Shown piece by piece: positions 1-64,000 of a stretch of DNA of 64,000 nt. Below the pieces are notes generated by a model. It was not told where the DNA came from, made no database searches, and saw nothing but the letters and a program-made list of their open reading frames with translations. Location of the stretch: contig JAZDDX010000017.1 in assembly GCA_043809315.1 (NCBI GenBank), positions 1 through 64,000 on the forward strand. Direction: 5' to 3'. Numbering within the stretch: the first letter of the stretch is position 1; each line of letters opens with the position of its first letter. The DNA is from Pseudomonadota bacterium. GTDB lineage: Bacteria > Bdellovibrionota_G > JALEGL01 > DATDPG01. The translations under genes and the position numbers were made by a program.

Positions 1-444
1 AACCCTCTCGCTCGTCCAATTCTGGGCGTTGCCGATCGCCTCGCGGGCGACACGGCAAAGGAGAACCTTCCGGTCGTGCTCAAACGTCCGGATGTCGATT
101 CCGGGAAGCGGTCTCGGAATGCTGGCGTCCGGCTTCTCGGACTGGATCACATCGCATGCCAGGCGCGAGCCGACGTAGTAGACGGTCCATTCCGTGTGAA
201 TCCGGATCGGGATCAGATAGCCGTGCTTTCGGAGAAGGTTGACCCTCTCGTACGCGTACCGGCTGCTCGTCGAATTCTCGAACTTGAAGAACTTCCGATA
301 GAGCACCTCGACCGACGCGAACTTCATCTCCAGCGTAAAACGGAGCGCTTCGATCTCCCTCTGTGTCAGCCGGATATTCCTCGGACCCTTCTCCAGTCTC
401 TTCTCCTCTCTCTTTTCTTGAATCATCAACTCCTGTCTGATCAT
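1..444 (-). CDS. Replication-relaxation (Replic_Relax / MOB_C-like) family protein, 3' end truncated by the window edge; not in the ORF track
   Basis: Translated by hand from ATG at 444 (GAGGTG SD upstream), open to position 1: MIRQELMIQEK...IRLTQREIEALRFTLEMKFASVEVLYRKFF...YERVNLLRKHGYL...FEHDRKV...NWTSERV. This fits the N-terminal wHTH, H-x-x-x-V and W-x-x-E pattern of the family. The catalytic C-terminus is not visible. Confidence 0.7.
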   Translation of the reverse strand, partial: MIRQELMIQEKREEKRLEKGPRNIRLTQREIEALRFTLEMKFASVEVLYRKFFKFENSTSSRYAYERVNLLRKHGYLIPIRIHTEWTVYYVGSRLACDVIQSEKPDASIPRPLPGIDIRTFEHDRKVLLCRVAREAIGNAQNWTSERV

Positions 445-509
445 TCTTCACCTCTGGATTTTTCCCGCCCGCCCCTCAACCACCATTGGCAATCTCCACT
501 CTCTGCAAA

Positions 510-566
510 GCAAAACTCCCCACCTCCCGACCAACATCGTGGCGGGCGGGAGGTGGGGAGTTTTGC
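510..566. repeat. Perfect 20-bp inverted repeat (hairpin) upstream of the relaxase gene
   Basis: GCAAAACTCCCCACCTCCCG (510-529) / CGGGAGGTGGGGAGTTTTGC (547-566), 17-nt loop. Confidence 0.9.
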
Positions 567-742
567 GATCTCACGGCCGGTTTCGTAGGTGTCCGAAATT
601 CCGAAGGAATCAACGGGCGGGCGGCACAAAACCCACTGAAACAACCCACTGATCGAAATGCAGTTGGCGATCGCGTGGGAACAAGACGAGTCGGCCGGGA
701 CGTTGGCCTTGTTTAGAGGCCCCGTCCCGACAACTCGAATTG

Positions 743-911
743 CTCTCTCCGCCACTCTTTGTGGAACATTTGTGGACCAGGTCAGCTGGTTTTTCGGTTT
801 TCGGCGGCAATTCTCGGTAATCGATGGGTGGCTATCGGTTTGATATTGTTCGTTTTGCCTATGATCACGAGCGGTTCCAAACCCCTTCCTCGATCCCCTC
901 TCTCTCCGCCA
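743..911 (+). mobile_element. att-type end(s) of an integrative element at a tRNA-Ser 3' end (+ orientation)
   Basis: CTCTCTCCGCCA at 743-754 and again at 900-911 (TCGATCCCCTCTCTCTCCGCCA resembles a tRNA-Ser T-arm/acceptor end). Arm-like direct repeats TGTGGAACA/TGTGGACCA at 760-779. Confidence 0.65.
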
Positions 912-1024
912 AAGTCTCACCCTTTTCTCGTCCAGTAACCACGGCCGACCGCCGATTCGGAATCCCGAGGGGCCGTTGACACCGCGTGTTGGGTCGTCCT
1001 ATAAGTCACGCTAAGGGGGTAGAT

Positions 1025-1510
1025 ATGAAACGAACTGTTATTTCGTTAATGGGTCTCATCATCTCCTCATCTGCATTTGCCGCACAGGACGTAAAGCTCA
1101 ATTGTTTCATCAAGGAGAGGGGAACCAGCGATTGGAACATCGTTGCGAAACAGAAGAGCCCGATCGTCCTCAAGGACGACAAAGGGGAAGCTAAGATCGA
1201 ACTCAAGTTCGACCTGGGGAACGACGAAGTCATTAAAGTAAGCGGAAACAGCTCCGTTACCATCTTCAAATCGGATTTTGGGAACGGAAGAGTCAACGAA
1301 TCCTCCGTCGTCTCCGTCAGCCAGAATGTGACCGTGGGTTCAAGGAATGTTCGACTTTCGGACCTGGGTCGAGTCGGGAATCTCGAAGATCTTACAGGCG
1401 GTCAGGACAAAGAAGGAAACGTCACCATTACGGATTCCTCGACCACGTTCACACTCACCGATCTCAACGCGACGTTCGTCACGTATTGTGGAGTGACTGC
1501 GAAACCGTAG
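1025..1510 (+). CDS. Hypothetical secreted protein
   Basis: Sec signal MKRTVISLMGLIISSSAFA|AQ; predicted beta-rich; two Cys. Confidence 0.75.
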   Translation: MKRTVISLMGLIISSSAFAAQDVKLNCFIKERGTSDWNIVAKQKSPIVLKDDKGEAKIELKFDLGNDEVIKVSGNSSVTIFKSDFGNGRVNESSVVSVSQNVTVGSRNVRLSDLGRVGNLEDLTGGQDKEGNVTITDSSTTFTLTDLNATFVTYCGVTAKP

Positions 1511-1548
1511 TTGCGAATCCGAGGAATCTTCCCCTCTGTTCTTGCTCT

Positions 1549-4017
1549 CTATTTCCGCAGGAACGTGCAGCAGGGGTTGAGCGTGACGCTCACGATTCCG
1601 GCGTCGGGCAACGTCATGAGTTCCCCGGAATCGGTCGTTGCCTGTGACGTCGCGTTGGCCGAATCAACCCAGATCCTGACCGTGCTCGAGAAGTAGCTCC
1701 CGTCGTTCTCGTCCAACACGCTGCCGGCCGTCGCCTGCAACTCGGCGAGCTTCGCGAACTCCCCGATGTTTTCGATCGAGCTATTCCCGCTCCGGTCGAT
1801 CGCGAGGTATCCGTCACCAGCATTGAGCCACTTCGTCCATTCCAGCGTTTCGTTGCTGTCGAGATCGAACCGAACGGCCCGATTGAACGACATGGCGCCG
1901 TCGAGGTCATAGTCGAGCCAGACGTGCGCGTCCTGCGTCGCCGCCGCCCCGACGCTGATCGCGGTGGAGTTGCCGCCGGTCAGGCTTTCGATGTCGGTGA
2001 TGTCGCATTTGAACGTGTAGTTCCCGGAGAAGGGGGGGAGCTTGAACGAGACGCTCTCTTGCCCGTTTGCGTCCGGAATGAACGGTGTCCCGGCCGCCAA
2101 GATGTCGTTGAAACCGGCCGCGTCCTGCTGGTACTGCAGACGGATCTTCGCGGTCGTGAGGTCGTTGTTGTCGGTCGCTTTGCAGATCACGTCGACCGGC
2201 TGTCCCGCGGTGTACGGCGCACTGGGGCTCACGCTCACCGTCACGGTCGGCGTCGAACCGACCTGGATCGGATGGGAGCCGGTGACGGACAACCCGGCGG
2301 CGTAGGTCACCATGGCCGTCAAGGTGACGGACCCGCCCAACGCCGGTGTCGTGTACAGCGTATGCTCGTGGCCGGCGAACGAGACGTTCGTGAGAAGGGT
2401 TTGCGAATTGGCCGTGAGGGAGTTGATCGTTGCGCCGCTGTTGTTCCCGGAAAGTGTCAGGTCGACCTGAATCTGCTCCCCGATGTTGTAGTAAGAAGGC
2501 TCCAGACCGGTAGCGAGGCGCTTCGTCGTAACGGTCACGCCGACGTTGTCGATGAGGTATGAATTCGAGCTGACGAGGATGGCCTCATTTCCGCCTGCGT
2601 CTACGGCCCGCACGTGGAACGTCACGTACTTGCCGGCCATCGCGGCAGTCGGCGTGAACGTTGCGGAGTTGCTCGATTGAAGGGCACGGAAGACAACCGG
2701 CGCAGGCGTAGGGCTTGACGGCGGATTGGTGTCGAGGATGTACGAGAACTCGTATTGCAGGTTCGGGCAGTTATCCAAAGCGCCGGCCCGGATCGTCACG
2801 CCCGAGCCGACCGGGAGGAGGGCGGGGGGAACCGGGGGAAGTTGTGTGAATTGCAAGTTGGTCGGCGCCTGTGTGTCGGCATTGACGGTGACGGTCGTGC
2901 TCGCGTTGCTCGCGTCCTGATTCCGGTCGTAATCCCATCCGCTCGCGGCGTACGTGTAGGTCGCCGTCACGTTCGCCGACTGGCTCGTCGAATAGGTCAT
3001 CCGTTCGTTGGAATCGGTGTAGCCGTTTTTCTTGGAAGTGCCGTTCTCGTAAATGTAGGCGCGGATCCAGTCCTTTCCGAGTGCCGGACTGGAACTGTCG
3101 GTCGAATCATCGCCGAACTGGAACGTCACCGTGTACGACTGTTTGGGGCAGACGCTCTGATTCGCGGATGCCGATACCGTGGGAAGCGCGCCGTTGGCCG
3201 GAAGGGGGAGGACCTGGAAATAGTTCGCCTGACTCGCGTTGGTCGGAAACTTGCTGTCGGTCGCCGAGATCTGGAGGTTGTAATTGCCGACGGGGGAGTT
3301 GGCCGCATCCACCGTGTCGATGGTGTACCAAACGGTTTGCGAGCCGGGAGCCTTGGTTCCGTTAAAGACCTGGACGGTCGAGCCGTCCGGTTTGGTAAGG
3401 CTCACGGTGACGGCGAACGAGCTGTCACACGAATCGTTGTCCGAGAGCGAATAGTTGATCGAGACGGTTTTCGACCGGGCAAAATCGACGGGAGGAGCCG
3501 CCCGATTGATGCTCGGGTACTGCCTCGTCGGATTCGCTGCGTTGATTGCAATGGTCGGGCCGGCGGTGTTCGAACAGTGAGGGGCCGTCCCGCAGACTTC
3601 ATTCGACACGTGTGATTCGCCGACCGAATTGATCGCTTTGACTTCGTAACAGTACGCGGTGTCCTGTTGCAGGGAACCGTCGTGGTAGGTCGTGGCGGTG
3701 ACCGCCGAGGTCAACGTGCCGTAACTCCCGGTGCCGACCTTACGCAGCAGCGTATAGCTTTCCGCATAGGGGGAGGCGGTCCAGGAGAGATCGGCGTAGT
3801 TCGATCCCATTCCGACCAAGGTGAGTACCGGGGCGTCGGGGGCCTGGCCGCTCAACGATCCGGATCCACCGCCGCCCGATCGCAGAGCCACAGTGGCGGC
3901 CGGCTCCGGCGTAGCGGTCGACCCCGACTTGAAACCGGCGTTGAATTCGAATCCTTTGCTTTGACAAGCCGTGAGAACGGCGAAGATCCCGAACGCTAGA
4001 ATTTTCAGTGTTTTCAT
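1549..4017 (-). CDS. Large surface lipoprotein: fibronectin type III and Ig-like repeats, with a C-terminal Ca2+-binding (DxDxDG-type) domain
   Basis: Start at 4017 (GGGGGAG SD); lipobox LTAC; Fn3 (LSWTASP..YTL..Y.D..L...T.Y.Y.V.A.N..GES); S/T-rich; C-terminal LDYDLDG...RFDLDSN...DGYLAIDRSGN...GELMTL..AGI.SV.L as seen in RTX-associated Ca-binding domains. Confidence 0.8.
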   Translation of the reverse strand: MKTLKILAFGIFAVLTACQSKGFEFNAGFKSGSTATPEPAATVALRSGGGGSGSLSGQAPDAPVLTLVGMGSNYADLSWTASPYAESYTLLRKVGTGSYGTLTSAVTATTYHDGSLQQDTAYCYEVKAINSVGESHVSNEVCGTAPHCSNTAGPTIAINAANPTRQYPSINRAAPPVDFARSKTVSINYSLSDNDSCDSSFAVTVSLTKPDGSTVQVFNGTKAPGSQTVWYTIDTVDAANSPVGNYNLQISATDSKFPTNASQANYFQVLPLPANGALPTVSASANQSVCPKQSYTVTFQFGDDSTDSSSPALGKDWIRAYIYENGTSKKNGYTDSNERMTYSTSQSANVTATYTYAASGWDYDRNQDASNASTTVTVNADTQAPTNLQFTQLPPVPPALLPVGSGVTIRAGALDNCPNLQYEFSYILDTNPPSSPTPAPVVFRALQSSNSATFTPTAAMAGKYVTFHVRAVDAGGNEAILVSSNSYLIDNVGVTVTTKRLATGLEPSYYNIGEQIQVDLTLSGNNSGATINSLTANSQTLLTNVSFAGHEHTLYTTPALGGSVTLTAMVTYAAGLSVTGSHPIQVGSTPTVTVSVSPSAPYTAGQPVDVICKATDNNDLTTAKIRLQYQQDAAGFNDILAAGTPFIPDANGQESVSFKLPPFSGNYTFKCDITDIESLTGGNSTAISVGAAATQDAHVWLDYDLDGAMSFNRAVRFDLDSNETLEWTKWLNAGDGYLAIDRSGNSSIENIGEFAKLAELQATAGSVLDENDGSYFSSTVRIWVDSANATSQATTDSGELMTLPDAGIVSVTLNPCCTFLRK

Positions 4018-4048
4018 CAGGCTCCCCCGGGTGCCAGGCATCTATTTA

Positions 4049-4065
4049 TGCAATGCCCGAGCCAG
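4049..4065 (-). promoter_or_regulatory. Sigma-54 (-24/-12) promoter of the Fn3 lipoprotein gene
   Basis: Minus strand CTGGCTCGGGCATTGCA, with GG-N10-GC spacing, ~30 nt upstream of the ATG. Confidence 0.65.
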
Positions 4066-4171
4066 CAGGACGCCTAAAAAACGTTTCGTATTTAGCTACT
4101 TACATAGATCCAACACTTTTCCACGCGCCGAAATATCGCCAGGTTCCCCCCAGCTCGGATTTTTTGCGGGG

Positions 4172-5737
4172 CTATCGGGCGGCCGCCATTCGAGCCAAGG
4201 CGGCCTTGGCGAACTCATAGCTCGGGTCGAGTTCAAGCGCTTTCCGGTACCACGTATTCGCCGAGTCGAAGTTCTTCTCGGTTTCGCGGAGATATCCGAG
4301 ATTGTAATACGTCTTCGCGCGCGTCGGATCGACTTCAAGGGCGCGGCGAAGCAATTCTTCGGCCTCCTTGTGCCGGTCCCGCTCGATCAGGCGAACGCCG
4401 AGATTGTTCAGAGCGATGATCTGCGTCGGATTTCGCCGGAGCGTTTCATAATAACAACGGATTTCCGCCTCTTTCTCCCCGGTGCGGTAGTAGTGCCATC
4501 CCAAATAGAAATGAGGGATGTAGTTATCGGGGTGGCGCGCGATCGAGCTTCCGTACAACCGGACCTCATCGTGCCACTGCCGGTTTCGGAGAACGGCGAC
4601 ACCGGACAAAAGGAGGAGCCAGACGGAGACCGCTGCAACCACGATCTTTCGGTTCTTTTGAAGAAGCGCCTGTGAACCGACGGCGAGCGCCAGCGAAAAA
4701 CCTGCCAACGGGAGATAGAAATATCGCTCCGCAAGGAGCCCCAGGCGGTCGATGGCGAGTGAAACGGGAATCAAGGGGGCCAAGAAGAGCGCCACTCCCA
4801 ACAGGAACGCTCGATTGCGTCGCCACCTCCAGACAACGAAAGCGATCGCGATCGCAAACAGGGCAATGAGAGGAAGGTCGTTCTTCCAGTGGAAGGGGAC
4901 GTACGGGTAGGCGTTGAAAAAATCGGTGTCGGCGGGAACGACGAACAGAAATAGGAACCGCTTCAGGAGTTCGCTCGTATTCTTGAGATTATCGAGCGAG
5001 AAACGTTCCGCGACTCCGCTCCCGATCATGCTCTGACGGAACCAAAGAGCCCCGGCCGACAAGACCCCGGCCGTTCCGAACAGTCCGGCAACAACTCTTT
5101 TCTGCGCCTTCCAATCGTCATCAGTTGCCGCAACCGCGACGATCGTCAGGAACGGAACCAACACGGAGATCTCTTTCGAGAAAAAGGCGAACGGGATCGT
5201 CAGGGCAAAAAGAATCCATTCTCCCACCCCCGGTTTCTTCGAACGGTCCAGAATCCGGACGATCATGTGCACGTTCGCCAGGGCAAAAAAGGCGGCAAGC
5301 AGATCGGTCCGTGCCGCGATCCAGGTCACCGCCTCAACGCCGATCGGATGGACAGCGAACAAAAGCGTGGCGAAGAGAGCGGTTCCGGACGTCAGGAACT
5401 TCCGCGTGAGGGTGAAAAGGAGCAGGCAGTTGATCGCGTGAAGAAGGTTGTTCACCAGGTGAAACCAGAACGGGTTCGCCCCAAAGAGGTGGTAGTCGAC
5501 CATGTACGACAGAAGAAACACGGGACGGAAGATGTCGGAACCTTGCGACTCCATGGAAGTCGACTGCCAGAGGCGGGTGGTGAGGATGCGAGGGAGGTAC
5601 TCGAACGACCGGATGTAGGGGTTTTGGGCCACCTGGTAGTGGTCGTCCAGGATCCAGGTGCCATCCAGGTTCGTGGAAAAGAGCACAAGGGGGATCAGAA
5701 GAACGAACAAGATTCGCAGAGTGTTCTTGTTTCGCAA
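4172..5737 (-). CDS. TMTC-like GT-C membrane glycosyltransferase with C-terminal TPR repeats
   Basis: WILDD, FRPV, FHLVNNLLH, HPIGVEAVTWIAAR, FSKE, ERYFYLP and RN.QW.DE..LY motifs; multiple TM helices; 3-4 TPRs. Confidence 0.85.
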   Translation of the reverse strand: MRNKNTLRILFVLLIPLVLFSTNLDGTWILDDHYQVAQNPYIRSFEYLPRILTTRLWQSTSMESQGSDIFRPVFLLSYMVDYHLFGANPFWFHLVNNLLHAINCLLLFTLTRKFLTSGTALFATLLFAVHPIGVEAVTWIAARTDLLAAFFALANVHMIVRILDRSKKPGVGEWILFALTIPFAFFSKEISVLVPFLTIVAVAATDDDWKAQKRVVAGLFGTAGVLSAGALWFRQSMIGSGVAERFSLDNLKNTSELLKRFLFLFVVPADTDFFNAYPYVPFHWKNDLPLIALFAIAIAFVVWRWRRNRAFLLGVALFLAPLIPVSLAIDRLGLLAERYFYLPLAGFSLALAVGSQALLQKNRKIVVAAVSVWLLLLSGVAVLRNRQWHDEVRLYGSSIARHPDNYIPHFYLGWHYYRTGEKEAEIRCYYETLRRNPTQIIALNNLGVRLIERDRHKEAEELLRRALEVDPTRAKTYYNLGYLRETEKNFDSANTWYRKALELDPSYEFAKAALARMAAAR

Positions 5738-5861
5738 GGTTGAGCTGGAGCTTACCAGACGTTTCGCACCCCGACCTAGTCACAGATCCTAATCCGGAAG
5801 GACAGGGGATCCGCTTCGGCAAAAAGATGAAAAATCAGCCGGTTCAGCCGATGATACGTCG

Positions 5862-7406
5862 ATGCAGGACTGCAATCTTGCGAGGCCGGTGCTGGAACGG
5901 GCCCGCACTCTCCCCGGACGGACGGCGCTCGAAGTCGACGGGCGAACCCTTAGCTATGACGAGCTGATCCGGGAGACGTTGCGGGTTGTAGGATGGTTGG
6001 AAACCGTCCCGCGAACGACGAGACGGATCGGCCTTCTCGCTTCCCGGACCGTCGAGGTGTACGCCGGGATTCTCGCTTGCGCCTGGACCGGCGCCTGCTT
6101 CGTTCCGATGAGCCCGCGACATCCTCCGGTCTATCTGCGCCATCTCTTGGAGCACCTCCATCTCGACGCCCTCATCGTCGATCGGTCGGGGCTCGATCTT
6201 CTGCGGAAAGGTCTTGCTCAACACGCTCCCGGTTCAGTCTACGAACCGTTCCACAGCGGATCGGATGCCGTCCAAACCCCCTCGGCGGTTCCGCCGGTCG
6301 TCGTCTCTCCCGATGACGTCGCTTACATCATGTTCACCTCCGGGACGACGGGTTCTCCCAAGGGGGTCGTCATCACCGCTGGAAACGTCACCCATTTCCT
6401 ACGGAGGACCCTGGAGCGTCTCCCGATCCGGCCGGAAGACCGTCTGTCCCAGTTTTTTGAGACGACATTCGATGGGGTGATCCGGGACCTCTTCAGCGCC
6501 TGGTGGAGCGGAGCCTCCCTCCACGTCCTGCCGGAGGACCAGCTGATCGCTCCTGCCGATTTCATCCGTTCCCGCCGTCTGACGGTCTGGTTCTCGGTCC
6601 CATCGGTCATCACCTTTCTGCGGCGTCTGAACCTGTTGTCTCCCGGTACTTTTCCCTCGCTTCGGTACTCCCTCTTCGGAGGCGAATCGTTGTCGGTTTC
6701 GAATGCGGTTGCCTGGAAGGAAGCGGCGCCGAACTCCGTTCTGGAGAATCTCTACGGTCCAACCGAACTCACGGTGGCCACAACAGCCGATCGGGTCGGG
6801 GACCCGATGAATGTCACGGAGGGGAGGGGGACCGTCTCGATCGGTCGCCCGCTACCGGGGATGGAAGGGGCTGTTTTCGATGAAACCGGCCGGCTGGCAA
6901 GGCGGGGGGAGACGGGGGAGCTGGCGTTCTCGGGCCCGCAAGTGGCCGCCGGCTACCTCGACGATCCTTCCGCTACGGCAGACCAGTTCCGCACGATCCA
7001 TCATCCCGGTCTCGGAATGGGGATCTGGTATTTCACGGGGGACCTGGCGTACGAGGACGAGAACGGCTTTCTCCACCTCCGGGGTCGGATCGACAACCAG
7101 ATCAAGATCTGGGGGCAAAGGATCGAACTGGAGGAGGTGGAGAGGCGCGTTCAGGAGGTCGCGCCTGAGGCGGAGATCGTCTGCGTTCCTTATCCGGTGC
7201 AGGATGGAGTCGTGCACGGGATCGTGGCGTTCGTTTCGGGGAACTGTCCGCCCCCCGCCGAGATGCTCGAAAGGATTCGGGAGACCGCCCCCCCGTATCT
7301 GGTTCCGAAGAGGTTCGTACCGGTCGATTCGATTCCGCGAACACCCCACGGCAAAACCGATCGGGCGGCGCTTGTGCGGAAACTGGAGAAGGGACAGAAG
7401 GGTTGA
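5862..7406 (+). CDS. Stand-alone amino-acid adenylation enzyme (DltA/NRPS A-domain-like)
   Basis: YIMFTSGTTGSPKGV, NLYGPTE, GELAFSG, YFTGDL, GRIDNQIKIWGQRIELEE, PRTPHGKTDR. Confidence 0.9.
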   Translation: MQDCNLARPVLERARTLPGRTALEVDGRTLSYDELIRETLRVVGWLETVPRTTRRIGLLASRTVEVYAGILACAWTGACFVPMSPRHPPVYLRHLLEHLHLDALIVDRSGLDLLRKGLAQHAPGSVYEPFHSGSDAVQTPSAVPPVVVSPDDVAYIMFTSGTTGSPKGVVITAGNVTHFLRRTLERLPIRPEDRLSQFFETTFDGVIRDLFSAWWSGASLHVLPEDQLIAPADFIRSRRLTVWFSVPSVITFLRRLNLLSPGTFPSLRYSLFGGESLSVSNAVAWKEAAPNSVLENLYGPTELTVATTADRVGDPMNVTEGRGTVSIGRPLPGMEGAVFDETGRLARRGETGELAFSGPQVAAGYLDDPSATADQFRTIHHPGLGMGIWYFTGDLAYEDENGFLHLRGRIDNQIKIWGQRIELEEVERRVQEVAPEAEIVCVPYPVQDGVVHGIVAFVSGNCPPPAEMLERIRETAPPYLVPKRFVPVDSIPRTPHGKTDRAALVRKLEKGQKG

Positions 7407-8845
7407 CCCGGTTCCTGACGATCGTCCCGCCTCTCGATCGCTTCCCCCGCTTGGTCCGCTTCGCGCAGACGGATCTTGGGAAGGTCTGCGCCGTGACGAC
7501 GTTCGGTTTGTTGCTGTTTGTCTTTGGGGCCGGATGGTGGCTCGACACCCTGATGGCACTTCTCGTCGTGACCTTCTTCCCCGCGCTTCGTCAGTGGATC
7601 TTCATGGCGGCATCGTTCTACTGGCTCCTCCGGTTTCCGGGAATGCGGAGCCATTGGACGGAGGAGATGGGGGAACTCGACTCCCTGTTCTACGTCGTTG
7701 TAGCCGGGGTCTTCATGTTCGGATTCCTGGCGACCTGGTCGATTCGCCGGTACCAACTCTCGCGTCCGGTGGCAGTTCTCGTCGTGACGTTCCTTTCGTT
7801 GCTTGCGATCGGATCCGTCTGGCGGTTGTCGCCGGCCGGACGTCTTTATTTCTTCGTGCTGACGATCGTCGGACATTACTTTTGGTACCTCGCGTACAGC
7901 CTGCACGAGGCTCGGATGGAAAAGCCGACCCCGTACCGCTACCAGGTCGGTTATTACTACCCCTTCTGGGCGAACATCCCCGGCCCCGCCTACGTCCCGA
8001 TTCCGAAAGGGGCTTCGTATATCCGGGAGATCGAATGTCACGACGCCGAAGAGCTTGCGGTGGTCCGGCTTCGGGGGATCAAGCTCCTGCTCTGGACGAT
8101 GGTTCTTAGCGCGGCGGTCCCGGTGGTCCGGATGCTTTTCTGGGGGGAGCGCGTTCCGTGGGTTCTTCCTTCCCCCGGGAGTTCGATCAGCATCGACACG
8201 TTCATCCGCTTGCTTGAGATGACCCAGGAGGGAACCCAGCAGCCGGTTTGGAAGACCTGGTGGATGCTTTGCATGAGCTATCTCCTGGCGACGATGGACG
8301 TCACGATCAAGTGGGGAGTCGTCGTCGCCACCTGCCGGATGGCCGGATTCCGTGCTTTCCGAACGACCTACAAGCCGTTCCATTCGAGGACCCTTCTCGA
8401 GTACTGGAACCGGATCAACTACTATGTGAAGGAGCTGGTCACCGATCTCTTCTTTTACCCGACCTTTTTTCGGTACTTCCGGAACCGGCCCCGCCTGAGG
8501 CTCTTCACCGCAACGTTCGCCGCGGCAGGTCTGGGGAACTTCCTGGTACAACTCTTTTTCCGCGGCGCAGCCTTCGCGCGGGACGGCTTCGTTCCGACGA
8601 TCGAATCGTCCCTCTCGTACGTCGTTTACTCGGTCCTACTGGGGACCGGGATCGGGATCTCCCAGCTTCGCGTGAAACGGCATGCGGAGCTGCGCCACGC
8701 GGGATGGTTCCGCCGGAATGTCTGGAGCCGGATCTGCGTGCAGATGTTCAGCCTGGCTCTGTTCATTTTCGGCGTCTGGCTTCCCCCCTATCGCGTGACG
8801 CTCCAGTTTCACTTTATCTTGTCGCTGGTTGGGATCAGGATCTGA
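7403..8845 (+). CDS. Divergent MBOAT-family (DltB/AlgI-like) membrane acyltransferase
   Basis: Polytopic membrane protein; RMAGF....TYKPFHSRTLLEYWNR...FFYP matches the MBOAT core; translationally coupled to the A domain. Confidence 0.7.
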   Translation: MTRFLTIVPPLDRFPRLVRFAQTDLGKVCAVTTFGLLLFVFGAGWWLDTLMALLVVTFFPALRQWIFMAASFYWLLRFPGMRSHWTEEMGELDSLFYVVVAGVFMFGFLATWSIRRYQLSRPVAVLVVTFLSLLAIGSVWRLSPAGRLYFFVLTIVGHYFWYLAYSLHEARMEKPTPYRYQVGYYYPFWANIPGPAYVPIPKGASYIREIECHDAEELAVVRLRGIKLLLWTMVLSAAVPVVRMLFWGERVPWVLPSPGSSISIDTFIRLLEMTQEGTQQPVWKTWWMLCMSYLLATMDVTIKWGVVVATCRMAGFRAFRTTYKPFHSRTLLEYWNRINYYVKELVTDLFFYPTFFRYFRNRPRLRLFTATFAAAGLGNFLVQLFFRGAAFARDGFVPTIESSLSYVVYSVLLGTGIGISQLRVKRHAELRHAGWFRRNVWSRICVQMFSLALFIFGVWLPPYRVTLQFHFILSLVGIRI

Positions 8846-8850
8846 ACGAG

Positions 8851-9099
8851 ATGGACCCCCGAACCGAGATCCGATCCGAAGTCGCGAAGATGCTCGCCGA
8901 ACGCGAGGGGGTTGTCGTGGTGTCGGATTCCGAAAGGCTCGTGACGACGGGCAGGCTCACCTCCCTCGAGGTGGTGCAGCTCGGGGTCTTTCTCGAACAG
9001 GTGTTTCAGGTTGATTTCACGAGAGGCCCGTTCAACAAATACGACTTCGAGAGCGTCGACCGGATGGTCGATCTGGTCCGCCGGAGTCGTGGGGCGTGA
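8851..9099 (+). CDS. Acyl/aminoacyl carrier protein (DltC-like)
   Basis: 82 aa from ATG 8851; LVTTGRLTSLEVVQLGVFLEQVFQVDF resembles the G-x-(D)-S-L phosphopantetheine site, with T in place of D. Confidence 0.75.
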   Translation: MDPRTEIRSEVAKMLAEREGVVVVSDSERLVTTGRLTSLEVVQLGVFLEQVFQVDFTRGPFNKYDFESVDRMVDLVRRSRGA

Positions 9100-9115
9100 G
9101 TCTGCGCCTGTACGC

Positions 9116-10609
9116 TCACTCGCACGCCGGCGGGCCGGCGTAGACGTAAAGCGTGTTCGAGCCGTCGGCCGAGAGGGTCAGGCGTGAGGCGATCGGGTCC
9201 GAGGTGGGCATGAACTCCACGCTGAATGTCGCGACCCCCGATCCGTTCCCGCTTCCATCGGTCAGGATGTCGCCGGTCGTCGTTTCGGAAGACCAAGAGG
9301 TCACATTGGCCGGGCATTGACCCCAGCTTTGGCTGTACGTTCCGTGGATCGTAAGGTTCGGTGCGGGTGCCCAACACCTTTCATCGGCCGAAATGTTGAC
9401 CGGGAATTTGAAAAAGAACTGGAAACGGATGAGATCGAAGCTCGTCGACCCATAGTTGTAGAGTTCGCTCTCGAGCGTCAGGAACAGGTGTTTCGTGAAT
9501 ACAAGTGGGGCGGAGATGCTCGGCCCGGGGGTGCCATCCGGAAGAGAAGTGGATGCGCGGATCGTCGTCGATGCATCATAGGAGTTGCCGCCGACCGATC
9601 CTGCGGTGAGGCGGAAAGAGACCTGACCGGCGTCGTTCGTGTTCATCGGTACGGCGGTATTCAACGGGTGGCCCGAAACACCGCTCCTCGCATCGGGAGC
9701 GATCGTGAGGCTCTGCCCCGCGATCGCGTTTCCGTACGGATCGGTCAGTCGGAGGACGAGCGGATCCGCGAACTCCTCACCCTCTCCGGTGCAAGGAGGG
9801 CTCGTCCCGTTCACCGTGCCGCTCAAAAACGTGAGAAGGCTCGGAACCCCCGGGAGTGCTTTTGCCGTGAAGATGACGTGCCGGTTCGGGTCGTTCTCGG
9901 CATCTGGGAGCCAGGTCGCCTGCACCTCGAGTTCGGCAGCCCCCTTTCCGAGGGTCAGCGTCGGGGAAGCTCTTCCGTCGGCGTCGGTGGTAATCTCTCT
10001 CGGGATTTTGATGTCCGCGCCACCACGGACGACGGTGAATTGAACGGTCTGATCCTTGACGGGATGCCCGTCTTCATCGAGTGCGATCACGCTCAACGGA
10101 TAGGGCAGGTCGGTGTTGACCGCTCCCGTCTGTCCATTTGCGCGATCGTCCGCGATGAGAAGTCTCGGCGGAGGTGGAATGACGGAAGTTGCTTGAAACG
10201 TGACCTGATGCTTGGTCTCATCGAACTCCGGCACGGCGAGTTTCGCTACCACGGAAACCGAGGATGCCTGCGTTCCGAACTGAAGCTGGGCCGAAGTCGT
10301 CCCTTCCACGTCGGTCATGACAACGCTTTCTCCGACGAAGGAGGCGTCCCCCGAAACAATCTCGAAATGGACGGTCTGCTCAGAGTACGGAATCCCTGAC
10401 TCGTCGCAGACTCGGACCGTCAGGGGGGAGGGCAACGTTCTCCCCACCCGGTCGTTTTGTTGATCTCCACCGAATCGCTCGAGAATCAGTCTCGGCAAAG
10501 GGGTCGACGTGACGGCCGCTTCGTGCTTTTTGACGGAACCGGCGATACCGCAGCCGGCGAGAAAGGAGAGGGTTACCAAGAAAAGCTGTGAACCACGCAT
10601 TCGAGTCAT
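9116..10609 (-). CDS. Lipoprotein with bacterial Ig-like (Big_1/invasin-type) repeats
   Basis: Lipobox LAGC; three repeats of G..Q.G.V...LP.PL.V...D..G.P...Q.V.F....TD..G. Confidence 0.8.
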   Translation of the reverse strand: MTRMRGSQLFLVTLSFLAGCGIAGSVKKHEAAVTSTPLPRLILERFGGDQQNDRVGRTLPSPLTVRVCDESGIPYSEQTVHFEIVSGDASFVGESVVMTDVEGTTSAQLQFGTQASSVSVVAKLAVPEFDETKHQVTFQATSVIPPPPRLLIADDRANGQTGAVNTDLPYPLSVIALDEDGHPVKDQTVQFTVVRGGADIKIPREITTDADGRASPTLTLGKGAAELEVQATWLPDAENDPNRHVIFTAKALPGVPSLLTFLSGTVNGTSPPCTGEGEEFADPLVLRLTDPYGNAIAGQSLTIAPDARSGVSGHPLNTAVPMNTNDAGQVSFRLTAGSVGGNSYDASTTIRASTSLPDGTPGPSISAPLVFTKHLFLTLESELYNYGSTSFDLIRFQFFFKFPVNISADERCWAPAPNLTIHGTYSQSWGQCPANVTSWSSETTTGDILTDGSGNGSGVATFSVEFMPTSDPIASRLTLSADGSNTLYVYAGPPACE

Positions 10610-10634
10610 GCATCACCTGCTTTCCGGTTCGTTG

Positions 10635-10650
10635 GCAAACGGCATACCAA
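10635..10650 (-). promoter_or_regulatory. Sigma-54 promoter of the Ig-like lipoprotein gene
   Basis: Minus strand TTGGTATGCCGTTTGC, GG-N10-GC. Confidence 0.6.
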
Positions 10651-10778
10651 TGACGCAGGACGATTTCCAGAAACCTTTGTCGTGTGAAATCAACCCCCTG
10701 AGATCAAAGGGAGTTTGTAACGCATTCGGGTGAGACCGGATTCCGGTCCCCTCGGATCAAGAATCGGATCCTTGGGAT

Positions 10779-11768
10779 CTACATCCGGGCCAGGGAGATC
10801 ACCCACCAGGTGAGCGCTGCGACAAAAGCCGAGGCGGGGATTGTCAGGATCCAGGCCCAGACGATTCGTTCCGCCACCCCCCACCGAACGGCGGAGAACT
10901 TGGTGACCGCCCCCATCCCCATGATCGCGCCGGTGATGGTGTGTGTCGTAGAGACCGGAATTCCGAGAGCGGTCGCGGCAAAAAGGGAGATCGCGCCACC
11001 GGTCTCGGCGCAGAATCCACCGATCGGTTTGAGCTTCGTGATCTTCATCCCCATCGTCCGGACGATCCGCCAGCCGCCGAACAGCGTCCCGAGTCCCATC
11101 GCGGCATGACAGGTGAGGACCACCCAAAGCGGGACATAGAACTCAGGACCGAGTTTCCCCGACGAGAAAAGGAGAATCGCGATGATCCCCATCGTTTTCT
11201 GGGCATCGTTTCCGCCGTGGCCGAGGCTGTATAGAGAGGCCGAAACCAGCTGTAGGCGTCGCCCCCAGCGGTCCACCTTCCGGGGGGTCGATCGGAAAAA
11301 AAGGCGCGCGATGATCGTCATCAGCGCGAACGCGAGGAGGAACCCGACCATGGGGGAGAGGACGATCGAAACCCCAACTTTCACGAACCCGCCAACGACG
11401 AGAGAGTGCATCCCCGCCTTGGCGACCGCCGCGCCGGCCAAGCCCCCGATCAACGCGTGCGAGGAGCTGGCCGGGATCCCGTAATACCAGGTGATGATGT
11501 TCCAGAAGATCGCGCCGAGGAGGCCGGACAAAACGACATACGAATCGATGACGTTCGCATCGACCACCCCTTTTCCGATCGTGTTCGCGACGTGAAGTCC
11601 AAAGAAGAGAAATGCGATGAAGTTGAAAAAAGCGGCCCAGACCACCGCCCACTGCGGGCGGAGGACCCGGGTCGAAACGACGGTCGCGATCGAGTTCGCG
11701 GCGTCGTGGAAGCCGTTCAGGAAGTCGAAGACCAGCGCGATGACGATGATGACGATCAGGAGGGTCAT
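10779..11768 (-). CDS. pit: Inorganic phosphate transporter (PiT family)
   Basis: NGFHDAANSIAT, HGGNDAQK, PVSTTH signatures. Confidence 0.95.
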   Translation of the reverse strand: MTLLIVIIVIALVFDFLNGFHDAANSIATVVSTRVLRPQWAVVWAAFFNFIAFLFFGLHVANTIGKGVVDANVIDSYVVLSGLLGAIFWNIITWYYGIPASSSHALIGGLAGAAVAKAGMHSLVVGGFVKVGVSIVLSPMVGFLLAFALMTIIARLFFRSTPRKVDRWGRRLQLVSASLYSLGHGGNDAQKTMGIIAILLFSSGKLGPEFYVPLWVVLTCHAAMGLGTLFGGWRIVRTMGMKITKLKPIGGFCAETGGAISLFAATALGIPVSTTHTITGAIMGMGAVTKFSAVRWGVAERIVWAWILTIPASAFVAALTWWVISLARM

Positions 11769-11777
11769 GCGCGTCGA

Positions 11778-12404
11778 TCAGGCGTATTCGAGGACGATGC
11801 TCTCCACGATGTTGGAAACGTCCTCGCACCGGTCGGTGACCGACTCCAGCATCTCGTAGATCTCCTTCCACTTGATCACTTCCTTGGCGTCCGCCTCGTT
11901 CTGGAACAGCTCCACCATTGCTTTCCGCATGACGTGGTCGGCGTCGTTCTCGAGGTGGTTCACCTGAACGCAATGTTCGAGGATCTTGGCGGGGTTCTTG
12001 AGGTTCTCGAGAAGCCGGACCGCCGATTGCACGTGCTCGACGGACTTGATGATGATGTCGGCCAACTCGATCGTGTGCGGCATGATCTTCTTGATGCCGT
12101 AGAGGTACATCCGCTGGGAGGCCGACTCGATGTTGTCGAGGATGTCGTCGAGGGTCGTGATCAGCTCGTGGATGTCGCCGCGGTCGAGCGGCGTGATAAA
12201 CGTCTGGTGGAGGAGAGCGACCGTTTTGTGCGTCACTTCGTCCGCCGCCTGTTCCGTCTCCTTGATCTTGCGGGCGTACATCTCGATCTGTGTCGGGTCG
12301 GCGATCATCTCGCGGAACTCGCGCGCCCCTTTCATGATCAGGTCCGAGACCTCCTGGAAGAGAACAAAAAACTTTTCCTCGCGCGGGAACAATTTCTTGA
12401 GCAT
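11778..12404 (-). CDS. DUF47 / PhoU-like Pit accessory protein
   Basis: Start at 12404; E..AD, TFITPLDRGDI, LENDAD, DRCED; upstream of pit. Confidence 0.9.
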   Translation of the reverse strand: MLKKLFPREEKFFVLFQEVSDLIMKGAREFREMIADPTQIEMYARKIKETEQAADEVTHKTVALLHQTFITPLDRGDIHELITTLDDILDNIESASQRMYLYGIKKIMPHTIELADIIIKSVEHVQSAVRLLENLKNPAKILEHCVQVNHLENDADHVMRKAMVELFQNEADAKEVIKWKEIYEMLESVTDRCEDVSNIVESIVLEYA

Positions 12405-12508
12405 GTTGCGCGGCTGGATACCCCAAAAAATGCCCGATTTCCAGCTCTTAGATCTCCTGTTGATCATCGGACGCCGGGGCCGTACCATAAGGATCCTCGG
12501 GAGGATCG

Positions 12509-12715
12509 ATGGCAGACGACAAGAAGAAGGAACCGCCGAAAGATACGCAGAACACTCTGGCCCGGTATTTCGGGGAGGGGAAGCAGATGAGCGAGGACAC
12601 CGTTCGGATCGCGAAGAATTTTGCGAAACGGACGCAGGGACGTCGTCGCGGAGCGCGCCTGGTCGAGTCACTCGACCGGTACGAACAGGATAAGCTGAAA
12701 AAAGACCCGAAGTAA
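12509..12715 (+). CDS. Small basic hypothetical protein
   Basis: 68 aa, GGAGG SD, fills the gap between two minus-strand genes. Confidence 0.6.
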   Translation: MADDKKKEPPKDTQNTLARYFGEGKQMSEDTVRIAKNFAKRTQGRRRGARLVESLDRYEQDKLKKDPK

Positions 12716-12719
12716 CGGC

Positions 12720-13082
12720 CTACAGCGGTAGGGGCGGAGTCCCCCCGTTTTCGAGCCATTCCGACAGGACGGTTTTCTCGACGAACGAAGCCTCGATCTC
12801 TTCCAAGACTACGGCGGTCAGTGGGTACGGCTCCTCCCGGAGGACGTTCCTAAGGCCGAGGACCGTGTTCGGTCCCACCCGGCTTCGGGACCGTTTCGGG
12901 TCGGAAACGCGCAGCCGGAGATCGGCGAGACCGGAATAGATCACCAGGACCCCGTACGGTAGGTGGCCGCGATAGAAGAGAACCTGGCCCGGGGAGAAAT
13001 GCGTCGGCGGAATCCGCTTCTTCCAACGGACCGCGTCTTTCGGATCGATCGACAGAACCAGCGGCTGATCACCCTTCCGCAT
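12720..13082 (-). CDS. Stand-alone cNMP-binding-like domain protein
   Basis: F.PGQVLFYRG..P.G...I.SG...L and G..LG....YP.TA pattern; no HTH. Confidence 0.7.
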   Translation of the reverse strand: MRKGDQPLVLSIDPKDAVRWKKRIPPTHFSPGQVLFYRGHLPYGVLVIYSGLADLRLRVSDPKRSRSRVGPNTVLGLRNVLREEPYPLTAVVLEEIEASFVEKTVLSEWLENGGTPPLPL

Positions 13083-13127
13083 GGGGCGAGTCTGCTCCCA
13101 ACCCGATTCCGCAGGATATGATCTGGA

Positions 13128-13838
13128 TCAGACGTCGATCTCAGCTTCCCGGAGGAGAGCCGATTGATCGGCGACGACGATCCGTTTCCCGCGGAAACGG
13201 ACGAAGTCGGAACTCTTGAATTCGGAGAGGAGGCGGATCACCGTTTCAGGGGTCGCCCCTACCATGGATGCCAGCTCCGCGCGGGTCAGGCTGACGTCGA
13301 TCAGCGTCCCTTCCGCATCCTTGATTCCGTAGGTTTTTCCCATCGCCAGCAGCAGATGGCAGAGCCGCTGGCGCACCGTTTTGTTCATCAGGTCGCTCAA
13401 ACGGTTGTCACTCATCCCCATTTCGTGCCCCATTCGTTTGAGGATCTTGAGTGCCACCCGGGGATCCCGTTCGATCAGCTGATTGAGGAACGTCTTGTCG
13501 ACGAAGCAGACGACCGCATCCTCGATCACCTCGGCGGTTGCATTGTAATTCTCGCCGGTTAGGAGGCTCCGGTATCCGATGACCTCCCCGGCTTTGACGA
13601 GGCGCAAGAGGATCTCGTTCCCGTCGGTGCCGTTCTTGAAGAGTTTGATTTTGCCACTCGAAATGCAGAAAAGGCCGGTCGGTTGGTTCCCTTCGTAGAA
13701 CATCACCTGGCCGCGCTGATAGGTATTTGTGATTTTTGCGGCACTAAAATCTTTCAGGTGCTCGGAATTCAATCCGTCGAAAATGCTCTCCAGTCTTGAG
13801 GGACAGCTGATGCAGTCTCTTTTTCGGGCTGAGATCAT
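13128..13838 (-). CDS. Crp/Fnr family transcriptional regulator with N-terminal CxxC
   Basis: DCISC; cNMP fold; LTRAELASMVGATPETVIRLLS HTH. Confidence 0.92.
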   Translation of the reverse strand: MISARKRDCISCPSRLESIFDGLNSEHLKDFSAAKITNTYQRGQVMFYEGNQPTGLFCISSGKIKLFKNGTDGNEILLRLVKAGEVIGYRSLLTGENYNATAEVIEDAVVCFVDKTFLNQLIERDPRVALKILKRMGHEMGMSDNRLSDLMNKTVRQRLCHLLLAMGKTYGIKDAEGTLIDVSLTRAELASMVGATPETVIRLLSEFKSSDFVRFRGKRIVVADQSALLREAEIDV

Positions 13839-13878
13839 GTTTTTCCGGCGCGGAAGATAGTTGGAAGCAGGGTTTTGG

Positions 13879-14721
13879 TCAATCCTCCATCTCCATCGAC
13901 GCGAGCTCGTCGATCTCCCGCCGGACGTTCGACAGATCCCGGTCCCGCCAGCCGAGCTGGCGAAGAACTCCAATGTTTTCGCGTAGTTCCCCGCATAGGA
14001 CCAACCTTCGTTCCAGAAGCCACTTCTTGTCCCATGCCGAAAGGGTGGTCAGACAGGTAACCGGGTGGGAGCGGCTCTTCTCGATCAGGCGTTTTAGGCC
14101 GGCCCCTTCCGGGTAATCCCATCCGGTCAGGCGAAGGCCGACCCCCTCCCCGTATCGGATCGCATCGGTCGTGAAACGGGTGTTGGTGAAGAGGTGGAAC
14201 TCGTCCCGAGTCCCGGGGGTCCCTTCCCGGATGTCGAGAGCCCGGGCCTGAACGTAGAGGGCGACCTTCACATCGCATTTGTTGTCGAGGCGGTTGTGAT
14301 ATTTGCACTCCGCGAAGATCCTCCGCCGTTGCCGGACGGCGAAGACGTCGATCTCGTGGCTGATATGGGCGCCGGCCATCATGACGTCGAACTGCACACG
14401 GAACCCCTGCTTTGCGAGGACCGCTCCGACCACCCGTTCGAACGGGAAGCCGGTGGGGCCGAGCTGGGCGATCGCTTTCTTGAGGGAGTAGCGGGCGGCG
14501 AGGGGGCTTCGGCGCCGCTTCAGGTTGCTGAAGGCGATCCGGTAGAGCTCTTCCGTCGAGATCCCGGGATAGAGCTGGTCGTAGATTTTCCCAATGATCT
14601 CACGGGCATCCTTAGCCGGGACCCCGGAGCTTTCGAGCGACCGGATCAGCTTGTGCTCGGAGAAGTACTCTTTCTGGCCCGAGAGCTTGGTGACGAGGAT
14701 CGAGCGTTTCTTCTTCGACAT
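13879..14721 (-). CDS. ATP-cone + Mrr-like PD-(D/E)xK restriction-endonuclease-fold protein
   Basis: N-terminal VTKLSGQKEYFSEHKLIRSL..SG (ATP-cone); G..FE...HEIDV...ECKYH nuclease motif. Confidence 0.85.
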   Translation of the reverse strand: MSKKKRSILVTKLSGQKEYFSEHKLIRSLESSGVPAKDAREIIGKIYDQLYPGISTEELYRIAFSNLKRRRSPLAARYSLKKAIAQLGPTGFPFERVVGAVLAKQGFRVQFDVMMAGAHISHEIDVFAVRQRRRIFAECKYHNRLDNKCDVKVALYVQARALDIREGTPGTRDEFHLFTNTRFTTDAIRYGEGVGLRLTGWDYPEGAGLKRLIEKSRSHPVTCLTTLSAWDKKWLLERRLVLCGELRENIGVLRQLGWRDRDLSNVRREIDELASMEMED

Positions 14722-14760
14722 CCGGTACCGACGATCGTTTCAGAAACGGGGAGGAGATCC

Positions 14761-14797
14761 AAAGAAAAAGGGGCGCCGGTTTCCCGGCACCCCCTTT
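14761..14797 (-). terminator. Rho-independent terminator
   Basis: Minus strand GGGGTGCCGG-GAAA-CCGGCGCCCC-TTTTT after the stop at 14820. Confidence 0.75.
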
Positions 14798-14819
14798 CAT
14801 ACTGCTTACGACTTGTCGC

Positions 14820-15680
14820 TTACAGCGCGCAGGCCGCTTCCGCGACCGTGCAATTGTCGATCTCTTCGATCTCTTTCCAACTGGTGCACGCCGTCGTCGG
14901 TTTCGTGACGTCGCACGTTACCGATACCGTTTTGTGGCCGGTTACCGTGAACTCGGCGCAGACCTTCGTGCAGTCGGTGTTCTTGTCGATGCTGTTGCAT
15001 ACGACAGAGCCGCCGTCACCATCCACGGTGAACTTGTTGGCATAGGCTCCTTCGAAGCCGATGCAACCGTCGAAACTCACGCTCTTGCCGTCCACGGTTC
15101 CCGTGACGTTGGCGCAAACCAGCCAGAGTTCGAGCGCGGCCGTCGCGTGCAGAAGTTCCTCGGAGAAGAGGAAAACGAACTGGCCGTTGACGTTCACGAA
15201 CTCGACTTCACCCGAGCAGTTGGCCGAAAGGCTGTTGATATTCACCGTCATCACATCCCCGGCGATCACGTACGAAATGGTCCCGCTGCCGGTGCAATTC
15301 GTGAGCTCACCTTGGGTCACGAGGCATCCGAAGTCGATTGTCGCGCCGGTCTCCGATTGTCCGGTGACACAGGACGACACATCCCCGGTGACCGCGCGGA
15401 AGCCAGGTTTCAGCTGTTGCATCGTCCGGTTGACGGCCAACTTGCCGACACTCGGGACGCCGGCTAACCCCATTACCGCATTGCCGTTCCCGGCCGTGGA
15501 ATTGAGGGCGTCGTTCATGACGGTCGTCGCATTGCTCGACGTGATGTTCCCGGTCGGATCGGTGAACTGGGCCTTTTCCGTGGCCGGGTCCTTCGCCGTC
15601 CCGCCGCCGCTACCGCCGCATCGGACCAAAGCCACGCCGGTCAGTATGACCAAGCTGGCGATCAACAATGTCTTTTTCAT
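14820..15680 (-). CDS. Cys-rich hypothetical exported (lipo)protein
   Basis: Signal peptide ending LVRC-GG; many paired Cys. Confidence 0.75.
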   Translation of the reverse strand: MKKTLLIASLVILTGVALVRCGGSGGGTAKDPATEKAQFTDPTGNITSSNATTVMNDALNSTAGNGNAVMGLAGVPSVGKLAVNRTMQQLKPGFRAVTGDVSSCVTGQSETGATIDFGCLVTQGELTNCTGSGTISYVIAGDVMTVNINSLSANCSGEVEFVNVNGQFVFLFSEELLHATAALELWLVCANVTGTVDGKSVSFDGCIGFEGAYANKFTVDGDGGSVVCNSIDKNTDCTKVCAEFTVTGHKTVSVTCDVTKPTTACTSWKEIEEIDNCTVAEAACAL

Positions 15681-15718
15681 TCGCTTCTCCTTGTTAAATC
15701 GAAAATGAGTGAAACCGG

Positions 15719-16363
15719 TTACTGATGGTCGGCGATCTTATCCGTGTCGGCGATTCCGTCAACCGCCAAACAGGAGGGGTCGTCGTTTCGCGTCGAGTTC
15801 ACCCGCTGCGAGACCGGTCGGGCGGAAAGATTCGCATTCAATTCCGAGGGAACGACTTCCCCCGCTTCAATCCAGCGATCGTAATCTCGGGGTGAAACAA
15901 TCACCGGCATCCTCGGGTGGACCGGTGCCACGACCGCGTTCGCAGCGGTCGTCAGAATCGTAAAGCGATACCCCGCCCGTTCCTCGAAAAGCCCTGCAAA
16001 ACAGGTCAGTTCACCCCTCGGCGCGTGAAACCAGAACGGGCGTTTCGCCCCTTTCGCTCCGGTCCACTCATAGAAGCCATCCGCAGGGATGACGCACCGC
16101 CGCGAACGAAAAGCTTCCCGGAACGTCGGCTTGATCGCCGCTGTTTCGATCCGTGCGTTGATGAACGAGTCGTCCGAAAACCCCCAGGTCGCCGGAAGAA
16201 GTCGCCGTTTGCTCTCCCGATCGATCAAAATCCAATGCCGGTCGGACGGGGCGATGTTGAAGCGCGGACGGTAGAGAGGAAAATCCTCGGCGCGCGCTTC
16301 CGCGCCGAGCGACGTGACCACCGTCTTGAAGTCGGGGGTCGTCAGCGTAAACCGGCCGCACAT
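15719..16363 (-). CDS. SOS response-associated peptidase (SRAP/HMCES/YedK family)
   Basis: MCGRF, PRFNIAP, INARIET, RCVIPADGFYEW, HPRMPVI. Confidence 0.95.
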   Translation of the reverse strand: MCGRFTLTTPDFKTVVTSLGAEARAEDFPLYRPRFNIAPSDRHWILIDRESKRRLLPATWGFSDDSFINARIETAAIKPTFREAFRSRRCVIPADGFYEWTGAKGAKRPFWFHAPRGELTCFAGLFEERAGYRFTILTTAANAVVAPVHPRMPVIVSPRDYDRWIEAGEVVPSELNANLSARPVSQRVNSTRNDDPSCLAVDGIADTDKIADHQ

Positions 16364-16369
16364 TCAGGT

Positions 16370-16407
16370 GACACCATACTCATTTTCCCGGAATTTAGTA
16401 TGGTGTC
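16370..16407. repeat. Intergenic palindrome (REP-like element or operator)
   Basis: GACACCATACT-N16-AGTATGGTGTC between divergent genes. Confidence 0.75.
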
Positions 16408-16413
16408 CCCCGA

Positions 16414-17322
16414 TTGATTCCTGTCGATGCCAAGGGGTTGACCAAACGGTTCGGTGCCTTCACCGCCGTCGATCGGATCGATTTCACGGTCCGCGCCGGG
16501 GAGTGCCTCGGCTTTCTGGGGCCGAACGGCGCCGGGAAGACAACGACGATCCGGATGGTCTGCGCCTACACGCCGATCACCGAGGGGTCGATCCGCGTCT
16601 TCGACCTCGAGGTCTCGGACTCCCCGCGCGAGATCAAGGCGGGCTTGGGGATCTGCCCGCAGGAGGACAACCTCGATCCCGACTTCACCGTCCGGAAGAA
16701 CCTCCTCATGTACGCGCGCTACTTCAACATGGAGAAACGGGAGGCGAGGAGGCGGGCGGAAGAGCTTCTGGCCTTCGTCCAACTTTCCGACCGGGCCGAC
16801 ACCGACATCCGGGAGCTCTCCGGGGGGATGAAGCGTCGCCTGATTCTGGCACGGGCTCTCATGAACCGGCCGAAACTTCTGGTGCTCGATGAGCCGACGA
16901 CCGGTCTCGATCCCCAAGCCCGGCAACTGATCTGGCAGCGGATCCGCCAGCTACGCTCGGAAGGGGTCTCGGTCCTTCTCACCACTCATTATATGGAAGA
17001 GGCGGCGGTTCTCTGCGATCGCGTGATCCTGATGGACCAGGGGAAGATCGTTCTCGAGGGGACGCCGAAACAGCTGATCGCCGACGAGATCGGACGGGAC
17101 GTGGTGGAGTGTTGGGATGTGGGGGAGGAGTTCCGCCGCCTTCTCGGGACGAAGAAGTGGGAGCACGAGGAGGTGGAGGGGAGGATCTATCTATATGATA
17201 GATCCGGGGGGGCGATCGAAGCGGAGTTGGCGCGCGATCTCCCAAGCCAGCCCCGGATGATTCGTCCCGCGACGCTGGAAGATGTCTTTCTCCGCCGGTC
17301 CGGCCGGAGGCTCAAGGAATGA
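16414..17322 (+). CDS. ABC-2 exporter ATP-binding subunit (NodI-like)
   Basis: GPNGAGKTT, PQEDNLDPDF, LSGGMKRR, LDEP, TTH. Confidence 0.9.
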   Translation: MIPVDAKGLTKRFGAFTAVDRIDFTVRAGECLGFLGPNGAGKTTTIRMVCAYTPITEGSIRVFDLEVSDSPREIKAGLGICPQEDNLDPDFTVRKNLLMYARYFNMEKREARRRAEELLAFVQLSDRADTDIRELSGGMKRRLILARALMNRPKLLVLDEPTTGLDPQARQLIWQRIRQLRSEGVSVLLTTHYMEEAAVLCDRVILMDQGKIVLEGTPKQLIADEIGRDVVECWDVGEEFRRLLGTKKWEHEEVEGRIYLYDRSGGAIEAELARDLPSQPRMIRPATLEDVFLRRSGRRLKE

Positions 17323-18095
17323 TGAACGTTTCCTGGAGGTCGGTCCGCGTCTGGCAGCGGAACATTGAGGTGTTGCGGGAGACCTGGCTCTTGAGTTTTC
17401 TCCCGCCGCTCTTCGAGCCGATCCTTTACGTCGTCGCGTTCGGGTTCGGTCTGGGGAGCCTGATCAAGAGCGTTACCTACCTCGGCGAGCCGATGCCGTA
17501 TCTCAAGTTCATGGCCCCCGGCGTGATCGCCGTGGCGGTCATGTTCTGGTCGTACTTCGAGACGACGTACGCCTCGTTCGTTCGGATGTATTACCAGAAG
17601 ACGTTCGACGCGATCCTCGCGACGCCGCTTCTGGTCGAGGATGTGATCGCGGGGGAGTGGCTTTGGGGGGCGACGAAGTCGGTTTTGACTTCGGCGATCA
17701 TGCTGGGGGTGCTCACCTGCTTTGGACTGGTTTCCTGGCCCTCGGGGATCTGGGTTCTCCCGGTCGCGGCGCTTGGTGGGATGCTCTTCTCTGCGCTGGG
17801 GCTCATCACGACGGCCCTCTCGCCGAAGATCGACACGTTCAACCTTCCGATCTTTCTTCTGATCTTCCCGATGTTTCTCTTCAGCGGGACGTTCTTCCCG
17901 ATCGATGTCCTTCCGACCTGGGCGATCGCAGCCGCGCACACGCTGCCGCTCACACATGTTTCGTTCCTGATCCGGGGGGCCTGCCTCGGGCGCCTTCCGT
18001 CAACTTGGGTGTGGGATCTGGCTTATCTCATGGCTGTTACCCCGATCTTGAGCGGGCTTGCCATCGTCTTGATGAGGCGTCGCCTCATTAAATAG
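17319..18095 (+). CDS. ABC-2 permease (NodJ-like)
   Basis: EPILY..FG.GLG, FMAPG, PMFLFSGTFFP. Confidence 0.9.
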   Translation: MMNVSWRSVRVWQRNIEVLRETWLLSFLPPLFEPILYVVAFGFGLGSLIKSVTYLGEPMPYLKFMAPGVIAVAVMFWSYFETTYASFVRMYYQKTFDAILATPLLVEDVIAGEWLWGATKSVLTSAIMLGVLTCFGLVSWPSGIWVLPVAALGGMLFSALGLITTALSPKIDTFNLPIFLLIFPMFLFSGTFFPIDVLPTWAIAAAHTLPLTHVSFLIRGACLGRLPSTWVWDLAYLMAVTPILSGLAIVLMRRRLIK

Positions 18096-18101
18096 AGAGA
18101 C

Positions 18102-18995
18102 CTACAAAAGGACGAGAACGGTGCCGCCGATGGCGAGAACGAGGGCGATCGCTTTCCACTTGGTGAGACGCTCTTTGAGGATCCAGACGGCAAGCGCCAC
18201 GACAAAAACGGAGCTCAGCTGGGTCAGAAGTCCGGCGATGTTCGCCGGGGCGTACTTGAAACCGCCGAGCCAGACGAGGAAGGCGAGGTAGCCGCCGAGA
18301 ACCGACCCGGGTACAAGTACTTTCCAAGACGGCTGCGGCCGGAAAATGCTCCAGATCTCGCGTCGCTTTGGATGAAGGAGCGCGTAGAGAATCATTCCGA
18401 CGGTCCCCCCTCCCATCCGGAGCGTCGCCGACCAGAGAATCGGGTAGTTCCCGAGAATCGGTTTGATGACGACGATCGCGATCCCCATGAACGCCATCGA
18501 AAGCGCTCCGTACGCCGTCCCTCTCCAAAAATCCTCCCGCGAAATCTCATGCTCGATCGTGTCGAACGAAGAGAGGAAGACGCCGGAAACGATGAGCAGC
18601 GCTCCAATGCTGGCGAGCAAGGTGAGCTTCTCCCCCAGGATCAGGTAAGCGAAGAGGATGATGAACGGGCTGTAGAGGCAGTCGACGATCGCCGATCGTG
18701 CGGCCCCGAGCCGGTTTAAGCTCGCGAAGAAGAGCGTGTCGGCCAGCGCGATCCCGACGACTCCGCTCCCGAAAATCCACCAGGCGTCGGCAGCTGTGGC
18801 GCCCGTGGGGAAGAATCCGCCGAAAAAGGGGAGGGTGGCGAGAAAGAGGGCGGTTCCGATCGTCCCTTTGAAAAGGTTGAGCGCGACCGGCGAGACCGAA
18901 AACCCCGCCACCCGGTACAGGAGAACCGAAATGGCCCAAATCAGGGCGTTGAAGAGCAGGAGAATCTCCCCCGCGAGCGGGAACGGCGGTTTCAT
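18102..18995 (-). CDS. EamA/DMT family transporter
   Basis: Ten TM helices in two repeats. Confidence 0.9.
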   Translation of the reverse strand: MKPPFPLAGEILLLFNALIWAISVLLYRVAGFSVSPVALNLFKGTIGTALFLATLPFFGGFFPTGATAADAWWIFGSGVVGIALADTLFFASLNRLGAARSAIVDCLYSPFIILFAYLILGEKLTLLASIGALLIVSGVFLSSFDTIEHEISREDFWRGTAYGALSMAFMGIAIVVIKPILGNYPILWSATLRMGGGTVGMILYALLHPKRREIWSIFRPQPSWKVLVPGSVLGGYLAFLVWLGGFKYAPANIAGLLTQLSSVFVVALAVWILKERLTKWKAIALVLAIGGTVLVLL

Positions 18996-19059
18996 GCGGC
19001 GTGGGGTTCTGTACCGAATCGCCCGCCGGTCGGCAATTTTTGTCTAGACGCGGCCCGAC

Positions 19060-19088
19060 TTTACGGACGGACGCGTCCGTCATATAAT
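19060..19088 (+). promoter_or_regulatory. Sigma-70 promoter with an embedded TetR operator
   Basis: TTTACG-17 nt-TATAAT; perfect palindrome GACGGACGCGTCCGTC at 19066-19081 fills the spacer. Confidence 0.8.
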
Positions 19089-19097
19089 TGGTCGGTC

Positions 19098-19736
19098 ATG
19101 AAAAGGGGGAGACCGGTCAACGAAGATCGCCGCGCCCGGCGCCGCGAGGAGATCCTCGACGTCGCAGCCCGGACCTTCGCGAGGCTCGGCTTTCCCGGCG
19201 CCGATCTCCAGGTCGTGGCGGACGAACTCGGAGTCGGAAAGGGGACCCTCTACCGGTACTTCCCGAGCAAGCACGACCTCTTCCTGGCGACGGTCGACTG
19301 GGAGATGCGACGGCTTCTGGCCCACCTCGACGCCATCGAAGCGCAGGTCCCCGACCCGCTCGACCAGATCGCGGCCGGAATCCGGTCGTACCTCGCTTTC
19401 TTCGACCGTCATCCGGAATCGATCGAACTCCTGATCCAGGAGCGAGGGGAGTTTCGGGACCGGAAGCGGCCGACCTATTTCCAGTATCACGACGCGAACG
19501 TCGGGAAGTGGAGAGAGTTCTTCCGCGACCTGATGCGCAAGGGATGCGTGCGGAAAATGCGTGTCGATGACATCCTCGACGTTCTTGGCGATCTTCTCTA
19601 CGGGACGATCTTTATCAACCATTTCGCGGGGCGCAAGGAACGGCTCGAAGCCCAGTCCCGGCGGATCCTGAACGTCGTCTTCTTCGGCATCCTGACCGAC
19701 CGCGAACGGAAGCGGTTTCATAAGGGGAAAAAATGA
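19098..19736 (+). CDS. TetR/AcrR family regulator
   Basis: ILDVAARTFA..GF....VADELGVGKGTLYRYFPSK. Confidence 0.95.
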   Translation: MKRGRPVNEDRRARRREEILDVAARTFARLGFPGADLQVVADELGVGKGTLYRYFPSKHDLFLATVDWEMRRLLAHLDAIEAQVPDPLDQIAAGIRSYLAFFDRHPESIELLIQERGEFRDRKRPTYFQYHDANVGKWREFFRDLMRKGCVRKMRVDDILDVLGDLLYGTIFINHFAGRKERLEAQSRRILNVVFFGILTDRERKRFHKGKK

Positions 19737-21085
19737 ACCTTCGTGTCGTATCGGGCGTCTTACTCTTGATGCTGGTTTCTGTCGGGAGCGCAACCGCCCA
19801 GGAGATGACGCTCACGTTGCCGCAGGCGATCGAGCTGGCGATGGAGCGGAACATCGACATCGCGGTCGCCGGCATGGACCTCCAGACGTTCCGGGAGGAG
19901 TACCGGCGCGCCATCGCCTCGGCGATCGGGGATCTCAAAGCGACCGCGGGGTACACACGCAACCTAAAGAAGGGGGCGGTCTTCTTCTCCGTTCCGAATG
20001 CGACGACCGGTCTTCCGGGTCCTCCGCAGAAGATCACGATCGGGGCGGACAACGCCTTTTCCTCCGGGCTCCGTTTCGACCAGCCGCTCTTTTCCGGCGG
20101 ACGCGTCGCCGCCGGGATGCGGGGGGGGAAGGTCCAGATCGAGGCGGGGGAGGAGCGGCTCAAGGGGACGAAGGAGGAGGTCGTCTTCACGGTGAAACGG
20201 CTCTTCTACGCCTACCTCCTGGCTGACTCGACGACCGCGATCCAGGCAGATAACCGGAAGCTCTCCAACGAACATCTCGCGACGATTCGCGAGCGGTACC
20301 GGCAGGGGCTCGACAGCGATCTCGTGGTGCTCCGGCAGAACGTCGAGGTGGCGAGCGCCGAGACCGCCCTGATCCAGGCTCGGAACCTGAAAGATCTCTC
20401 CCTCACGAATTTTCAGAAGATCCTGGCTCTCGACGTCGACCGGCCGCTGACTCTCGTCGGAAAGCTCGATCCTCCCGGAGGGGATCTCCCCTCCTACGAA
20501 ACGGTGGGGAAAGCGGCGTTGGAGAAGAACACGGAGTACGCCGCTGCGCGGAAGATGACGCTTCTCTCGGAAGAGGCGCACAAGGTCTACCGGGCGGAGC
20601 GGTTCCCGGATCTCGACGGGTTCGTCGACTACAGTTGGCAGGGGCAGTCGGACGATTTCGCCCCCGGCCCGACACAGCGGTACGATTCGCTCAGCGCCGG
20701 GCTGAAACTCGAGTGGAAGCTGTTCACCGGCGGGGAGACCCGGGCCCGGATCGCGGAAGCGCGGATCGCGATCAACCGCGCCCGGAAAGAAGAGGAGAAA
20801 ATCCGCCGCGAAATCCAGGTTCAGGTGAAGCAGCAGTGGCTTGGCGTGACGGAAGCCAGGGAACGGGCCCGCTCCCAGGAGACCGCTGTCGGTGAGGCCG
20901 AGAGGGTGCTTGCGGCGACGGAGGTCCGATACAAACAGGGGCATGCGAGCCAACTCGAGCTGAACGATGCGACGTTCGCCTTGAATCGCGCGCGAACGAT
21001 TTTCGCACAGGCAAGTCACGATTTCTGGGTGGCGCGGGCCGGGCTCGAACGGGTGACCGGAGCATCTATGGAGGAAATACGATGA
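19733..21085 (+). CDS. TolC family outer-membrane efflux protein
   Basis: Signal peptide; LTL.QAI..A..RN; OEP repeats. Confidence 0.9.
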   Translation: MNLRVVSGVLLLMLVSVGSATAQEMTLTLPQAIELAMERNIDIAVAGMDLQTFREEYRRAIASAIGDLKATAGYTRNLKKGAVFFSVPNATTGLPGPPQKITIGADNAFSSGLRFDQPLFSGGRVAAGMRGGKVQIEAGEERLKGTKEEVVFTVKRLFYAYLLADSTTAIQADNRKLSNEHLATIRERYRQGLDSDLVVLRQNVEVASAETALIQARNLKDLSLTNFQKILALDVDRPLTLVGKLDPPGGDLPSYETVGKAALEKNTEYAAARKMTLLSEEAHKVYRAERFPDLDGFVDYSWQGQSDDFAPGPTQRYDSLSAGLKLEWKLFTGGETRARIAEARIAINRARKEEEKIRREIQVQVKQQWLGVTEARERARSQETAVGEAERVLAATEVRYKQGHASQLELNDATFALNRARTIFAQASHDFWVARAGLERVTGASMEEIR

Positions 21086-21948
21086 GCGAACGACGGGTCT
21101 TACTGTTGATACTGGCCGCAACCGGCCTTCTGTCAGCCTGCCAACGGGGGGAGGGGGATTCGAAACGGTTGGAGACCTTCCCGGTCCGCGTGGAGCCGGC
21201 GCAGATCCGGAATCTGGAGGAGACGATCACGTTGGTGGGTTCGATCAAGGCGCGCGACGAGGCGCAGCTTTTTTCCCGTGTTCCGGGGAAGCTCTTGAAG
21301 AACCTAGTCAAAGAGGGGGATCGGATCGCGAAGAACGCACCGGTTGCATTGGTGGAGCGGGACGAGGTCGGGGTTAAGTTCGAGCCGGCACCGGTCCCCT
21401 CGACGCTGACCGGGGTCGTGGCGCGCATCTTCCTCGACACCGGGGCGAACGTCACCCTTTCGACGCCGATCGCCTTCGTGGTCGATCCGAGCGAGGTCCT
21501 GGCGCAAGGGGAGATCCCGGAGCGGTATTCGGGGCGGGTGGCCGCGAATCAGGAGGTCCGCGTTCGCGTGGATGCGTACCCGGATCGCCTGTTCGACGGG
21601 AAGATCACCCGCTTGAGTCCGGTGGTCGACGCGACCACGCGCAGTACATATATGGAGGCGAGTCTCAAGAACCCCGCCGGGCTGCTGCGTTCGGGGATGT
21701 TCGCCAAGGTGGAGGTCGTTCTCGTGAAGCGGGACGGAGCGCTTTCGGTCCCGCTGGATGCTCTGCTCGAAGGGACCAACACGATCTTCGTCTCCCGGGA
21801 TGGGAAAGCGGAGAAGCGTGATCTTTCGATCGGCTTGCACGCAGAGAAGTTCGTCGAGGTGAAATCGGGTCTGGCGGCCGGGGAGAAGGTCGTCACGTTC
21901 GGTCTCTTCGGCCTCAAAGACGGAAGCGCGCTGGAGATCCTCCCTTGA
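21082..21948 (+). CDS. RND periplasmic adaptor (MFP)
   Basis: Lipobox LSAC; lipoyl halves; SPVVD..TR, LRSGMF. Confidence 0.9.
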   Translation: MSERRVLLLILAATGLLSACQRGEGDSKRLETFPVRVEPAQIRNLEETITLVGSIKARDEAQLFSRVPGKLLKNLVKEGDRIAKNAPVALVERDEVGVKFEPAPVPSTLTGVVARIFLDTGANVTLSTPIAFVVDPSEVLAQGEIPERYSGRVAANQEVRVRVDAYPDRLFDGKITRLSPVVDATTRSTYMEASLKNPAGLLRSGMFAKVEVVLVKRDGALSVPLDALLEGTNTIFVSRDGKAEKRDLSIGLHAEKFVEVKSGLAAGEKVVTFGLFGLKDGSALEILP

Positions 21949-24900
21949 AGCTGGCGGATGTCAGCATCCGGCGCCCGGTCTTCGCGACGATGATGATCGC
22001 CGCGCTGGTGGTGCTCGGCCTCTTTTCGTATCTGCGACTCGGGGTCGACCTTTTCCCCAACATCGACGTTCCCGTCGTCACGGTCTCCACCACCCTCCGC
22101 GGGGGGAGCCCGGAGGAGATCGAGAGTTCGGTCACGAAACCGCTCGAAGAGGCGATCAACACGATCTCCGGGATCGATAACCTCCGCTCGATCAACTTCG
22201 AGGGGTTGAGCATGGTCGTAGCGACGTTCGTTCTGGAAAAGAACGTCGATGTCGCCTCGCAAGAGGTCCGGGACGCGGTCAACCGGGTTCTCAAAGACCT
22301 CCCGCTTGGAACCGAGCCGCCGGTCGTCGCGAAGATCGATTTCGCCTCGGCCCCCGTTCTCTCGATCGCCGTCAGCGGGAATGCCCCGATCCGGGAGATC
22401 ACCGAGATCGCCCGGAAGCGGATCAAGGAACCGCTCGAAACGGTCTCCGGCGTCGGAAAGATCACGATGGTTGGGGGACGCGAGCGCGAGATCCACGTCA
22501 TCGTGAACCCGCTCAAGCTCGCGGCGTTCAAACTCCCGATCAAGGAGGTGAAAGACGCCCTGGTCCAGCAGAACATCGAGATTCCCGGGGGGCGTGTCGA
22601 TCAGGGGAACCGGGAGCTGGTGTTGCGGACGATGGGGCGGATCTCCTCCCCCGAAGGGTTCGAGAAGGTCGTCATCAAGAACGTCAGCGGGGTTCCGATC
22701 CGGATCCGGGACGTCGGGCGCGTGGAGGATACCGAGGAGGAACCGAGGAATCTGGCGCGCCTCGACGGGACCGCGATGGTGTCGCTCGTCGTTCAGAAAC
22801 AGTCGGGAACCAACACGATCGACGTCATCGCGAAGATCAAAGAAAGGCTTTCGGAGATGGCTCGCACGCTTCCTCCGGGGTTCAAGGCGGAGGTGGTGCG
22901 GGATCAATCCGGGTTCATCTTAGGCTCGGTCCATACGGTGCAGGAGCACCTGATCCTCGGCGCGATCCTCGCCAGCCTCGCGGTTCTGCTCTTCATGGGA
23001 AGTCTCCGGAGCACGCTCATCGCTTCCGTTGCCATCCCGACTTCGATCGTGGCGACATTCGTTCTGATGGATGCGGCGAAATTCACGCTTAACAACATGA
23101 CGCTTCTCGCGCTGGCGCTCGCCGTCGGGGTCGTCATCGATGACGCGATCGTGGTGCTCGAGAACATCTTCCGTCACATGGAGGAGAAAAAGGAGGGGCG
23201 GGTCCCGGCGTCGCACGCCGCCACGAAGGAGATCGGTCTTGCGGTTCTGGCGACGACCACATCGCTCATCATTATATTCCTGCCGCTCGCGTACATGCCG
23301 GGGATCGTCGGCCGGTTTCTCCGGAGTTTCGGTTTGACCGTCGCTTTCGCGATCGCCGTCAGCCTGTTTGTGGCCTTTACGCTGATCCCGATGCTCTGTT
23401 CGCGCTTTCTCAAAGTGGACCACGGATCGCGGAACTGGATGCAGGCGGGGACCGACCGGATGAACGACCGTCTCCGCGAGCGATACGGGAAGCTCGTCGT
23501 TTGGGCCCTCGGACATCGCAGACTCGTCGTCGGCGTCGCAGTTGTCACGATCCTCTCGATTGTTCCGCTTCTCCGCTTCGTCGGGAAAGACTTTATCCCC
23601 CCCGACGACCAGGGGGAGTTCCAACTGAATGTCAAAGCCCCCGAAGGGACCTCTCTCCAGGCAACCGACAGGATTCTTCAACAGCTGGAGGCGGAGATCC
23701 GCCGGCTCCCCGCCGTCGACCGTCTCTTGACCTCGATCGGGGAAGCGGAAGGTTCCGGGGTGAATGACGGGCAGATCTACGTCAAGATGAAGCCGCCCAA
23801 TCAAAGAAAAGAGACCCAGTTCCAGGTGATGACGGCGGCGCGGAAGGCGCTTGCCAAATACGAAGGAACTGGGCTTCGGCTTTCGGTGTCGAACGTGAAC
23901 ATGATCTCCACCGGCGCTTTCAAGTCGGTCGACTTCAACTACGTGGTGGTCGGTCCCGAGCTCGACAAATTGCGCGAATATTCCTCTGCGATCGCGGCTG
24001 GCCTGCGCAAGGAAAAGGGGATCGTCGATGTCGACACGAGCCTCGTCTTCGCGAAACCGGAGATCAAAGTAAGGATCGACCGGGACCGGGCGCAGGACTT
24101 AGGCGTCAAGATCGAGGATATCGCCAACTCTCTCCGGACGATGGTCGGGGGGGAGGAGGACATCACGAAATACAAGGAGGGGGACGACCTGTACCAGGTC
24201 CGTCTCCGCGCCGACAAAAGCTACCGCGACCAGCCGGAGGTGATCTCCGCCCTCCTGGTTCCCTCCTTGAAAGTGATTTCCACCCGCCTGGACAACGTGG
24301 CAAGCCTGGTGGAGGAAAAAGGGCCGTCGCAGATCGACCGGATGAACCGGCAGCGGCAGGTAACGATCACCGCGAACCTCCAAGGGGCTCCGGTCGGGGA
24401 CGCGATCGCCAAGGCGGAGGCGATCTCAAAGTCGCTCAATATGGCCCCCGAATACCAGACGCTCCTGATCGGCAAAGAGAAGGAGTTCAAACGGATGCTG
24501 ACCAGCTTCTTGATGGCTTTTCTTCTGGCGATGATCTTCATGTACATGGTGCTCGCGTCGCAGTTCGAGAGTTTCCTTCACCCGATCACGATCATGCTGT
24601 CGCTTCCTCTCTCGATCCCGTTCGCCGTCCTTTCGCTTCTGATGACCGGGCAGAACCTCACGATCTTCTCCCTCATGGGGACGTTCATGCTGTTCGGGAT
24701 CGTCAAAAAGAACGCGATCCTGCAGGTCGACTATACGAATACCCTCCGGAAGGAGGGGATGGAGCGGAACAAGGCGATTCTCGAGGCGAACAAGACACGG
24801 CTCCGTCCGATCCTGATGACGACGGTGGTCCTCGTTGCGGCGATGGTCCCGGTCGCGTTCGGAAAGGGACCGGGAGCTGCAAACCGGGCGGCGATGGCGG

Positions 24901-25013
24901 TCGTCATCATCGGAGGGCAGACCCTCTGCCTCCTGATCACCCTTCTCATCACCCCTGTGGCATACTCCCTCTTCGACGATGCCACGGAGTGGCTGAAACG
25001 AAGGTTCGGATGA
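21945..25013 (+). CDS. RND (AcrB-family) efflux permease
   Basis: RRPVFA, GVVIDDAIVVLENI, GIVKKNAIL, RLRPILMT. Confidence 0.97.
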   Translation: MKLADVSIRRPVFATMMIAALVVLGLFSYLRLGVDLFPNIDVPVVTVSTTLRGGSPEEIESSVTKPLEEAINTISGIDNLRSINFEGLSMVVATFVLEKNVDVASQEVRDAVNRVLKDLPLGTEPPVVAKIDFASAPVLSIAVSGNAPIREITEIARKRIKEPLETVSGVGKITMVGGREREIHVIVNPLKLAAFKLPIKEVKDALVQQNIEIPGGRVDQGNRELVLRTMGRISSPEGFEKVVIKNVSGVPIRIRDVGRVEDTEEEPRNLARLDGTAMVSLVVQKQSGTNTIDVIAKIKERLSEMARTLPPGFKAEVVRDQSGFILGSVHTVQEHLILGAILASLAVLLFMGSLRSTLIASVAIPTSIVATFVLMDAAKFTLNNMTLLALALAVGVVIDDAIVVLENIFRHMEEKKEGRVPASHAATKEIGLAVLATTTSLIIIFLPLAYMPGIVGRFLRSFGLTVAFAIAVSLFVAFTLIPMLCSRFLKVDHGSRNWMQAGTDRMNDRLRERYGKLVVWALGHRRLVVGVAVVTILSIVPLLRFVGKDFIPPDDQGEFQLNVKAPEGTSLQATDRILQQLEAEIRRLPAVDRLLTSIGEAEGSGVNDGQIYVKMKPPNQRKETQFQVMTAARKALAKYEGTGLRLSVSNVNMISTGAFKSVDFNYVVVGPELDKLREYSSAIAAGLRKEKGIVDVDTSLVFAKPEIKVRIDRDRAQDLGVKIEDIANSLRTMVGGEEDITKYKEGDDLYQVRLRADKSYRDQPEVISALLVPSLKVISTRLDNVASLVEEKGPSQIDRMNRQRQVTITANLQGAPVGDAIAKAEAISKSLNMAPEYQTLLIGKEKEFKRMLTSFLMAFLLAMIFMYMVLASQFESFLHPITIMLSLPLSIPFAVLSLLMTGQNLTIFSLMGTFMLFGIVKKNAILQVDYTNTLRKEGMERNKAILEANKTRLRPILMTTVVLVAAMVPVAFGKGPGAANRAAMAVVIIGGQTLCLLITLLITPVAYSLFDDATEWLKRRFG

Positions 25014-26254
25014 AAAAAATTCTCGCGATCGGATCTCTGGTCTTTTTGACGACCGTCGCATCGGCCGAAGAGTTGACGTGGGATGTGTGCGTAGCGGAGG
25101 CCTCGCGCGGGAACGCCGATCTCTCCGTCGCGCGCTCCAACCTCGACGCGGCACGCTTCCAAAAGAGAGCGGCGTTTTCCCCGTTCCTTCCCCAGGTTGC
25201 AGGAGAGCTCGCGATTTCGCGGGGGAACACCGGCGCGAACGGCGTCACGCAAAACGATTATTCGATCGGAGCGACCGGAAGGCAGAATCTGTTCTCCGGA
25301 TTTCAAGACCGGGCCAAATTCGACCAAGCGGCCGGGAATGAGGAACTCCTCGGGGCGAGCTACGACCTCGCACGTGCCAAGGCGAGTTCCGATTTGAAAT
25401 CCGCCTTCGCCGGTCTTCGCTACGCGCAGGATTCGATCGTTCTGACCGACCAGATCGCCAAGCGAAGAGAGGGGAACTTGAGCCTCGTTGAACTCCGCTT
25501 TGAAGGGGGGCGGGAGAACAAGGGATCGTATTTCCTGTCGAAGGCGGCGCTCCACCAGTCCCGTTTCGAAAGCCTGCAGGCGAAAAACGCAGTCGAGGTG
25601 ACCCGACAACAGCTCGCCCGGATCTTGGGAAGGAACGAAGCGGACGAACTGGCGGCTTCGGGAACGGTCCCGCTGACCGAGCCGGGAGAGCCACCCGTTT
25701 TCGGGCGCCTCGTCCCGCTCACTCCGGCCCATCGTCAGGTGGAGGCGCAGGAGAAGATCAGCCAAGCCGCGCTGGCCCTGGCCCGATCGCAGTTCTATCC
25801 GAGCCTCGACGCGAGCGGTTCGTACGGGAAAGGGGGGAGCGAGTGGTTCCCCGACACGACCCGCTGGAGCCTCGGACTCACGCTCTCGGTCCCGCTCTTC
25901 TCCGGAGGGAAAGATTACTACACCGCCAAGGCGGCATCGGCGTCGCTCGCGGCGGCGTTTTCGAACCGCGAGAACATCGACCGGCAGGTATTAACGAGCC
26001 TCAAACAGGCGTACACCGCGTATGTGGAAGCGGCGGAGAAGGTGAAAGTGGATCAGGAGTTTCTCGACGCCTCGACAGTTCGTGCCGAGATCGCGCGGCA
26101 CAAGTACAACAACGGCCTCCTCTCGTTCGAGGACTGGGACATCATCGAAAACGACCTGATCGCGAGGCAGAAGGCGTTTCTCCAGACCCGTCGCGATCGG
26201 GTATCAGCAGAAGCGGCCTGGGAACAGGCGCAGGGAAAAGGGGTGATTCGGTGA
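25010..26254 (+). CDS. Second TolC family protein
   Basis: ATGA overlap with the RND stop; signal peptide; A..QFYPSL.ASG.Y, PLFSGG. Confidence 0.88.
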   Translation: MKKILAIGSLVFLTTVASAEELTWDVCVAEASRGNADLSVARSNLDAARFQKRAAFSPFLPQVAGELAISRGNTGANGVTQNDYSIGATGRQNLFSGFQDRAKFDQAAGNEELLGASYDLARAKASSDLKSAFAGLRYAQDSIVLTDQIAKRREGNLSLVELRFEGGRENKGSYFLSKAALHQSRFESLQAKNAVEVTRQQLARILGRNEADELAASGTVPLTEPGEPPVFGRLVPLTPAHRQVEAQEKISQAALALARSQFYPSLDASGSYGKGGSEWFPDTTRWSLGLTLSVPLFSGGKDYYTAKAASASLAAAFSNRENIDRQVLTSLKQAYTAYVEAAEKVKVDQEFLDASTVRAEIARHKYNNGLLSFEDWDIIENDLIARQKAFLQTRRDRVSAEAAWEQAQGKGVIR

Positions 26255-27216
26255 GGAAGAGAACGAAAATCGTTGGCGGCGCGCTCCTTTCGGTGGTCGC
26301 GGCCGGGGTTCTGACCTACCGATGCAACCGGACTCCCGCACTTTCTCCCGACTACACCGAAGTCCGGATCACGCGCGGAGATCTCCAGATGAAAGTTTTG
26401 AGCACCGGCGTGGTGCAGGCGGAGAACCGCCTCGAGATCAAACCGCCGATCCCCGGGCGCGTGGAGGAGGTGTACGTCGACGAGGGGAAGTTCGTCCGGA
26501 AGGGGCAGAAGCTGGCGCTCATGAGTTCGTCGGAACGGGCCGCGCTGCTGGATGCCGCGCGGGGAAAAAGTCCCGAGGAGGTGAAGCGGTGGGAAGAGTT
26601 CTACCAGGCGGCGCCGATCCTGGCGCCGATCGACGGGACGATCATCCTCCGGGCCGTCGAGCCAGGGCAGACGGTAAATCAAGACACGCTCCTCGTGATG
26701 GCGGATCGCCTGACGGTCAAAGCCCAGGTCGATGAGACCGACATCGCGGAGATCCGCCTGAAACAAAGAGCGGAGATCGTTCTCGACGCTTATCCGAAAC
26801 AGAGAATCCCCGCACAGGTCGATCAGATCGCCTACGACGCCAAGACGATCAACAACGTGACCACCTACATCGTCGACGTTCTTCCCGATCAGACCCCTCC
26901 CGCGATGCGGAGCGGGATGACCGCCAACGTCACCTTCTACGCCGAGACAAAACAGGGGGTGCTTCGGATCCCGAGCGCCGGCGTTAAGACCCGGGAGGGG
27001 CACTCGTTCGCCCTGACCCCCTCCTCCGAGTCGGGTGGAACCCCCGTCGAGCGGGAGATCCGGATCGGGTTGAACGACGGGAAGACCGCGGAGGTGGTTT
27101 CGGGGTTGGAAGCGGGAGAAACGATCCTCGTTCCCCGGCTGACCTCCGAAAAAGACGGGGCGTCCAAGGGGAAGACCAACCCGTTCGCGCCGTTCGCCCC
27201 GCGCCGCGCGCGGTGA
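26251..27216 (+). CDS. macA: MacA-like periplasmic adaptor
   Basis: GTG start overlapping the TolC stop; APIDGTII, VDETDI, RSGMTANV. Confidence 0.85.
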   Translation: MRKRTKIVGGALLSVVAAGVLTYRCNRTPALSPDYTEVRITRGDLQMKVLSTGVVQAENRLEIKPPIPGRVEEVYVDEGKFVRKGQKLALMSSSERAALLDAARGKSPEEVKRWEEFYQAAPILAPIDGTIILRAVEPGQTVNQDTLLVMADRLTVKAQVDETDIAEIRLKQRAEIVLDAYPKQRIPAQVDQIAYDAKTINNVTTYIVDVLPDQTPPAMRSGMTANVTFYAETKQGVLRIPSAGVKTREGHSFALTPSSESGGTPVEREIRIGLNDGKTAEVVSGLEAGETILVPRLTSEKDGASKGKTNPFAPFAPRRAR

Positions 27217-27219
27217 AGA

Positions 27220-29169
<1,950 letters not shown>

Positions 29170-29294
29170 CGACTCACCTGAGTCCGACTTGCGAACCCTC
29201 ACGGTTCCGCCCCTTCTCTAACTCCTCGAATTGTTGAGAGTCACTCCTCGGTACGAGAAATGCTCCGGGAGGGGAGGTGAAGGCGTTGATTAAA

Positions 29295-29312
29295 GGTACA
29301 TAAATATGTACC
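29295..29312. promoter_or_regulatory. Palindromic operator upstream of the TA operon
   Basis: GGTACATA-AA-TATGTACC. Confidence 0.65.
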
Positions 29313-29313
29313 A

Positions 29314-29652
29314 TTGGAGGTGAGCTTGAGGAAGCTCGAGGCGTACACGGCCCCGAACGGTCGGAAGCCGTTTGAAGAGTGTACCGAAGCATTACCCGAA
29401 GAGGTCAAGGCCCGGATCGATGCGTATGTTGAACGCGTACGGGGCGGGGCGGCTCGCCGGAATGTGAGGAGGCTGAAAGGGGCTGGTGGCATCTCGGAGA
29501 TCCGGATCGATACAGGGCCGGGATACCGGGTTTATTTTGGAGGGGGCGGGGACACGTTGGTGCTTCTGGACGGCGGGACGAAACGGACCCAAGAGCAGGA
29601 CATCGACAAGGCAGAACAGTACTGGAGGGCGTATCATGAGACGATCGTATAA
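29314..29652 (+). CDS. RelE/ParE-superfamily (HigB-like 'addiction module killer') toxin
   Basis: Y...NG..PF..., GISEIRIDTGPGYRVYF, LL.GG.K.TQ..DI..A. Confidence 0.85.
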   Translation: MEVSLRKLEAYTAPNGRKPFEECTEALPEEVKARIDAYVERVRGGAARRNVRRLKGAGGISEIRIDTGPGYRVYFGGGGDTLVLLDGGTKRTQEQDIDKAEQYWRAYHETIV

Positions 29653-29929
29653 TTACAGTGAGGTCATCAGCCGGAGACTCCGAAACCCCGTCTACGCCCG
29701 GGCGTTCCTGGATACCCTGATGGAAGAGCCCGATGGCCTGACGCCGGTGGATGCTTTACGAAGCATGATCGAGGTGATGGGGATCACCGAGTTTGCGAAA
29801 CTGGCGAAAGTTCCAAAGTCACGTGTGATCGAATTCACGAAGGACAAACGAACGTTCAAGCCCGCTACACTCGATCTGTTGATCAAGCCGTTCAAGCTTC
29901 GAACACGACTGATCTTCGTGCCGGTCTAA
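29636..29929 (+). CDS. Cognate HTH antitoxin
   Basis: ATG at 29636 overlapping the toxin; L.NP.YA..FL, AL..., GI.EFAK.A, P..TL. Confidence 0.75.
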   Translation: MRRSYNYSEVISRRLRNPVYARAFLDTLMEEPDGLTPVDALRSMIEVMGITEFAKLAKVPKSRVIEFTKDKRTFKPATLDLLIKPFKLRTRLIFVPV

Positions 29930-30198
29930 AAGACCGGATTCCGGTCACCACGTCTCGGAGCCGTGGCAGCTGACGCAGAGTTCGGTGGGGTCGGTCGGGT
30001 TCGATTCGGTGAGCGACGGATCGCCTTCATGTACATCCGGAGACGGGCGATAGGTAGCAAGCTCCGGACCAGGTTTGGTTTGAATGAATTCAGCTACTTG
30101 GGACCACTTGACGGGGCGCGTGTGAAAAGAAGTTTGCTCGATCAATGACTTCATTGCGAGGTGTGGATTCGTAAGAAAAAAGGATTAGGCTTCCCGGC

Positions 30199-30837
30199 AT
30201 GAAGGCGATGGTTCGGGAAGAGATCGAAGTCTACGCGCGGACGCATTCGACACCGGCGAACCCGTTGTTGGAGGAGCTGGAGAAGGCGACTCGGGAGATG
30301 ATGAAAGATGCGCAGATGCTGACCGGCCCGGTGGAGGCGGGACTGCTCAAGCTTCTGGTCGGGAACACGCATGCGAAGCGGGTGATCGAGGTGGGGATGT
30401 TCACGGGGTACGGGACGCTTTCGATGGCGGAGGCGCTTCCGGAGGACGGAAAGATCATCGCGTGCGAGGTCGATCCGGAGCGGATCCAGTTTGCGAAGAA
30501 ATATTTCGAGCGTTCGCCGCACGGGAGGAAGATCGAGGTGTGGGAAGGGAATGCGTATCAGACGATGCGGAGTCTGGTGCCGCCGTACGATCTCATCTTC
30601 ATCGATGCGGAGAAGACCGGCTACGACGCCTATTACGAGGAGGCGATTCGCCTCTTGCGGGTGGGGGGGTTGGTCGTTCTGGACAACATGCTGATGGCCG
30701 GGAAAGTCCTCGAACCGAATGATCCCGAAAGCAAAGCCGTCGATGCGCTCAATCGGAAGATCTCACACGACAAGAGAGTGGAGGCGGTGTTGTTGACCAT
30801 TCGAGATGGGGTGGTGGTGGGGAGGAAGAAGAACTGA
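30199..30837 (+). CDS. Class I SAM O-methyltransferase (caffeoyl-CoA OMT-like)
   Basis: IEVGMFTGYG, DLIFIDAEK, GG.VVLDN, TIRDG. Confidence 0.92.
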   Translation: MKAMVREEIEVYARTHSTPANPLLEELEKATREMMKDAQMLTGPVEAGLLKLLVGNTHAKRVIEVGMFTGYGTLSMAEALPEDGKIIACEVDPERIQFAKKYFERSPHGRKIEVWEGNAYQTMRSLVPPYDLIFIDAEKTGYDAYYEEAIRLLRVGGLVVLDNMLMAGKVLEPNDPESKAVDALNRKISHDKRVEAVLLTIRDGVVVGRKKN

Positions 30838-30922
30838 GGACAGATCTTAGGGTTAGACACCAAGGTCCACAAAAGCTTTCCGCTCCATCCTCCCCGTGTT
30901 ATCTCAGACGCACCGGTGCACG

Positions 30923-31837
30923 ATGCTCAAGAAGCTTCAAATCGAAGGGGGTAGGGCGGTTCCCTCGACGGCCGATCCGGCGCCGATCTGGGTTTACGTC
31001 AATCCCGACGAGAGCGAGCGGAAACAGCTCGTCGAGACCCTCAAGATCGACGAACACACGCTGGCGTCCGCCCTCGATCCGGACGAGGTCTCCCGGATGG
31101 AGACGGAGCCGGAACATGTCGCGGTCGTCTTCAAGCGGCCGAAGACCTACCGCGCCGAAGACAACCTGACGTTCAAGACCCTCTCGACCGGCCTGTTCCT
31201 GTTCAAGGAACGGGTGATCGTGGTGATGACTGACGACGTCCCGCTCTTCAACGGGAAATCGATTCCGCCCAGGGCGACGTCGGCCGATCTCATGCTTCGC
31301 ATCCTTTCCTCGACGATCGCGCACTTCATCGGACATCTGCGCTCGATCGTGATGATCTCGGAAGAGGTAGAACAGAAGATCCACCGATCGATGGAGAACA
31401 AGTTCCTGTTCAATCTCTTCACGCTGGAAAAAAGCCTGGTCTACTACCTGAACGCGTTGAACGGGAACGCGGTGGTGATCGACAAGCTGCGGAACAACTC
31501 CACCCGTCTCGGCTTCACGCAGGAGCAGCAGGAGTTCCTGGAGGATCTCGCGATCGAGAACCAGCAGTGCTACCGCCAAGCGGAGATCTACTCGAACATT
31601 CTCTCGAGTCTCATGGACGCCCGGGCTTCGATCGTCGGAAACAACCTGAACCGGCTGATGAAGACGCTCACGATCATCACGTTGGGGGTAATGCTGCCCA
31701 CATTGGTGGTGAGCATCTTCTCGATGAACGTCGGGATTCCGCTTCAGAGCTACCCGCACGCGTTCTGGATCATCATGGGGCTCGCCGCCGTTTCGTCCGC
31801 CGCCGTCGTGATGGTCTGGCGCTGGAAGCGGTGGTAG
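30923..31837 (+). CDS. corA: CorA family divalent-cation transporter
   Basis: N.LNRLMKTLT..., SMN variant of the GMN motif, two C-terminal TM helices. Confidence 0.88.
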   Translation: MLKKLQIEGGRAVPSTADPAPIWVYVNPDESERKQLVETLKIDEHTLASALDPDEVSRMETEPEHVAVVFKRPKTYRAEDNLTFKTLSTGLFLFKERVIVVMTDDVPLFNGKSIPPRATSADLMLRILSSTIAHFIGHLRSIVMISEEVEQKIHRSMENKFLFNLFTLEKSLVYYLNALNGNAVVIDKLRNNSTRLGFTQEQQEFLEDLAIENQQCYRQAEIYSNILSSLMDARASIVGNNLNRLMKTLTIITLGVMLPTLVVSIFSMNVGIPLQSYPHAFWIIMGLAAVSSAAVVMVWRWKRW

Positions 31838-31889
31838 GCGGGAAACCAACTCTAGTTCCCGCGCACGGACGGATGATTTTCAAACCTAT

Positions 31890-32837
31890 TTATAACTTGT
31901 AGATCGCAAATAGCGTTGTCCCCTTGGGGTCTTCGCTACTGCATGTCACTACGTTCGAGTTTGGATTGCCCGACAGATCGCATCTAAACGATCCGAATTC
32001 ATGGAAACTTGAGGCGCCATCTCCGTCGTACAAGCCCCTTTGCCCGGAAAAAATCAGATCCGAGGTGCGTGGTACAACAAGGTATTGATCACCGGCAATC
32101 TCGTTCAGAATGTTGGGTTCGTTGATGGGGTTCCAGTTACCCAAGAAGGCTGTTGGCGATTGATCGCCAACCATCAGACGGAAGGGCCCCGAAGGGACCG
32201 GCTTGGAATCCAACTTAATGGATCGGAATTGGACGAGAAGGTGTTTACCATCTTCTGCTGTGATCTCGCTGCCCGTGGCTGGCGATGGGTACGCCGCCTT
32301 GATCGAGTAGTTCAGGAAACCAATCGGAGACTGATTCAGTGCCAGCGTGATGGCCTGGTCGGTGGCGTCGTTACGAGGTTCGATATTGTGACAAGACACC
32401 CCCAACAAAAGGTCATGACTGTCATGGAACTCGAAGCAAACATTGTATCTCCCGTTGATTGTCGACTTTGCGTCCAAGAATACCGGCGGACCGTTCAATG
32501 AGTACTGCACATGCGGGGTTACTTCCTCTTGGATCATAATCAGCTGATGTGTTTGTCGGATCAGTTGAGCAGAAGTCTCCGAGAGATTGCTAGGCGCGAC
32601 ATACAAGTTAAGATCAAAAGAGGAGGGCTTAACTTTACCGAACGTAAAGTAGTTCACCAACGAGGTGAAACCCGCGGAAGAGTACAAACTTTTGCTGAAA
32701 CTGATGGTTCGGACGGTAAGCAGATGCCCGGCAGGATCCGCCCAAGCAACAGGAACAACAATGAAAGGCACCGAGAAGAACAGTAAGAAGACAATTCTTT
32801 TAAGCCACGGACACGCCGGTCTTGAGATTGTTGTCAT
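31890..32837 (-). CDS. Hypothetical exported protein with atypical (AT-richer) composition
   Basis: ATG 32837 with AGGGAG SD; signal peptide; no recognisable family. Confidence 0.65.
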   Translation of the reverse strand: MTTISRPACPWLKRIVFLLFFSVPFIVVPVAWADPAGHLLTVRTISFSKSLYSSAGFTSLVNYFTFGKVKPSSFDLNLYVAPSNLSETSAQLIRQTHQLIMIQEEVTPHVQYSLNGPPVFLDAKSTINGRYNVCFEFHDSHDLLLGVSCHNIEPRNDATDQAITLALNQSPIGFLNYSIKAAYPSPATGSEITAEDGKHLLVQFRSIKLDSKPVPSGPFRLMVGDQSPTAFLGNWNPINEPNILNEIAGDQYLVVPRTSDLIFSGQRGLYDGDGASSFHEFGSFRCDLSGNPNSNVVTCSSEDPKGTTLFAIYKL

Positions 32838-32985
32838 TGTCGAGTTCTCCCTTTCTTGGAAAATTACGGGACTGCGGTGCGGTATATCAAAGGTCGTGAC
32901 GCGAAGCAATGCGGCACAATCTGTAACTAGAGCAGTGTCCCCGATGGATCCGACCGCTGTGAATTCAATGGGTTAGAAAGGGTCC

Positions 32986-33005
32986 TGGCGGAGAGGGGGG
33001 GAAGC
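32986..33005 (-). repeat. att core copy 1 (tRNA-Ser 3' end)
   Basis: TGGCGGAGAGGGGGGGAAGC, identical over 20 bp to 42890-42909; arm-like CTGTTACCC x2 at 33119-33138. Confidence 0.85.
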
Positions 33006-33152
33006 TGCTCCGCCCCTCGTAACTACGCAAGAAAACAGAAAAAATCTATCACATCAACGGGCTAGCAATCCTTCAATATCATCCGAGTACATCCGTTTAC
33101 ACGCATTTACAGGGTCACCTGTTACCCAACTGTTACCCTAAAGGTGGCCTAA

Positions 33153-34271
33153 TCAGAGTTTGAGTTGCAGCTGGGCGCGGACCTGGTGGTCGAGTTCGTC
33201 CTTCCCCGCCGCTAGACCGTCCTTCACCGTCAGGGCGCTGTAATCGAGCTGCAACTTCAACTGGTGCCCGTTATAGAAGAAGTAGTTCACTCCGGCCGTG
33301 TACTCCCCGAGGTCCTTGGCCGATTCCGCGTAGATATGTGCGAGACGCAGGCCGAACTCCAGCTTCTCGGGAATCACGAAATAGCCGGCTTGCGCCAGAA
33401 ATCCCCTGTCATCCATCGCGGGGCCGGTTTGAGGGTTGACTTGCTGGGAGAGATAGGCGGCGTGAAATCCGAGACCGTGGTATTTCGCGCTGGCATCCGC
33501 CGTAAGAGAGGTGACTTTCTTGGTCGTGGTGGGAGTCGTCTTTCCTGCCGGGATGGTAGCCGGGTCGGGGGTGTCATTGTACATGCCCCCCACGGCCAAA
33601 GCGACCTGAGGTTTCTGACTGTTCTTCGTATCTGAGAACTCCATTCCGTGTTCGCCGGCGACGTTCCAGATGAATCGCCAGGCGTATCGGAGCGCTTTAT
33701 TCTGATTGAGCGTATTCAACCCTTCGCCATTGAATGCTCCCACGTTGTATTCGAATCGTCGGTTCAATAAGAGCCCATTGAACCCGGCTCCCGGCTCACG
33801 TTCGTCCGAGACTCCAAAGAACGGGAACACGATCGAACGATCCACGAACTGCAGTGTCGAGCTCGAAGCGGCCTGTTCGAGGGAGAAAGGAACGTGGTAC
33901 TGGCCGAAGCGGAACTTCAGCGCGTCCGACTGAACCAGCTGAACCGACGCCTCCATCAACTTGCTCACGGCCCAGTCGTATTCCACCTCGTATTGAACAT
34001 CCTTGCTGAAGAAATACCCGGACCAGATGAATCGTGCCCGTCGGATCCGGAACGTGCGCGTCTCCGCCCGGCTGTCCGGGAACTTGTTGTCGAAATACGG
34101 CTGCAGATAACCTCTCAGGACGAGCTTGAAGTTTTTGTCGGCCGTTTCGATGAAGAACCCTTTGTCGTACCCGACGCTGGGTAGCGCACTTGGGGCTGCC
34201 TCCTCGGAGCGGGCCGTTGGAGCCCATATCGCACATACCAAGAGCAGTCCCAGAAGCGTTCGTTTATTCAT
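33153..34271 (-). CDS. Phosphate-selective porin (OprO/OprP family)
   Basis: Signal peptide; FRIRRAR, GQY.VPF.LE...SS..LQFVDRS; amphipathic beta-strands; operon context. Confidence 0.85.
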   Translation of the reverse strand: MNKRTLLGLLLVCAIWAPTARSEEAAPSALPSVGYDKGFFIETADKNFKLVLRGYLQPYFDNKFPDSRAETRTFRIRRARFIWSGYFFSKDVQYEVEYDWAVSKLMEASVQLVQSDALKFRFGQYHVPFSLEQAASSSTLQFVDRSIVFPFFGVSDEREPGAGFNGLLLNRRFEYNVGAFNGEGLNTLNQNKALRYAWRFIWNVAGEHGMEFSDTKNSQKPQVALAVGGMYNDTPDPATIPAGKTTPTTTKKVTSLTADASAKYHGLGFHAAYLSQQVNPQTGPAMDDRGFLAQAGYFVIPEKLEFGLRLAHIYAESAKDLGEYTAGVNYFFYNGHQLKLQLDYSALTVKDGLAAGKDELDHQVRAQLQLKL

Positions 34272-34306
34272 TCGTCTCCCTTCGCTCCGGGGAAATACCG
34301 GACGAT

Positions 34307-34323
34307 GATTAACGTTTGATAAA
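34307..34323 (-). promoter_or_regulatory. Putative Pho box upstream of the porin
   Basis: Minus strand TTTATC-N5-TTAATC (11-bp period). Confidence 0.5.
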
Positions 34324-34331
34324 GAGCGGGC

Positions 34332-35078
34332 CTAACCGAACCGACCCGAGATGTAGTCCTCGGTTCGCTTGTCGGTCGGGGTGGTGAAGATCTTGGAAGT
34401 CGAACCGAACTCCACGAGCTCCCCTAGCAACATGAAACCGCTGTCCTCCGAGACCCGCGCCGCCTGCTGCATGTTGTGGGTCACGATCACGATCGTGTAG
34501 TCCTGTTTTAGCTCCCGCATCAGATCCTCGATCCTTCCAGTCGCGACCGGATCGAGCGCCGAACAGGGTTCATCCATCAGCAGGATGTCCGGCCCGACCG
34601 CGAGCAGCCTTGCGATACAGAGCCGCTGCTGCTGCTCGCCGCTCAACGTGAGCGCGTTCGCCCGGAGTCGGTCTTTGAGATCGTTCCAGAGACCTACCGC
34701 CGTGAGGGTCTTCTCGACCGCTTCATTGAGTTCCGACCGCTTCGGCTCGCCGTGAATCCGAAGGCCGTAGACGATGTTCTCGTAGATCGTGAGAGGGAAG
34801 GGGTTGGGGCGCTGGAAGACCATGCCTACCCGTTTCCGAAGCTTGTGGGTCTTCGAACCAAGCAGTGGTTCCCCGAAGATCCGGACATCCCCCGTGATCC
34901 GGACGCCGGCGATCAGGTCGTTCATCCGGTTGAAAACCCGAAGAAGCGTCGACTTCCCGCATCCGGACGGTCCGATCAGCGCCGTCACCCGCTTCGGTGC
35001 CACCGCTATGTCGATCCCCTTGAGCGCCTGAAAATCGCCGTAGAACAGATCCAACTTCTTGCAGGTGATCGCATCCAT
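34332..35078 (-). CDS. pstB: Phosphate ABC ATPase
   Basis: [34 protein letters not shown]; signature variant LSGEQ. Confidence 0.95.
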
Positions 35079-35081
35079 CCG

Positions 35082-35840
35082 TTATCCGAACTTCCCGGTC
35101 AGGAACGCCTCCGTGCGGGGATCGGAAGCGCTCGTGAACATCTTTTCCGTCCGGTCCACCTCCACCAACTCCCCCATCAGGAGAAACGCGGTCCGGTCCC
35201 CCACCCGGGCCGCCTGCTTCGTGTTGTTCGTGACGAGAATCAATGTGTGCCGTGCTTTCAACTCCCGCATCGCGCTCTCCACCTGAGCGGTGGAGATCGG
35301 GTCGAGGCCGGAGCAGGGCTCGTCGAACATCACGACCTCCGGGCGAACGGCCAACGTCCGGGCGATGCAGAGCCGTTGCTGTTGCCCCCCGGAGAGGCGG
35401 AGCGCGGAACTCTCCAGGCGGTCTTTCACCTCTTCCCAGAGAAAAGCGTCGCGGAGCGATTTTTCGACGACGAGATCGGCATCTTCGCGGCTCAGTTTCT
35501 GTTTCATCTTCACGCCGAACAGGACGTTGTCGCGAATGCTCATCGGAAGGGGAATTGGGAGGGCGAAGACGAGCCCCACGCGCCGGCGCAGCTGCTGAAG
35601 ATCTCGGATCTCCGTTACGGAGTAACCGTCGAGGAGAACCTGTCCCTCAACCGAGACATCCGGACTCCGCTCGATCATCCGGTTGATCGCGAGGAGAAGC
35701 GTCGTTTTTCCCGAGTTGGCGGGGCCGATGATCGTGAAGATCTCGTTCGCCCGGATCTCCATCGAGACCCCTTTGAGGGCCTCCGTCTTTCCGTAGCGGA
35801 TGTTCAGATTCTCGAGGGCGATCTTGGCTTCAGACGGCAC
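35082..35840 (-). CDS. pstB: Second phosphate ABC ATPase (degenerate Q-loop and H-loop)
   Basis: [31 protein letters not shown] and VTNN variants. Confidence 0.9.
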   Translation of the reverse strand: MPSEAKIALENLNIRYGKTEALKGVSMEIRANEIFTIIGPANSGKTTLLLAINRMIERSPDVSVEGQVLLDGYSVTEIRDLQQLRRRVGLVFALPIPLPMSIRDNVLFGVKMKQKLSREDADLVVEKSLRDAFLWEEVKDRLESSALRLSGGQQQRLCIARTLAVRPEVVMFDEPCSGLDPISTAQVESAMRELKARHTLILVTNNTKQAARVGDRTAFLLMGELVEVDRTEKMFTSASDPRTEAFLTGKFG

Positions 35841-36675
35841 GGCGTCCCCGCATCAGACGGTGCATGAGCGAATAGGCGGTCACGTTGATCACGAGAATCG
35901 TCAAGATCAGGACGGCCGCCGTGGCGTACGCGTTCTCGTTGGAGACCCCCTCACGGGCCAGGATGTAGAAGTGGACCGCCATCGTACGGGCGGAATCGAA
36001 GAGGGACCCCGGCATCCGGATCGCGGAGCCGGCGGTGAAGATCACGACGGCGGTCTCCTCGATCGACCGGCCGATTCCTAAGATCACGCCGGTCAGGATT
36101 CCGGGAAGGGCGTACGGTATCACCGAGCGGGTCACCACCTGCCAGCGGGAGCCTCCGAGCGACGCCGCCACGTCCCGGTACGAGCGTGGAACCGCGCGCA
36201 ACGCCTCCTCCGAAGTCCGGATGACGGTGGGGAGGATCATTGCGGCGAGCGACAACCCGCCGGAGAGGATCGACCATCCGAACCCGAGCATGACGACGAA
36301 CAGGATGAAACCGAACAGACCGAAGATGATCGAGGGCACCCCGGCCAGGCAGTTGATTCCGAACCGGATCGCCTGTGTCGTCGGTCCCTCCGCCGTGTAC
36401 TCGGCCAGGTAGATCGAGCTCGCGATCCCGAGCGGAGCCGCGATCCCGACCGCCACGAGGACCATCATCAGCGTCCCGACGATCGCCGGGAGGATCCCCC
36501 CTTTCCTCCCCATGTCGAGAATCGGTTCGGTCAGGAAGGCCCAGCTTACATGTCGCAGACCGTTCACCAGGACGTACCCGATCACGAAAACGAGCGCCGC
36601 CACGGCGGTGACGCACGAAAGGAGCAGGAGCGTCTTGGCGATCTTCTGCGCTACGGGGGGGGAGACGAGGCGCAT
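35830..36675 (-). CDS. pstA: Phosphate ABC permease
   Basis: GGILPAIVGT, LAGVPSIIFGLFG, EEALRAVP. Confidence 0.95.
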   Translation of the reverse strand: MRLVSPPVAQKIAKTLLLLSCVTAVAALVFVIGYVLVNGLRHVSWAFLTEPILDMGRKGGILPAIVGTLMMVLVAVGIAAPLGIASSIYLAEYTAEGPTTQAIRFGINCLAGVPSIIFGLFGFILFVVMLGFGWSILSGGLSLAAMILPTVIRTSEEALRAVPRSYRDVAASLGGSRWQVVTRSVIPYALPGILTGVILGIGRSIEETAVVIFTAGSAIRMPGSLFDSARTMAVHFYILAREGVSNENAYATAAVLILTILVINVTAYSLMHRLMRGRRAV

Positions 36676-36676
36676 C

Positions 36677-37513
36677 CTAGAATTTCCTTTTCGCCACCCG
36701 CAGAGCAGCGGCGTTCAAAATCATGATGAAGAAGAAGAGGACCACTCCGGTCGCGAAGAGCGCTTTCTGATGGTCCCCCATCGCGTACCCCATCTCGATC
36801 GCGATGTTGGCGGTGAGCGTCCGGACCGAGTCGAGCGGGGAGTTGGGGATCTGGATGGCGTTCCCGGAGATCATGATCACCGCCATCGTCTCCCCCACCG
36901 CGCGCCCCATTCCGAGAATCACGCCGGCCAGGATTCCGTTCCGCGCCGCGGGGAGAAGGACGCGCCAGGTCGTCTGCCAGTCGGTCGCCCCCAGCGCGAG
37001 GGACCCCTCCTTGTACGACTTAGGTACCGCCTGCAGGGCGTCGATCGAGATCCCGACGATCGTCGGAAGGATCATGACGGCCAGAACGAACGAGGCCGCC
37101 AGGATCGAAAGCCCCGGCCCGCCCAGTTGCGCGCGAATCAGCGGCGCGAGCCACATCACGCCGAGAAACCCGTAGACGACGGAGGGGATCCCGGCCAAAA
37201 GCTCGATCGCCGGTTTCAGGATCAGCGCCCAGCGGCGCGGGGCGAACTCGGCGATGTAGACGGCGCACGAAACTCCGAGAGGCACCCCGATGGCGAGCGA
37301 ACCGACGGTCACCCAGACCGACCCGACGATGAACGGGAGGATCCCGAACTCCCCCTCGAGCGGCGCCCAGTTCCGTCCCAGCAGAAAATGAAACAGGCCG
37401 CTCTGGGCCATGATCGGGACCCCCTCCTTGAAGATGAAGAGGGCGATCAGCGCGAGGATCGCGGTCGAGGAGCAGGCCGCGAGGAAGAGCAGCTTCGAGA
37501 TGAAACGATCCAT
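36677..37513 (-). CDS. pstC: Phosphate ABC permease
   Basis: ELLAGIPSVVYG, GRAVGETMAV. Confidence 0.95.
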   Translation of the reverse strand: MDRFISKLLFLAACSSTAILALIALFIFKEGVPIMAQSGLFHFLLGRNWAPLEGEFGILPFIVGSVWVTVGSLAIGVPLGVSCAVYIAEFAPRRWALILKPAIELLAGIPSVVYGFLGVMWLAPLIRAQLGGPGLSILAASFVLAVMILPTIVGISIDALQAVPKSYKEGSLALGATDWQTTWRVLLPAARNGILAGVILGMGRAVGETMAVIMISGNAIQIPNSPLDSVRTLTANIAIEMGYAMGDHQKALFATGVVLFFFIMILNAAALRVAKRKF

Positions 37514-37520
37514 CCGGGGG

Positions 37521-38306
37521 TTACTTGGCGGCGATCAGCCCCTCCTTCTCGAGAAGCTTCTGCCCCTCCGCGGAGACGACGTAGTCGATGAACGCCTTGG
37601 CGACCCCCGTGGGGGCCCCTTTCGTGAGGAAAAAGACCGGGCGGGCCAGGGGATAGTTCCCTTTCTTGACGTTTTCGTTGGTCGGCGCAACGCCGTCGAA
37701 CGGGAGTCCTTTTACCTTCTCGTTCAAGAGACCGATCGAGAGATAGGAGACCGCCTGCGGATCGCTCGCCACCGCCTCGCGGATCGTGCCGTTGGAGTTC
37801 TGGTAGAGAGCGTTCGGGGCGAGCTTCTCCCCTTTGAGAACCAGCTTGTCGAACGAGCGGCGGGTGCCGCTCCCCTCCTCCCGCGAGATCACACGGACCG
37901 GGGCGTCGGCCCCTCCGAGCCCCTTCCAGTTGGAGATCTTCCCGGAAAAGAGATCCTTCGCCTGAACGGCCGTCAGCCCTTTGAGCGGATTGGCCGGGTG
38001 CACGACGATCGCGATCCCGTCCCTCGCCACGACGGTGGAGGTGAGCCCCTTCGCCTCCGGCGGAAGCACCAGGAGATCGGCCATCCCGATCTGCGCCGCC
38101 CCGGTGAGCGCCGACTGGACCCCCACCGCCGAGCCCCCCCCTTGGACGTCGATCTGCGCCTTCGGGTGCGCGGCGATGAAATGCTCCGCGAGTTTTTCTG
38201 CGAACGGTTGGAACGCGGTAGACCCCGCAAGTGTCACGGTTTCACGCGACGAACCCCAAGCCACGCTCAAAGCGCCGGCGACGATCAGCAACATGTATTT
38301 TTTCAT
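37521..38306 (-). CDS. pstS: Phosphate-binding protein
   Basis: GSTAFQP, GGGS..G, REEGSGTR, YPLARP. Confidence 0.93.
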   Translation of the reverse strand: MKKYMLLIVAGALSVAWGSSRETVTLAGSTAFQPFAEKLAEHFIAAHPKAQIDVQGGGSAVGVQSALTGAAQIGMADLLVLPPEAKGLTSTVVARDGIAIVVHPANPLKGLTAVQAKDLFSGKISNWKGLGGADAPVRVISREEGSGTRRSFDKLVLKGEKLAPNALYQNSNGTIREAVASDPQAVSYLSIGLLNEKVKGLPFDGVAPTNENVKKGNYPLARPVFFLTKGAPTGVAKAFIDYVVSAEGQKLLEKEGLIAAK

Positions 38307-38310
38307 TTTC

Positions 38311-39000
38311 CTATCTCCTTTCTTTGGTTTGATTCGATCCCGACTCCCCCACCCACCGGTGGCGGATGATCTTCCCCTCCACCATGTAGACCACGTCCTG
38401 GGCGATGTTGGTCGCCATGTCCGCGATCCGCTCCAACCTCCTGGCGGTCGTCAGGAGGTCGAGAAGCGCGTCGATCTGATCCGGGTGCTGGAAGATCCGA
38501 TCCCGGATCTCTTGAAAAACCTCCCGATGAATCCGATCGGCCTCCGAGTCGCTCGAACAGACCTTGCGGGCCAGGCCGCTGTCCCGTTTCACGAACGAAT
38601 CGAGGCTGTCGCGAAGCATCTGTCTTGCCACCCCGCCGAGGACCTTGAGATTCTTCGGAGTGGGGATCGAGAATTTCGCGAACTCCAGCGTGCGTTCCGC
38701 GATGCTGACGGCGTAGTCCCCGACCCGTTCCAGATCGTTGTTGATCCGGATCACCGCTGCGAGGAAGCGCAGATCCTGGGCGACCGGTTGGTGGAGAGCC
38801 AGGATCTTGAGACAGCTCTCCTCGATCTCGACCTCCAACTGGTCGATCTTTTCGTCCTCTTGGACGACTTTCTCCGCCAACTCGACACGGCGCTCGTCCA
38901 GGGCGACCATCGATTTCTCGATTGCCTCCTCGACCATTGCGCCGCAGGTCAGAACGTCCCGTTTCAAACGGTCCAGTTCCCGCTCCAGGTGGATCGACAT
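38311..39000 (-). CDS. phoU: Phosphate signalling regulator
   Basis: QPVAQDLR, DLERVGD, LERIAD.ATNIA. Confidence 0.95.
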   Translation of the reverse strand: MSIHLERELDRLKRDVLTCGAMVEEAIEKSMVALDERRVELAEKVVQEDEKIDQLEVEIEESCLKILALHQPVAQDLRFLAAVIRINNDLERVGDYAVSIAERTLEFAKFSIPTPKNLKVLGGVARQMLRDSLDSFVKRDSGLARKVCSSDSEADRIHREVFQEIRDRIFQHPDQIDALLDLLTTARRLERIADMATNIAQDVVYMVEGKIIRHRWVGESGSNQTKERR

Positions 39001-39022
39001 GGCCGACACCCTAACGTGCCTT

Positions 39023-39039
39023 CATTAAGATTGAGTAAA
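39023..39039 (-). promoter_or_regulatory. Putative Pho box upstream of phoU-pst
   Basis: Minus strand TTTACT-N5-TTAATG; a further TTTAAT-N5-TTTACG at ~39136-39152. Confidence 0.5.
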
Positions 39040-39170
39040 TGCCCCCAAAAACCGACGGGCCGTCTGTACAAGGCGGCCCGCTGGAGTCGTAAAAGGATCC
39101 TGTGTGATCTCTCACGCGGAATTCTTCATGGAAAACGTAAAGACAGATTAAAGGGGGCGTTAATCTTCCG

Positions 39171-40943
39171 TTAAGAGAGCGGAAGCGAGACGGTGAACCG
39201 GCTCCCTCGGCCGACCTCGCTCGCCACCGCAATTGATCCGTTGAGCTGCGTTGCAAGGTGTTTCGCGATCGACAGGCCGAGTCCGGTACCGCCCGCCTCA
39301 ATCGAGCGCGCCTTGTCTACGCGGTAGAATCGTTCGAAGATCCTCTCCTGGTCCCCCTTGGGAATTCCGACTCCCGTATCTTCCACATCGATCGCCACTC
39401 CGCCATGGATCATGCGCAAGCGAACGACGACCTTTCCTCCCTTTGGTGTGTACTTGACCGCGTTGTCCAAGAGGTTGTCGAGAATCTCCCCCAGGGATGC
39501 CGGATCGGTCGTGAAGCGGACCTCTTCGGCCGGAATGTTCGCAGCGAGCGTCAACGATTTCTTTTCCGCGCCGGGCCGGAACCGCTCGACCGCATCTGCC
39601 ACCAACATTCTGCCATCGACCAAGCGAAGATCTGGCGTGCGGCGCCCCGATTCGATTCTCGAAAGCGCCAGAAGATCATCCGCGAGCGTCGCCAGCCGGT
39701 CAACGTTGGCCGAGAGCTGGTCGAGGAAAAGCCGGCGTGTGGCTTCATCCTCTACACCGACCTCCCGCAGAGTGTCCGCGTACCCCTTGATCACGGCGAG
39801 CGGGGTCTTGAGCTCGTGCGAGGCGTTGCCGACAAAGTCCTGCCGAGCTCGTTCCAGAAAACGGAGTTCCGTGACATCGTGAAACACGACGATCACCCCG
39901 GAACCGCCCAAAACCGCGCAGGTGCTGCCATGTGCTTGGATCGTTCGTTCGCCGTCTTTCCGGAACAGGCTGATCTCCCTCGACATCGGGGAACCGGTTT
40001 TCCGGACGTGGCCCACCATCTCGAGAACCGGTGAGATCCGGAGCAGCTCCTCGACCGCAACCCCTTGCTTTGGTGGATCTAACCAGTCGAGCAGGCGAGT
40101 CGCAGAGTCATTCCAGTAGAGAAGCCGGTTGTGCGCGTCCACCGTGATCATCCCACCATGGAGGGCGGAAAGTGCGAGATCGAGCTTCTCCGTCGCTTCC
40201 TCCGTCGACGCAGTTCTTCGCTCGAGCTCCGCCGCCATATCGTTGATGGCTGACGCGAGATCTCCGAAATCGTCCGGCGGTCGATTCCAGATTCGCGCCT
40301 TGAGATCGCCGCGGCGGATCGCCGACACGGTTTTCCCCATTTCAACCAGGGGATCCGCCACGCTGTCAGTCAGCCACGCGGACAGAAGCAATGCCAGGAT
40401 CAGGCTTGCGAAGAGACTCCAGAAGAGCGCTCGACGTGCCGGGGCGAGTCCTTTCGTAACCCGAGCCTTCGGAACCGCGACGCGAATTACCGCCTGTAGG
40501 GCCGCGTCCGTACGGATGGCCTGGGCGAAATAAAGCATGTTCATGTGCAACGTCGCACTGAATCGCTCGGCTGATCCCGTGCCGGAATCGATGGCCTCGC
40601 GGACCTCCGGGCGATTCAAATGGTTCTCCATCTTGTCGGGGAGTTCGCTGGAATCGGCCCGAACGGAACCATCCGGAGCGATGATGGTAATCCGGTAGGC
40701 GGATGCTTGACCGAACTCTGTGACCATCGATGCGAGTCGTTCCGGGTGCTCTTGGAATAGGCCGCTGCGAAACTCGGAAGTCAGGAGCGCCGATGCAGCC
40801 GAGAGATTTTGCCGGATATCGGCGATTACCCGCTCGCGATAGACATGTTCGAACCAGAGCCCGACCAACACGGCGACTGCAAACGACACACCAAGCACGC
40901 TTGTGAACAATCTCCGGGCAAGGCGGGAGGAGAACAGCTTCAT
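39171..40943 (-). CDS. phoR: PhoR-type sensor histidine kinase (HAMP, PAS)
   Basis: ENHLNRPEV, SHELKTPL, NLLDNAVKY, FERFYRVDKARS, GGTGLGL. Confidence 0.92.
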   Translation of the reverse strand: MKLFSSRLARRLFTSVLGVSFAVAVLVGLWFEHVYRERVIADIRQNLSAASALLTSEFRSGLFQEHPERLASMVTEFGQASAYRITIIAPDGSVRADSSELPDKMENHLNRPEVREAIDSGTGSAERFSATLHMNMLYFAQAIRTDAALQAVIRVAVPKARVTKGLAPARRALFWSLFASLILALLLSAWLTDSVADPLVEMGKTVSAIRRGDLKARIWNRPPDDFGDLASAINDMAAELERRTASTEEATEKLDLALSALHGGMITVDAHNRLLYWNDSATRLLDWLDPPKQGVAVEELLRISPVLEMVGHVRKTGSPMSREISLFRKDGERTIQAHGSTCAVLGGSGVIVVFHDVTELRFLERARQDFVGNASHELKTPLAVIKGYADTLREVGVEDEATRRLFLDQLSANVDRLATLADDLLALSRIESGRRTPDLRLVDGRMLVADAVERFRPGAEKKSLTLAANIPAEEVRFTTDPASLGEILDNLLDNAVKYTPKGGKVVVRLRMIHGGVAIDVEDTGVGIPKGDQERIFERFYRVDKARSIEAGGTGLGLSIAKHLATQLNGSIAVASEVGRGSRFTVSLPLS

Positions 40944-41611
40944 TCGGCGAACCTGTATCCTACCCCTCGTACGGTCACGATCAGGTCTCCATACGATCCG
41001 AGCTTCTTCCGAAGCGAGGAGACGTGAACGTCGATGTTACGGTCGACGATCGAGACGTCCCCGCCGGTCATTTTTTCAATCAGCTGATCGCGTGTGAAGA
41101 CACGTCCCTGACGGGATGCCAACGCGCGGAGAAGTCGGAATTCGGCGCGGGTCAGCTGGAGTTCTTCGCCCTTCAGGTCCACACGGTGCCGGTCGGAATC
41201 GATTACGAGATCCCGGAAACGGATGACGTCGGTCTTGGCATCGCTTCGCCTCAAGACAGCCCGGACACGGGCCAGAAGTTCCTTGGGCTTGAACGGTTTC
41301 GTCACATAGTCGTCCGCGCCGAGTTCGAGCCCGCGTACGATGTCGACCTCCTCCCCTTTAGCGGTGAGCATCACCACCGGAAGAGAACGGGTTCCCACTT
41401 CACTCCGGAGCGTCTTGCAGACATCAAAGCCGCTCATTTTGGGGAGCATGAGGTCGAGAAGCAGAAGGTCCGGGCGTTCCGCCATGATCTTCTTGAGCCC
41501 CTCTTCGCCGTCCTTCGCCCACGAAACCTGAAATCCCTCCCTCTCCAGGTTGTAGCGGACGATCTCGACGATGTCGGGATGGTCCTCGACGATCAATACC
41601 CGCAACTGCAC
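40940..41611 (-). CDS. phoB: PhoB/PhoP-type OmpR response regulator
   Basis: LLDLMLP, LTAK, GADDYVTKPF, RNIDVH, TVRGVGY. Confidence 0.9.
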   Translation of the reverse strand: MQLRVLIVEDHPDIVEIVRYNLEREGFQVSWAKDGEEGLKKIMAERPDLLLLDLMLPKMSGFDVCKTLRSEVGTRSLPVVMLTAKGEEVDIVRGLELGADDYVTKPFKPKELLARVRAVLRRSDAKTDVIRFRDLVIDSDRHRVDLKGEELQLTRAEFRLLRALASRQGRVFTRDQLIEKMTGGDVSIVDRNIDVHVSSLRKKLGSYGDLIVTVRGVGYRFAE

Positions 41612-41649
41612 AGGCGCAGCCTATGGGAGAATTATAAATATTCCATAAA

Positions 41650-42762
41650 TTATGGTCCGGCGTCCTTCAGTGAGTAACTCGTGCTTCGACCACCGGCGGG
41701 ATCTTTGACCAGAATATTGCGTTCAACCAGGTCGAGAATGTCGCGATGTGCAGTATCCTGAGAACATTTCGTGAGCTTGGCCCATTTGGAGGAAGTCAGT
41801 TTTCCCTCAAAACCATCCAACAACTTATTGAGGGTCCGGCGCTGCCGATCGTTCAGCGGCATCTGGCCATACGTCTTCCAGAACTTGGCCTTGCGGAAAA
41901 CGGTCGCGAGGGCGGTTTCGGTCCCTTCCAAGGCTCGATCGAGGCAGTCCAAGAACCACTCGAGCCAATTCGTGATGTCGAGTGTGCCCTTCTGGGTCTT
42001 CTCAAGAACGTCGTAATAGGCTTTCCGCTCCTGCCGGATTTGCGCGGACATACTGTAAAAACGCTGTGAACTTTGTTCGGACCGTGCAAGCACCCAGTCG
42101 GCAATCGCGCGAGCGATACGACCGTTGCCGTCATCGAACGGATGGACCGTCACAAACCATAGGTGACCGATGGCGGCCTTTAGAACCGGGTCAACCTTCC
42201 CGGGTTGGTTGGCCCACTTGATCAACGCACCCATCTCGGAATTCAGACGATGAGCCTCCGGTGCCTCATAGTGCACTCGTTCGTGGCCGATGGGCCCGGA
42301 GACCACCTGCATGGGGCCCTCTCGATCTCTCCGCCAGGCTCCTACGGTTATTTTATGGATGCCACTACGCCCGGTGGGAAAGAGGCTGGCCTGCCAATCG
42401 AACAGGCGTTCTTTCGTCAAAGGTTTGTCAAAGTGTTGGGTGGCGTCCAGCATCATCTCCACCACGCCTTCGACATTCCGGTCGGCGGGCACCAATCCGG
42501 CAATGTCCATGCCCAGCCTCCGTGCGATCGAAGAGCGCACCTGTGTGGGATCCAGGATTTGCCCCTCGATCTCGCTCGACTTCAAAACATCGAGGGTGAG
42601 AGTTTGCAGTACCGCCTCTTTCTGAAGAGAGAATCCCAGGGCCTCCATTCGCCCGAGCAACCGCCCTTGCCGGTGGCGCACTTGAGAAAGCTTGGCAGCC
42701 AGCACATCTGGATCCCAACGAAACTCCGGCCAATCAGGACGTTCATGAATATAACGAATCAT
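41650..42762 (-). CDS. Fic family protein (N-terminal DUF4172, C-terminal wHTH)
   Basis: YIHERPDWPEFRW; HPFDDGNGRIAR; LTSSKWAK...S.DTA.RDI. Confidence 0.93.
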   Translation of the reverse strand: MIRYIHERPDWPEFRWDPDVLAAKLSQVRHRQGRLLGRMEALGFSLQKEAVLQTLTLDVLKSSEIEGQILDPTQVRSSIARRLGMDIAGLVPADRNVEGVVEMMLDATQHFDKPLTKERLFDWQASLFPTGRSGIHKITVGAWRRDREGPMQVVSGPIGHERVHYEAPEAHRLNSEMGALIKWANQPGKVDPVLKAAIGHLWFVTVHPFDDGNGRIARAIADWVLARSEQSSQRFYSMSAQIRQERKAYYDVLEKTQKGTLDITNWLEWFLDCLDRALEGTETALATVFRKAKFWKTYGQMPLNDRQRRTLNKLLDGFEGKLTSSKWAKLTKCSQDTAHRDILDLVERNILVKDPAGGRSTSYSLKDAGP

Positions 42763-42859
42763 TCTCCGCACCTCATGCGGAGATAGTAATCGCTATTCTC
42801 CGCACGTGCAAGCGTAATATCCGCATGTTGTGCGGATATTGTGACACCGATTCTCCGCA
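42761..42859. repeat. Cluster of ATTCTCCGCA/TGCGGA half-sites upstream of fic
   Basis: ATTCTCCGCA at 42761, 42795 and 42850; palindromes TCTCCGCA-N5-TGCGGAGA and AATATCCGCA-N5-TGCGGATATT. Confidence 0.8.
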
Positions 42860-42889
42860 GGTAACGATTTTAGGAGGCTAGAATAAAGT

Positions 42890-42905
42890 TGGCGGAGAGG
42901 GGGGG
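42890..42905 (-). repeat. att core copy 2 (tRNA-Ser 3' end)
   Basis: TGGCGGAGAGGGGGGG; IHF consensus AATCAATGGCTTG at 42956-42968; arm-like GTTACCGGAATGCAACCGAAA at 43024-43044. Confidence 0.85.
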
Positions 42906-43059
42906 AAGCAACGGCCTCGTCCGCAACGCCTCTTTCTAGCAGTGCTTTTCAATCGAATCAATGGCTTGATCCCGTCCGCGTTTCACTCCAAATCACGAGC
43001 CACGACAAAAATGGAGAATCCTCGTTACCGGAATGCAACCGAAATAGGGATGTGGCCTC

Positions 43060-44064
43060 GTGAGGCCCGACATTGCGCGGCCGTTCGAGGGGTTTTCCGA
43101 GCCTCGTTATACGCCCGTTCCCGACGAGTTCTTCGACGACTTGATGGTCGGCCTATCCCTGGCCGAGATCCGGCTTGTTCTCTACATCTCGAGGCGGACG
43201 TTCGGTTTCAAGAAGCGGGCCGACGCCATTTCGTTGAGCCAGATGGAGGGGGGAATCCGGCGGAAGGATGGAACGGTTCTGGATCGGGGGACCGGCCTTT
43301 CGCGTCGGTCGATTCTTCCAGCGCTGAAATCGCTGATCGAAAAGGGGATCGTCGTTCGCGAGGAGCGAAAAAACCCGGAGCACGGCTGGCAGTCTTCGGT
43401 CTACTCTCTGAGGTTCAAGGTCAAAACCGCCGCGCCCCTTGGTGAAAGCTCTTCCTCTAGGGAGGGGGAAAATGCTTCCCATACCCATGAGGAAGCCGTT
43501 TCCCCTCACAACAAGCAGGATTCAACAAACAGTTTGAACAACACCCCCTCCGTCCCCCATGTTCTGACGCGGGAATTTTACGAGGGTCTGGGACGAAAGG
43601 TCTCGCCGCAAAAGATCGAAGCGGGGGAGGGGGAGATTGAATCCCTCCTGCAGGGAGGTTTTTCCGCGGAGGAGATCCGAACGGGGATCGAACACATTGC
43701 CAAGCACTATCCCGACACTCAAACGATCTCCCGTCTCCCGTTCCTGATCGATGAGGCCTTGAGCCGACAGAGCCGAAGGCGTGAAGCGCCGCCTCAGGCG
43801 GAAGCAACCCAAAGGGAGGAGAAAACACGACAGGCCCAGATCGAGATCGATTCCCGGCACTCCGAAGAGGCCCGAACCTGGTTCGAGGGGCAGGTCGTTG
43901 AAGAGCAGGAGCGCCTCCTTGGACTTGCGCCCCAGTTTCTCTCACTTCGATCCACGAAGATCCGCTGGCTCTGGGAGAAGTGGAGGCGTTCGGAACCGGG
44001 GATCTTTTTTCCAACCCCCTTTCCCGCCCGGGAAAGCGGCCTGGAAGAGAGGAAAGGAGCATAA
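43060..44064 (+). CDS. Replication initiator, lambda-O-like N-terminal wHTH
   Basis: YTPVPDEFFD..L...E.R...YI.RRTFGF.K..D.IS.SQ...GTGLSR.S...ALK.L...G. Confidence 0.8.
   Translation: MRPDIARPFEGFSEPRYTPVPDEFFDDLMVGLSLAEIRLVLYISRRTFGFKKRADAISLSQMEGGIRRKDGTVLDRGTGLSRRSILPALKSLIEKGIVVREERKNPEHGWQSSVYSLRFKVKTAAPLGESSSSREGENASHTHEEAVSPHNKQDSTNSLNNTPSVPHVLTREFYEGLGRKVSPQKIEAGEGEIESLLQGGFSAEEIRTGIEHIAKHYPDTQTISRLPFLIDEALSRQSRRREAPPQAEATQREEKTRQAQIEIDSRHSEEARTWFEGQVVEEQERLLGLAPQFLSLRSTKIRWLWEKWRRSEPGIFFPTPFPARESGLEERKGA
43441..43548 (+). other. Putative replication origin (iterons + A-rich tract) inside rep
   Basis: Three G(G/A)(G/T)GAA-N5-TTCC units at a 24-bp period (43441, 43465, 43489), followed by an A/C-rich strand-asymmetric tract. 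Confidence 0.55.
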
Positions 44065-44067
44065 CCG

Positions 44068-45006
44068 ATGGAAACTCTAAGCCGTTTCATCAGTTCAGAA
44101 AGCCTTCCGCCCTCCGCCTTGCGACGCGACCACACCCCCTCGACGAGTAAAAAAATAGATGAGGGGTTGTGGTCCCGTCGGCGGGCTACGGGCTGGGAAA
44201 GTGAAGAGTTAAGTTGGTTGGATGAGAACATCCTGTGGTGTCTGGTTTCAGTGAGGGTGATGACAAGAGATCAGATCAAGAAGCTTTGGTATCCGAAGGG
44301 GACGATTCGGGCAGTGAATTGGAGGCTAAAGAAACTGAAGGATCGAAAGCTGATTGAAGATTTACCGGCAGGATCGATCGCTCAAGCGGTTTGGACGTTT
44401 ACGGCCAGAGGGCTTGGGGCGCTCCAAGAGGTCTTGGCCTGGAAGAGCTTGGTTCTACCGTTTGAACCTCCCATCCCCCGTCGGATCAGGGAGTCGACGA
44501 TCCGGCACCAACTGGCGGTCGCGGAGGTTTTCGTCGGTGCCATTCAAGGGGAAACGGTGAAGGCTCAGATCGACGCTCTGGCGACGATTCGCTGGCAAGA
44601 CGGGTGGAGGCGGCGGCTGGAATACACCTACGGGGCGGAGGAGAGACGCCTCTATCCGGACGTCTATTTCGGCGTTCGAGGATCGGAACGTTGGTATGCC
44701 TATCTGGAGATCGATCGGGGGACGGAGGATGGGACGGTCTTACGGGAAACGTTCGAGAAGTACGGGCAGTTCTTTTGTATCGGGCATCGCGGGGAACAGC
44801 CTCCGACGTTGATCTTCATTTGTCCGGGGGAGTCGCGCCGAGATTTCGTCCGAAAAATCTTTGAATCGGTCTCTCCGACCTACCGATCCAAGCTCCAGTC
44901 GTTTCGAGCCTTTACAATGGCGGAGAGCGTTGGGTTATTGAAGAGGTATATGGCGGTTGGTTCTTTCTTAGCCGACCTGAAGGCCGAATATCCGTCGGGT
45001 GTCTGA
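44068..45006 (+). CDS. Replication-relaxation (Replic_Relax / MOB_C-like) relaxase
   Basis: MTRDQI..LWY, RL.KL....LI, RHQLAVAEV, LYPD.....YLEIDRGTE, KY. Confidence 0.88.
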   Translation: METLSRFISSESLPPSALRRDHTPSTSKKIDEGLWSRRRATGWESEELSWLDENILWCLVSVRVMTRDQIKKLWYPKGTIRAVNWRLKKLKDRKLIEDLPAGSIAQAVWTFTARGLGALQEVLAWKSLVLPFEPPIPRRIRESTIRHQLAVAEVFVGAIQGETVKAQIDALATIRWQDGWRRRLEYTYGAEERRLYPDVYFGVRGSERWYAYLEIDRGTEDGTVLRETFEKYGQFFCIGHRGEQPPTLIFICPGESRRDFVRKIFESVSPTYRSKLQSFRAFTMAESVGLLKRYMAVGSFLADLKAEYPSGV

Positions 45007-46407
45007 TCACGATCGCGCATCTTGTTCTTTGCTTTCGGTGGATCGTTCAAGGTCTTTCAGAATCACGGCCTTCGTTTGCTCATAAAATGAGGTGGGGCTT
45101 ATAAGGCGCGCACCGGCAGAGGCCGCCAGTGCCGTGACCATCATCGGAAAGATCGCGCTGTGCCGGTCGGTCATCTCCAAAATGAGGACGAAAGAGGTCA
45201 GCGGAGCTCGCGTTACGCCGGTAAGCACCGCGATCATCCCAAGGAGCGAAAGAAGGACCGGATTCAAACCCTGCCAGAAAGACGCCATCCATGAACCTAC
45301 CGAAGCCCCCAGAGCGAGGGACGGAGCAAAGATTCCGCCGGCGCCCCCGGCCAAATACGAGGCCGACATCGAAACGAATCTGGCGGCGCTCATCCCCATC
45401 GTGCCTTGCACCTTCCCCGAGAGAATTTCCGAGATGAGTTGGTTGCCCGGACCCAGAGCATGGCGATTGGTGAGCCCCAAGAACACGACGATCAAGGAGC
45501 ACAGAAGCACAACCCGGACCAGAACGGCGTCGGCGGCCCGCTCACGAATCCACCGCTGAGATTTCACCAACAGTTGCCCGAAGAGCGCCCCGATCAAAGC
45601 GCCGACGAATCCAATTACAATGGCCGCCGGCAAATCGGCGAAGGACACGGTCCCGATCTGCGGATAGCCGAGATAAAGGTAGCTGCCGAGGAGCATCTGG
45701 GCCACCAGGCCGGCGATCAGAACCGCCATGAGGACGACGAACCGGATTCGATTGAAATGGTGCTGTGCCAGCTCTTCGATGGCATAGACGACTCCCCCGA
45801 GAGGGGTGTTGAAGGCGGCCGCAATGCCAGCCGCGGCGCCGCCGAGAATCCAGAGATCCAGCGAAATGAGCTTGGTAAAGCGCTGAAAGAACCGGCCCAC
45901 CAGATAGAAAATCGAGGCGCTGACTTGGAGCGTCGGGCCCTCCCTCCCCACCACGCCGCCCCCCATCACACACAACACCGAACTGGCGATTTTCGCGACG
46001 AGCACACGCCAGCCCAGCAGCCGAGGATACGCGACGGCGCGCGCTTTCGGATCCAGTTCGACCGCCGCCATGACCTGGGGAATCCCGCTCCCCGCCGCAT
46101 ACCGCGCCCATCGATAGACGATGAACCAAGACCCCGCGAACGTCACGGGGGTGACAAGAAGGATTGCGTATGGATAATTATGAAAAAGTTGATTCGAAAA
46201 TTTCTCGGCTAGACGAAAGAGGGTTGTATAGCCGACGGCCGCCAGTCCTGCCAAGAGCGCCGCGCCCATGAGGCCGACCTGATGAAGGGTCCCAGGTTGA
46301 CCCAAGGAAGCTCGAAGGCGTCGAAATGCGGGGCCGAACGAGCCCTGAACAAGTTTCGCAATTTTTTTCAACACGGTTTCTTTAAGAGATGAAGGCAAGT
46401 TCCTCAA
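45007..46407 (-). CDS. ClC family Cl-/H+ antiporter (no CBS domain)
   Basis: GSGIP, GREGP, AAFNTPLGG, GGIFAP; start uncertain. Confidence 0.92.
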   Translation of the reverse strand: MRNLPSSLKETVLKKIAKLVQGSFGPAFRRLRASLGQPGTLHQVGLMGAALLAGLAAVGYTTLFRLAEKFSNQLFHNYPYAILLVTPVTFAGSWFIVYRWARYAAGSGIPQVMAAVELDPKARAVAYPRLLGWRVLVAKIASSVLCVMGGGVVGREGPTLQVSASIFYLVGRFFQRFTKLISLDLWILGGAAAGIAAAFNTPLGGVVYAIEELAQHHFNRIRFVVLMAVLIAGLVAQMLLGSYLYLGYPQIGTVSFADLPAAIVIGFVGALIGALFGQLLVKSQRWIRERAADAVLVRVVLLCSLIVVFLGLTNRHALGPGNQLISEILSGKVQGTMGMSAARFVSMSASYLAGGAGGIFAPSLALGASVGSWMASFWQGLNPVLLSLLGMIAVLTGVTRAPLTSFVLILEMTDRHSAIFPMMVTALAASAGARLISPTSFYEQTKAVILKDLERSTESKEQDARS

Positions 46408-48577
46408 GCAACTCCGTCACCTCCTGCGGGTTTTCGAGGTAGTAACGGGCACAGGAGTCCACCGGGTTCCCGACTCGACACCCCCAGGCTTCGGGCGGAA
46501 GAACCGCAAACATGTCCTCGTCGGTTCGGTCGTCGCCGACGCATAGAATGAATTCCGGCGCCTGAGCCTGACGGCCAAGGATATCAGACACCAACGACCC
46601 CTTGTCGATCCCCTGGGGACGAACTTCAATAACCTTGTGCCCCTGGACCACCCGAACGGGAAGGTTGGAAAGGGCACCGTCCAGATACAGTGACAACTCC
46701 AGGGCTTGCCAATCGCCGAACTGCTCGTCCGCCTCCCGGTAATGCCAAGCCAGTCCCAGCTGTTTCCGCTCGATCGACGACCCCGGCACACGGCGGGTGT
46801 AGTCCTCGAGGATCTTTTCAACCGTCGGTATCCAGTCGGCCTTTACCTCACGGTGCTTGCGCCATTCGGCGGAGCCGCTCAATTTCAAAAAGAGGCCATG
46901 CTCGGCGGCCAAGTTCGCGTGGAAGGAAGAAAACCAGAGGTCCATCTCCTCGGTCTTCCTCCCGCTGATTAGATAGAGATGGTTCTTGGGTTCGGACGCC
47001 AGCGTCGAAAGGATGTTGAGCAGGTGTTCCGGCGGACGTGCCTCGGATGGGCGTCTCAAGAAAGGGACCAGGGTTCCGTCGTAATCCAGAAATAAGAAGC
47101 GCTGAGGAGCTCGCTGCCACTGACGGCGCAGCCGTATGAAATCGGTCATCAGGTCAATGGCGGCCCCCTCCGGTCTCCCCTTTTCGGATGTCAGGTCACG
47201 CAAGAACCGTCGTGCCCAGCCCAGGGAGTGAAAGTTTCGAACGTACGTGAAGTTGTGAACCGCGCGGCTGGCCCGTTCGTTGGTCTCCATGGTGAGCGCC
47301 CTTGAGATCGCGTTGGCGGTCTGAACCGCATCCCAGGGGTTCACGAACAACGAGCCCCCCATTGAACTTGCTGCGCCGGCGAACTCGCTCAAGACCAGGA
47401 CACCATGCCGGTCTTTCTGACAGGCCGCGTACTCCAAGGCGACCAGGTTCATCCCGTCTCTTACGGACGTCACAAGCAGTACGTCTGCCCTCTCATAAAG
47501 CGCGCAGAGCTCGGGGAACCCGATCTCGTGCGCGACGTACTGAATCGGCGAATGCTGGGCGTCGCCGAAACGTCCGTTGATCCGTCCCACCAGTTGGTCA
47601 ACCTCGCCCTTGAGCTGTTGATACTCTTTCACGGCGAGACGGGAGGGAATTCCGACCTGAATGAGAACGACTTTTCCCCGCCATTCCGGGTGGGTTTCGA
47701 GAAACACTTCGAACGCCCGCAGTTTCAGAGGCAATCCCTTGCTGTAGTCGATCCGGTCGACCCCCAGCACGATCTTTATGTCGGTGTACTTCTGTGCCAA
47801 CGCCTGACGGTTCGGCTCGATGTCACCGCCTTGAAGCATCTGATGAAATGGAGCGGCGTTGATACCGATCGGATAGCTCCCATATCGAATCTGCCTCCCC
47901 TCGTAACGAATCTGGGTGGGCTGTGATTCGGCTCCTAGGATTCGAAGACAACTGTTTGCAAAATAACGAGCATAATCGTGGGTGTGAAAGCCGATGAGGT
48001 CGCTCCCCATCAGGCCGAGCAAAATCTCCCGCCGGACCGGAAGCAAGCGATAAATCTCCGACGCGGGGAACGGGATGTGAAGGAAGAAGCCGATCTTCAA
48101 TCCGGGGTGTTTGGCCCGTAACAGCGCGGGGAGCAGCATGAGGTGGTAGTCGTGAATCCAAACCGTCGATTGTTCACCGCAGGAATCCAGAACCACCTTG
48201 GCGAAGGTCTCGTTCACCCGTTGGTACTCGTCCCAATACGGAAGGCCGAAATCGACTCTGCCGGGGAGGTAGTGAAAGAGCGGCCAAAGAACGGAGTTGC
48301 AGAATCCATCATAGAAGTGGTCGACCTGGTTCGCCTCGAGAAACACGGGAAGGTATCCAAGCCCCGTTTCCAAGAGAGAGCAGACCTCCCCTTCCTCTAC
48401 CTTGGGAACGATCGTCCCCGGCCAACCGATCCAACGAAACTCCAACTCGCTCTTGACTCCGGCCAGAGCGGAAACCAGTCCCCCGGAACTCGGCTGAGCC
48501 TTCCAGGAGCCTCCCTCGTGGTGGATCTGCACGGGAAGCCGGTTGGAAACGACGATCAGAGAACCGGTCGATTTCAT
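46382..48577 (-). CDS. Bifunctional trehalose-6-phosphate synthase/phosphatase (OtsA-OtsB fusion)
   Basis: VSNRLP, SSGGLV, WIHDYHL, DGMNLV; HAD motifs FLDYDGTL and GDDRTDED. Confidence 0.95.
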   Translation of the reverse strand: MKSTGSLIVVSNRLPVQIHHEGGSWKAQPSSGGLVSALAGVKSELEFRWIGWPGTIVPKVEEGEVCSLLETGLGYLPVFLEANQVDHFYDGFCNSVLWPLFHYLPGRVDFGLPYWDEYQRVNETFAKVVLDSCGEQSTVWIHDYHLMLLPALLRAKHPGLKIGFFLHIPFPASEIYRLLPVRREILLGLMGSDLIGFHTHDYARYFANSCLRILGAESQPTQIRYEGRQIRYGSYPIGINAAPFHQMLQGGDIEPNRQALAQKYTDIKIVLGVDRIDYSKGLPLKLRAFEVFLETHPEWRGKVVLIQVGIPSRLAVKEYQQLKGEVDQLVGRINGRFGDAQHSPIQYVAHEIGFPELCALYERADVLLVTSVRDGMNLVALEYAACQKDRHGVLVLSEFAGAASSMGGSLFVNPWDAVQTANAISRALTMETNERASRAVHNFTYVRNFHSLGWARRFLRDLTSEKGRPEGAAIDLMTDFIRLRRQWQRAPQRFLFLDYDGTLVPFLRRPSEARPPEHLLNILSTLASEPKNHLYLISGRKTEEMDLWFSSFHANLAAEHGLFLKLSGSAEWRKHREVKADWIPTVEKILEDYTRRVPGSSIERKQLGLAWHYREADEQFGDWQALELSLYLDGALSNLPVRVVQGHKVIEVRPQGIDKGSLVSDILGRQAQAPEFILCVGDDRTDEDMFAVLPPEAWGCRVGNPVDSCARYYLENPQEVTELLEELAFIS

Positions 48578-48590
48578 AGGTTTGGACCTT

Positions 48591-50405
48591 CTACGTCCAG
48601 GCGCGGAACTTCGCATCCCGCGCCTCCAAGAGTTCACCGATCGTGATCGCCGCGTGAATCAAACCGACGTGGGTGTAGGCCTGGGGGAAGTTTCCGAGGA
48701 GCGTGCCGGTGCCCGGATCGACATCCTCCGAGAAAAGGCCCAGCGGGTTCGCGTAACCGGTAATCCGATGGAACACCTCGACCGCCTTGTCCAGCTCCCC
48801 CATCATCGCGAGGGCCTCCGCCCACCAGAACGAGCAGATGAGGAAGGCGGACTTGGTCTCTCCGAAATCATCCGGATGCACGTACCGAAGCATGACGCCA
48901 TTTCGGACCAACATCTTTTCGTACTCCCGTACGGTCGAAACAAAGCGCGGATCTTTTGCGTCGATGATTCCGAGGGTGGGTAACAGCAGGAGTGAGGCAT
49001 CCGCAAAATGCCCCTCAAAAGCCTGCGTGAAAAATCCTTTCTCCGCCTGATAGCCACGGCGAAGAATCTCCTCTGCGGTCGTATGGGCCCACGATTCCCA
49101 ACGGTCAGCTTGTTCGACCATCCCCATCCGTCGGGCGAGTTCGGCGCCACGATGCGCTGCCACCCAACAAAGCACTTTCGAGAACGTGTAATGGCGGAGA
49201 CGCGTTCGGAACTCCCAGGGGCCGGTGTCCTCGAGGGGGTACACGTTCATGGCTTGTTCCACGAGGCGTTCCACCAAACGCCGGGACGCCTCGCCGTCTT
49301 CGGAGACCAGGCGCGGGTCCGTCAAGAGCGTCTCTAGACAGAGAATCATCTCCCCCATCAGATCGTTTTGGGCCTGTTGGTACGCCGCGTTTCCGATCCG
49401 GACCGGCTTTGTCCGTCCAAACCCGCTCAGATGATCGAGGTGTTCTTCGGGAAGGTCCCGTTCGCCACCGATACCGTAGACCGCCTGAAGCGGACCGTTC
49501 TCCGCCACGTTCCGTAGAAACCGGACGAAAGCCTCCCCTTCCGCCAGATGACTCAGGCGACGGAGAGCCTCCACCACGAAGGCCGCATCCCGAAGCCAGC
49601 AATAGCGGTAATCCCAGGTTCTCTCGGTGTTCAGGGCTTCGGGAATGCTCGTTGTCGCTGCAGCGATGATCGCCCCGGTATCTCGGTAAGCGTGCAGTTT
49701 GAGGCAGAGCGCCGAACGAAGAACATGTTCGGCGGCAAAAGAGGGGAGGGCGCATGTCTTAGTCCATGTTCGCCACCCGGCGATCGTAAGATTCAAGGCA
49801 TGCTGGGCGCTGGCGATCGAGTCCAGATCGGACTGCCTGCCGTAGCTCAAGACGAAAAACCACGGCTGTTCGACCCTCAGGGGTTGCCGATTGAGGACGT
49901 GTGCCAGAGGGATGTTCGTCCGGAGGTAGATCGGAGCGGATCCTCCGTGCACTTCGATCATGTCCCCCGCCGGAATGAGACCTACCTCGCTCCGACCGTA
50001 ATTCGGTTTCGGGTCGAACTCTACCTGGAGACGCACGGCCCCCTTGATCGGTCGGACCAGCCGACAGATCTCCGCGGGGGTGTCGGACGTCAGGCCTTTC
50101 GGAATCCGCGGGGCGAAATCGAAGATCTCGCACTCGCCGTCATCCGTCGTGAGACGAGTCCGAAGAACGTTGGTGTTTCGAACATACTCCATGGAACAGG
50201 TTGCATCCCGACCGACCGGCGCCAGAGCCCAGGACCCACCTTTGAGAGGGTCGAGAATCGAGGCGAACACCGAAGGGGAGTCGAAACGGGGCATACAAAG
50301 CCACTCGATCCGCGTGTCGGGCGCCACGAGCGCGAGGCATTGCCCGTTCCCGATCGCCCCGTGATCGAGACGTGGAGCCAAGGCGATTTCCGTCTTGTCC
50401 GGCAT
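48591..50405 (-). CDS. Glycoside hydrolase family 15 (probable trehalase)
   Basis: PRFDSPSVF, AAATTSIPE, WDYRYCWLRD, WEFR, LGNFPQAYTH. Confidence 0.93.
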   Translation of the reverse strand: MPDKTEIALAPRLDHGAIGNGQCLALVAPDTRIEWLCMPRFDSPSVFASILDPLKGGSWALAPVGRDATCSMEYVRNTNVLRTRLTTDDGECEIFDFAPRIPKGLTSDTPAEICRLVRPIKGAVRLQVEFDPKPNYGRSEVGLIPAGDMIEVHGGSAPIYLRTNIPLAHVLNRQPLRVEQPWFFVLSYGRQSDLDSIASAQHALNLTIAGWRTWTKTCALPSFAAEHVLRSALCLKLHAYRDTGAIIAAATTSIPEALNTERTWDYRYCWLRDAAFVVEALRRLSHLAEGEAFVRFLRNVAENGPLQAVYGIGGERDLPEEHLDHLSGFGRTKPVRIGNAAYQQAQNDLMGEMILCLETLLTDPRLVSEDGEASRRLVERLVEQAMNVYPLEDTGPWEFRTRLRHYTFSKVLCWVAAHRGAELARRMGMVEQADRWESWAHTTAEEILRRGYQAEKGFFTQAFEGHFADASLLLLPTLGIIDAKDPRFVSTVREYEKMLVRNGVMLRYVHPDDFGETKSAFLICSFWWAEALAMMGELDKAVEVFHRITGYANPLGLFSEDVDPGTGTLLGNFPQAYTHVGLIHAAITIGELLEARDAKFRAWT

Positions 50406-50475
50406 GGAATTTAATTCGGGCGTACCGTATCATAAGATTGACAGTTTGGGTAAAACGAATTATCTGGAAAGCGCC

Positions 50476-51405
50476 ATGCGGAACGAAGCCAACTGGAACC
50501 GGCTTTATTATTTCTGTGAAATTGCTCGCGAAAAATCGCTCAAAATTGCGGCGGAGAATCTCGGCATCACCCCATCGACCCTTAGCGAGCACCTTTCGCA
50601 GCTGGAGGAAAGCCTTCAGGTGGCGCTGTTTCTTCGCCGTCATCGAAAACTCATTCTGACACCGCAGGGCGCCAACCTATACCAACACATCCGCCCGCTG
50701 TTTGAGGCGGGACAACGCCTCATGGATGTGGTTTCCCCGCTCCCGTTGGGCTGCTATCCGATCGCGGTAGGGATTGTTCCCGGAACAACGCGCGTCGTCG
50801 GATCCCCCCTTCTTCTCCAGTACGTGAAACGATTCGGTCCCTTTAACCTGAACTTTTCCCAGACCACGCAGGACGGGCTTGAGCGCGGTCTTCTCGAAAC
50901 CGAATTCGATTTCGGAATTTGTCATCGTGCGCCGGAGCGACGGGACGTCACGGCGTGCCGGATCAGTTCCTCCCCCGTCCGTCTTTTCGTCACGAAAAAG
51001 ATGGCCGGTCGGTCGGCCCGGGAGCTCTTCAAGACCCTTCCCATTCTCTCCTGGAAAGAGGATTCGGGCAGCGGCGGGAGCCTCGACAAGTTTTTGGGAG
51101 AGGCCGATCTCCATTCGGTCGCGCGCGTAACCGGTGAAGACATGATCACGCTTCATCAGTTCTGTGAGGCGGGCCTCGGCATCGGTGTTTTCAGTGAGGC
51201 TTTCGTCAAAGGGCTCGGCTCACGCCTGGTTCCACTGCGAATCAAAGGGGAGAGCACGATCCGGATGGAAGAAGCATATGTCGCTTGGTTCAAGGAGGCG
51301 GAGAAGACGGCGGCAATTCAACACCTTCGCCAGTTACTCAAAAACCTGGGGATGCTGCGGAGGCCGTTTTCGCATGGAGTCGAGATTGAAGAGGCTGTGG
51401 CATGA
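50476..51405 (+). CDS. LysR family regulator (NhaR-like N-terminus)
   Basis: NWNRLYYF..IA...S...AA..L.ITPSTLS.HL..LE..L...LF.R; start chosen at 50476. Confidence 0.85.
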   Translation: MRNEANWNRLYYFCEIAREKSLKIAAENLGITPSTLSEHLSQLEESLQVALFLRRHRKLILTPQGANLYQHIRPLFEAGQRLMDVVSPLPLGCYPIAVGIVPGTTRVVGSPLLLQYVKRFGPFNLNFSQTTQDGLERGLLETEFDFGICHRAPERRDVTACRISSSPVRLFVTKKMAGRSARELFKTLPILSWKEDSGSGGSLDKFLGEADLHSVARVTGEDMITLHQFCEAGLGIGVFSEAFVKGLGSRLVPLRIKGESTIRMEEAYVAWFKEAEKTAAIQHLRQLLKNLGMLRRPFSHGVEIEEAVA

Positions 51406-51427
51406 CATCCGACGAGAAAGGTGAGCG

Positions 51428-51724
51428 ATGACCTTATTTACAGTGCTGGCTCGAATTACTTGGGTCTTTTTGGGGCCGGGCATGATGCTGATCGTGCTCG
51501 TCAAGAATCTGAGCCACTCCAAATCGGGTGTCGACTCGATCTGGACTTTCATTTATTTCGGGCTCTTGGCCGCTGTGATCCTGGGTCGGCTGATCGAACA
51601 GCGATCTGGAGCGGCCACGACTGCCAAAGGGGAACCATCCACATGGCGCCACTACTGGCGCTTTGCGATCATCTTTACGATTGTTTCCGTCGCATGCTGG
51701 GGAGGTGTCCAACTCGTCCCCTGA
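51428..51724 (+). CDS. Small membrane protein (3 TM)
   Basis: Three hydrophobic segments; AAGGTG SD. Confidence 0.65.
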   Translation: MTLFTVLARITWVFLGPGMMLIVLVKNLSHSKSGVDSIWTFIYFGLLAAVILGRLIEQRSGAATTAKGEPSTWRHYWRFAIIFTIVSVACWGGVQLVP

Positions 51725-51870
51725 CGCGGAAATGGGGGTCAGCGTGTATTCTCCTATCCCGGAAGGTTTCCAGAATTCCGGGTTCCTTCTCTTCCTTGAT
51801 CATTTCCAGGGAAGAGAGCGCTGACCCCCAATTTCTGTAGTAGTTCTTGCTCGTGTGGGTAGAAAAGATC

Positions 51871-53139
51871 ATGTCTTGGTCAAGGGGAATCGAAATCGCT
51901 GCCACGGTTCTTTTTGGATTTGCGATCGTCCATACGTTTTTATGCGGCTACTTCCGTCACTGGTCCCATCGCTTTCCTGAGGGGTCGGTCAAAGAAAGCT
52001 TCCTTCATCTGCTCGGGGAAGTGGAAGTGGTCTTCGGGTTCTGGGCGGGCGTGTTGTTTTTGATGATGGTGATCTGGGTTGGGTCCGATCGAGCCATTCA
52101 ATACGTTGAAAGCCGCGATTTTACGGAACCTCTGTTTGTGTTTGCGATTATGGTTGTTGCGGCGACCCGTCCCATCGTAGGTGCCGCCGGCAAAATTATC
52201 GTCCTTTCGGCAAGGTTACTTCCGCTTCATCGCGAAGTCGGAATTTACCTATGCTGTTTGGCCATTGGGCCGCTCCTTGGCAGCTTCATTACCGAACCTG
52301 CGGCCATGACGGTTGTCGCTCTCGTTTTAAGGGAACGGTATCTGCGCCGGAACGTTTCCGTTCGTTTCAAATATCTGACGTTGGCCGCACTTTTCGTGAA
52401 TGTGTCGATCGGTGGTGCGTTGACCCCCTACGCCGCTCCTCCCATTCTCATGGTGGCGGGGAAATGGAACTGGGACGTAGCGTTCATGTTGACGACGTTT
52501 GGCTGGAGAGTGGCGATTGCCACGTTGGTCAATGCTGCCATCGGAGCCGCTCTGCTATCTTCCGAATTGAAAGCTCTTCCTATGCGGGAACGTGTTCAGA
52601 ACATGCATGCTCCGTTGTGGCTGACGGGCGCGCACCTGACGTTCTTGATTGTTATCGTCGTTACCGCACATCATCCGGCAGTCTTCCTTGGTGCGTTTCT
52701 CTTTTTCTTGGGAATTACGACCATTACGGCTGGGTATCAGGACAGCCTAAAGATTCGCGAGGGCCTATTGGTTTCCCTGTTCTTGTCTGGCCTTGTCGTG
52801 CTCGGGGGGCTTCAATCGTGGTGGCTGGAGCCTCTGCTGCACAGACTGGACGCTTTTCCACTCTTCGTTGGCACGACGTTTTTGACGGCGATCACCGATA
52901 ACGCCGCCCTGACTTACCTTGGGTCCCAGGTGGAGGGAATGACCGAACATCTCAAGTATGCGCTCGTAGCGGGAGCCATCGCCGGGGGGGGACTTACGGT
53001 CATCGCGAACGCTCCGAACCCCGCAGGGTACTCAATTCTGCAGGACACATTTGGTCCGGATGGCATAAGGCCGCTGAAGCTCTTCCTTTTTGCTCTCCCG
53101 CTGACCCTGATCACAATGACGTGCCTGTGGATACTCTGA
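51871..53139 (+). CDS. Putative Na+/H+ antiporter (DUF1504-type, IT superfamily)
   Basis: HLLGEVEVVFG, FTEPLFVF, GSFITEPAAMT, TDNAALTYL, TVIANAPNPAG. Confidence 0.85.
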   Translation: MSWSRGIEIAATVLFGFAIVHTFLCGYFRHWSHRFPEGSVKESFLHLLGEVEVVFGFWAGVLFLMMVIWVGSDRAIQYVESRDFTEPLFVFAIMVVAATRPIVGAAGKIIVLSARLLPLHREVGIYLCCLAIGPLLGSFITEPAAMTVVALVLRERYLRRNVSVRFKYLTLAALFVNVSIGGALTPYAAPPILMVAGKWNWDVAFMLTTFGWRVAIATLVNAAIGAALLSSELKALPMRERVQNMHAPLWLTGAHLTFLIVIVVTAHHPAVFLGAFLFFLGITTITAGYQDSLKIREGLLVSLFLSGLVVLGGLQSWWLEPLLHRLDAFPLFVGTTFLTAITDNAALTYLGSQVEGMTEHLKYALVAGAIAGGGLTVIANAPNPAGYSILQDTFGPDGIRPLKLFLFALPLTLITMTCLWIL

Positions 53140-53289
53140 TGCCGCTCCATCGGACTTGCCGCTACAGCGCGGGACTCTCGTTACATCTCTTTTGAATCTC
53201 TCTGCTTTCGGCGGCGGCGGAAGTGCAGGACCACGTGGAGACGCTACAGCAGTCGGACGGTGAGATAACCATTGGTAGCGGACTGAACG

Positions 53290-54990
53290 TCAGTCCGATA
53301 TCCGGGCACGGATACGCGACGCATGTGTCTGGATGACACCAGCGCTGGAACCGTGGCGGTCCATGATCCGAGTGGTTAACTGGACGGCCGCCTCCAGTTC
53401 CGCAGGAACCACTTCCGTGGCCCCCGCGGCGATCAGATCCGCAAGATCCCCCAAGTACTGCGATCGGACCAGGATCGGAAGCGCCGGGTAACGGCCGCGG
53501 GCGAACCGAACGGCGCGCTCCGCTGCTCGGGGATCGTTGATGGTCAGAACCAACTCGTGTGCGCGCCCGGCACCAAGATGTTCCAGGATCTCGGGCGCGG
53601 TGATGTCGCCGAAAAACGCGGGTTCCCCCGACTCCGTCGCGCGCCGCACGCTCTCCGGGTTCAGATCCACGATCACGTAATCGATTTCACAGGACTTCAG
53701 GGATTGTGCCAACTCCTGCCCTGCGACCCCGTACCCGGCAATGATGACATGACCCTGGAGAGGAAGAAGCTTCTGTGTGTCGTCCGCCGGTGTCCGAACG
53801 CCGAGCAGGCGCGTGAGCGAACGCATGCGACCGGCCCCAGCGGCGATACCCGGGCCCAAGACCAGGAGAAACGGTGTCAGGACCATCGAGAGAATGATGG
53901 CGGCCATCAAATGGGCTTGCAGAAGTTCGGGGATAAGATCCGTCCCCCGCGCCGCGTGCAGGAGGACAAATGCGAATTCCCCGACCTGGGCCAGAGCCGC
54001 CCCGGTCAGAACGGAGACACGCAGCGGGAAGCGAAGGAGTGCCCCCACCGCGACCGTCACAAGAAACTTGCCGCCGACGATCGCCGCCAGAAGTGCCGCC
54101 ACAAAACCAGCCTCCCGGGTGAGGCCGCCGACGTCCAGGAGCATTCCGATGGAGACAAAGAAGAGGCTGGTGAACACCTCGCGGAAGGGAATCACGTCGG
54201 CCAGAGCCTGATGGCGATACGGCGTCCCCGACACCACCAGGCCGGCCAGAAAGGCGCCCAGCGCCGGGGAAACGCCGGCGTTGGCAACCAGCCACACGAT
54301 CCCCCCGCAGACCACGAGCACGGCCAGCACGAACAGATCCCGCTGCCGCGTCCCCGAAACCCAGTGAAGCACTCGGGGCACCAGAAAGCGGGCACCTACG
54401 AACGTGACGGCAACCAGGGCCACGGCTTTGCCGATGGCGAGCCAAGAGACCACGAGGGACGTGGCGTCGGCCTCGCCCGCCAGCAGGGGCAAGACAAGGA
54501 TCATCGGAATCACCGCCAGATCCTGGAAGATCAGAATCCCCAGCGTGAATTGGCCGTGGGGCGCATCCACCTCGCCCCGTCGTTGCAGGCCGCGCAGCAC
54601 GATCGCCGTGCTGGAGAGAGCCAGGAGAAACCCGAGGAAGATGGCGGAGCGCACGGGGACACCCAGCCACCGCGCCACCGCGAACGCCAGCGTCGAGGTC
54701 GCCGCCACTTGAAGGAATCCCCCCGCCAGAATCGCCCGCCACAGGCGATGCATGCGGTCCACGGAGAGTTCCAGTCCGATTCCGAACAGAAGGAGGTTGA
54801 TGCCGATCTCGGCCAGAAGATCGACTTCCGTCGCATCCGACACGATCCCCAGGCCGTGCGGCCCGACGAGGCCACCGGCCACGATAAACGCCGCGATCGG
54901 GGGAATCCGCAGGCGCTGGAGCAGCGCGACCACGACGACCGCGATGGCCAGGATCAGAAGAAGACTCTGCAGGAGGTGAAGGCCCGGCAT
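53290..54990 (-). CDS. CPA2 (Kef-type) cation/H+ antiporter with TrkA-N/RCK domain
   Basis: LSSTAIV, ILIFQD, LGAFLAG, QVGEF; IIAGYGVAG. Confidence 0.92.
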   Translation of the reverse strand: MPGLHLLQSLLLILAIAVVVVALLQRLRIPPIAAFIVAGGLVGPHGLGIVSDATEVDLLAEIGINLLLFGIGLELSVDRMHRLWRAILAGGFLQVAATSTLAFAVARWLGVPVRSAIFLGFLLALSSTAIVLRGLQRRGEVDAPHGQFTLGILIFQDLAVIPMILVLPLLAGEADATSLVVSWLAIGKAVALVAVTFVGARFLVPRVLHWVSGTRQRDLFVLAVLVVCGGIVWLVANAGVSPALGAFLAGLVVSGTPYRHQALADVIPFREVFTSLFFVSIGMLLDVGGLTREAGFVAALLAAIVGGKFLVTVAVGALLRFPLRVSVLTGAALAQVGEFAFVLLHAARGTDLIPELLQAHLMAAIILSMVLTPFLLVLGPGIAAGAGRMRSLTRLLGVRTPADDTQKLLPLQGHVIIAGYGVAGQELAQSLKSCEIDYVIVDLNPESVRRATESGEPAFFGDITAPEILEHLGAGRAHELVLTINDPRAAERAVRFARGRYPALPILVRSQYLGDLADLIAAGATEVVPAELEAAVQLTTRIMDRHGSSAGVIQTHASRIRARISD

Positions 54991-55042
54991 AAAAGGTGAT
55001 TCTTACTATGAAAGATGCGCCCATCGACTGCAAATGAACGTT

Positions 55043-55564
55043 TCAGTCAACGCGTCGATTCTTACGGACGCGAAACTGCAGGACCACGCGGAGGCGCCAC
55101 AACAACCGGACGGTGACATAGCCGATCACGGACGCCGCAACGGCCAGAACCAGACTGCCCAGCAGCAGAGGCTGCCAGATCGAGCTCAACCGGCCGGTCA
55201 ACCATTCCACGGACATCTCGAACACAAGGTTGTTGCGAACACGCGTTCCAAGGATCCAGGACCCCAGCCGGTATGCGCCGTAGAAGATCGGCGGCATCGT
55301 GACCGGGTTGGTCAACCAGACCAGGGCCACCGAGATGGGCAGGTTGACGCGAAACCATACCGCACAGGCGGCGGCCGGAATCATCTGGAAGGGCATCGGG
55401 ATCATGGCCCAGAACAATCCGACCGCGACCCCCCCCGACGCCGATTGGCGATTGAAGTGCCAGATGTTTGGGTCGTGAAGAAGGGTGCCGAGAAACTGGA
55501 GACGCTTGTGTGTGCGGACCTTATGATGGTCCGGCACCCAACGCTCGATGAGCTTCTTAGGCAC
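55043..55564 (-). CDS. DUF2062 family membrane protein
   Basis: LHDPNIWHFNR, GLFWAMIPMPFQ, NLPIS..LVWLTNP.T. Confidence 0.85.
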   Translation of the reverse strand: MPKKLIERWVPDHHKVRTHKRLQFLGTLLHDPNIWHFNRQSASGGVAVGLFWAMIPMPFQMIPAAACAVWFRVNLPISVALVWLTNPVTMPPIFYGAYRLGSWILGTRVRNNLVFEMSVEWLTGRLSSIWQPLLLGSLVLAVAASVIGYVTVRLLWRLRVVLQFRVRKNRRVD

Positions 55565-55631
55565 GGTGCTTGAGATTCTAACACGGCGTTGCCCAAGATG
55601 AGCCGATTACCTCCGGCTTGACGCAAGCGGA

Positions 55632-55850
55632 TGTTGACCCCGTATTTTGGACACCGATTCCACAAATGGATAGGAGCGGTGTCGATAACAAAGCGGTATC
55701 CGAAGGAGGTGAAGGAAAAGGTTCTGGCCAAGATTCTGGCGGGTCAACTGACACAGTGGCATCGTTCGTTTCGGCAATTCCCCCCCCCGTCGGTATCGTT
55801 GTATATGCGAAGATATGAACAAATGAAAAGCCCTCTGATCCGGGGCTTGG
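55632..55850 (+). pseudogene. IS3-family remnant (left end + OrfA HTH fragment)
   Basis: TGTTGACCCCGTATTTTGGACA resembles an IS3 terminal IR; KRYPKEVKEKVLAKILAG resembles an OrfA start; no OrfB. Confidence 0.5.
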
Positions 55851-55858
55851 GCGGGACG

Positions 55859-56212
55859 CTATCCGCGCATTGCCCGAATTTGGGCGAGGACGCCTCGTTT
55901 GCGAGGTCTCTTTCTCAGTCGAACCTGGGTCTCTTCCGCCGCCTGGACGATGGAGTCCACCCATTCCTCACCAAACATGATCTTGAGCTGCTCGATGACC
56001 GATTTTCGCTGAAAGGTGGAGACGGATACACCCTCCATGGTGGCGGCTCGACGGATCAGATCAGCGATAGGTTTGTCGTTGTAGCGAGTAATTGCCACGA
56101 GTTCAGGGCCCTTCTTGGTCCCCTCTTTCCTCTCTTGGTTCACCATCCGCTCGAGCACTTCGGGCATGGCCTTTTCAGAAGGGATTCGGTTTGTTCTACG
56201 TCGCCTAGGCAT
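55859..56212 (-). CDS. Putative ribbon-helix-helix (DUF1778-like) DNA-binding protein
   Basis: ATG 56212 with AAGGAG SD; LIRRAA.MEG.SVS.F.RKS. Confidence 0.55.
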   Translation of the reverse strand: MPRRRRTNRIPSEKAMPEVLERMVNQERKEGTKKGPELVAITRYNDKPIADLIRRAATMEGVSVSTFQRKSVIEQLKIMFGEEWVDSIVQAAEETQVRLRKRPRKRGVLAQIRAMRG

Positions 56213-56621
56213 GGTCTTTTCTCCTTTTGGAGGGCGGATCACCGAAGACAAGATCGGTCACGATCAGCCAATAGAGAAAGGCTCTTCCCGAAGCAAATTG
56301 AAGCTCTTCCATTCGTTCATAAAAGGCGTCAGCAAGCGTCGGTTCAAGCCGCACGTAAAGAGAATAGATCGGACGTTCATCGTGCCAGGGGAGGGTCTCT
56401 TTCTTGGGTGTCTTCAGCTGCTTGGGCTTTCGCTGTGCACCTCGCTGCAGGAGATCTTTCGTGATGAGATGCCGCAGATAGTCAGACGTCGTTCGTAGCG
56501 ATAGTTCGCCCCTTCGTTCGTGGATCCCATCCGCCAGAGTGGGTTCGATGCGCGTGTAGAGCGTGAGGGTCCGGTCCTCCCCGGCCCAGGGGAGATTGTC
56601 TTCTCGGGGACCTCGTTCCAC
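56205..56621 (-). CDS. Protein with an internal tandem duplication (double RHH-like)
   Basis: NLPW....TLYTRIEPTLADG.....YLRHLITKDL / TLPW....SLYVRLEPTLADA.....FLYWLIVTDL. Confidence 0.6.
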   Translation of the reverse strand: MERGPREDNLPWAGEDRTLTLYTRIEPTLADGIHERRGELSLRTTSDYLRHLITKDLLQRGAQRKPKQLKTPKKETLPWHDERPIYSLYVRLEPTLADAFYERMEELQFASGRAFLYWLIVTDLVFGDPPSKRRKDHA

Positions 56622-56777
56622 ATTGACATATGAATCACAAAGCGGGCGATTTGTCTCTGAAATCCCCGAAAATTCTCAAGTAGGTCGAGCCAGACACAGT
56701 CGACTGTCGGCAGAAACCCATTGAAAACATGCATGAAATCCAAAAAATATCTTATTGCAAACGACTCAAAGACAATA

Positions 56778-56819
56778 CAAATGAGTTATATTGACAAATG
56801 ACTCATACGTAGTCATAAG
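56778..56819 (+). promoter_or_regulatory. xis-int promoter with operator-like repeats
   Basis: TTGACA(56791)-17-CATAAG, overlapped by CAAATGA(G/C)T direct repeats and an ATGACT..AGTCAT palindrome. Confidence 0.55.
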
Positions 56820-56866
56820 GGGGTTGTGGTCGGCCTATGCCGAGTCGTAACGAGAAGGAGGAAGCG

Positions 56867-57109
56867 ATGAACATGAGAGAAGACGTCGTGCTGGCGACAA
56901 GGGCACCTGTACACAACCCTTCGGACTGTCTGATGACCGTCCCCGAGGTGGCGGCGTATCTCCGATACAGCCTCGGATATACGCGGAACCTCGTCTGGAG
57001 GAACGAGCTTCCCGTCATTCGGCTTTCCACAGGCGCAGTACGATGCCGGAAACAGGATCTCGAACGGTGGATCGCCGAGAGGAGTTATGCCGCATGCTCC
57101 ACGCATTGA
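56867..57109 (+). CDS. Excisionase-like HTH_17 protein
   Basis: LMTVPEVAAYL..S...R..V....LP.IRL..G.VR....DL..WI. Confidence 0.88.
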   Translation: MNMREDVVLATRAPVHNPSDCLMTVPEVAAYLRYSLGYTRNLVWRNELPVIRLSTGAVRCRKQDLERWIAERSYAACSTH

Positions 57110-58317
57110 AACTGTTGCCCTCCAAAAAGGAACGGTACGTTCGGATCCGAAACTGTCCAGGGATCTCCCGCCTCGAAAAATGGGACGCTCGAAAACAGAG
57201 ATGGATCGACCCTCGGACCGACTCTTCTTCGCGGGCGAAGGTGTTTCGTGCCTACCGGCGGATTCAGCAACTTGGGAAGAGTCTGCTTCAGAAGAGACAC
57301 TTCCGGACGATCGATGACGCCCGCCGATGGCGGATGGAGCTGAATCCCGAGCCGGGGAAGGGAAGGGCGGCGCAAATCACGCTCCGCGAGGTGATCGGAG
57401 AGTGGCGGGAGTGGTCCAAGCCCCCGCGTCTTCGGAAGACATCTTGGCTTCAGTACGCAAAGGACATCGGGCATCTGGAGCCCTTATGGAATGCGCCGAT
57501 CGAGGCTCTCACGGCCCGGGACATCGATCTTTGGCTGGCCCATCTCAAAGATCCCTCCTATCCGAAGCAAAGAACCCGCGTTTCCTTTGCGCGTGAGGTG
57601 GGGACACTCCAGACGATTTGCAAGTGGTACCGCCAGTATCGGAACGAAAAATTTCAGCACCCGATTTTGCCGCGCCACAAACAGGATTCTCATTTTCGTG
57701 AAGATCCGCCCTCGGGTCAGGAAGTTCTGACGGAGAAACAGGCGGAAGAGTTTCTCTTGTTGATGGTCGGCCGCCACGCGGATGCATACGGCCGAACGGC
57801 AGCTCTTCAACTCTTTGCGGGGCTTCGGATCGGGGAGGCATGTGGTCTCAAATGGGACCGCGTCGATCTGGAGAACCGTACGCTGATGATCCGCAGGTCG
57901 TGCACGTGGCCCCAGCCGGCCATGAGGCCGGAGATGCAGGAGCAGATCAAGACCGCCGCTAGCGCGCGGGACATCCCCATCGTGGACCGACTCTTTGAGC
58001 TTCTCGTGAAATGGAAAGCCGAAGACGGGGAGATCGAACTTGTCTGCCATCGAAACGGTCGTCTGATCCGTCGAAACTCGGTGGCGTCCGCGTATGCAAA
58101 AGTGTTCCGGATGATGGGCCTTCGCATGAAAAGCGTGACGCACAGTCTTCGACGCACCTTTGCGACCCTTCATGCCGAGCAGACACACGACCTGGTTTCT
58201 ACTCAGACCCTTCTGGGGCACACCGATATCCAGACGACGCAGATTTACGCCAAAGTGACCGATGCGGCGGTGCGGAGATCGATGCCGAATTTCTCGTTTG
58301 GGACGAAAAAAGAATGA
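57094..58317 (+). CDS. int: Tyrosine integrase
   Basis: GLRIGE (R), IKT (K), HSLRR (HxxR), LLGH, TQIYA (Y). Confidence 0.95.
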   Translation: MLHALKLLPSKKERYVRIRNCPGISRLEKWDARKQRWIDPRTDSSSRAKVFRAYRRIQQLGKSLLQKRHFRTIDDARRWRMELNPEPGKGRAAQITLREVIGEWREWSKPPRLRKTSWLQYAKDIGHLEPLWNAPIEALTARDIDLWLAHLKDPSYPKQRTRVSFAREVGTLQTICKWYRQYRNEKFQHPILPRHKQDSHFREDPPSGQEVLTEKQAEEFLLLMVGRHADAYGRTAALQLFAGLRIGEACGLKWDRVDLENRTLMIRRSCTWPQPAMRPEMQEQIKTAASARDIPIVDRLFELLVKWKAEDGEIELVCHRNGRLIRRNSVASAYAKVFRMMGLRMKSVTHSLRRTFATLHAEQTHDLVSTQTLLGHTDIQTTQIYAKVTDAAVRRSMPNFSFGTKKE

Positions 58318-58386
58318 AACCTGTAACCGGATGCAACCGAAACGGAGGTGCCGAGATGTTTCGCCCTAAGAATTCCGAGGACTTAA

Positions 58387-59686
58387 GGCTCTACCTCAAA
58401 TAACGGGGCAAGGCGCGGATCGGGAGTAAATTCCCGATCTTTAAACCTTCGGTCAGAAAGGAGATGCGCCTATGCCCCTGGAGGAGTCTATCGTTCATTT
58501 GCCGGGATTCAAGGTGGAACGGATTGAGGGAATGGATCCGGTAGAGGTGGAGGTTCGGTATACCGAACCGGCCCGTTGTCCGGAATGTGGCGATCGGCAC
58601 GTTCGGATCAAAGCTCAATATTTTCGCAGAGTTCGACACGAATCGATCGGATCGAGAGCCTGTTACTTACGAATCCGAGGGAGAAAGTATTTCTGCCGAA
58701 GCTGCCGGAGGTATTTTCACGAGAGATACCCGGGAATCCGTCTGTACCGGCGCTCGAGTGAGGGATTCCGGCTCGAGGTGTTCCAGAAGCATCGGGACGG
58801 GATCAGCCAACGAATCCTTTCGAAGCAGAACCAAATCGGCCATGCGACGATCGAGCGCTGGGCACATGATTACTGGGGGAGGAAGGCGGCGGAGATCCGC
58901 AACAATCCGGCTCCTCGAGTCTTAGGGATCGACGAGCATTTCTTCTCCCGAAAGCACGGGTATGCCTCCACGTTTTGCGATCTCAGGCGACAACGGATTC
59001 ACGACGTGGTGCTCGGAAGATCGGAAGCGTCGCTGAAGCGGTACTTGGACCGGCTTCCAGGGAAAGAAAAGACCCAGGTCGTGGTCATGGATTTATCCGA
59101 GATCTACCGAGCGATCGTTCGCAAATACTTTCCCAACGCCAAGATCGTAGCCGATCGGTTTCATGTGATCCGGTGGGTGAACCATCAATTTCTAAAGGCC
59201 TGGCAGCAGCTGGATCCATCGGGCCGAAAGAACCGAGGACTCTTATCGCTCATGCGACGACACGAGGAGAATCTCTCGGAGGGGCAGAAGATCACGCTCC
59301 GGGAATACCTGAAAGCGCAGGGAGTGTTGGAGGCGATCTATGACTTTAAGCAGGAGCTTTGCCGATTGCTTCGCATCAAGCATCAGACCCAGTGGGAGTG
59401 CCAGAAATGGATCCCCAAGCTCCTGGAGATGATCGAGCAACTCAAGGCCGCGCCGATCGAGGCGCTGTCTTCCCTCGGGAAGACACTCCATAACTGGAGA
59501 GAAGAAATCGTGCGGATGTGGCGATTTACCAAGACCAATTCCATCACGGAAGGATTCCACACCAAGATGGAGATGATCTCCCGACGTGCCTTCGGTTTCC
59601 GGAACTTTGAAAACTATCGTTTGAGAGTCCGAGCGTTATGTGGTTAGTCAGAAAATACTGCCTGCCCCGGTATTCGGGGAAGAGCC
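58387..59686 (+). mobile_element. ISL3-family insertion sequence (1300 bp) with 8-bp target duplication
   Basis: IRs GGCTCTACCTCAAATAACGGGGCA / GGCTCTTCCCCGAATACCGGGGCA (20/24 match); TSD GGACTTAA at 58379-58386 and 59687-59694. Confidence 0.95.
58472..59647 (+). CDS. ISL3 family transposase
   Basis: CPECG zinc ribbon, LGIDE, VMDL, DRFHV, TNSITEG, AFGFRNFENY. Confidence 0.97.
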   Translation: MPLEESIVHLPGFKVERIEGMDPVEVEVRYTEPARCPECGDRHVRIKAQYFRRVRHESIGSRACYLRIRGRKYFCRSCRRYFHERYPGIRLYRRSSEGFRLEVFQKHRDGISQRILSKQNQIGHATIERWAHDYWGRKAAEIRNNPAPRVLGIDEHFFSRKHGYASTFCDLRRQRIHDVVLGRSEASLKRYLDRLPGKEKTQVVVMDLSEIYRAIVRKYFPNAKIVADRFHVIRWVNHQFLKAWQQLDPSGRKNRGLLSLMRRHEENLSEGQKITLREYLKAQGVLEAIYDFKQELCRLLRIKHQTQWECQKWIPKLLEMIEQLKAAPIEALSSLGKTLHNWREEIVRMWRFTKTNSITEGFHTKMEMISRRAFGFRNFENYRLRVRALCG

Positions 59687-59702
59687 GGACTTAAAAATAA
59701 AA

Positions 59703-59860
59703 TGGCGGAGAGGGGGGGTATCGAAAATCCCCCCCTCAACGCCTCGGCATCGTTACCAAAACCAACGACATCAAACCGTTAGCTATCGAAACAATACCGC
59801 CCATTACCGTGAATTTCCGCCCGTAACGGCCATCTTGTTCCGCAGATGTTCCGCAAGAAG
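59703..59860 (-). repeat. att core copy 3 plus arm region of island C
   Basis: TGGCGGAGAGGGGGGG at 59703-59718 with a degenerate T-loop (TTTTCGATAC on the minus strand); TGTTCCGCA x2 at 59836-59855. Confidence 0.85.
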
Positions 59861-59949
59861 CTCATCCAAAAGTTCGCGAGGATCGTTCAATCACCCACTG
59901 CAAGGGAGTGAGTGACCTCTTTCAGTGGGTTCGGCCCCGCGCGCACGCA

Positions 59950-60067
59950 AAAACCAGAAGAGTTTCAAGATTCTTCTGGTTTTCGGGTCGTCGATCAAAA
60001 ATGCCCACCCCCCGCCCTCCACGAGGAAAGAATGGGAAGGGAGGAGCAGGCGGGGGGTGGGCATTTT
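59950..60067. repeat. Two inverted repeats
   Basis: AAAACCAGAAGA/TCTTCTGGTTTT (59950-59983); AAAATGCCCACCCCCCGCC/GGCGGGGGGTGGGCATTTT (59998-60067). Confidence 0.85.
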
Positions 60068-60111
60068 CTCCTACGACCTGCGCGCGGGGCCGGACTCGAG
60101 GTGGAAAGACT

Positions 60112-60762
60112 TCAATAAATAAAGGGGAAGAGCCGCTTGGTGTGGGACTGGTAATTCTTGTAGGTGTCGCCAAAGTGAGCCTTGAGAGCGATTTCTTCTA
60201 CATGAATGCGGAAGGCATAAGCGGGGACCATGGTTGCTAGCACGACAAGTAGACCAACGACGCTCTGAAGAAGGATGGAGATCCCCACCGCCATCATGAG
60301 TGCCCCCAAATAGCTCGGGTGTCGGATGAAACGGTACGGTCCGGACTGAATGAGGTGTTGGTCGTCCGCTGTCTGCACCATGGAAGTGAAAGCCGACCCG
60401 AGCATGCGGATTGACCAAAAACGGAGCAACGAACCAGCAGCGAGGACGCTGAGGCCAGAAAAAAGCGACCAAGCGGGCGCGCCCAGAAAGCGTTCTGGAT
60501 GAAATCGGAGATCGCCGACAGGAACGAGAAACATGAGAATTCCCGCGACATAAATGAATAGGCCGCTCTTCTGGTCCGAAAAACTCGGACGAACCATCTC
60601 TTTGGGCGAAGCCGGAGGCTTCATAACGTAGAGGAATATTCCTCCGGCGATCACTAGGAGGACCCGAGGGTTGACAAGAAGGTTCCAACGGCCAGACAAA
60701 GGAAGAACGATCAAAAGGGTCGTTAAACCAAGAGCTTGTGCGAGGGTAATAAGGAACCTCAT
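60112..60762 (-). CDS. Isoprenylcysteine carboxyl methyltransferase (ICMT/PEMT) family protein
   Basis: LIQSGPYRFIRHPSYLG, RIHVEE..L...FG..Y..Y......PFIY. Confidence 0.9.
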   Translation of the reverse strand: MRFLITLAQALGLTTLLIVLPLSGRWNLLVNPRVLLVIAGGIFLYVMKPPASPKEMVRPSFSDQKSGLFIYVAGILMFLVPVGDLRFHPERFLGAPAWSLFSGLSVLAAGSLLRFWSIRMLGSAFTSMVQTADDQHLIQSGPYRFIRHPSYLGALMMAVGISILLQSVVGLLVVLATMVPAYAFRIHVEEIALKAHFGDTYKNYQSHTKRLFPFIY

Positions 60763-60938
60763 CGGACCAGCCGAGAATAGCCGAGAGCCGGCGAGAGGGA
60801 GAGACTAAAGATGTCCCATGCCGTGGGTACTATTAGGCCCAGCAGAAAAGAAGAAAAACATAAAGAATAATGATATCAATAAGGTACATGCCGGTCGGGG
60901 GTTGGAATCTTGGCACGGCGCGTGTATTAATTTGAACG

Positions 60939-62957
60939 ATGACCGTGTCTGGCACAGAGCAGCGGAAGCATCGGCGGCAGACCGTTGCACCGGAGAACGC
61001 TGGGGCATCGGTAGATATCGGGGGAGTCCCGCGAAACGGGGTGCTCTTGAATTACTGCGGCGATGGCTTGGGCCTGATGGTGGAAGGCGCGAACCTCGAG
61101 GAACTCCTCCAAAGAAACAAAGGTCGTATCGGTATTCGGCTCGGGGAAGACTTGCTTCTGGGAACCGCACGATCGGTCCGCGCTGAAGCTTGGAAAGCAC
61201 GCGTGGGCGTTCGGATCGAAGAACAGAAGAACGATCTTTTTTTTCGATCGACCGATCTAAATTGGGATCTGATCGAAGACTCGGAAACAATCGCCACTCT
61301 CCTGGAAGACCTAACTTCATCCGGCGCTCGAGCGCCGATCGTAATTTCTCAGGGGAAGGTCTTTGGAAGCGGGATCTGGATAGGAGGAGTGAAGGATCCC
61401 TTCATCGCCGCTCAGGAGATCTCGACCCATTGGGTCCCGGGACCGATTCGTTGTGAACTGACTCTTTTTGGGATCTGCCATGTCTTTGACACGGTCTGTA
61501 CGGGAAAAGAGGGACAGCAACTCCGCGTCCAAGCGCCGACTCGTGTGGTCCGCCTTCTTCGACGGGAAACCGTGCGGGTTAGCGCAACGACAGCAGACGG
61601 GGTACGGGGAGTTCGCGTCGAACACCCCATTCTTGGCAAATCACAGAATAGAATTTCCGTTCTCGAACTGTCGGAAAAGGGTTTGCTGGTCCGGGATCCG
61701 AGCGAATGGATCCACGTGCCGGTGGGGGTGAGATTTCCACTGATGGCCGTGGAGTTGACGGACGGCGACGAGATTTTGGGGTCGGGGGAGGTTCGTGGAG
61801 GTCGTTTTCTCGCGACCGGGGAATATGCCGTCGGACTTCGGTTTACGCCGGCGACCTATGAGGCGAAGACGCGATGGCACAATTTTGTGCTCGGAATGCG
61901 GTACGCCGGCTTGCACTTCGAATACAAAGAATCGGACCACGGAAAGATATGGGAACTGTACGATCGAAGCGGATACCTCGACATGAAACCGCGCGAGTCG
62001 TTCACACCCTTAGTCGACGTGACGAAGCAAAGCTGGCGCTCGTTGTCCGAAGCCGGAACCGGCCTTGCCAAACGCTTGCTCATCCGAGCCGGGGAGAACG
62101 TCGTCGGGAATATGCAACTGGATCGGATCTATCCGAAGGCGTGGTGCGCGCACGGCCTGGCGATTGATCCTTCCGTTTCGAAGATCGTGGCCGGACAGAT
62201 CTATGCGGCCACCGCGGACATCCTCTCGGCCGAGGGAGCCTCGTACCTCTACACGATCACAAACGCGGATCTGGCCTGGAACCAACGGAACTACTACGAC
62301 TTTGTTCAACGCTATCCGTTTCCGGAGCACAACGAACTCCGGAAATTCTATCTTCATGAGGCCGATACAGCGAAGGGATGGGACCTCACCTCGCCGCCGG
62401 GGTTGGTGACGAAACCGGCAAGTTCTTACGACCTGCGAAGAATCGAACGGTACTTCGAAGTCCATGGCAGCGCGATCGAACGGGACGCGTTGGGTTTTGA
62501 TTTTGCGAATCTGACCATGGAATCTCTCGATCGCGAGCTCAAACCCCACGGGTTGGCACGACAGCGCTCGTTTCTGGTGGGAACCATGGGGGGGCGATTC
62601 GCCGGTTTTGCGATGGCTGAGACGGGAACCCTGGGAACCAGCTTGTTTGGAATGCAGTACACGCTTTACGTGCACGTGATGCCGGAGATGGGAGCCGATT
62701 CTCACGCCGTTTACGAAGGACTCCTTCGTGAAGGCCTGGAGCTTTACCGGCAGTGGGGGGTTCAAAACGTGAACGTGTACATGCAGGAATGCCGGCGGGA
62801 GCATTTCGAGGTCCGGGGATTGCGATACATCGAGGAGGCAATTCGGTGGATTTCCAACTGTGCCGCGACGCAGCGGTACACGGCCTTTTCGCAGATGATG
62901 TACGGGCATCTGATGTTACGGCGTGAGTTGCATAAGCAACGAACGCGAGAGAATTGA
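60939..62957 (+). CDS. Tandem PilZ-like domains fused to a C-terminal GNAT-like region
   Basis: RKHRR...NYCGDG and RETVR...ELSEKG...YAVGLRF; C-terminal LYDRSGY, WCAHGLA, 'acyltransferase-like' alpha/beta pattern (inferred). Confidence 0.65.
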   Translation: MTVSGTEQRKHRRQTVAPENAGASVDIGGVPRNGVLLNYCGDGLGLMVEGANLEELLQRNKGRIGIRLGEDLLLGTARSVRAEAWKARVGVRIEEQKNDLFFRSTDLNWDLIEDSETIATLLEDLTSSGARAPIVISQGKVFGSGIWIGGVKDPFIAAQEISTHWVPGPIRCELTLFGICHVFDTVCTGKEGQQLRVQAPTRVVRLLRRETVRVSATTADGVRGVRVEHPILGKSQNRISVLELSEKGLLVRDPSEWIHVPVGVRFPLMAVELTDGDEILGSGEVRGGRFLATGEYAVGLRFTPATYEAKTRWHNFVLGMRYAGLHFEYKESDHGKIWELYDRSGYLDMKPRESFTPLVDVTKQSWRSLSEAGTGLAKRLLIRAGENVVGNMQLDRIYPKAWCAHGLAIDPSVSKIVAGQIYAATADILSAEGASYLYTITNADLAWNQRNYYDFVQRYPFPEHNELRKFYLHEADTAKGWDLTSPPGLVTKPASSYDLRRIERYFEVHGSAIERDALGFDFANLTMESLDRELKPHGLARQRSFLVGTMGGRFAGFAMAETGTLGTSLFGMQYTLYVHVMPEMGADSHAVYEGLLREGLELYRQWGVQNVNVYMQECRREHFEVRGLRYIEEAIRWISNCAATQRYTAFSQMMYGHLMLRRELHKQRTREN

Positions 62958-62992
62958 TTTCCCAAGGATCGCCGTAGAGTAAACTCAGGAGG

Positions 62993-64000
62993 ATGCCGCG
63001 CCGGGGCAACCTCTTTGTCGAGATCACGTTTTGGGTCTGCCTGCTCGCCATTCTTGTCCCAAGGATCGCTCTGGAAGTAGCCGAACGCCGATTATCTTCG
63101 GCGGTGCGCGGAAGCTTGGAAAACGGATGGCGATTGTCGGGAAGCGGAGGGGGAGAGCAGGAGGTTGCGGTTCCGGGCGACCTAAGGCAGACGGGAAGTT
63201 CTTCACTGCATTGGATCTACAAGCGGTCAATCGATACGGCTGAGCTGCGTCGTTACGAACGCCCGGCGCTGGTTCTGGGCCGAATCGGTGATTCGGATTC
63301 CGTCGACTTGAGTGGATGTCGTATTGGAGCAACGGGGATCAACGCCAACGGTGGCCAGCGGGGGTACTGGTGGTCGGTCCTTAGGGTCTATGAGGTTCCG
63401 GATCGGTGCCTTCAAAGCCGCGGGCAACAAACCCTGCAGGTGAACGTGTGGAAGTGGTGGGGCTCCGGATTCGGCATTTTTTCGGGACCCGTGGGAATTG
63501 GGGAATATGAGGAGTTAGCGCCTTCAGCGCGTCTAGTTGAAGCGCTTCGATTTACGACACTTCTCGTTTTCGGATTCGTGCTTCTGGTGGTGTCGGCCTA
63601 TTACGGGTTCGTTTACTTCCTGGTTCCGGTCCGGACCCACAACGGGATCTTCGCCATAACCGCCGCGTTTCTGGGTGGATTCGAAATCCTCACAAGCACC
63701 TATCCGTTTCGGTGGATCGACCGTCCGTGGTTCTTCTATTGGTTTCTGTTAGCGAGCGCCGGAGGCAGCGCGGCCCTGACACTTCGTTTCTTGCAAGTGA
63801 GACTCGGCGCCTTGCCACGAAGGTTCGTTCGAGGCTTTGAAGCAATCACGATCGGCGCTGTAATTGTTGCTGCGGTCGGATTGCGCCCCGATTTTACCTA
63901 CCGAATCTATCTCATCTGGCAGGCGATCTTTATCCTCGGGTTCTTGGTCGCGTACGGTTTTGTCGTTCGGAGTTGGCTCAAAGGGAAACAATCCACGAAC
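62993..64000 (+). CDS. 7TM-DISM-type membrane receptor (extracellular carbohydrate-binding-like domain + TM helices), truncated by the window edge; not in the ORF track
   Basis: Translated by hand from ATG 62993, open to 64000: N-terminal TM, LVLGRIGDSDSV.LSG.RIGATG...RVYEVP...GIFSGPVGIG, then at least 5 TM helices. Confidence 0.7.
   Translation, partial: MPRRGNLFVEITFWVCLLAILVPRIALEVAERRLSSAVRGSLENGWRLSGSGGGEQEVAVPGDLRQTGSSSLHWIYKRSIDTAELRRYERPALVLGRIGDSDSVDLSGCRIGATGINANGGQRGYWWSVLRVYEVPDRCLQSRGQQTLQVNVWKWWGSGFGIFSGPVGIGEYEELAPSARLVEALRFTTLLVFGFVLLVVSAYYGFVYFLVPVRTHNGIFAITAAFLGGFEILTSTYPFRWIDRPWFFYWFLLASAGGSAALTLRFLQVRLGALPRRFVRGFEAITIGAVIVAAVGLRPDFTYRIYLIWQAIFILGFLVAYGFVVRSWLKGKQSTN

Follow-up and report, generated by a model that had tools for sequence, protein, structure and literature searches.

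What kind of element occupies positions 42890-59718 of the window (the whole 64,000-nt stretch of DNA analysed, part of contig C17 in a 2.42-Mb, 96%-complete genome assembly), by what means would it move, and is its gene set a new one? The preliminary description saw there an apparently complete integrative element, with an undescribed backbone lying between phage satellites and integrative mobilizable elements (IMEs). The stretch is a real integrated mobile island with salt- and osmotic-stress cargo, and its gene content suggests that it is probably a canonical IME; it is read here as a fairly ordinary variant of a known IME kind, and not as a new class. Its ends, its backbone genes and an insertion sequence are located as follows.

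42890..42905, no strand: attL core, TGGCGGAGAGGGGGGG, an exact 16-bp copy of the tRNA-Ser(GCT) 3' end
42906..43059, no strand: left arm, with an IHF-consensus match and a 12-mer copy
43033-43044, no strand: 12-mer ATGCAACCGAAA, left copy
43060..44064, plus strand: Rep, 334 aa (PF04492, 32.5 bits; phrog_678, 67 bits)
44068..45006, plus strand: Replic_Relax protein, 312 aa (PF13814, 67.7 bits)
55859..56251, minus strand: RHH-like small protein 1, 130 aa; the start codon may be further in
56205..56621, minus strand: RHH-like small protein 2, 138 aa, with an internal tandem duplication of a strand-helix-helix unit
56837..57109, plus strand: excisionase/AlpA-type HTH_17 protein (PF12728, 43.4 bits; TIGR01764, 33.2 bits; phrog_66)
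57043..58317, plus strand: tyrosine integrase (PF00589, 78.1 bits), reading towards attR and the tRNA gene
58331-58342, no strand: 12-mer ATGCAACCGAAA, second copy, 14 bp past the integrase stop codon
58387..59686, plus strand: ISL3-family insertion sequence, 1,300 bp (PF01610, 201.2 bits; transposase 58472-59647)
59703..59718, no strand: attR core, an exact TGGCGGAGAGGGGGGG repeat that doubles as the attL core of the next island

The repeat that bounds the island is not a chance match, being the 3' end of tRNA-Ser(GCT) (C17:66840-66933, minus strand), which sits 2.8 kb outside the window; the 64,000-nt window itself contains no tRNA gene. Contig C17 carries four copies of the repeat in identical orientation (at 32986, 42890, 59703 and 66840), and these bound three tandem islands, of which the element under study, with 16,797 bp between its two cores, is the middle one and the only one with an integrase. 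The earlier proposal of an att-bounded element at a tRNA-Ser gene was thus borne out by the identity of the repeat and by an intact integrase, whose six catalytic (RKHRHY) residues (R262, K303, H367, R370, H393 and Y402) are all invariant in an alignment of six integrases. A 69%-identical paralogue lies at tRNA-Ser(TGA). Of 15 genomes from the order, seven contain relatives of the enzyme, and in seven of the eight loci scanned these adjoin a tRNA or tmRNA gene. In a genome of another (sister) genus, G001, with a DnaX 61% identical, an integrase fragment that is 90% identical over residues 299-424 lies 93 bp from tRNA-Ser(GCT), and a matching left arm and Rep start are found on a separate contig; a fragment this similar outside the genus suggests that elements of this type have moved recently.

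The 12-mer noted earlier near both ends has just three copies in the genome and is present in both arms of the related G001 element, where the integrase-side copy differs at the last base only. By BLAST, the segment 42890-43119, which includes the left arm, has 77% nucleotide identity to G001:C147:5148-5377, with the 12-mer kept. The IHF consensus WATCAANNNNTTR is indeed present: the window has one match to it, which falls in the left arm at 42956-42968; 0.73 matches per window are expected by chance, 49 of 100 shuffles held at least one, and in G001 the match is not conserved, with two mismatches in the ATCAA part. The left-arm 12-mer is a candidate arm-type integrase site or rep promoter/ori region. 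For the two RHH-like genes divergent from the excisionase and integrase genes, the location stands and GC by codon position fits coding sequence, but the RHH assignment was confirmed weakly, as neither gene has an HMM match reaching cut-off. Protein 1 gave weak RelB and DUF6290 matches below cut-off, and its atlas neighbours are RHH_9, RHH_1 and NikA-like proteins; protein 2, with two similar halves visible in the translation, has ParG, RHH_3 and CopG antitoxin as neighbours, all of these neighbours being leads only.

Profile search of 43060-45006 upheld the succession of an O-like rep gene and a Replic_Relax gene. The PF04492 cut-off for Rep is 28.7 bits, and its phrog_678 match is labelled 'replication initiation O-like'. 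In Rep, a disordered linker joins an N-terminal winged helix of O type to a helical C-terminal domain (model pLDDT 65), and the protein has four full-length homologues with 50-77% identity; the C-terminal domain matched no family, and its best fold match, a DnaD model, is not significant (E 0.034). The order of a winged-helix Phage_rep_O domain, a flexible linker and a C-terminal domain is that of lambda O, but Rep barely passes the Pfam cut-off, fails that of TIGR01610 (17.4 against 45.5 bits), and has no P- or DnaC-type loader gene; the lambda-O-style iterons suggested earlier were not found, no iteron array lying in or near its gene.

The Replic_Relax gene starts 4 bp after rep, and the pair looks like one operon. 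The protein far exceeds the PF13814 cut-off of 25.3 bits, and its model (pLDDT 87, pTM 0.82) pairs a winged helix at the N-terminus with a C-terminal domain of PD-(D/E)xK type; structure searches returned wHTH matches with Z of 10-12 and, for the whole chain, weak matches only, to 1xmx, FokI and BsoBI. Near-invariant residues are H147, P197, D198, E214, D216 and R257. The protein is rare and divergent: four of 1.84 billion cluster representatives, the query among them, matched at E<=1e-30, and tblastn of 72,556 plasmid records gave no match. Its weak relatives in PHROGs are annotated 'replication initiation by nicking', and the name of the Pfam family covers both replication and relaxation (PMC3424549). 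In CONJscan, PF13814 relaxases are MobC, and IMEs carrying such relaxases have been described (PMC5357655). Pfam family and gene context in relatives together make it a putative MOB_C-type relaxase.

That context was drawn from 160 loci fetched with the Rep alignment, 77 of which, from other phyla, are at least 10 kb long. A custom HMM found a Replic_Relax gene in 18 of the 77, and Pfam confirmed PF13814 in 14 of the 14 submitted; Rep_O-type and Replic_Relax genes thus co-occur elsewhere, and uniqueness of the backbone is not supported. Among the 18 loci, a Pfam-recognisable coupling protein is encoded near Replic_Relax in seven, and directly upstream and co-oriented in five, which indicates a conjugation context; other contents include ParA/ParB, ArdC, primase, a VirB4-like ATPase, and serine or tyrosine recombinases. 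Modules of Rep_O, coupling protein and Replic_Relax occur in Chloroflexota, Armatimonadota and other MAGs (L014, L025, L030, L055, L070, L082 and others). They resemble the island in the Rep N-terminal domain (42-58% identity across about residues 9-120), in a PF13814 gene within 10 kb, and in nearby recombinases, ParA/B or ArdC. They differ in that Replic_Relax follows the coupling-protein gene and is separated from Rep, on one side or the other, by 0.7 kb or more (it immediately follows Rep in none of the 18 loci), in their Rep C-terminal domains, and in an AAA_22 ATPase gene before Rep in four of the six loci first examined (L014, L055, L070, L030). The island's own genome has three more Replic_Relax-like genes (contigs C23, C24 and C4), each about 5 kb or less from a tyrosine integrase gene, and a coupling-protein gene follows the one on C4. 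A related island in G001 (on its contig C17) has Rep, excisionase and integrase and no Replic_Relax, which suggests that the backbone works, or persists, without the relaxase.

A canonical IME has an integrase, an excisionase and its own relaxase, and no T4SS. An integrase, an excisionase and a relaxase-family gene of its own are what the island appears to have, and Pfam profile searches found no capsid or T4SS families in any of its long ORFs, as had been reported earlier; the fit to a canonical IME is judged, from sequence, to be the likeliest account. Mobilisation by outside help is the natural reading of this lack of capsid and T4SS genes. The island also lacks a coupling-protein gene, in contrast to described MobC IMEs, and a search of it found no oriT or iteron-type origin. 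In the proposed life cycle, the tyrosine integrase would have recombined the 16-bp core with the tRNA-Ser(GCT) 3' end; the HTH_17 excisionase, whose gene lies upstream of and overlaps that of the integrase, would direct excision; and the divergent RHH-like proteins may serve as excision regulators or relaxosome accessories. The O-like initiator, through its winged helix and helical domain, would start theta-type replication of the excised circle, and the Replic_Relax protein, as a winged-helix PD-(D/E)xK nuclease, would nick a putative oriT, after which a helper conjugative element would take over the DNA with its own coupling protein and T4SS. Against this step, no helper T4SS ATPase was found in the assembly.

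The suggestion of an undescribed backbone between satellites and IMEs did not hold, since IMEs with MobC/PF13814 relaxases (PMC5357655) and IMEs with phage-type replisome organisers (PMC5704250) are both in the literature. With canonical IMEs as presented in the latter review, the island shares att-flanked site-specific integration, an excisionase, a PF13814-family gene, cargo, the lack of a T4SS, an optional phage- or plasmid-type initiator for the excised form, and tandem accretion with decayed CIME-like neighbours, CIME-IME tandem accretion being described there also. That review (Guedon et al. 2017, PMC5704250) states that no canonical IME had by then come from Proteobacteria. Among described sets the nearest is the streptococcal IME_Class_8, with a MobC/PF13814 relaxase (Coluzzi et al. 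2017, PMC5357655). IME_Class_8 uses a serine integrase and encodes a VirD4 coupling protein of its own; the island's integrase is of the tyrosine type, a coupling protein is missing, and the O-like rep gene apparently shares an operon with the relaxase-family gene.

Between Replic_Relax and the RHH-like genes lies the cargo, about 10 kb and single-copy.

45007..46407, minus strand: CLC chloride channel (PF00654, 265.9 bits)
46382..48637, minus strand: fused trehalose-6-phosphate synthase/phosphatase OtsA-OtsB (PF00982, 538.8 bits; PF02358, 205.6 bits)
48591..50405, minus strand: GH15 glycoside hydrolase with trehalase-like N-terminal domain (PF00723, 184.7 bits; PF19291, 85 bits)
50395..51405, plus strand: LysR-type regulator (PF00126, PF03466), divergent from GH15-otsAB
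51847..53139, plus strand: Na+/H+ antiporter, Na_H_antiport_3 (PF07399, 565 bits)
53290..54990, minus strand: Kef-type cation/H+ exchanger with TrkA_N (PF00999, 201.4 bits; PF02254, 71.5 bits)
55043..55564, minus strand: DUF2062 membrane protein (PF09835, 167.1 bits)

These genes, including the one OtsA-OtsB fusion in the genome, would form a trehalose, ion and pH homeostasis set of which this is the sole copy, and the LysR/GH15-OtsAB order recurs in G001 (contig C13). Identity to relatives (50-63% for OtsAB, 64-75% for GH15) is no closer than for core genes such as DnaX (61%), and GC is 57.8% in the island against 59.7% in the genome; from both, the cargo appears to be no recent far-off import.

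Whether this copy can still move is a separate matter. The ISL3 element ends in imperfect inverted repeats of 23 bp and is flanked by a target duplication of 8 bp (GGACTTAA, at 58379-58386 and 59687-59694). Lying downstream of the integrase gene and only 8 bp short of the attR core, it splits the integrase-side arm from that core, so that the island cannot be called apparently complete. In the G001 homologue the integrase runs straight to the tRNA gene without an ISL3 element, which represents the state before insertion. The element is single-copy in the genome, with target duplication and flanks intact, pointing to a recent event. By moving the integrase-side arm 1.3 kb from the core, the insertion probably cripples excision, leaving this copy poorly excisable or immobile. 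No junction reads were seen in the public runs with this sequence, all of which are stored as low-depth contigs too poor to reveal circles or empty sites.

Other readings share parts of this evidence. One holds that the island is a replicative, non-conjugative cargo island, akin to tycheposons or phage-inducible chromosomal islands, whose functional core would be the integrase and Rep. Replic_Relax would then act together with Rep, either as a nuclease for replication or partition or as a regulator that binds DNA, and not as a conjugative relaxase, and spread would be by vesicles, transduction or transformation. In cargo tycheposons of Prochlorococcus, a tyrosine recombinase that targets tRNAs and a small replication module sit at opposite ends, with niche-adaptation genes in between; such elements form tandem islands beside tRNAs, Ser-TGA included (Hackl et al., bioRxiv 10.1101/2020.12.28.424599). 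The island matches this architecture, with its replication module opposite the integrase, growth by repeated integration and nutrient/stress cargo (neighbouring island A has a phosphate-uptake set), but the preprint describes tycheposons by primases, helicases or polymerases, no relaxase, and an inward-facing integrase, a hallmark missing here because transcription of the island integrase runs towards the tRNA. The combination of integrase, AlpA/HTH_17-type protein and replication initiator within 10-20 kb at a tRNA is likewise that of phage-inducible chromosomal islands and P4-like satellites, without the relaxase-family gene; terS, capsid, packaging-redirection and phage-interference genes were found in none of the island's long ORFs. 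The operon-like 4-bp spacing of rep and Replic_Relax, the relaxase-less G001 island, the PHROGs and Pfam labels, and the absence of a T4SS ATPase from the assembly (PF03135 and PF12846, zero matches each) all suit a non-conjugative island, but the coupling-protein genes beside Replic_Relax in relatives and on contig C4 speak against it, and it is considered unlikely.

The insertion near attR also invites the view that the island is a fixed relic, immobile and now ordinary chromosome holding the lineage's only osmoprotection genes, with a backbone decaying as in the integrase-less neighbours. Single-copy cargo with orthologue-level divergence, GC near that of the genome and the integrases already lost from both flanking islands agree with this, but Rep, Replic_Relax, excisionase and integrase are all full-length open frames, the catalytic residues are kept, the insertion looks recent, and the G001 integrase fragment suggests recent movement; such a view appears less probable still. 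It bears on present state and is compatible with an IME origin. That the Rep-Replic_Relax and excisionase-integrase ends came from separate integrations or rearrangements, trapping native chromosomal genes between them, is very improbable: the cargo does resemble family-native genes, down to the gene order shared with G001, and the tandem arrays do record repeated events at this site, but 42906-59702 holds no further att core, and in G001 the left arm with Rep start and the integrase-side arm each adjoin a tRNA-Ser core and keep the motif (complete in the left arm, lacking only base 12 in the other), as expected of one element's two ends.

The array was built by repeated integration at one tRNA, and the island stands in it between two CIME-like units, both without the recombination genes they once had.

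33002..42889, no strand: island A, att-bounded, without integrase
59719..64000, continuing past the window to C17:66839, no strand: island C, without integrase

Island A encodes a phosphate porin, a Pst ABC transporter, PhoU, a PhoR/PhoB-like pair and a DUF4172-Fic protein. The middle place in this array, the 10-kb cargo and the ISL3 insertion are features absent from the preliminary description. Island C encodes an ICMT-type methyltransferase, a 672-aa unknown protein, a hybrid histidine kinase and a receiver-like protein, and is related to an island D at tRNA-Ser(GGA), with 82% identity over 443 nt of its left end.

The assembly (2.42 Mb in 44 contigs, 96% complete) bears out the 16-bp att repeats claimed in the preliminary description: the 16-mer TGGCGGAGAGGGGGGG occurs at 42890-42905 and 59703-59718, with further copies at 32986 and, beyond the window on the same contig, at C17:66840, all on the same strand. 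Only the copy at C17:66840 belongs to a gene, forming the 3' end of tRNA-Ser(GCT) (66840-66933, minus strand). No tRNA gene was detected inside the window by ARAGORN or Rfam, and a T-arm-like hairpin following 59718 was rejected as a tRNA gene and taken as a remnant. Because TGGCGGAGAGGGGGGG occurs four times and its last copy is the tRNA 3' end, three att-bounded islands can be delimited head to tail, downstream of one tRNA.

Att-bounded islands at tRNA-Ser(GCT)
33002-42889, island A, att-bounded with TGGCGGAGAGGGGGGG cores
42906-59702, island B (the element under study), att-bounded with TGGCGGAGAGGGGGGG cores
59719-66839, island C, att-bounded with TGGCGGAGAGGGGGGG cores

Islands A and C contain no integrase by Pfam and, sharing the 16-mer core of island B without having recombination genes, have the features of tandem accretion of CIME-like units with an integrative mobilizable element (IME); tandem integration at one att site is treated in a 2026 genomic-island preprint (10.64898/2026.01.13.699239). 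Island A carries a DUF4172-Fic gene and a phosphate-acquisition set that looks complete (phosphate porin O/P, PstS, PstC/A, two PstB-like ATPases, PhoU and a PhoR/PhoB-like pair) and resembles the nutrient cargo of tycheposons. The genes of island C code for an ICMT-type methyltransferase, a 672-aa protein of unknown function, a receiver-like protein and a hybrid histidine kinase. The Fic gene, on the minus strand at 41650-42771, has upstream of it, at 42760-42870, several direct and inverted copies of ATTCTCCGCA, which have the look of an operator array; in two public runs, contigs match this region for about 40 bp (42742-42784) and then diverge. A long, perfect-looking palindrome in island C (59997-60068) gave a weak Rfam microRNA match on both strands (26.8 bits, gathering score 77) and is most likely a bidirectional terminator.

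Features of island B
43060-44064, plus strand, Rep, O-like initiator (PF04492, 32.5 bits; phrog_678 'O-like', 67 bits)
44068-45006, plus strand, Replic_Relax (PF13814, 67.7 bits), 4 bp after Rep
45007-46407, minus strand, CLC channel (Pfam)
46382-48637, minus strand, OtsA-OtsB fusion (Pfam)
48591-50405, minus strand, GH15 protein with trehalase-like N-domain (Pfam)
50395-51405, plus strand, LysR regulator (Pfam)
51847-53139, plus strand, Na_H_antiport_3 antiporter (Pfam)
53290-54990, minus strand, Kef-type exchanger with TrkA_N (Pfam)
55043-55564, minus strand, DUF2062 protein (Pfam)
55859-56251 and 56205-56621, minus strand, two small ORFs (RHH-like), no HMM above cut-off
56837-57109, plus strand, HTH_17 excisionase (TIGR01764, 33.2 bits)
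57043-58317, plus strand, tyrosine integrase (Pfam; catalytic residues)
58472-59647, plus strand, ISL3 transposase (Pfam)

The integrase is catalytically intact as had been proposed, with R262, K303, H367, R370, H393 and Y402 invariant in an alignment of six integrases. The two small ORFs, described earlier as RHH-like genes divergent from xis-int, do lie on the minus strand and show the GC1>GC2<GC3 pattern of real genes in this DNA, and the 138-aa product appears in translation as an internal duplication of a strand-helix-helix unit. The RHH assignment itself stays a possible lead, because no HMM reached its cut-off in PHROGs, TIGR and Pfam-type searches and the evidence consists of protein-atlas neighbours, which include RHH_1/3/9, ParG, CopG and NikA-like clusters.

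The 12-mer ATGCAACCGAAA noted near both ends is present at 43033-43044, 127 bp inside attL, and at 58331-58342, 14 bp past the integrase stop codon. Its only other copy in the genome is in an unrelated intergenic region (C43:17607), and BLAST matched the arms of island B nowhere else in this assembly. In G001, a genome of another genus in the same family (DnaX 61% identical), the full 12-mer is found in the left arm and its first 11 bases on the integrase side, the last base being changed; the two copies are candidate arm-type integrase sites. An IHF consensus, also claimed for the element, was found as one match in the window (42956-42968), for which 0.73 per window are expected, and it is not conserved in G001.

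The element had been called apparently complete, a description left unsupported by an insertion 8 bp from the attR core. A single-copy ISL3 element of 1,300 bp (58387-59686) with 23-bp imperfect inverted repeats at its ends is flanked by an 8-bp duplication, GGACTTAA, at 58379-58386 and 59687-59694. The pre-insertion state is visible in G001, where the 3' end of the integrase gene, the arm and the tRNA follow one another uninterrupted in the homologous DNA. Lambda-type tyrosine integrases need arm sites close to the core and, by this analogy, the present copy of island B would excise poorly or not at all owing to the insertion, and is probably disabled by it. A natural IS insertion beside an att core can be compared here with an IS-free relative.

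Rep begins with a Phage_rep_O N-terminal domain, scoring above the PF04492 cut-off of 28.7 bits and below that of TIGR01610 (17.4 vs 45.5). Four full-length homologues (50-77% identity) were found, and more than 100 further proteins, mostly from Chloroflexota, Armatimonadota and similar MAGs, match only the N-terminal ~110 residues; a Rep fragment 72% identical is located at the end of contig C33 of the same genome. In the structural model (pLDDT 65), residues 22-117 form a winged helix, residues 120-161 are a disordered linker and the C-terminal domain is helical; that domain has no Pfam match, and Foldseek with the model returned nothing at E<=0.001 (best, a DnaD model at a non-significant E of 0.034). 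Lambda O has a P/DnaC-type helicase-loader gene adjacent to it and iterons in or beside its own gene, whereas in island B the next gene is Replic_Relax, no loader family was matched by Pfam, and no iterons were found. The proposal of lambda-style iterons inside rep was therefore not upheld: a repeat search of 42880-45100 found no iteron array, only two-copy families of 10-26 nt, though degenerate iterons could escape such a search. The same search located no oriT.

The protein encoded directly after Rep, as reported, was identified by HMM as Replic_Relax, with residues 59-237 matching PF13814 far above the cut-off of 25.3 bits. Steczkiewicz et al. (PMC3424549) assign the PF13814 family to the PD-(D/E)XK superfamily, and according to Coluzzi et al. 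(PMC5357655), CONJscan reads PF13814 relaxases as MobC; the MOB_C assignment used here is that equivalence. The Replic_Relax model (pLDDT 87, pTM 0.82) has a MarR/PadR-like winged helix at the N-terminus (Z 10-12) and an alpha/beta C-terminal domain. The whole-chain Foldseek neighbours VC1899 (1xmx), FokI and BsoBI are weak (TM 0.25-0.32), and hits of a wide structural search were all taken up by the winged helix. Residues H147, P197, D198, E214, D216 and R257 are near-invariant among 41 sequences. MOB_C relaxases have reportedly been demonstrated biochemically with TraX of pAD1; they have a VirD4-type coupling-protein partner, of which island B has none by Pfam.

This particular clade is rare. 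Among 1.84 billion cluster representatives, the query included, 51 matched at E<=0.001, 8 at 1e-10 and 4 at 1e-30, and a word-index search found one close relative besides the query. None of 56 pattern matches among genome contigs was confirmed, tblastn against plasmids gave no match, and of 41 genomes searched only the window's own contained the protein, the 40 genomes of relatives giving no match. Since its gene apparently shares an operon with that of an O-like Rep, this rare Replic_Relax clade offers a possible test of whether PF13814 proteins act in replication, transfer or both.

The context of more distant relatives was examined in 160 loci from the Rep alignment, 80 on genome contigs and 80 on metagenome contigs among the matches listed, of which 77 are at least 10 kb; the full-length Rep homologues P0004-P0007 fall outside these 160. 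An HMM built from 41 Replic_Relax sequences (E<=0.001) matched 18 of the 77, again among the matches listed. PF13814 was confirmed by Pfam in all 14 of these submitted, and for L043, L046, L082 and L107 the call is that of our own HMM. Five of the 18 loci were viewed whole, L031 in part, and the other twelve over 6 kb on either side of Replic_Relax. A coupling protein (PF10412 and/or PF12696) is encoded near Replic_Relax in seven (L014, L025, L030, L048, L055, L070, L082), and in L025, L030, L055, L070 and L082 its gene is directly upstream and co-oriented. Other neighbours include ParA/ParB, ArdC, primases, a VirB4-like ATPase (L089), serine recombinases (L070, L098) and a tyrosine recombinase (L113), and an AAA_22 ATPase gene precedes Rep in four of the first six loci. 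In two metagenome or MAG loci (L113, 4007-5812; L089, 7419-9209), a ~600-aa protein has Replic_Relax as its C-terminal half, behind an unassigned N-terminal extension of ~300 aa, and is adjoined by ParA or ParB and Rep_O genes. Co-occurrence of the two backbone genes elsewhere is thus found, but in none of the 18 loci is Replic_Relax the gene right after Rep, and the tight pairing is, as far as these data go, particular to island B.

Taken as a whole, the parts of island B add up, on sequence grounds, to a canonical IME, because it has its own integration and excision functions (att repeats formed by the tRNA-Ser(GCT) 3' end and a tyrosine integrase with the RKHRHY residues), a relaxase-family gene with no oriT located, no T4SS, an initiator to replicate the excised form, adaptive cargo and tandem CIME-like units. 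In the long ORFs of 42890-59718, Pfam found no capsid or T4SS families, in agreement with the preliminary description, and no terminase or coupling-protein families either. Each of the features listed is described in Guedon et al. 2017 (PMC5704250); since these are known, and since Rep and Replic_Relax occur together in the 18 loci, the backbone is not the undescribed one it was taken for. Described MobC IMEs have a serine integrase and a coupling protein, whereas island B has a tyrosine integrase, no coupling protein and an apparent rep-relaxase operon. Island B is not a new class: a striking-looking element falls under the known heading of IME, and its backbone is one module combination among many.

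The main rival explanation makes island B a replicative island of tycheposon- or PICI-like type, with a replication role for the PF13814 protein. Its architecture fits such an island, and in particular the order found in tycheposons, with a tRNA-targeting tyrosine recombinase at one end, a replication module at the other and adaptive cargo between. The tycheposon integrase faces inward, however, and that of island B reads towards attR and the tRNA. Phage satellites such as PICI and P4-like elements have terS, capsid and Sid/Psu-like genes, none of which occurs in island B; packaging and capsid-redirection families had no Pfam match in 19 long ORFs and no PHROGs match in eight backbone and unassigned ORFs. 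The conjugation context of Replic_Relax relatives also speaks against a replicative island, and the preferred reading remains an IME, a real element that was probably once mobilizable in trans.

The cargo is native to the host's family, because its identity to relatives' homologues is near the DnaX level of 61% (OtsAB 50-63%, GH15 64-75%, antiporter 65%), the order of LysR divergent from GH15-OtsAB is seen again in G001, and the GC content of the island (57.8%) is near that of the genome (59.7%). Every cargo gene is single-copy in the genome. No other set of genes for trehalose and Na+/H+ homeostasis exists in the genome, so that the lineage may owe its adaptation to salt or osmotic stress to mobile DNA. 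Sharing between genera looks more recent for the integrase end than for the cargo: a G001 integrase fragment is 90% identical over residues 299-424 and lies 93 bp from its tRNA-Ser(GCT), and at another G001 contig end the left arm has 77% nucleotide identity and the first 20 Rep residues 90%. PF13814 was not found in G001 (94% complete), where the interior of the element falls outside the assembled contigs; in a second G001 island, Fic, Rep (53% identical), xis and int are present and Replic_Relax is absent. Relatives of the integrase occur in 7 of 15 genomes of the order (E<=1e-20), with a tRNA or tmRNA gene beside them in 7 of 8 loci scanned. Three public runs were searched at contig level, one of them containing 0.52 of the sampled words. 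Their contigs cover 42000-60500 at a depth of 0-5, too shallow to bear on excision or copy number, and showed no joint at any att core. One public-run contig bridges the junction of islands A and B (42607-42940), and two joints in another run were disregarded, their shorter side being only 21-24 nt.

Other Replic_Relax genes were found in the same genome. An island at C23:1-9100 contains AbiEi/AbiEii, a Replic_Relax paralogue, DUF6933, a bAvd-like gene with a reverse transcriptase, and a tyrosine integrase; the bAvd-like and reverse transcriptase genes make up a diversity-generating retroelement, and ferritin and Lon genes adjoin the island. On contig C24, a Replic_Relax-type gene is divergent from int-xis. 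At C4:2031-9104, a 329-aa protein matched by our Replic_Relax HMM only (E 3.5e-8) is divergent from int and HTH_17, and after it come a coupling protein, an AbiEi-like protein, an HTH protein and HipA, together a compact IME-like unit. This coupling protein is the one PF10412 match in the assembly, and the VirB4-type ATPases PF03135 and PF12846 had no match there.

Further arrays lie at other tRNA-Ser genes. Two more islands lacking an integrase lie at C7:7419-18505, headed by tRNA-Ser(GGA) and delimited by TGGCGGAGAGGGCGGG. One, a paralogue of island C (82% identity over 443 nt at the left end), encodes PilZ, a small protein and a hybrid histidine kinase; the other encodes an AbiEi/AbiEii pair. 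A third array, at C7:23263-38310, is headed by tRNA-Ser(TGA) and has cores at 23263, 29003 and 38219 and a degenerate core at 27693; its proximal unit encodes an integrase 69% identical to that of island B and an arsenic-resistance set (MerR-type regulator, ACR3/SBF, and ArsP fused to an LMW phosphatase). At the three tRNA-Ser genes examined (GCT, GGA, TGA), as many as eight att-bounded units were counted, two of which alone keep an integrase of the island B family, and one 2.4-Mb genome provides a clean example of tandem accretion at tRNA-Ser genes. A broader reading, which we regard as rather unlikely, is that this small-genome lineage has much of its flexible gene content in tRNA-Ser-anchored arrays of att-flanked cassettes, shuffled in tycheposon-like manner by one small tRNA-Ser integrase family and an O-like Rep, to which an optional Replic_Relax adds conjugative hitch-hiking. 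Functions carried by the cassettes include phosphate uptake, osmoprotection, arsenic resistance, signalling and abortive infection, and the whole would extend tycheposon-like systems beyond marine picoplankton. The optional Replic_Relax in the rep operon would link circle replication to conjugative hitch-hiking, possibly as one nick-and-replicate machine.

G003, a related genome, has a single core at its tRNA-Ser(GCT) and was considered as an empty site, but the DNA beyond shows no synteny with the array's left flank (tblastx, no match), and G003 therefore gives no definition of attB. The tRNA-Ser(GCT) site is a hotspot for unrelated recombinases: in the complete genome of a sister genus (G004:C1:629326-638072), an 8.7-kb island at the same tRNA gene has defence genes and encodes a large serine recombinase, an ApeA/HEPN protein and an HTH_17-helicase fusion.
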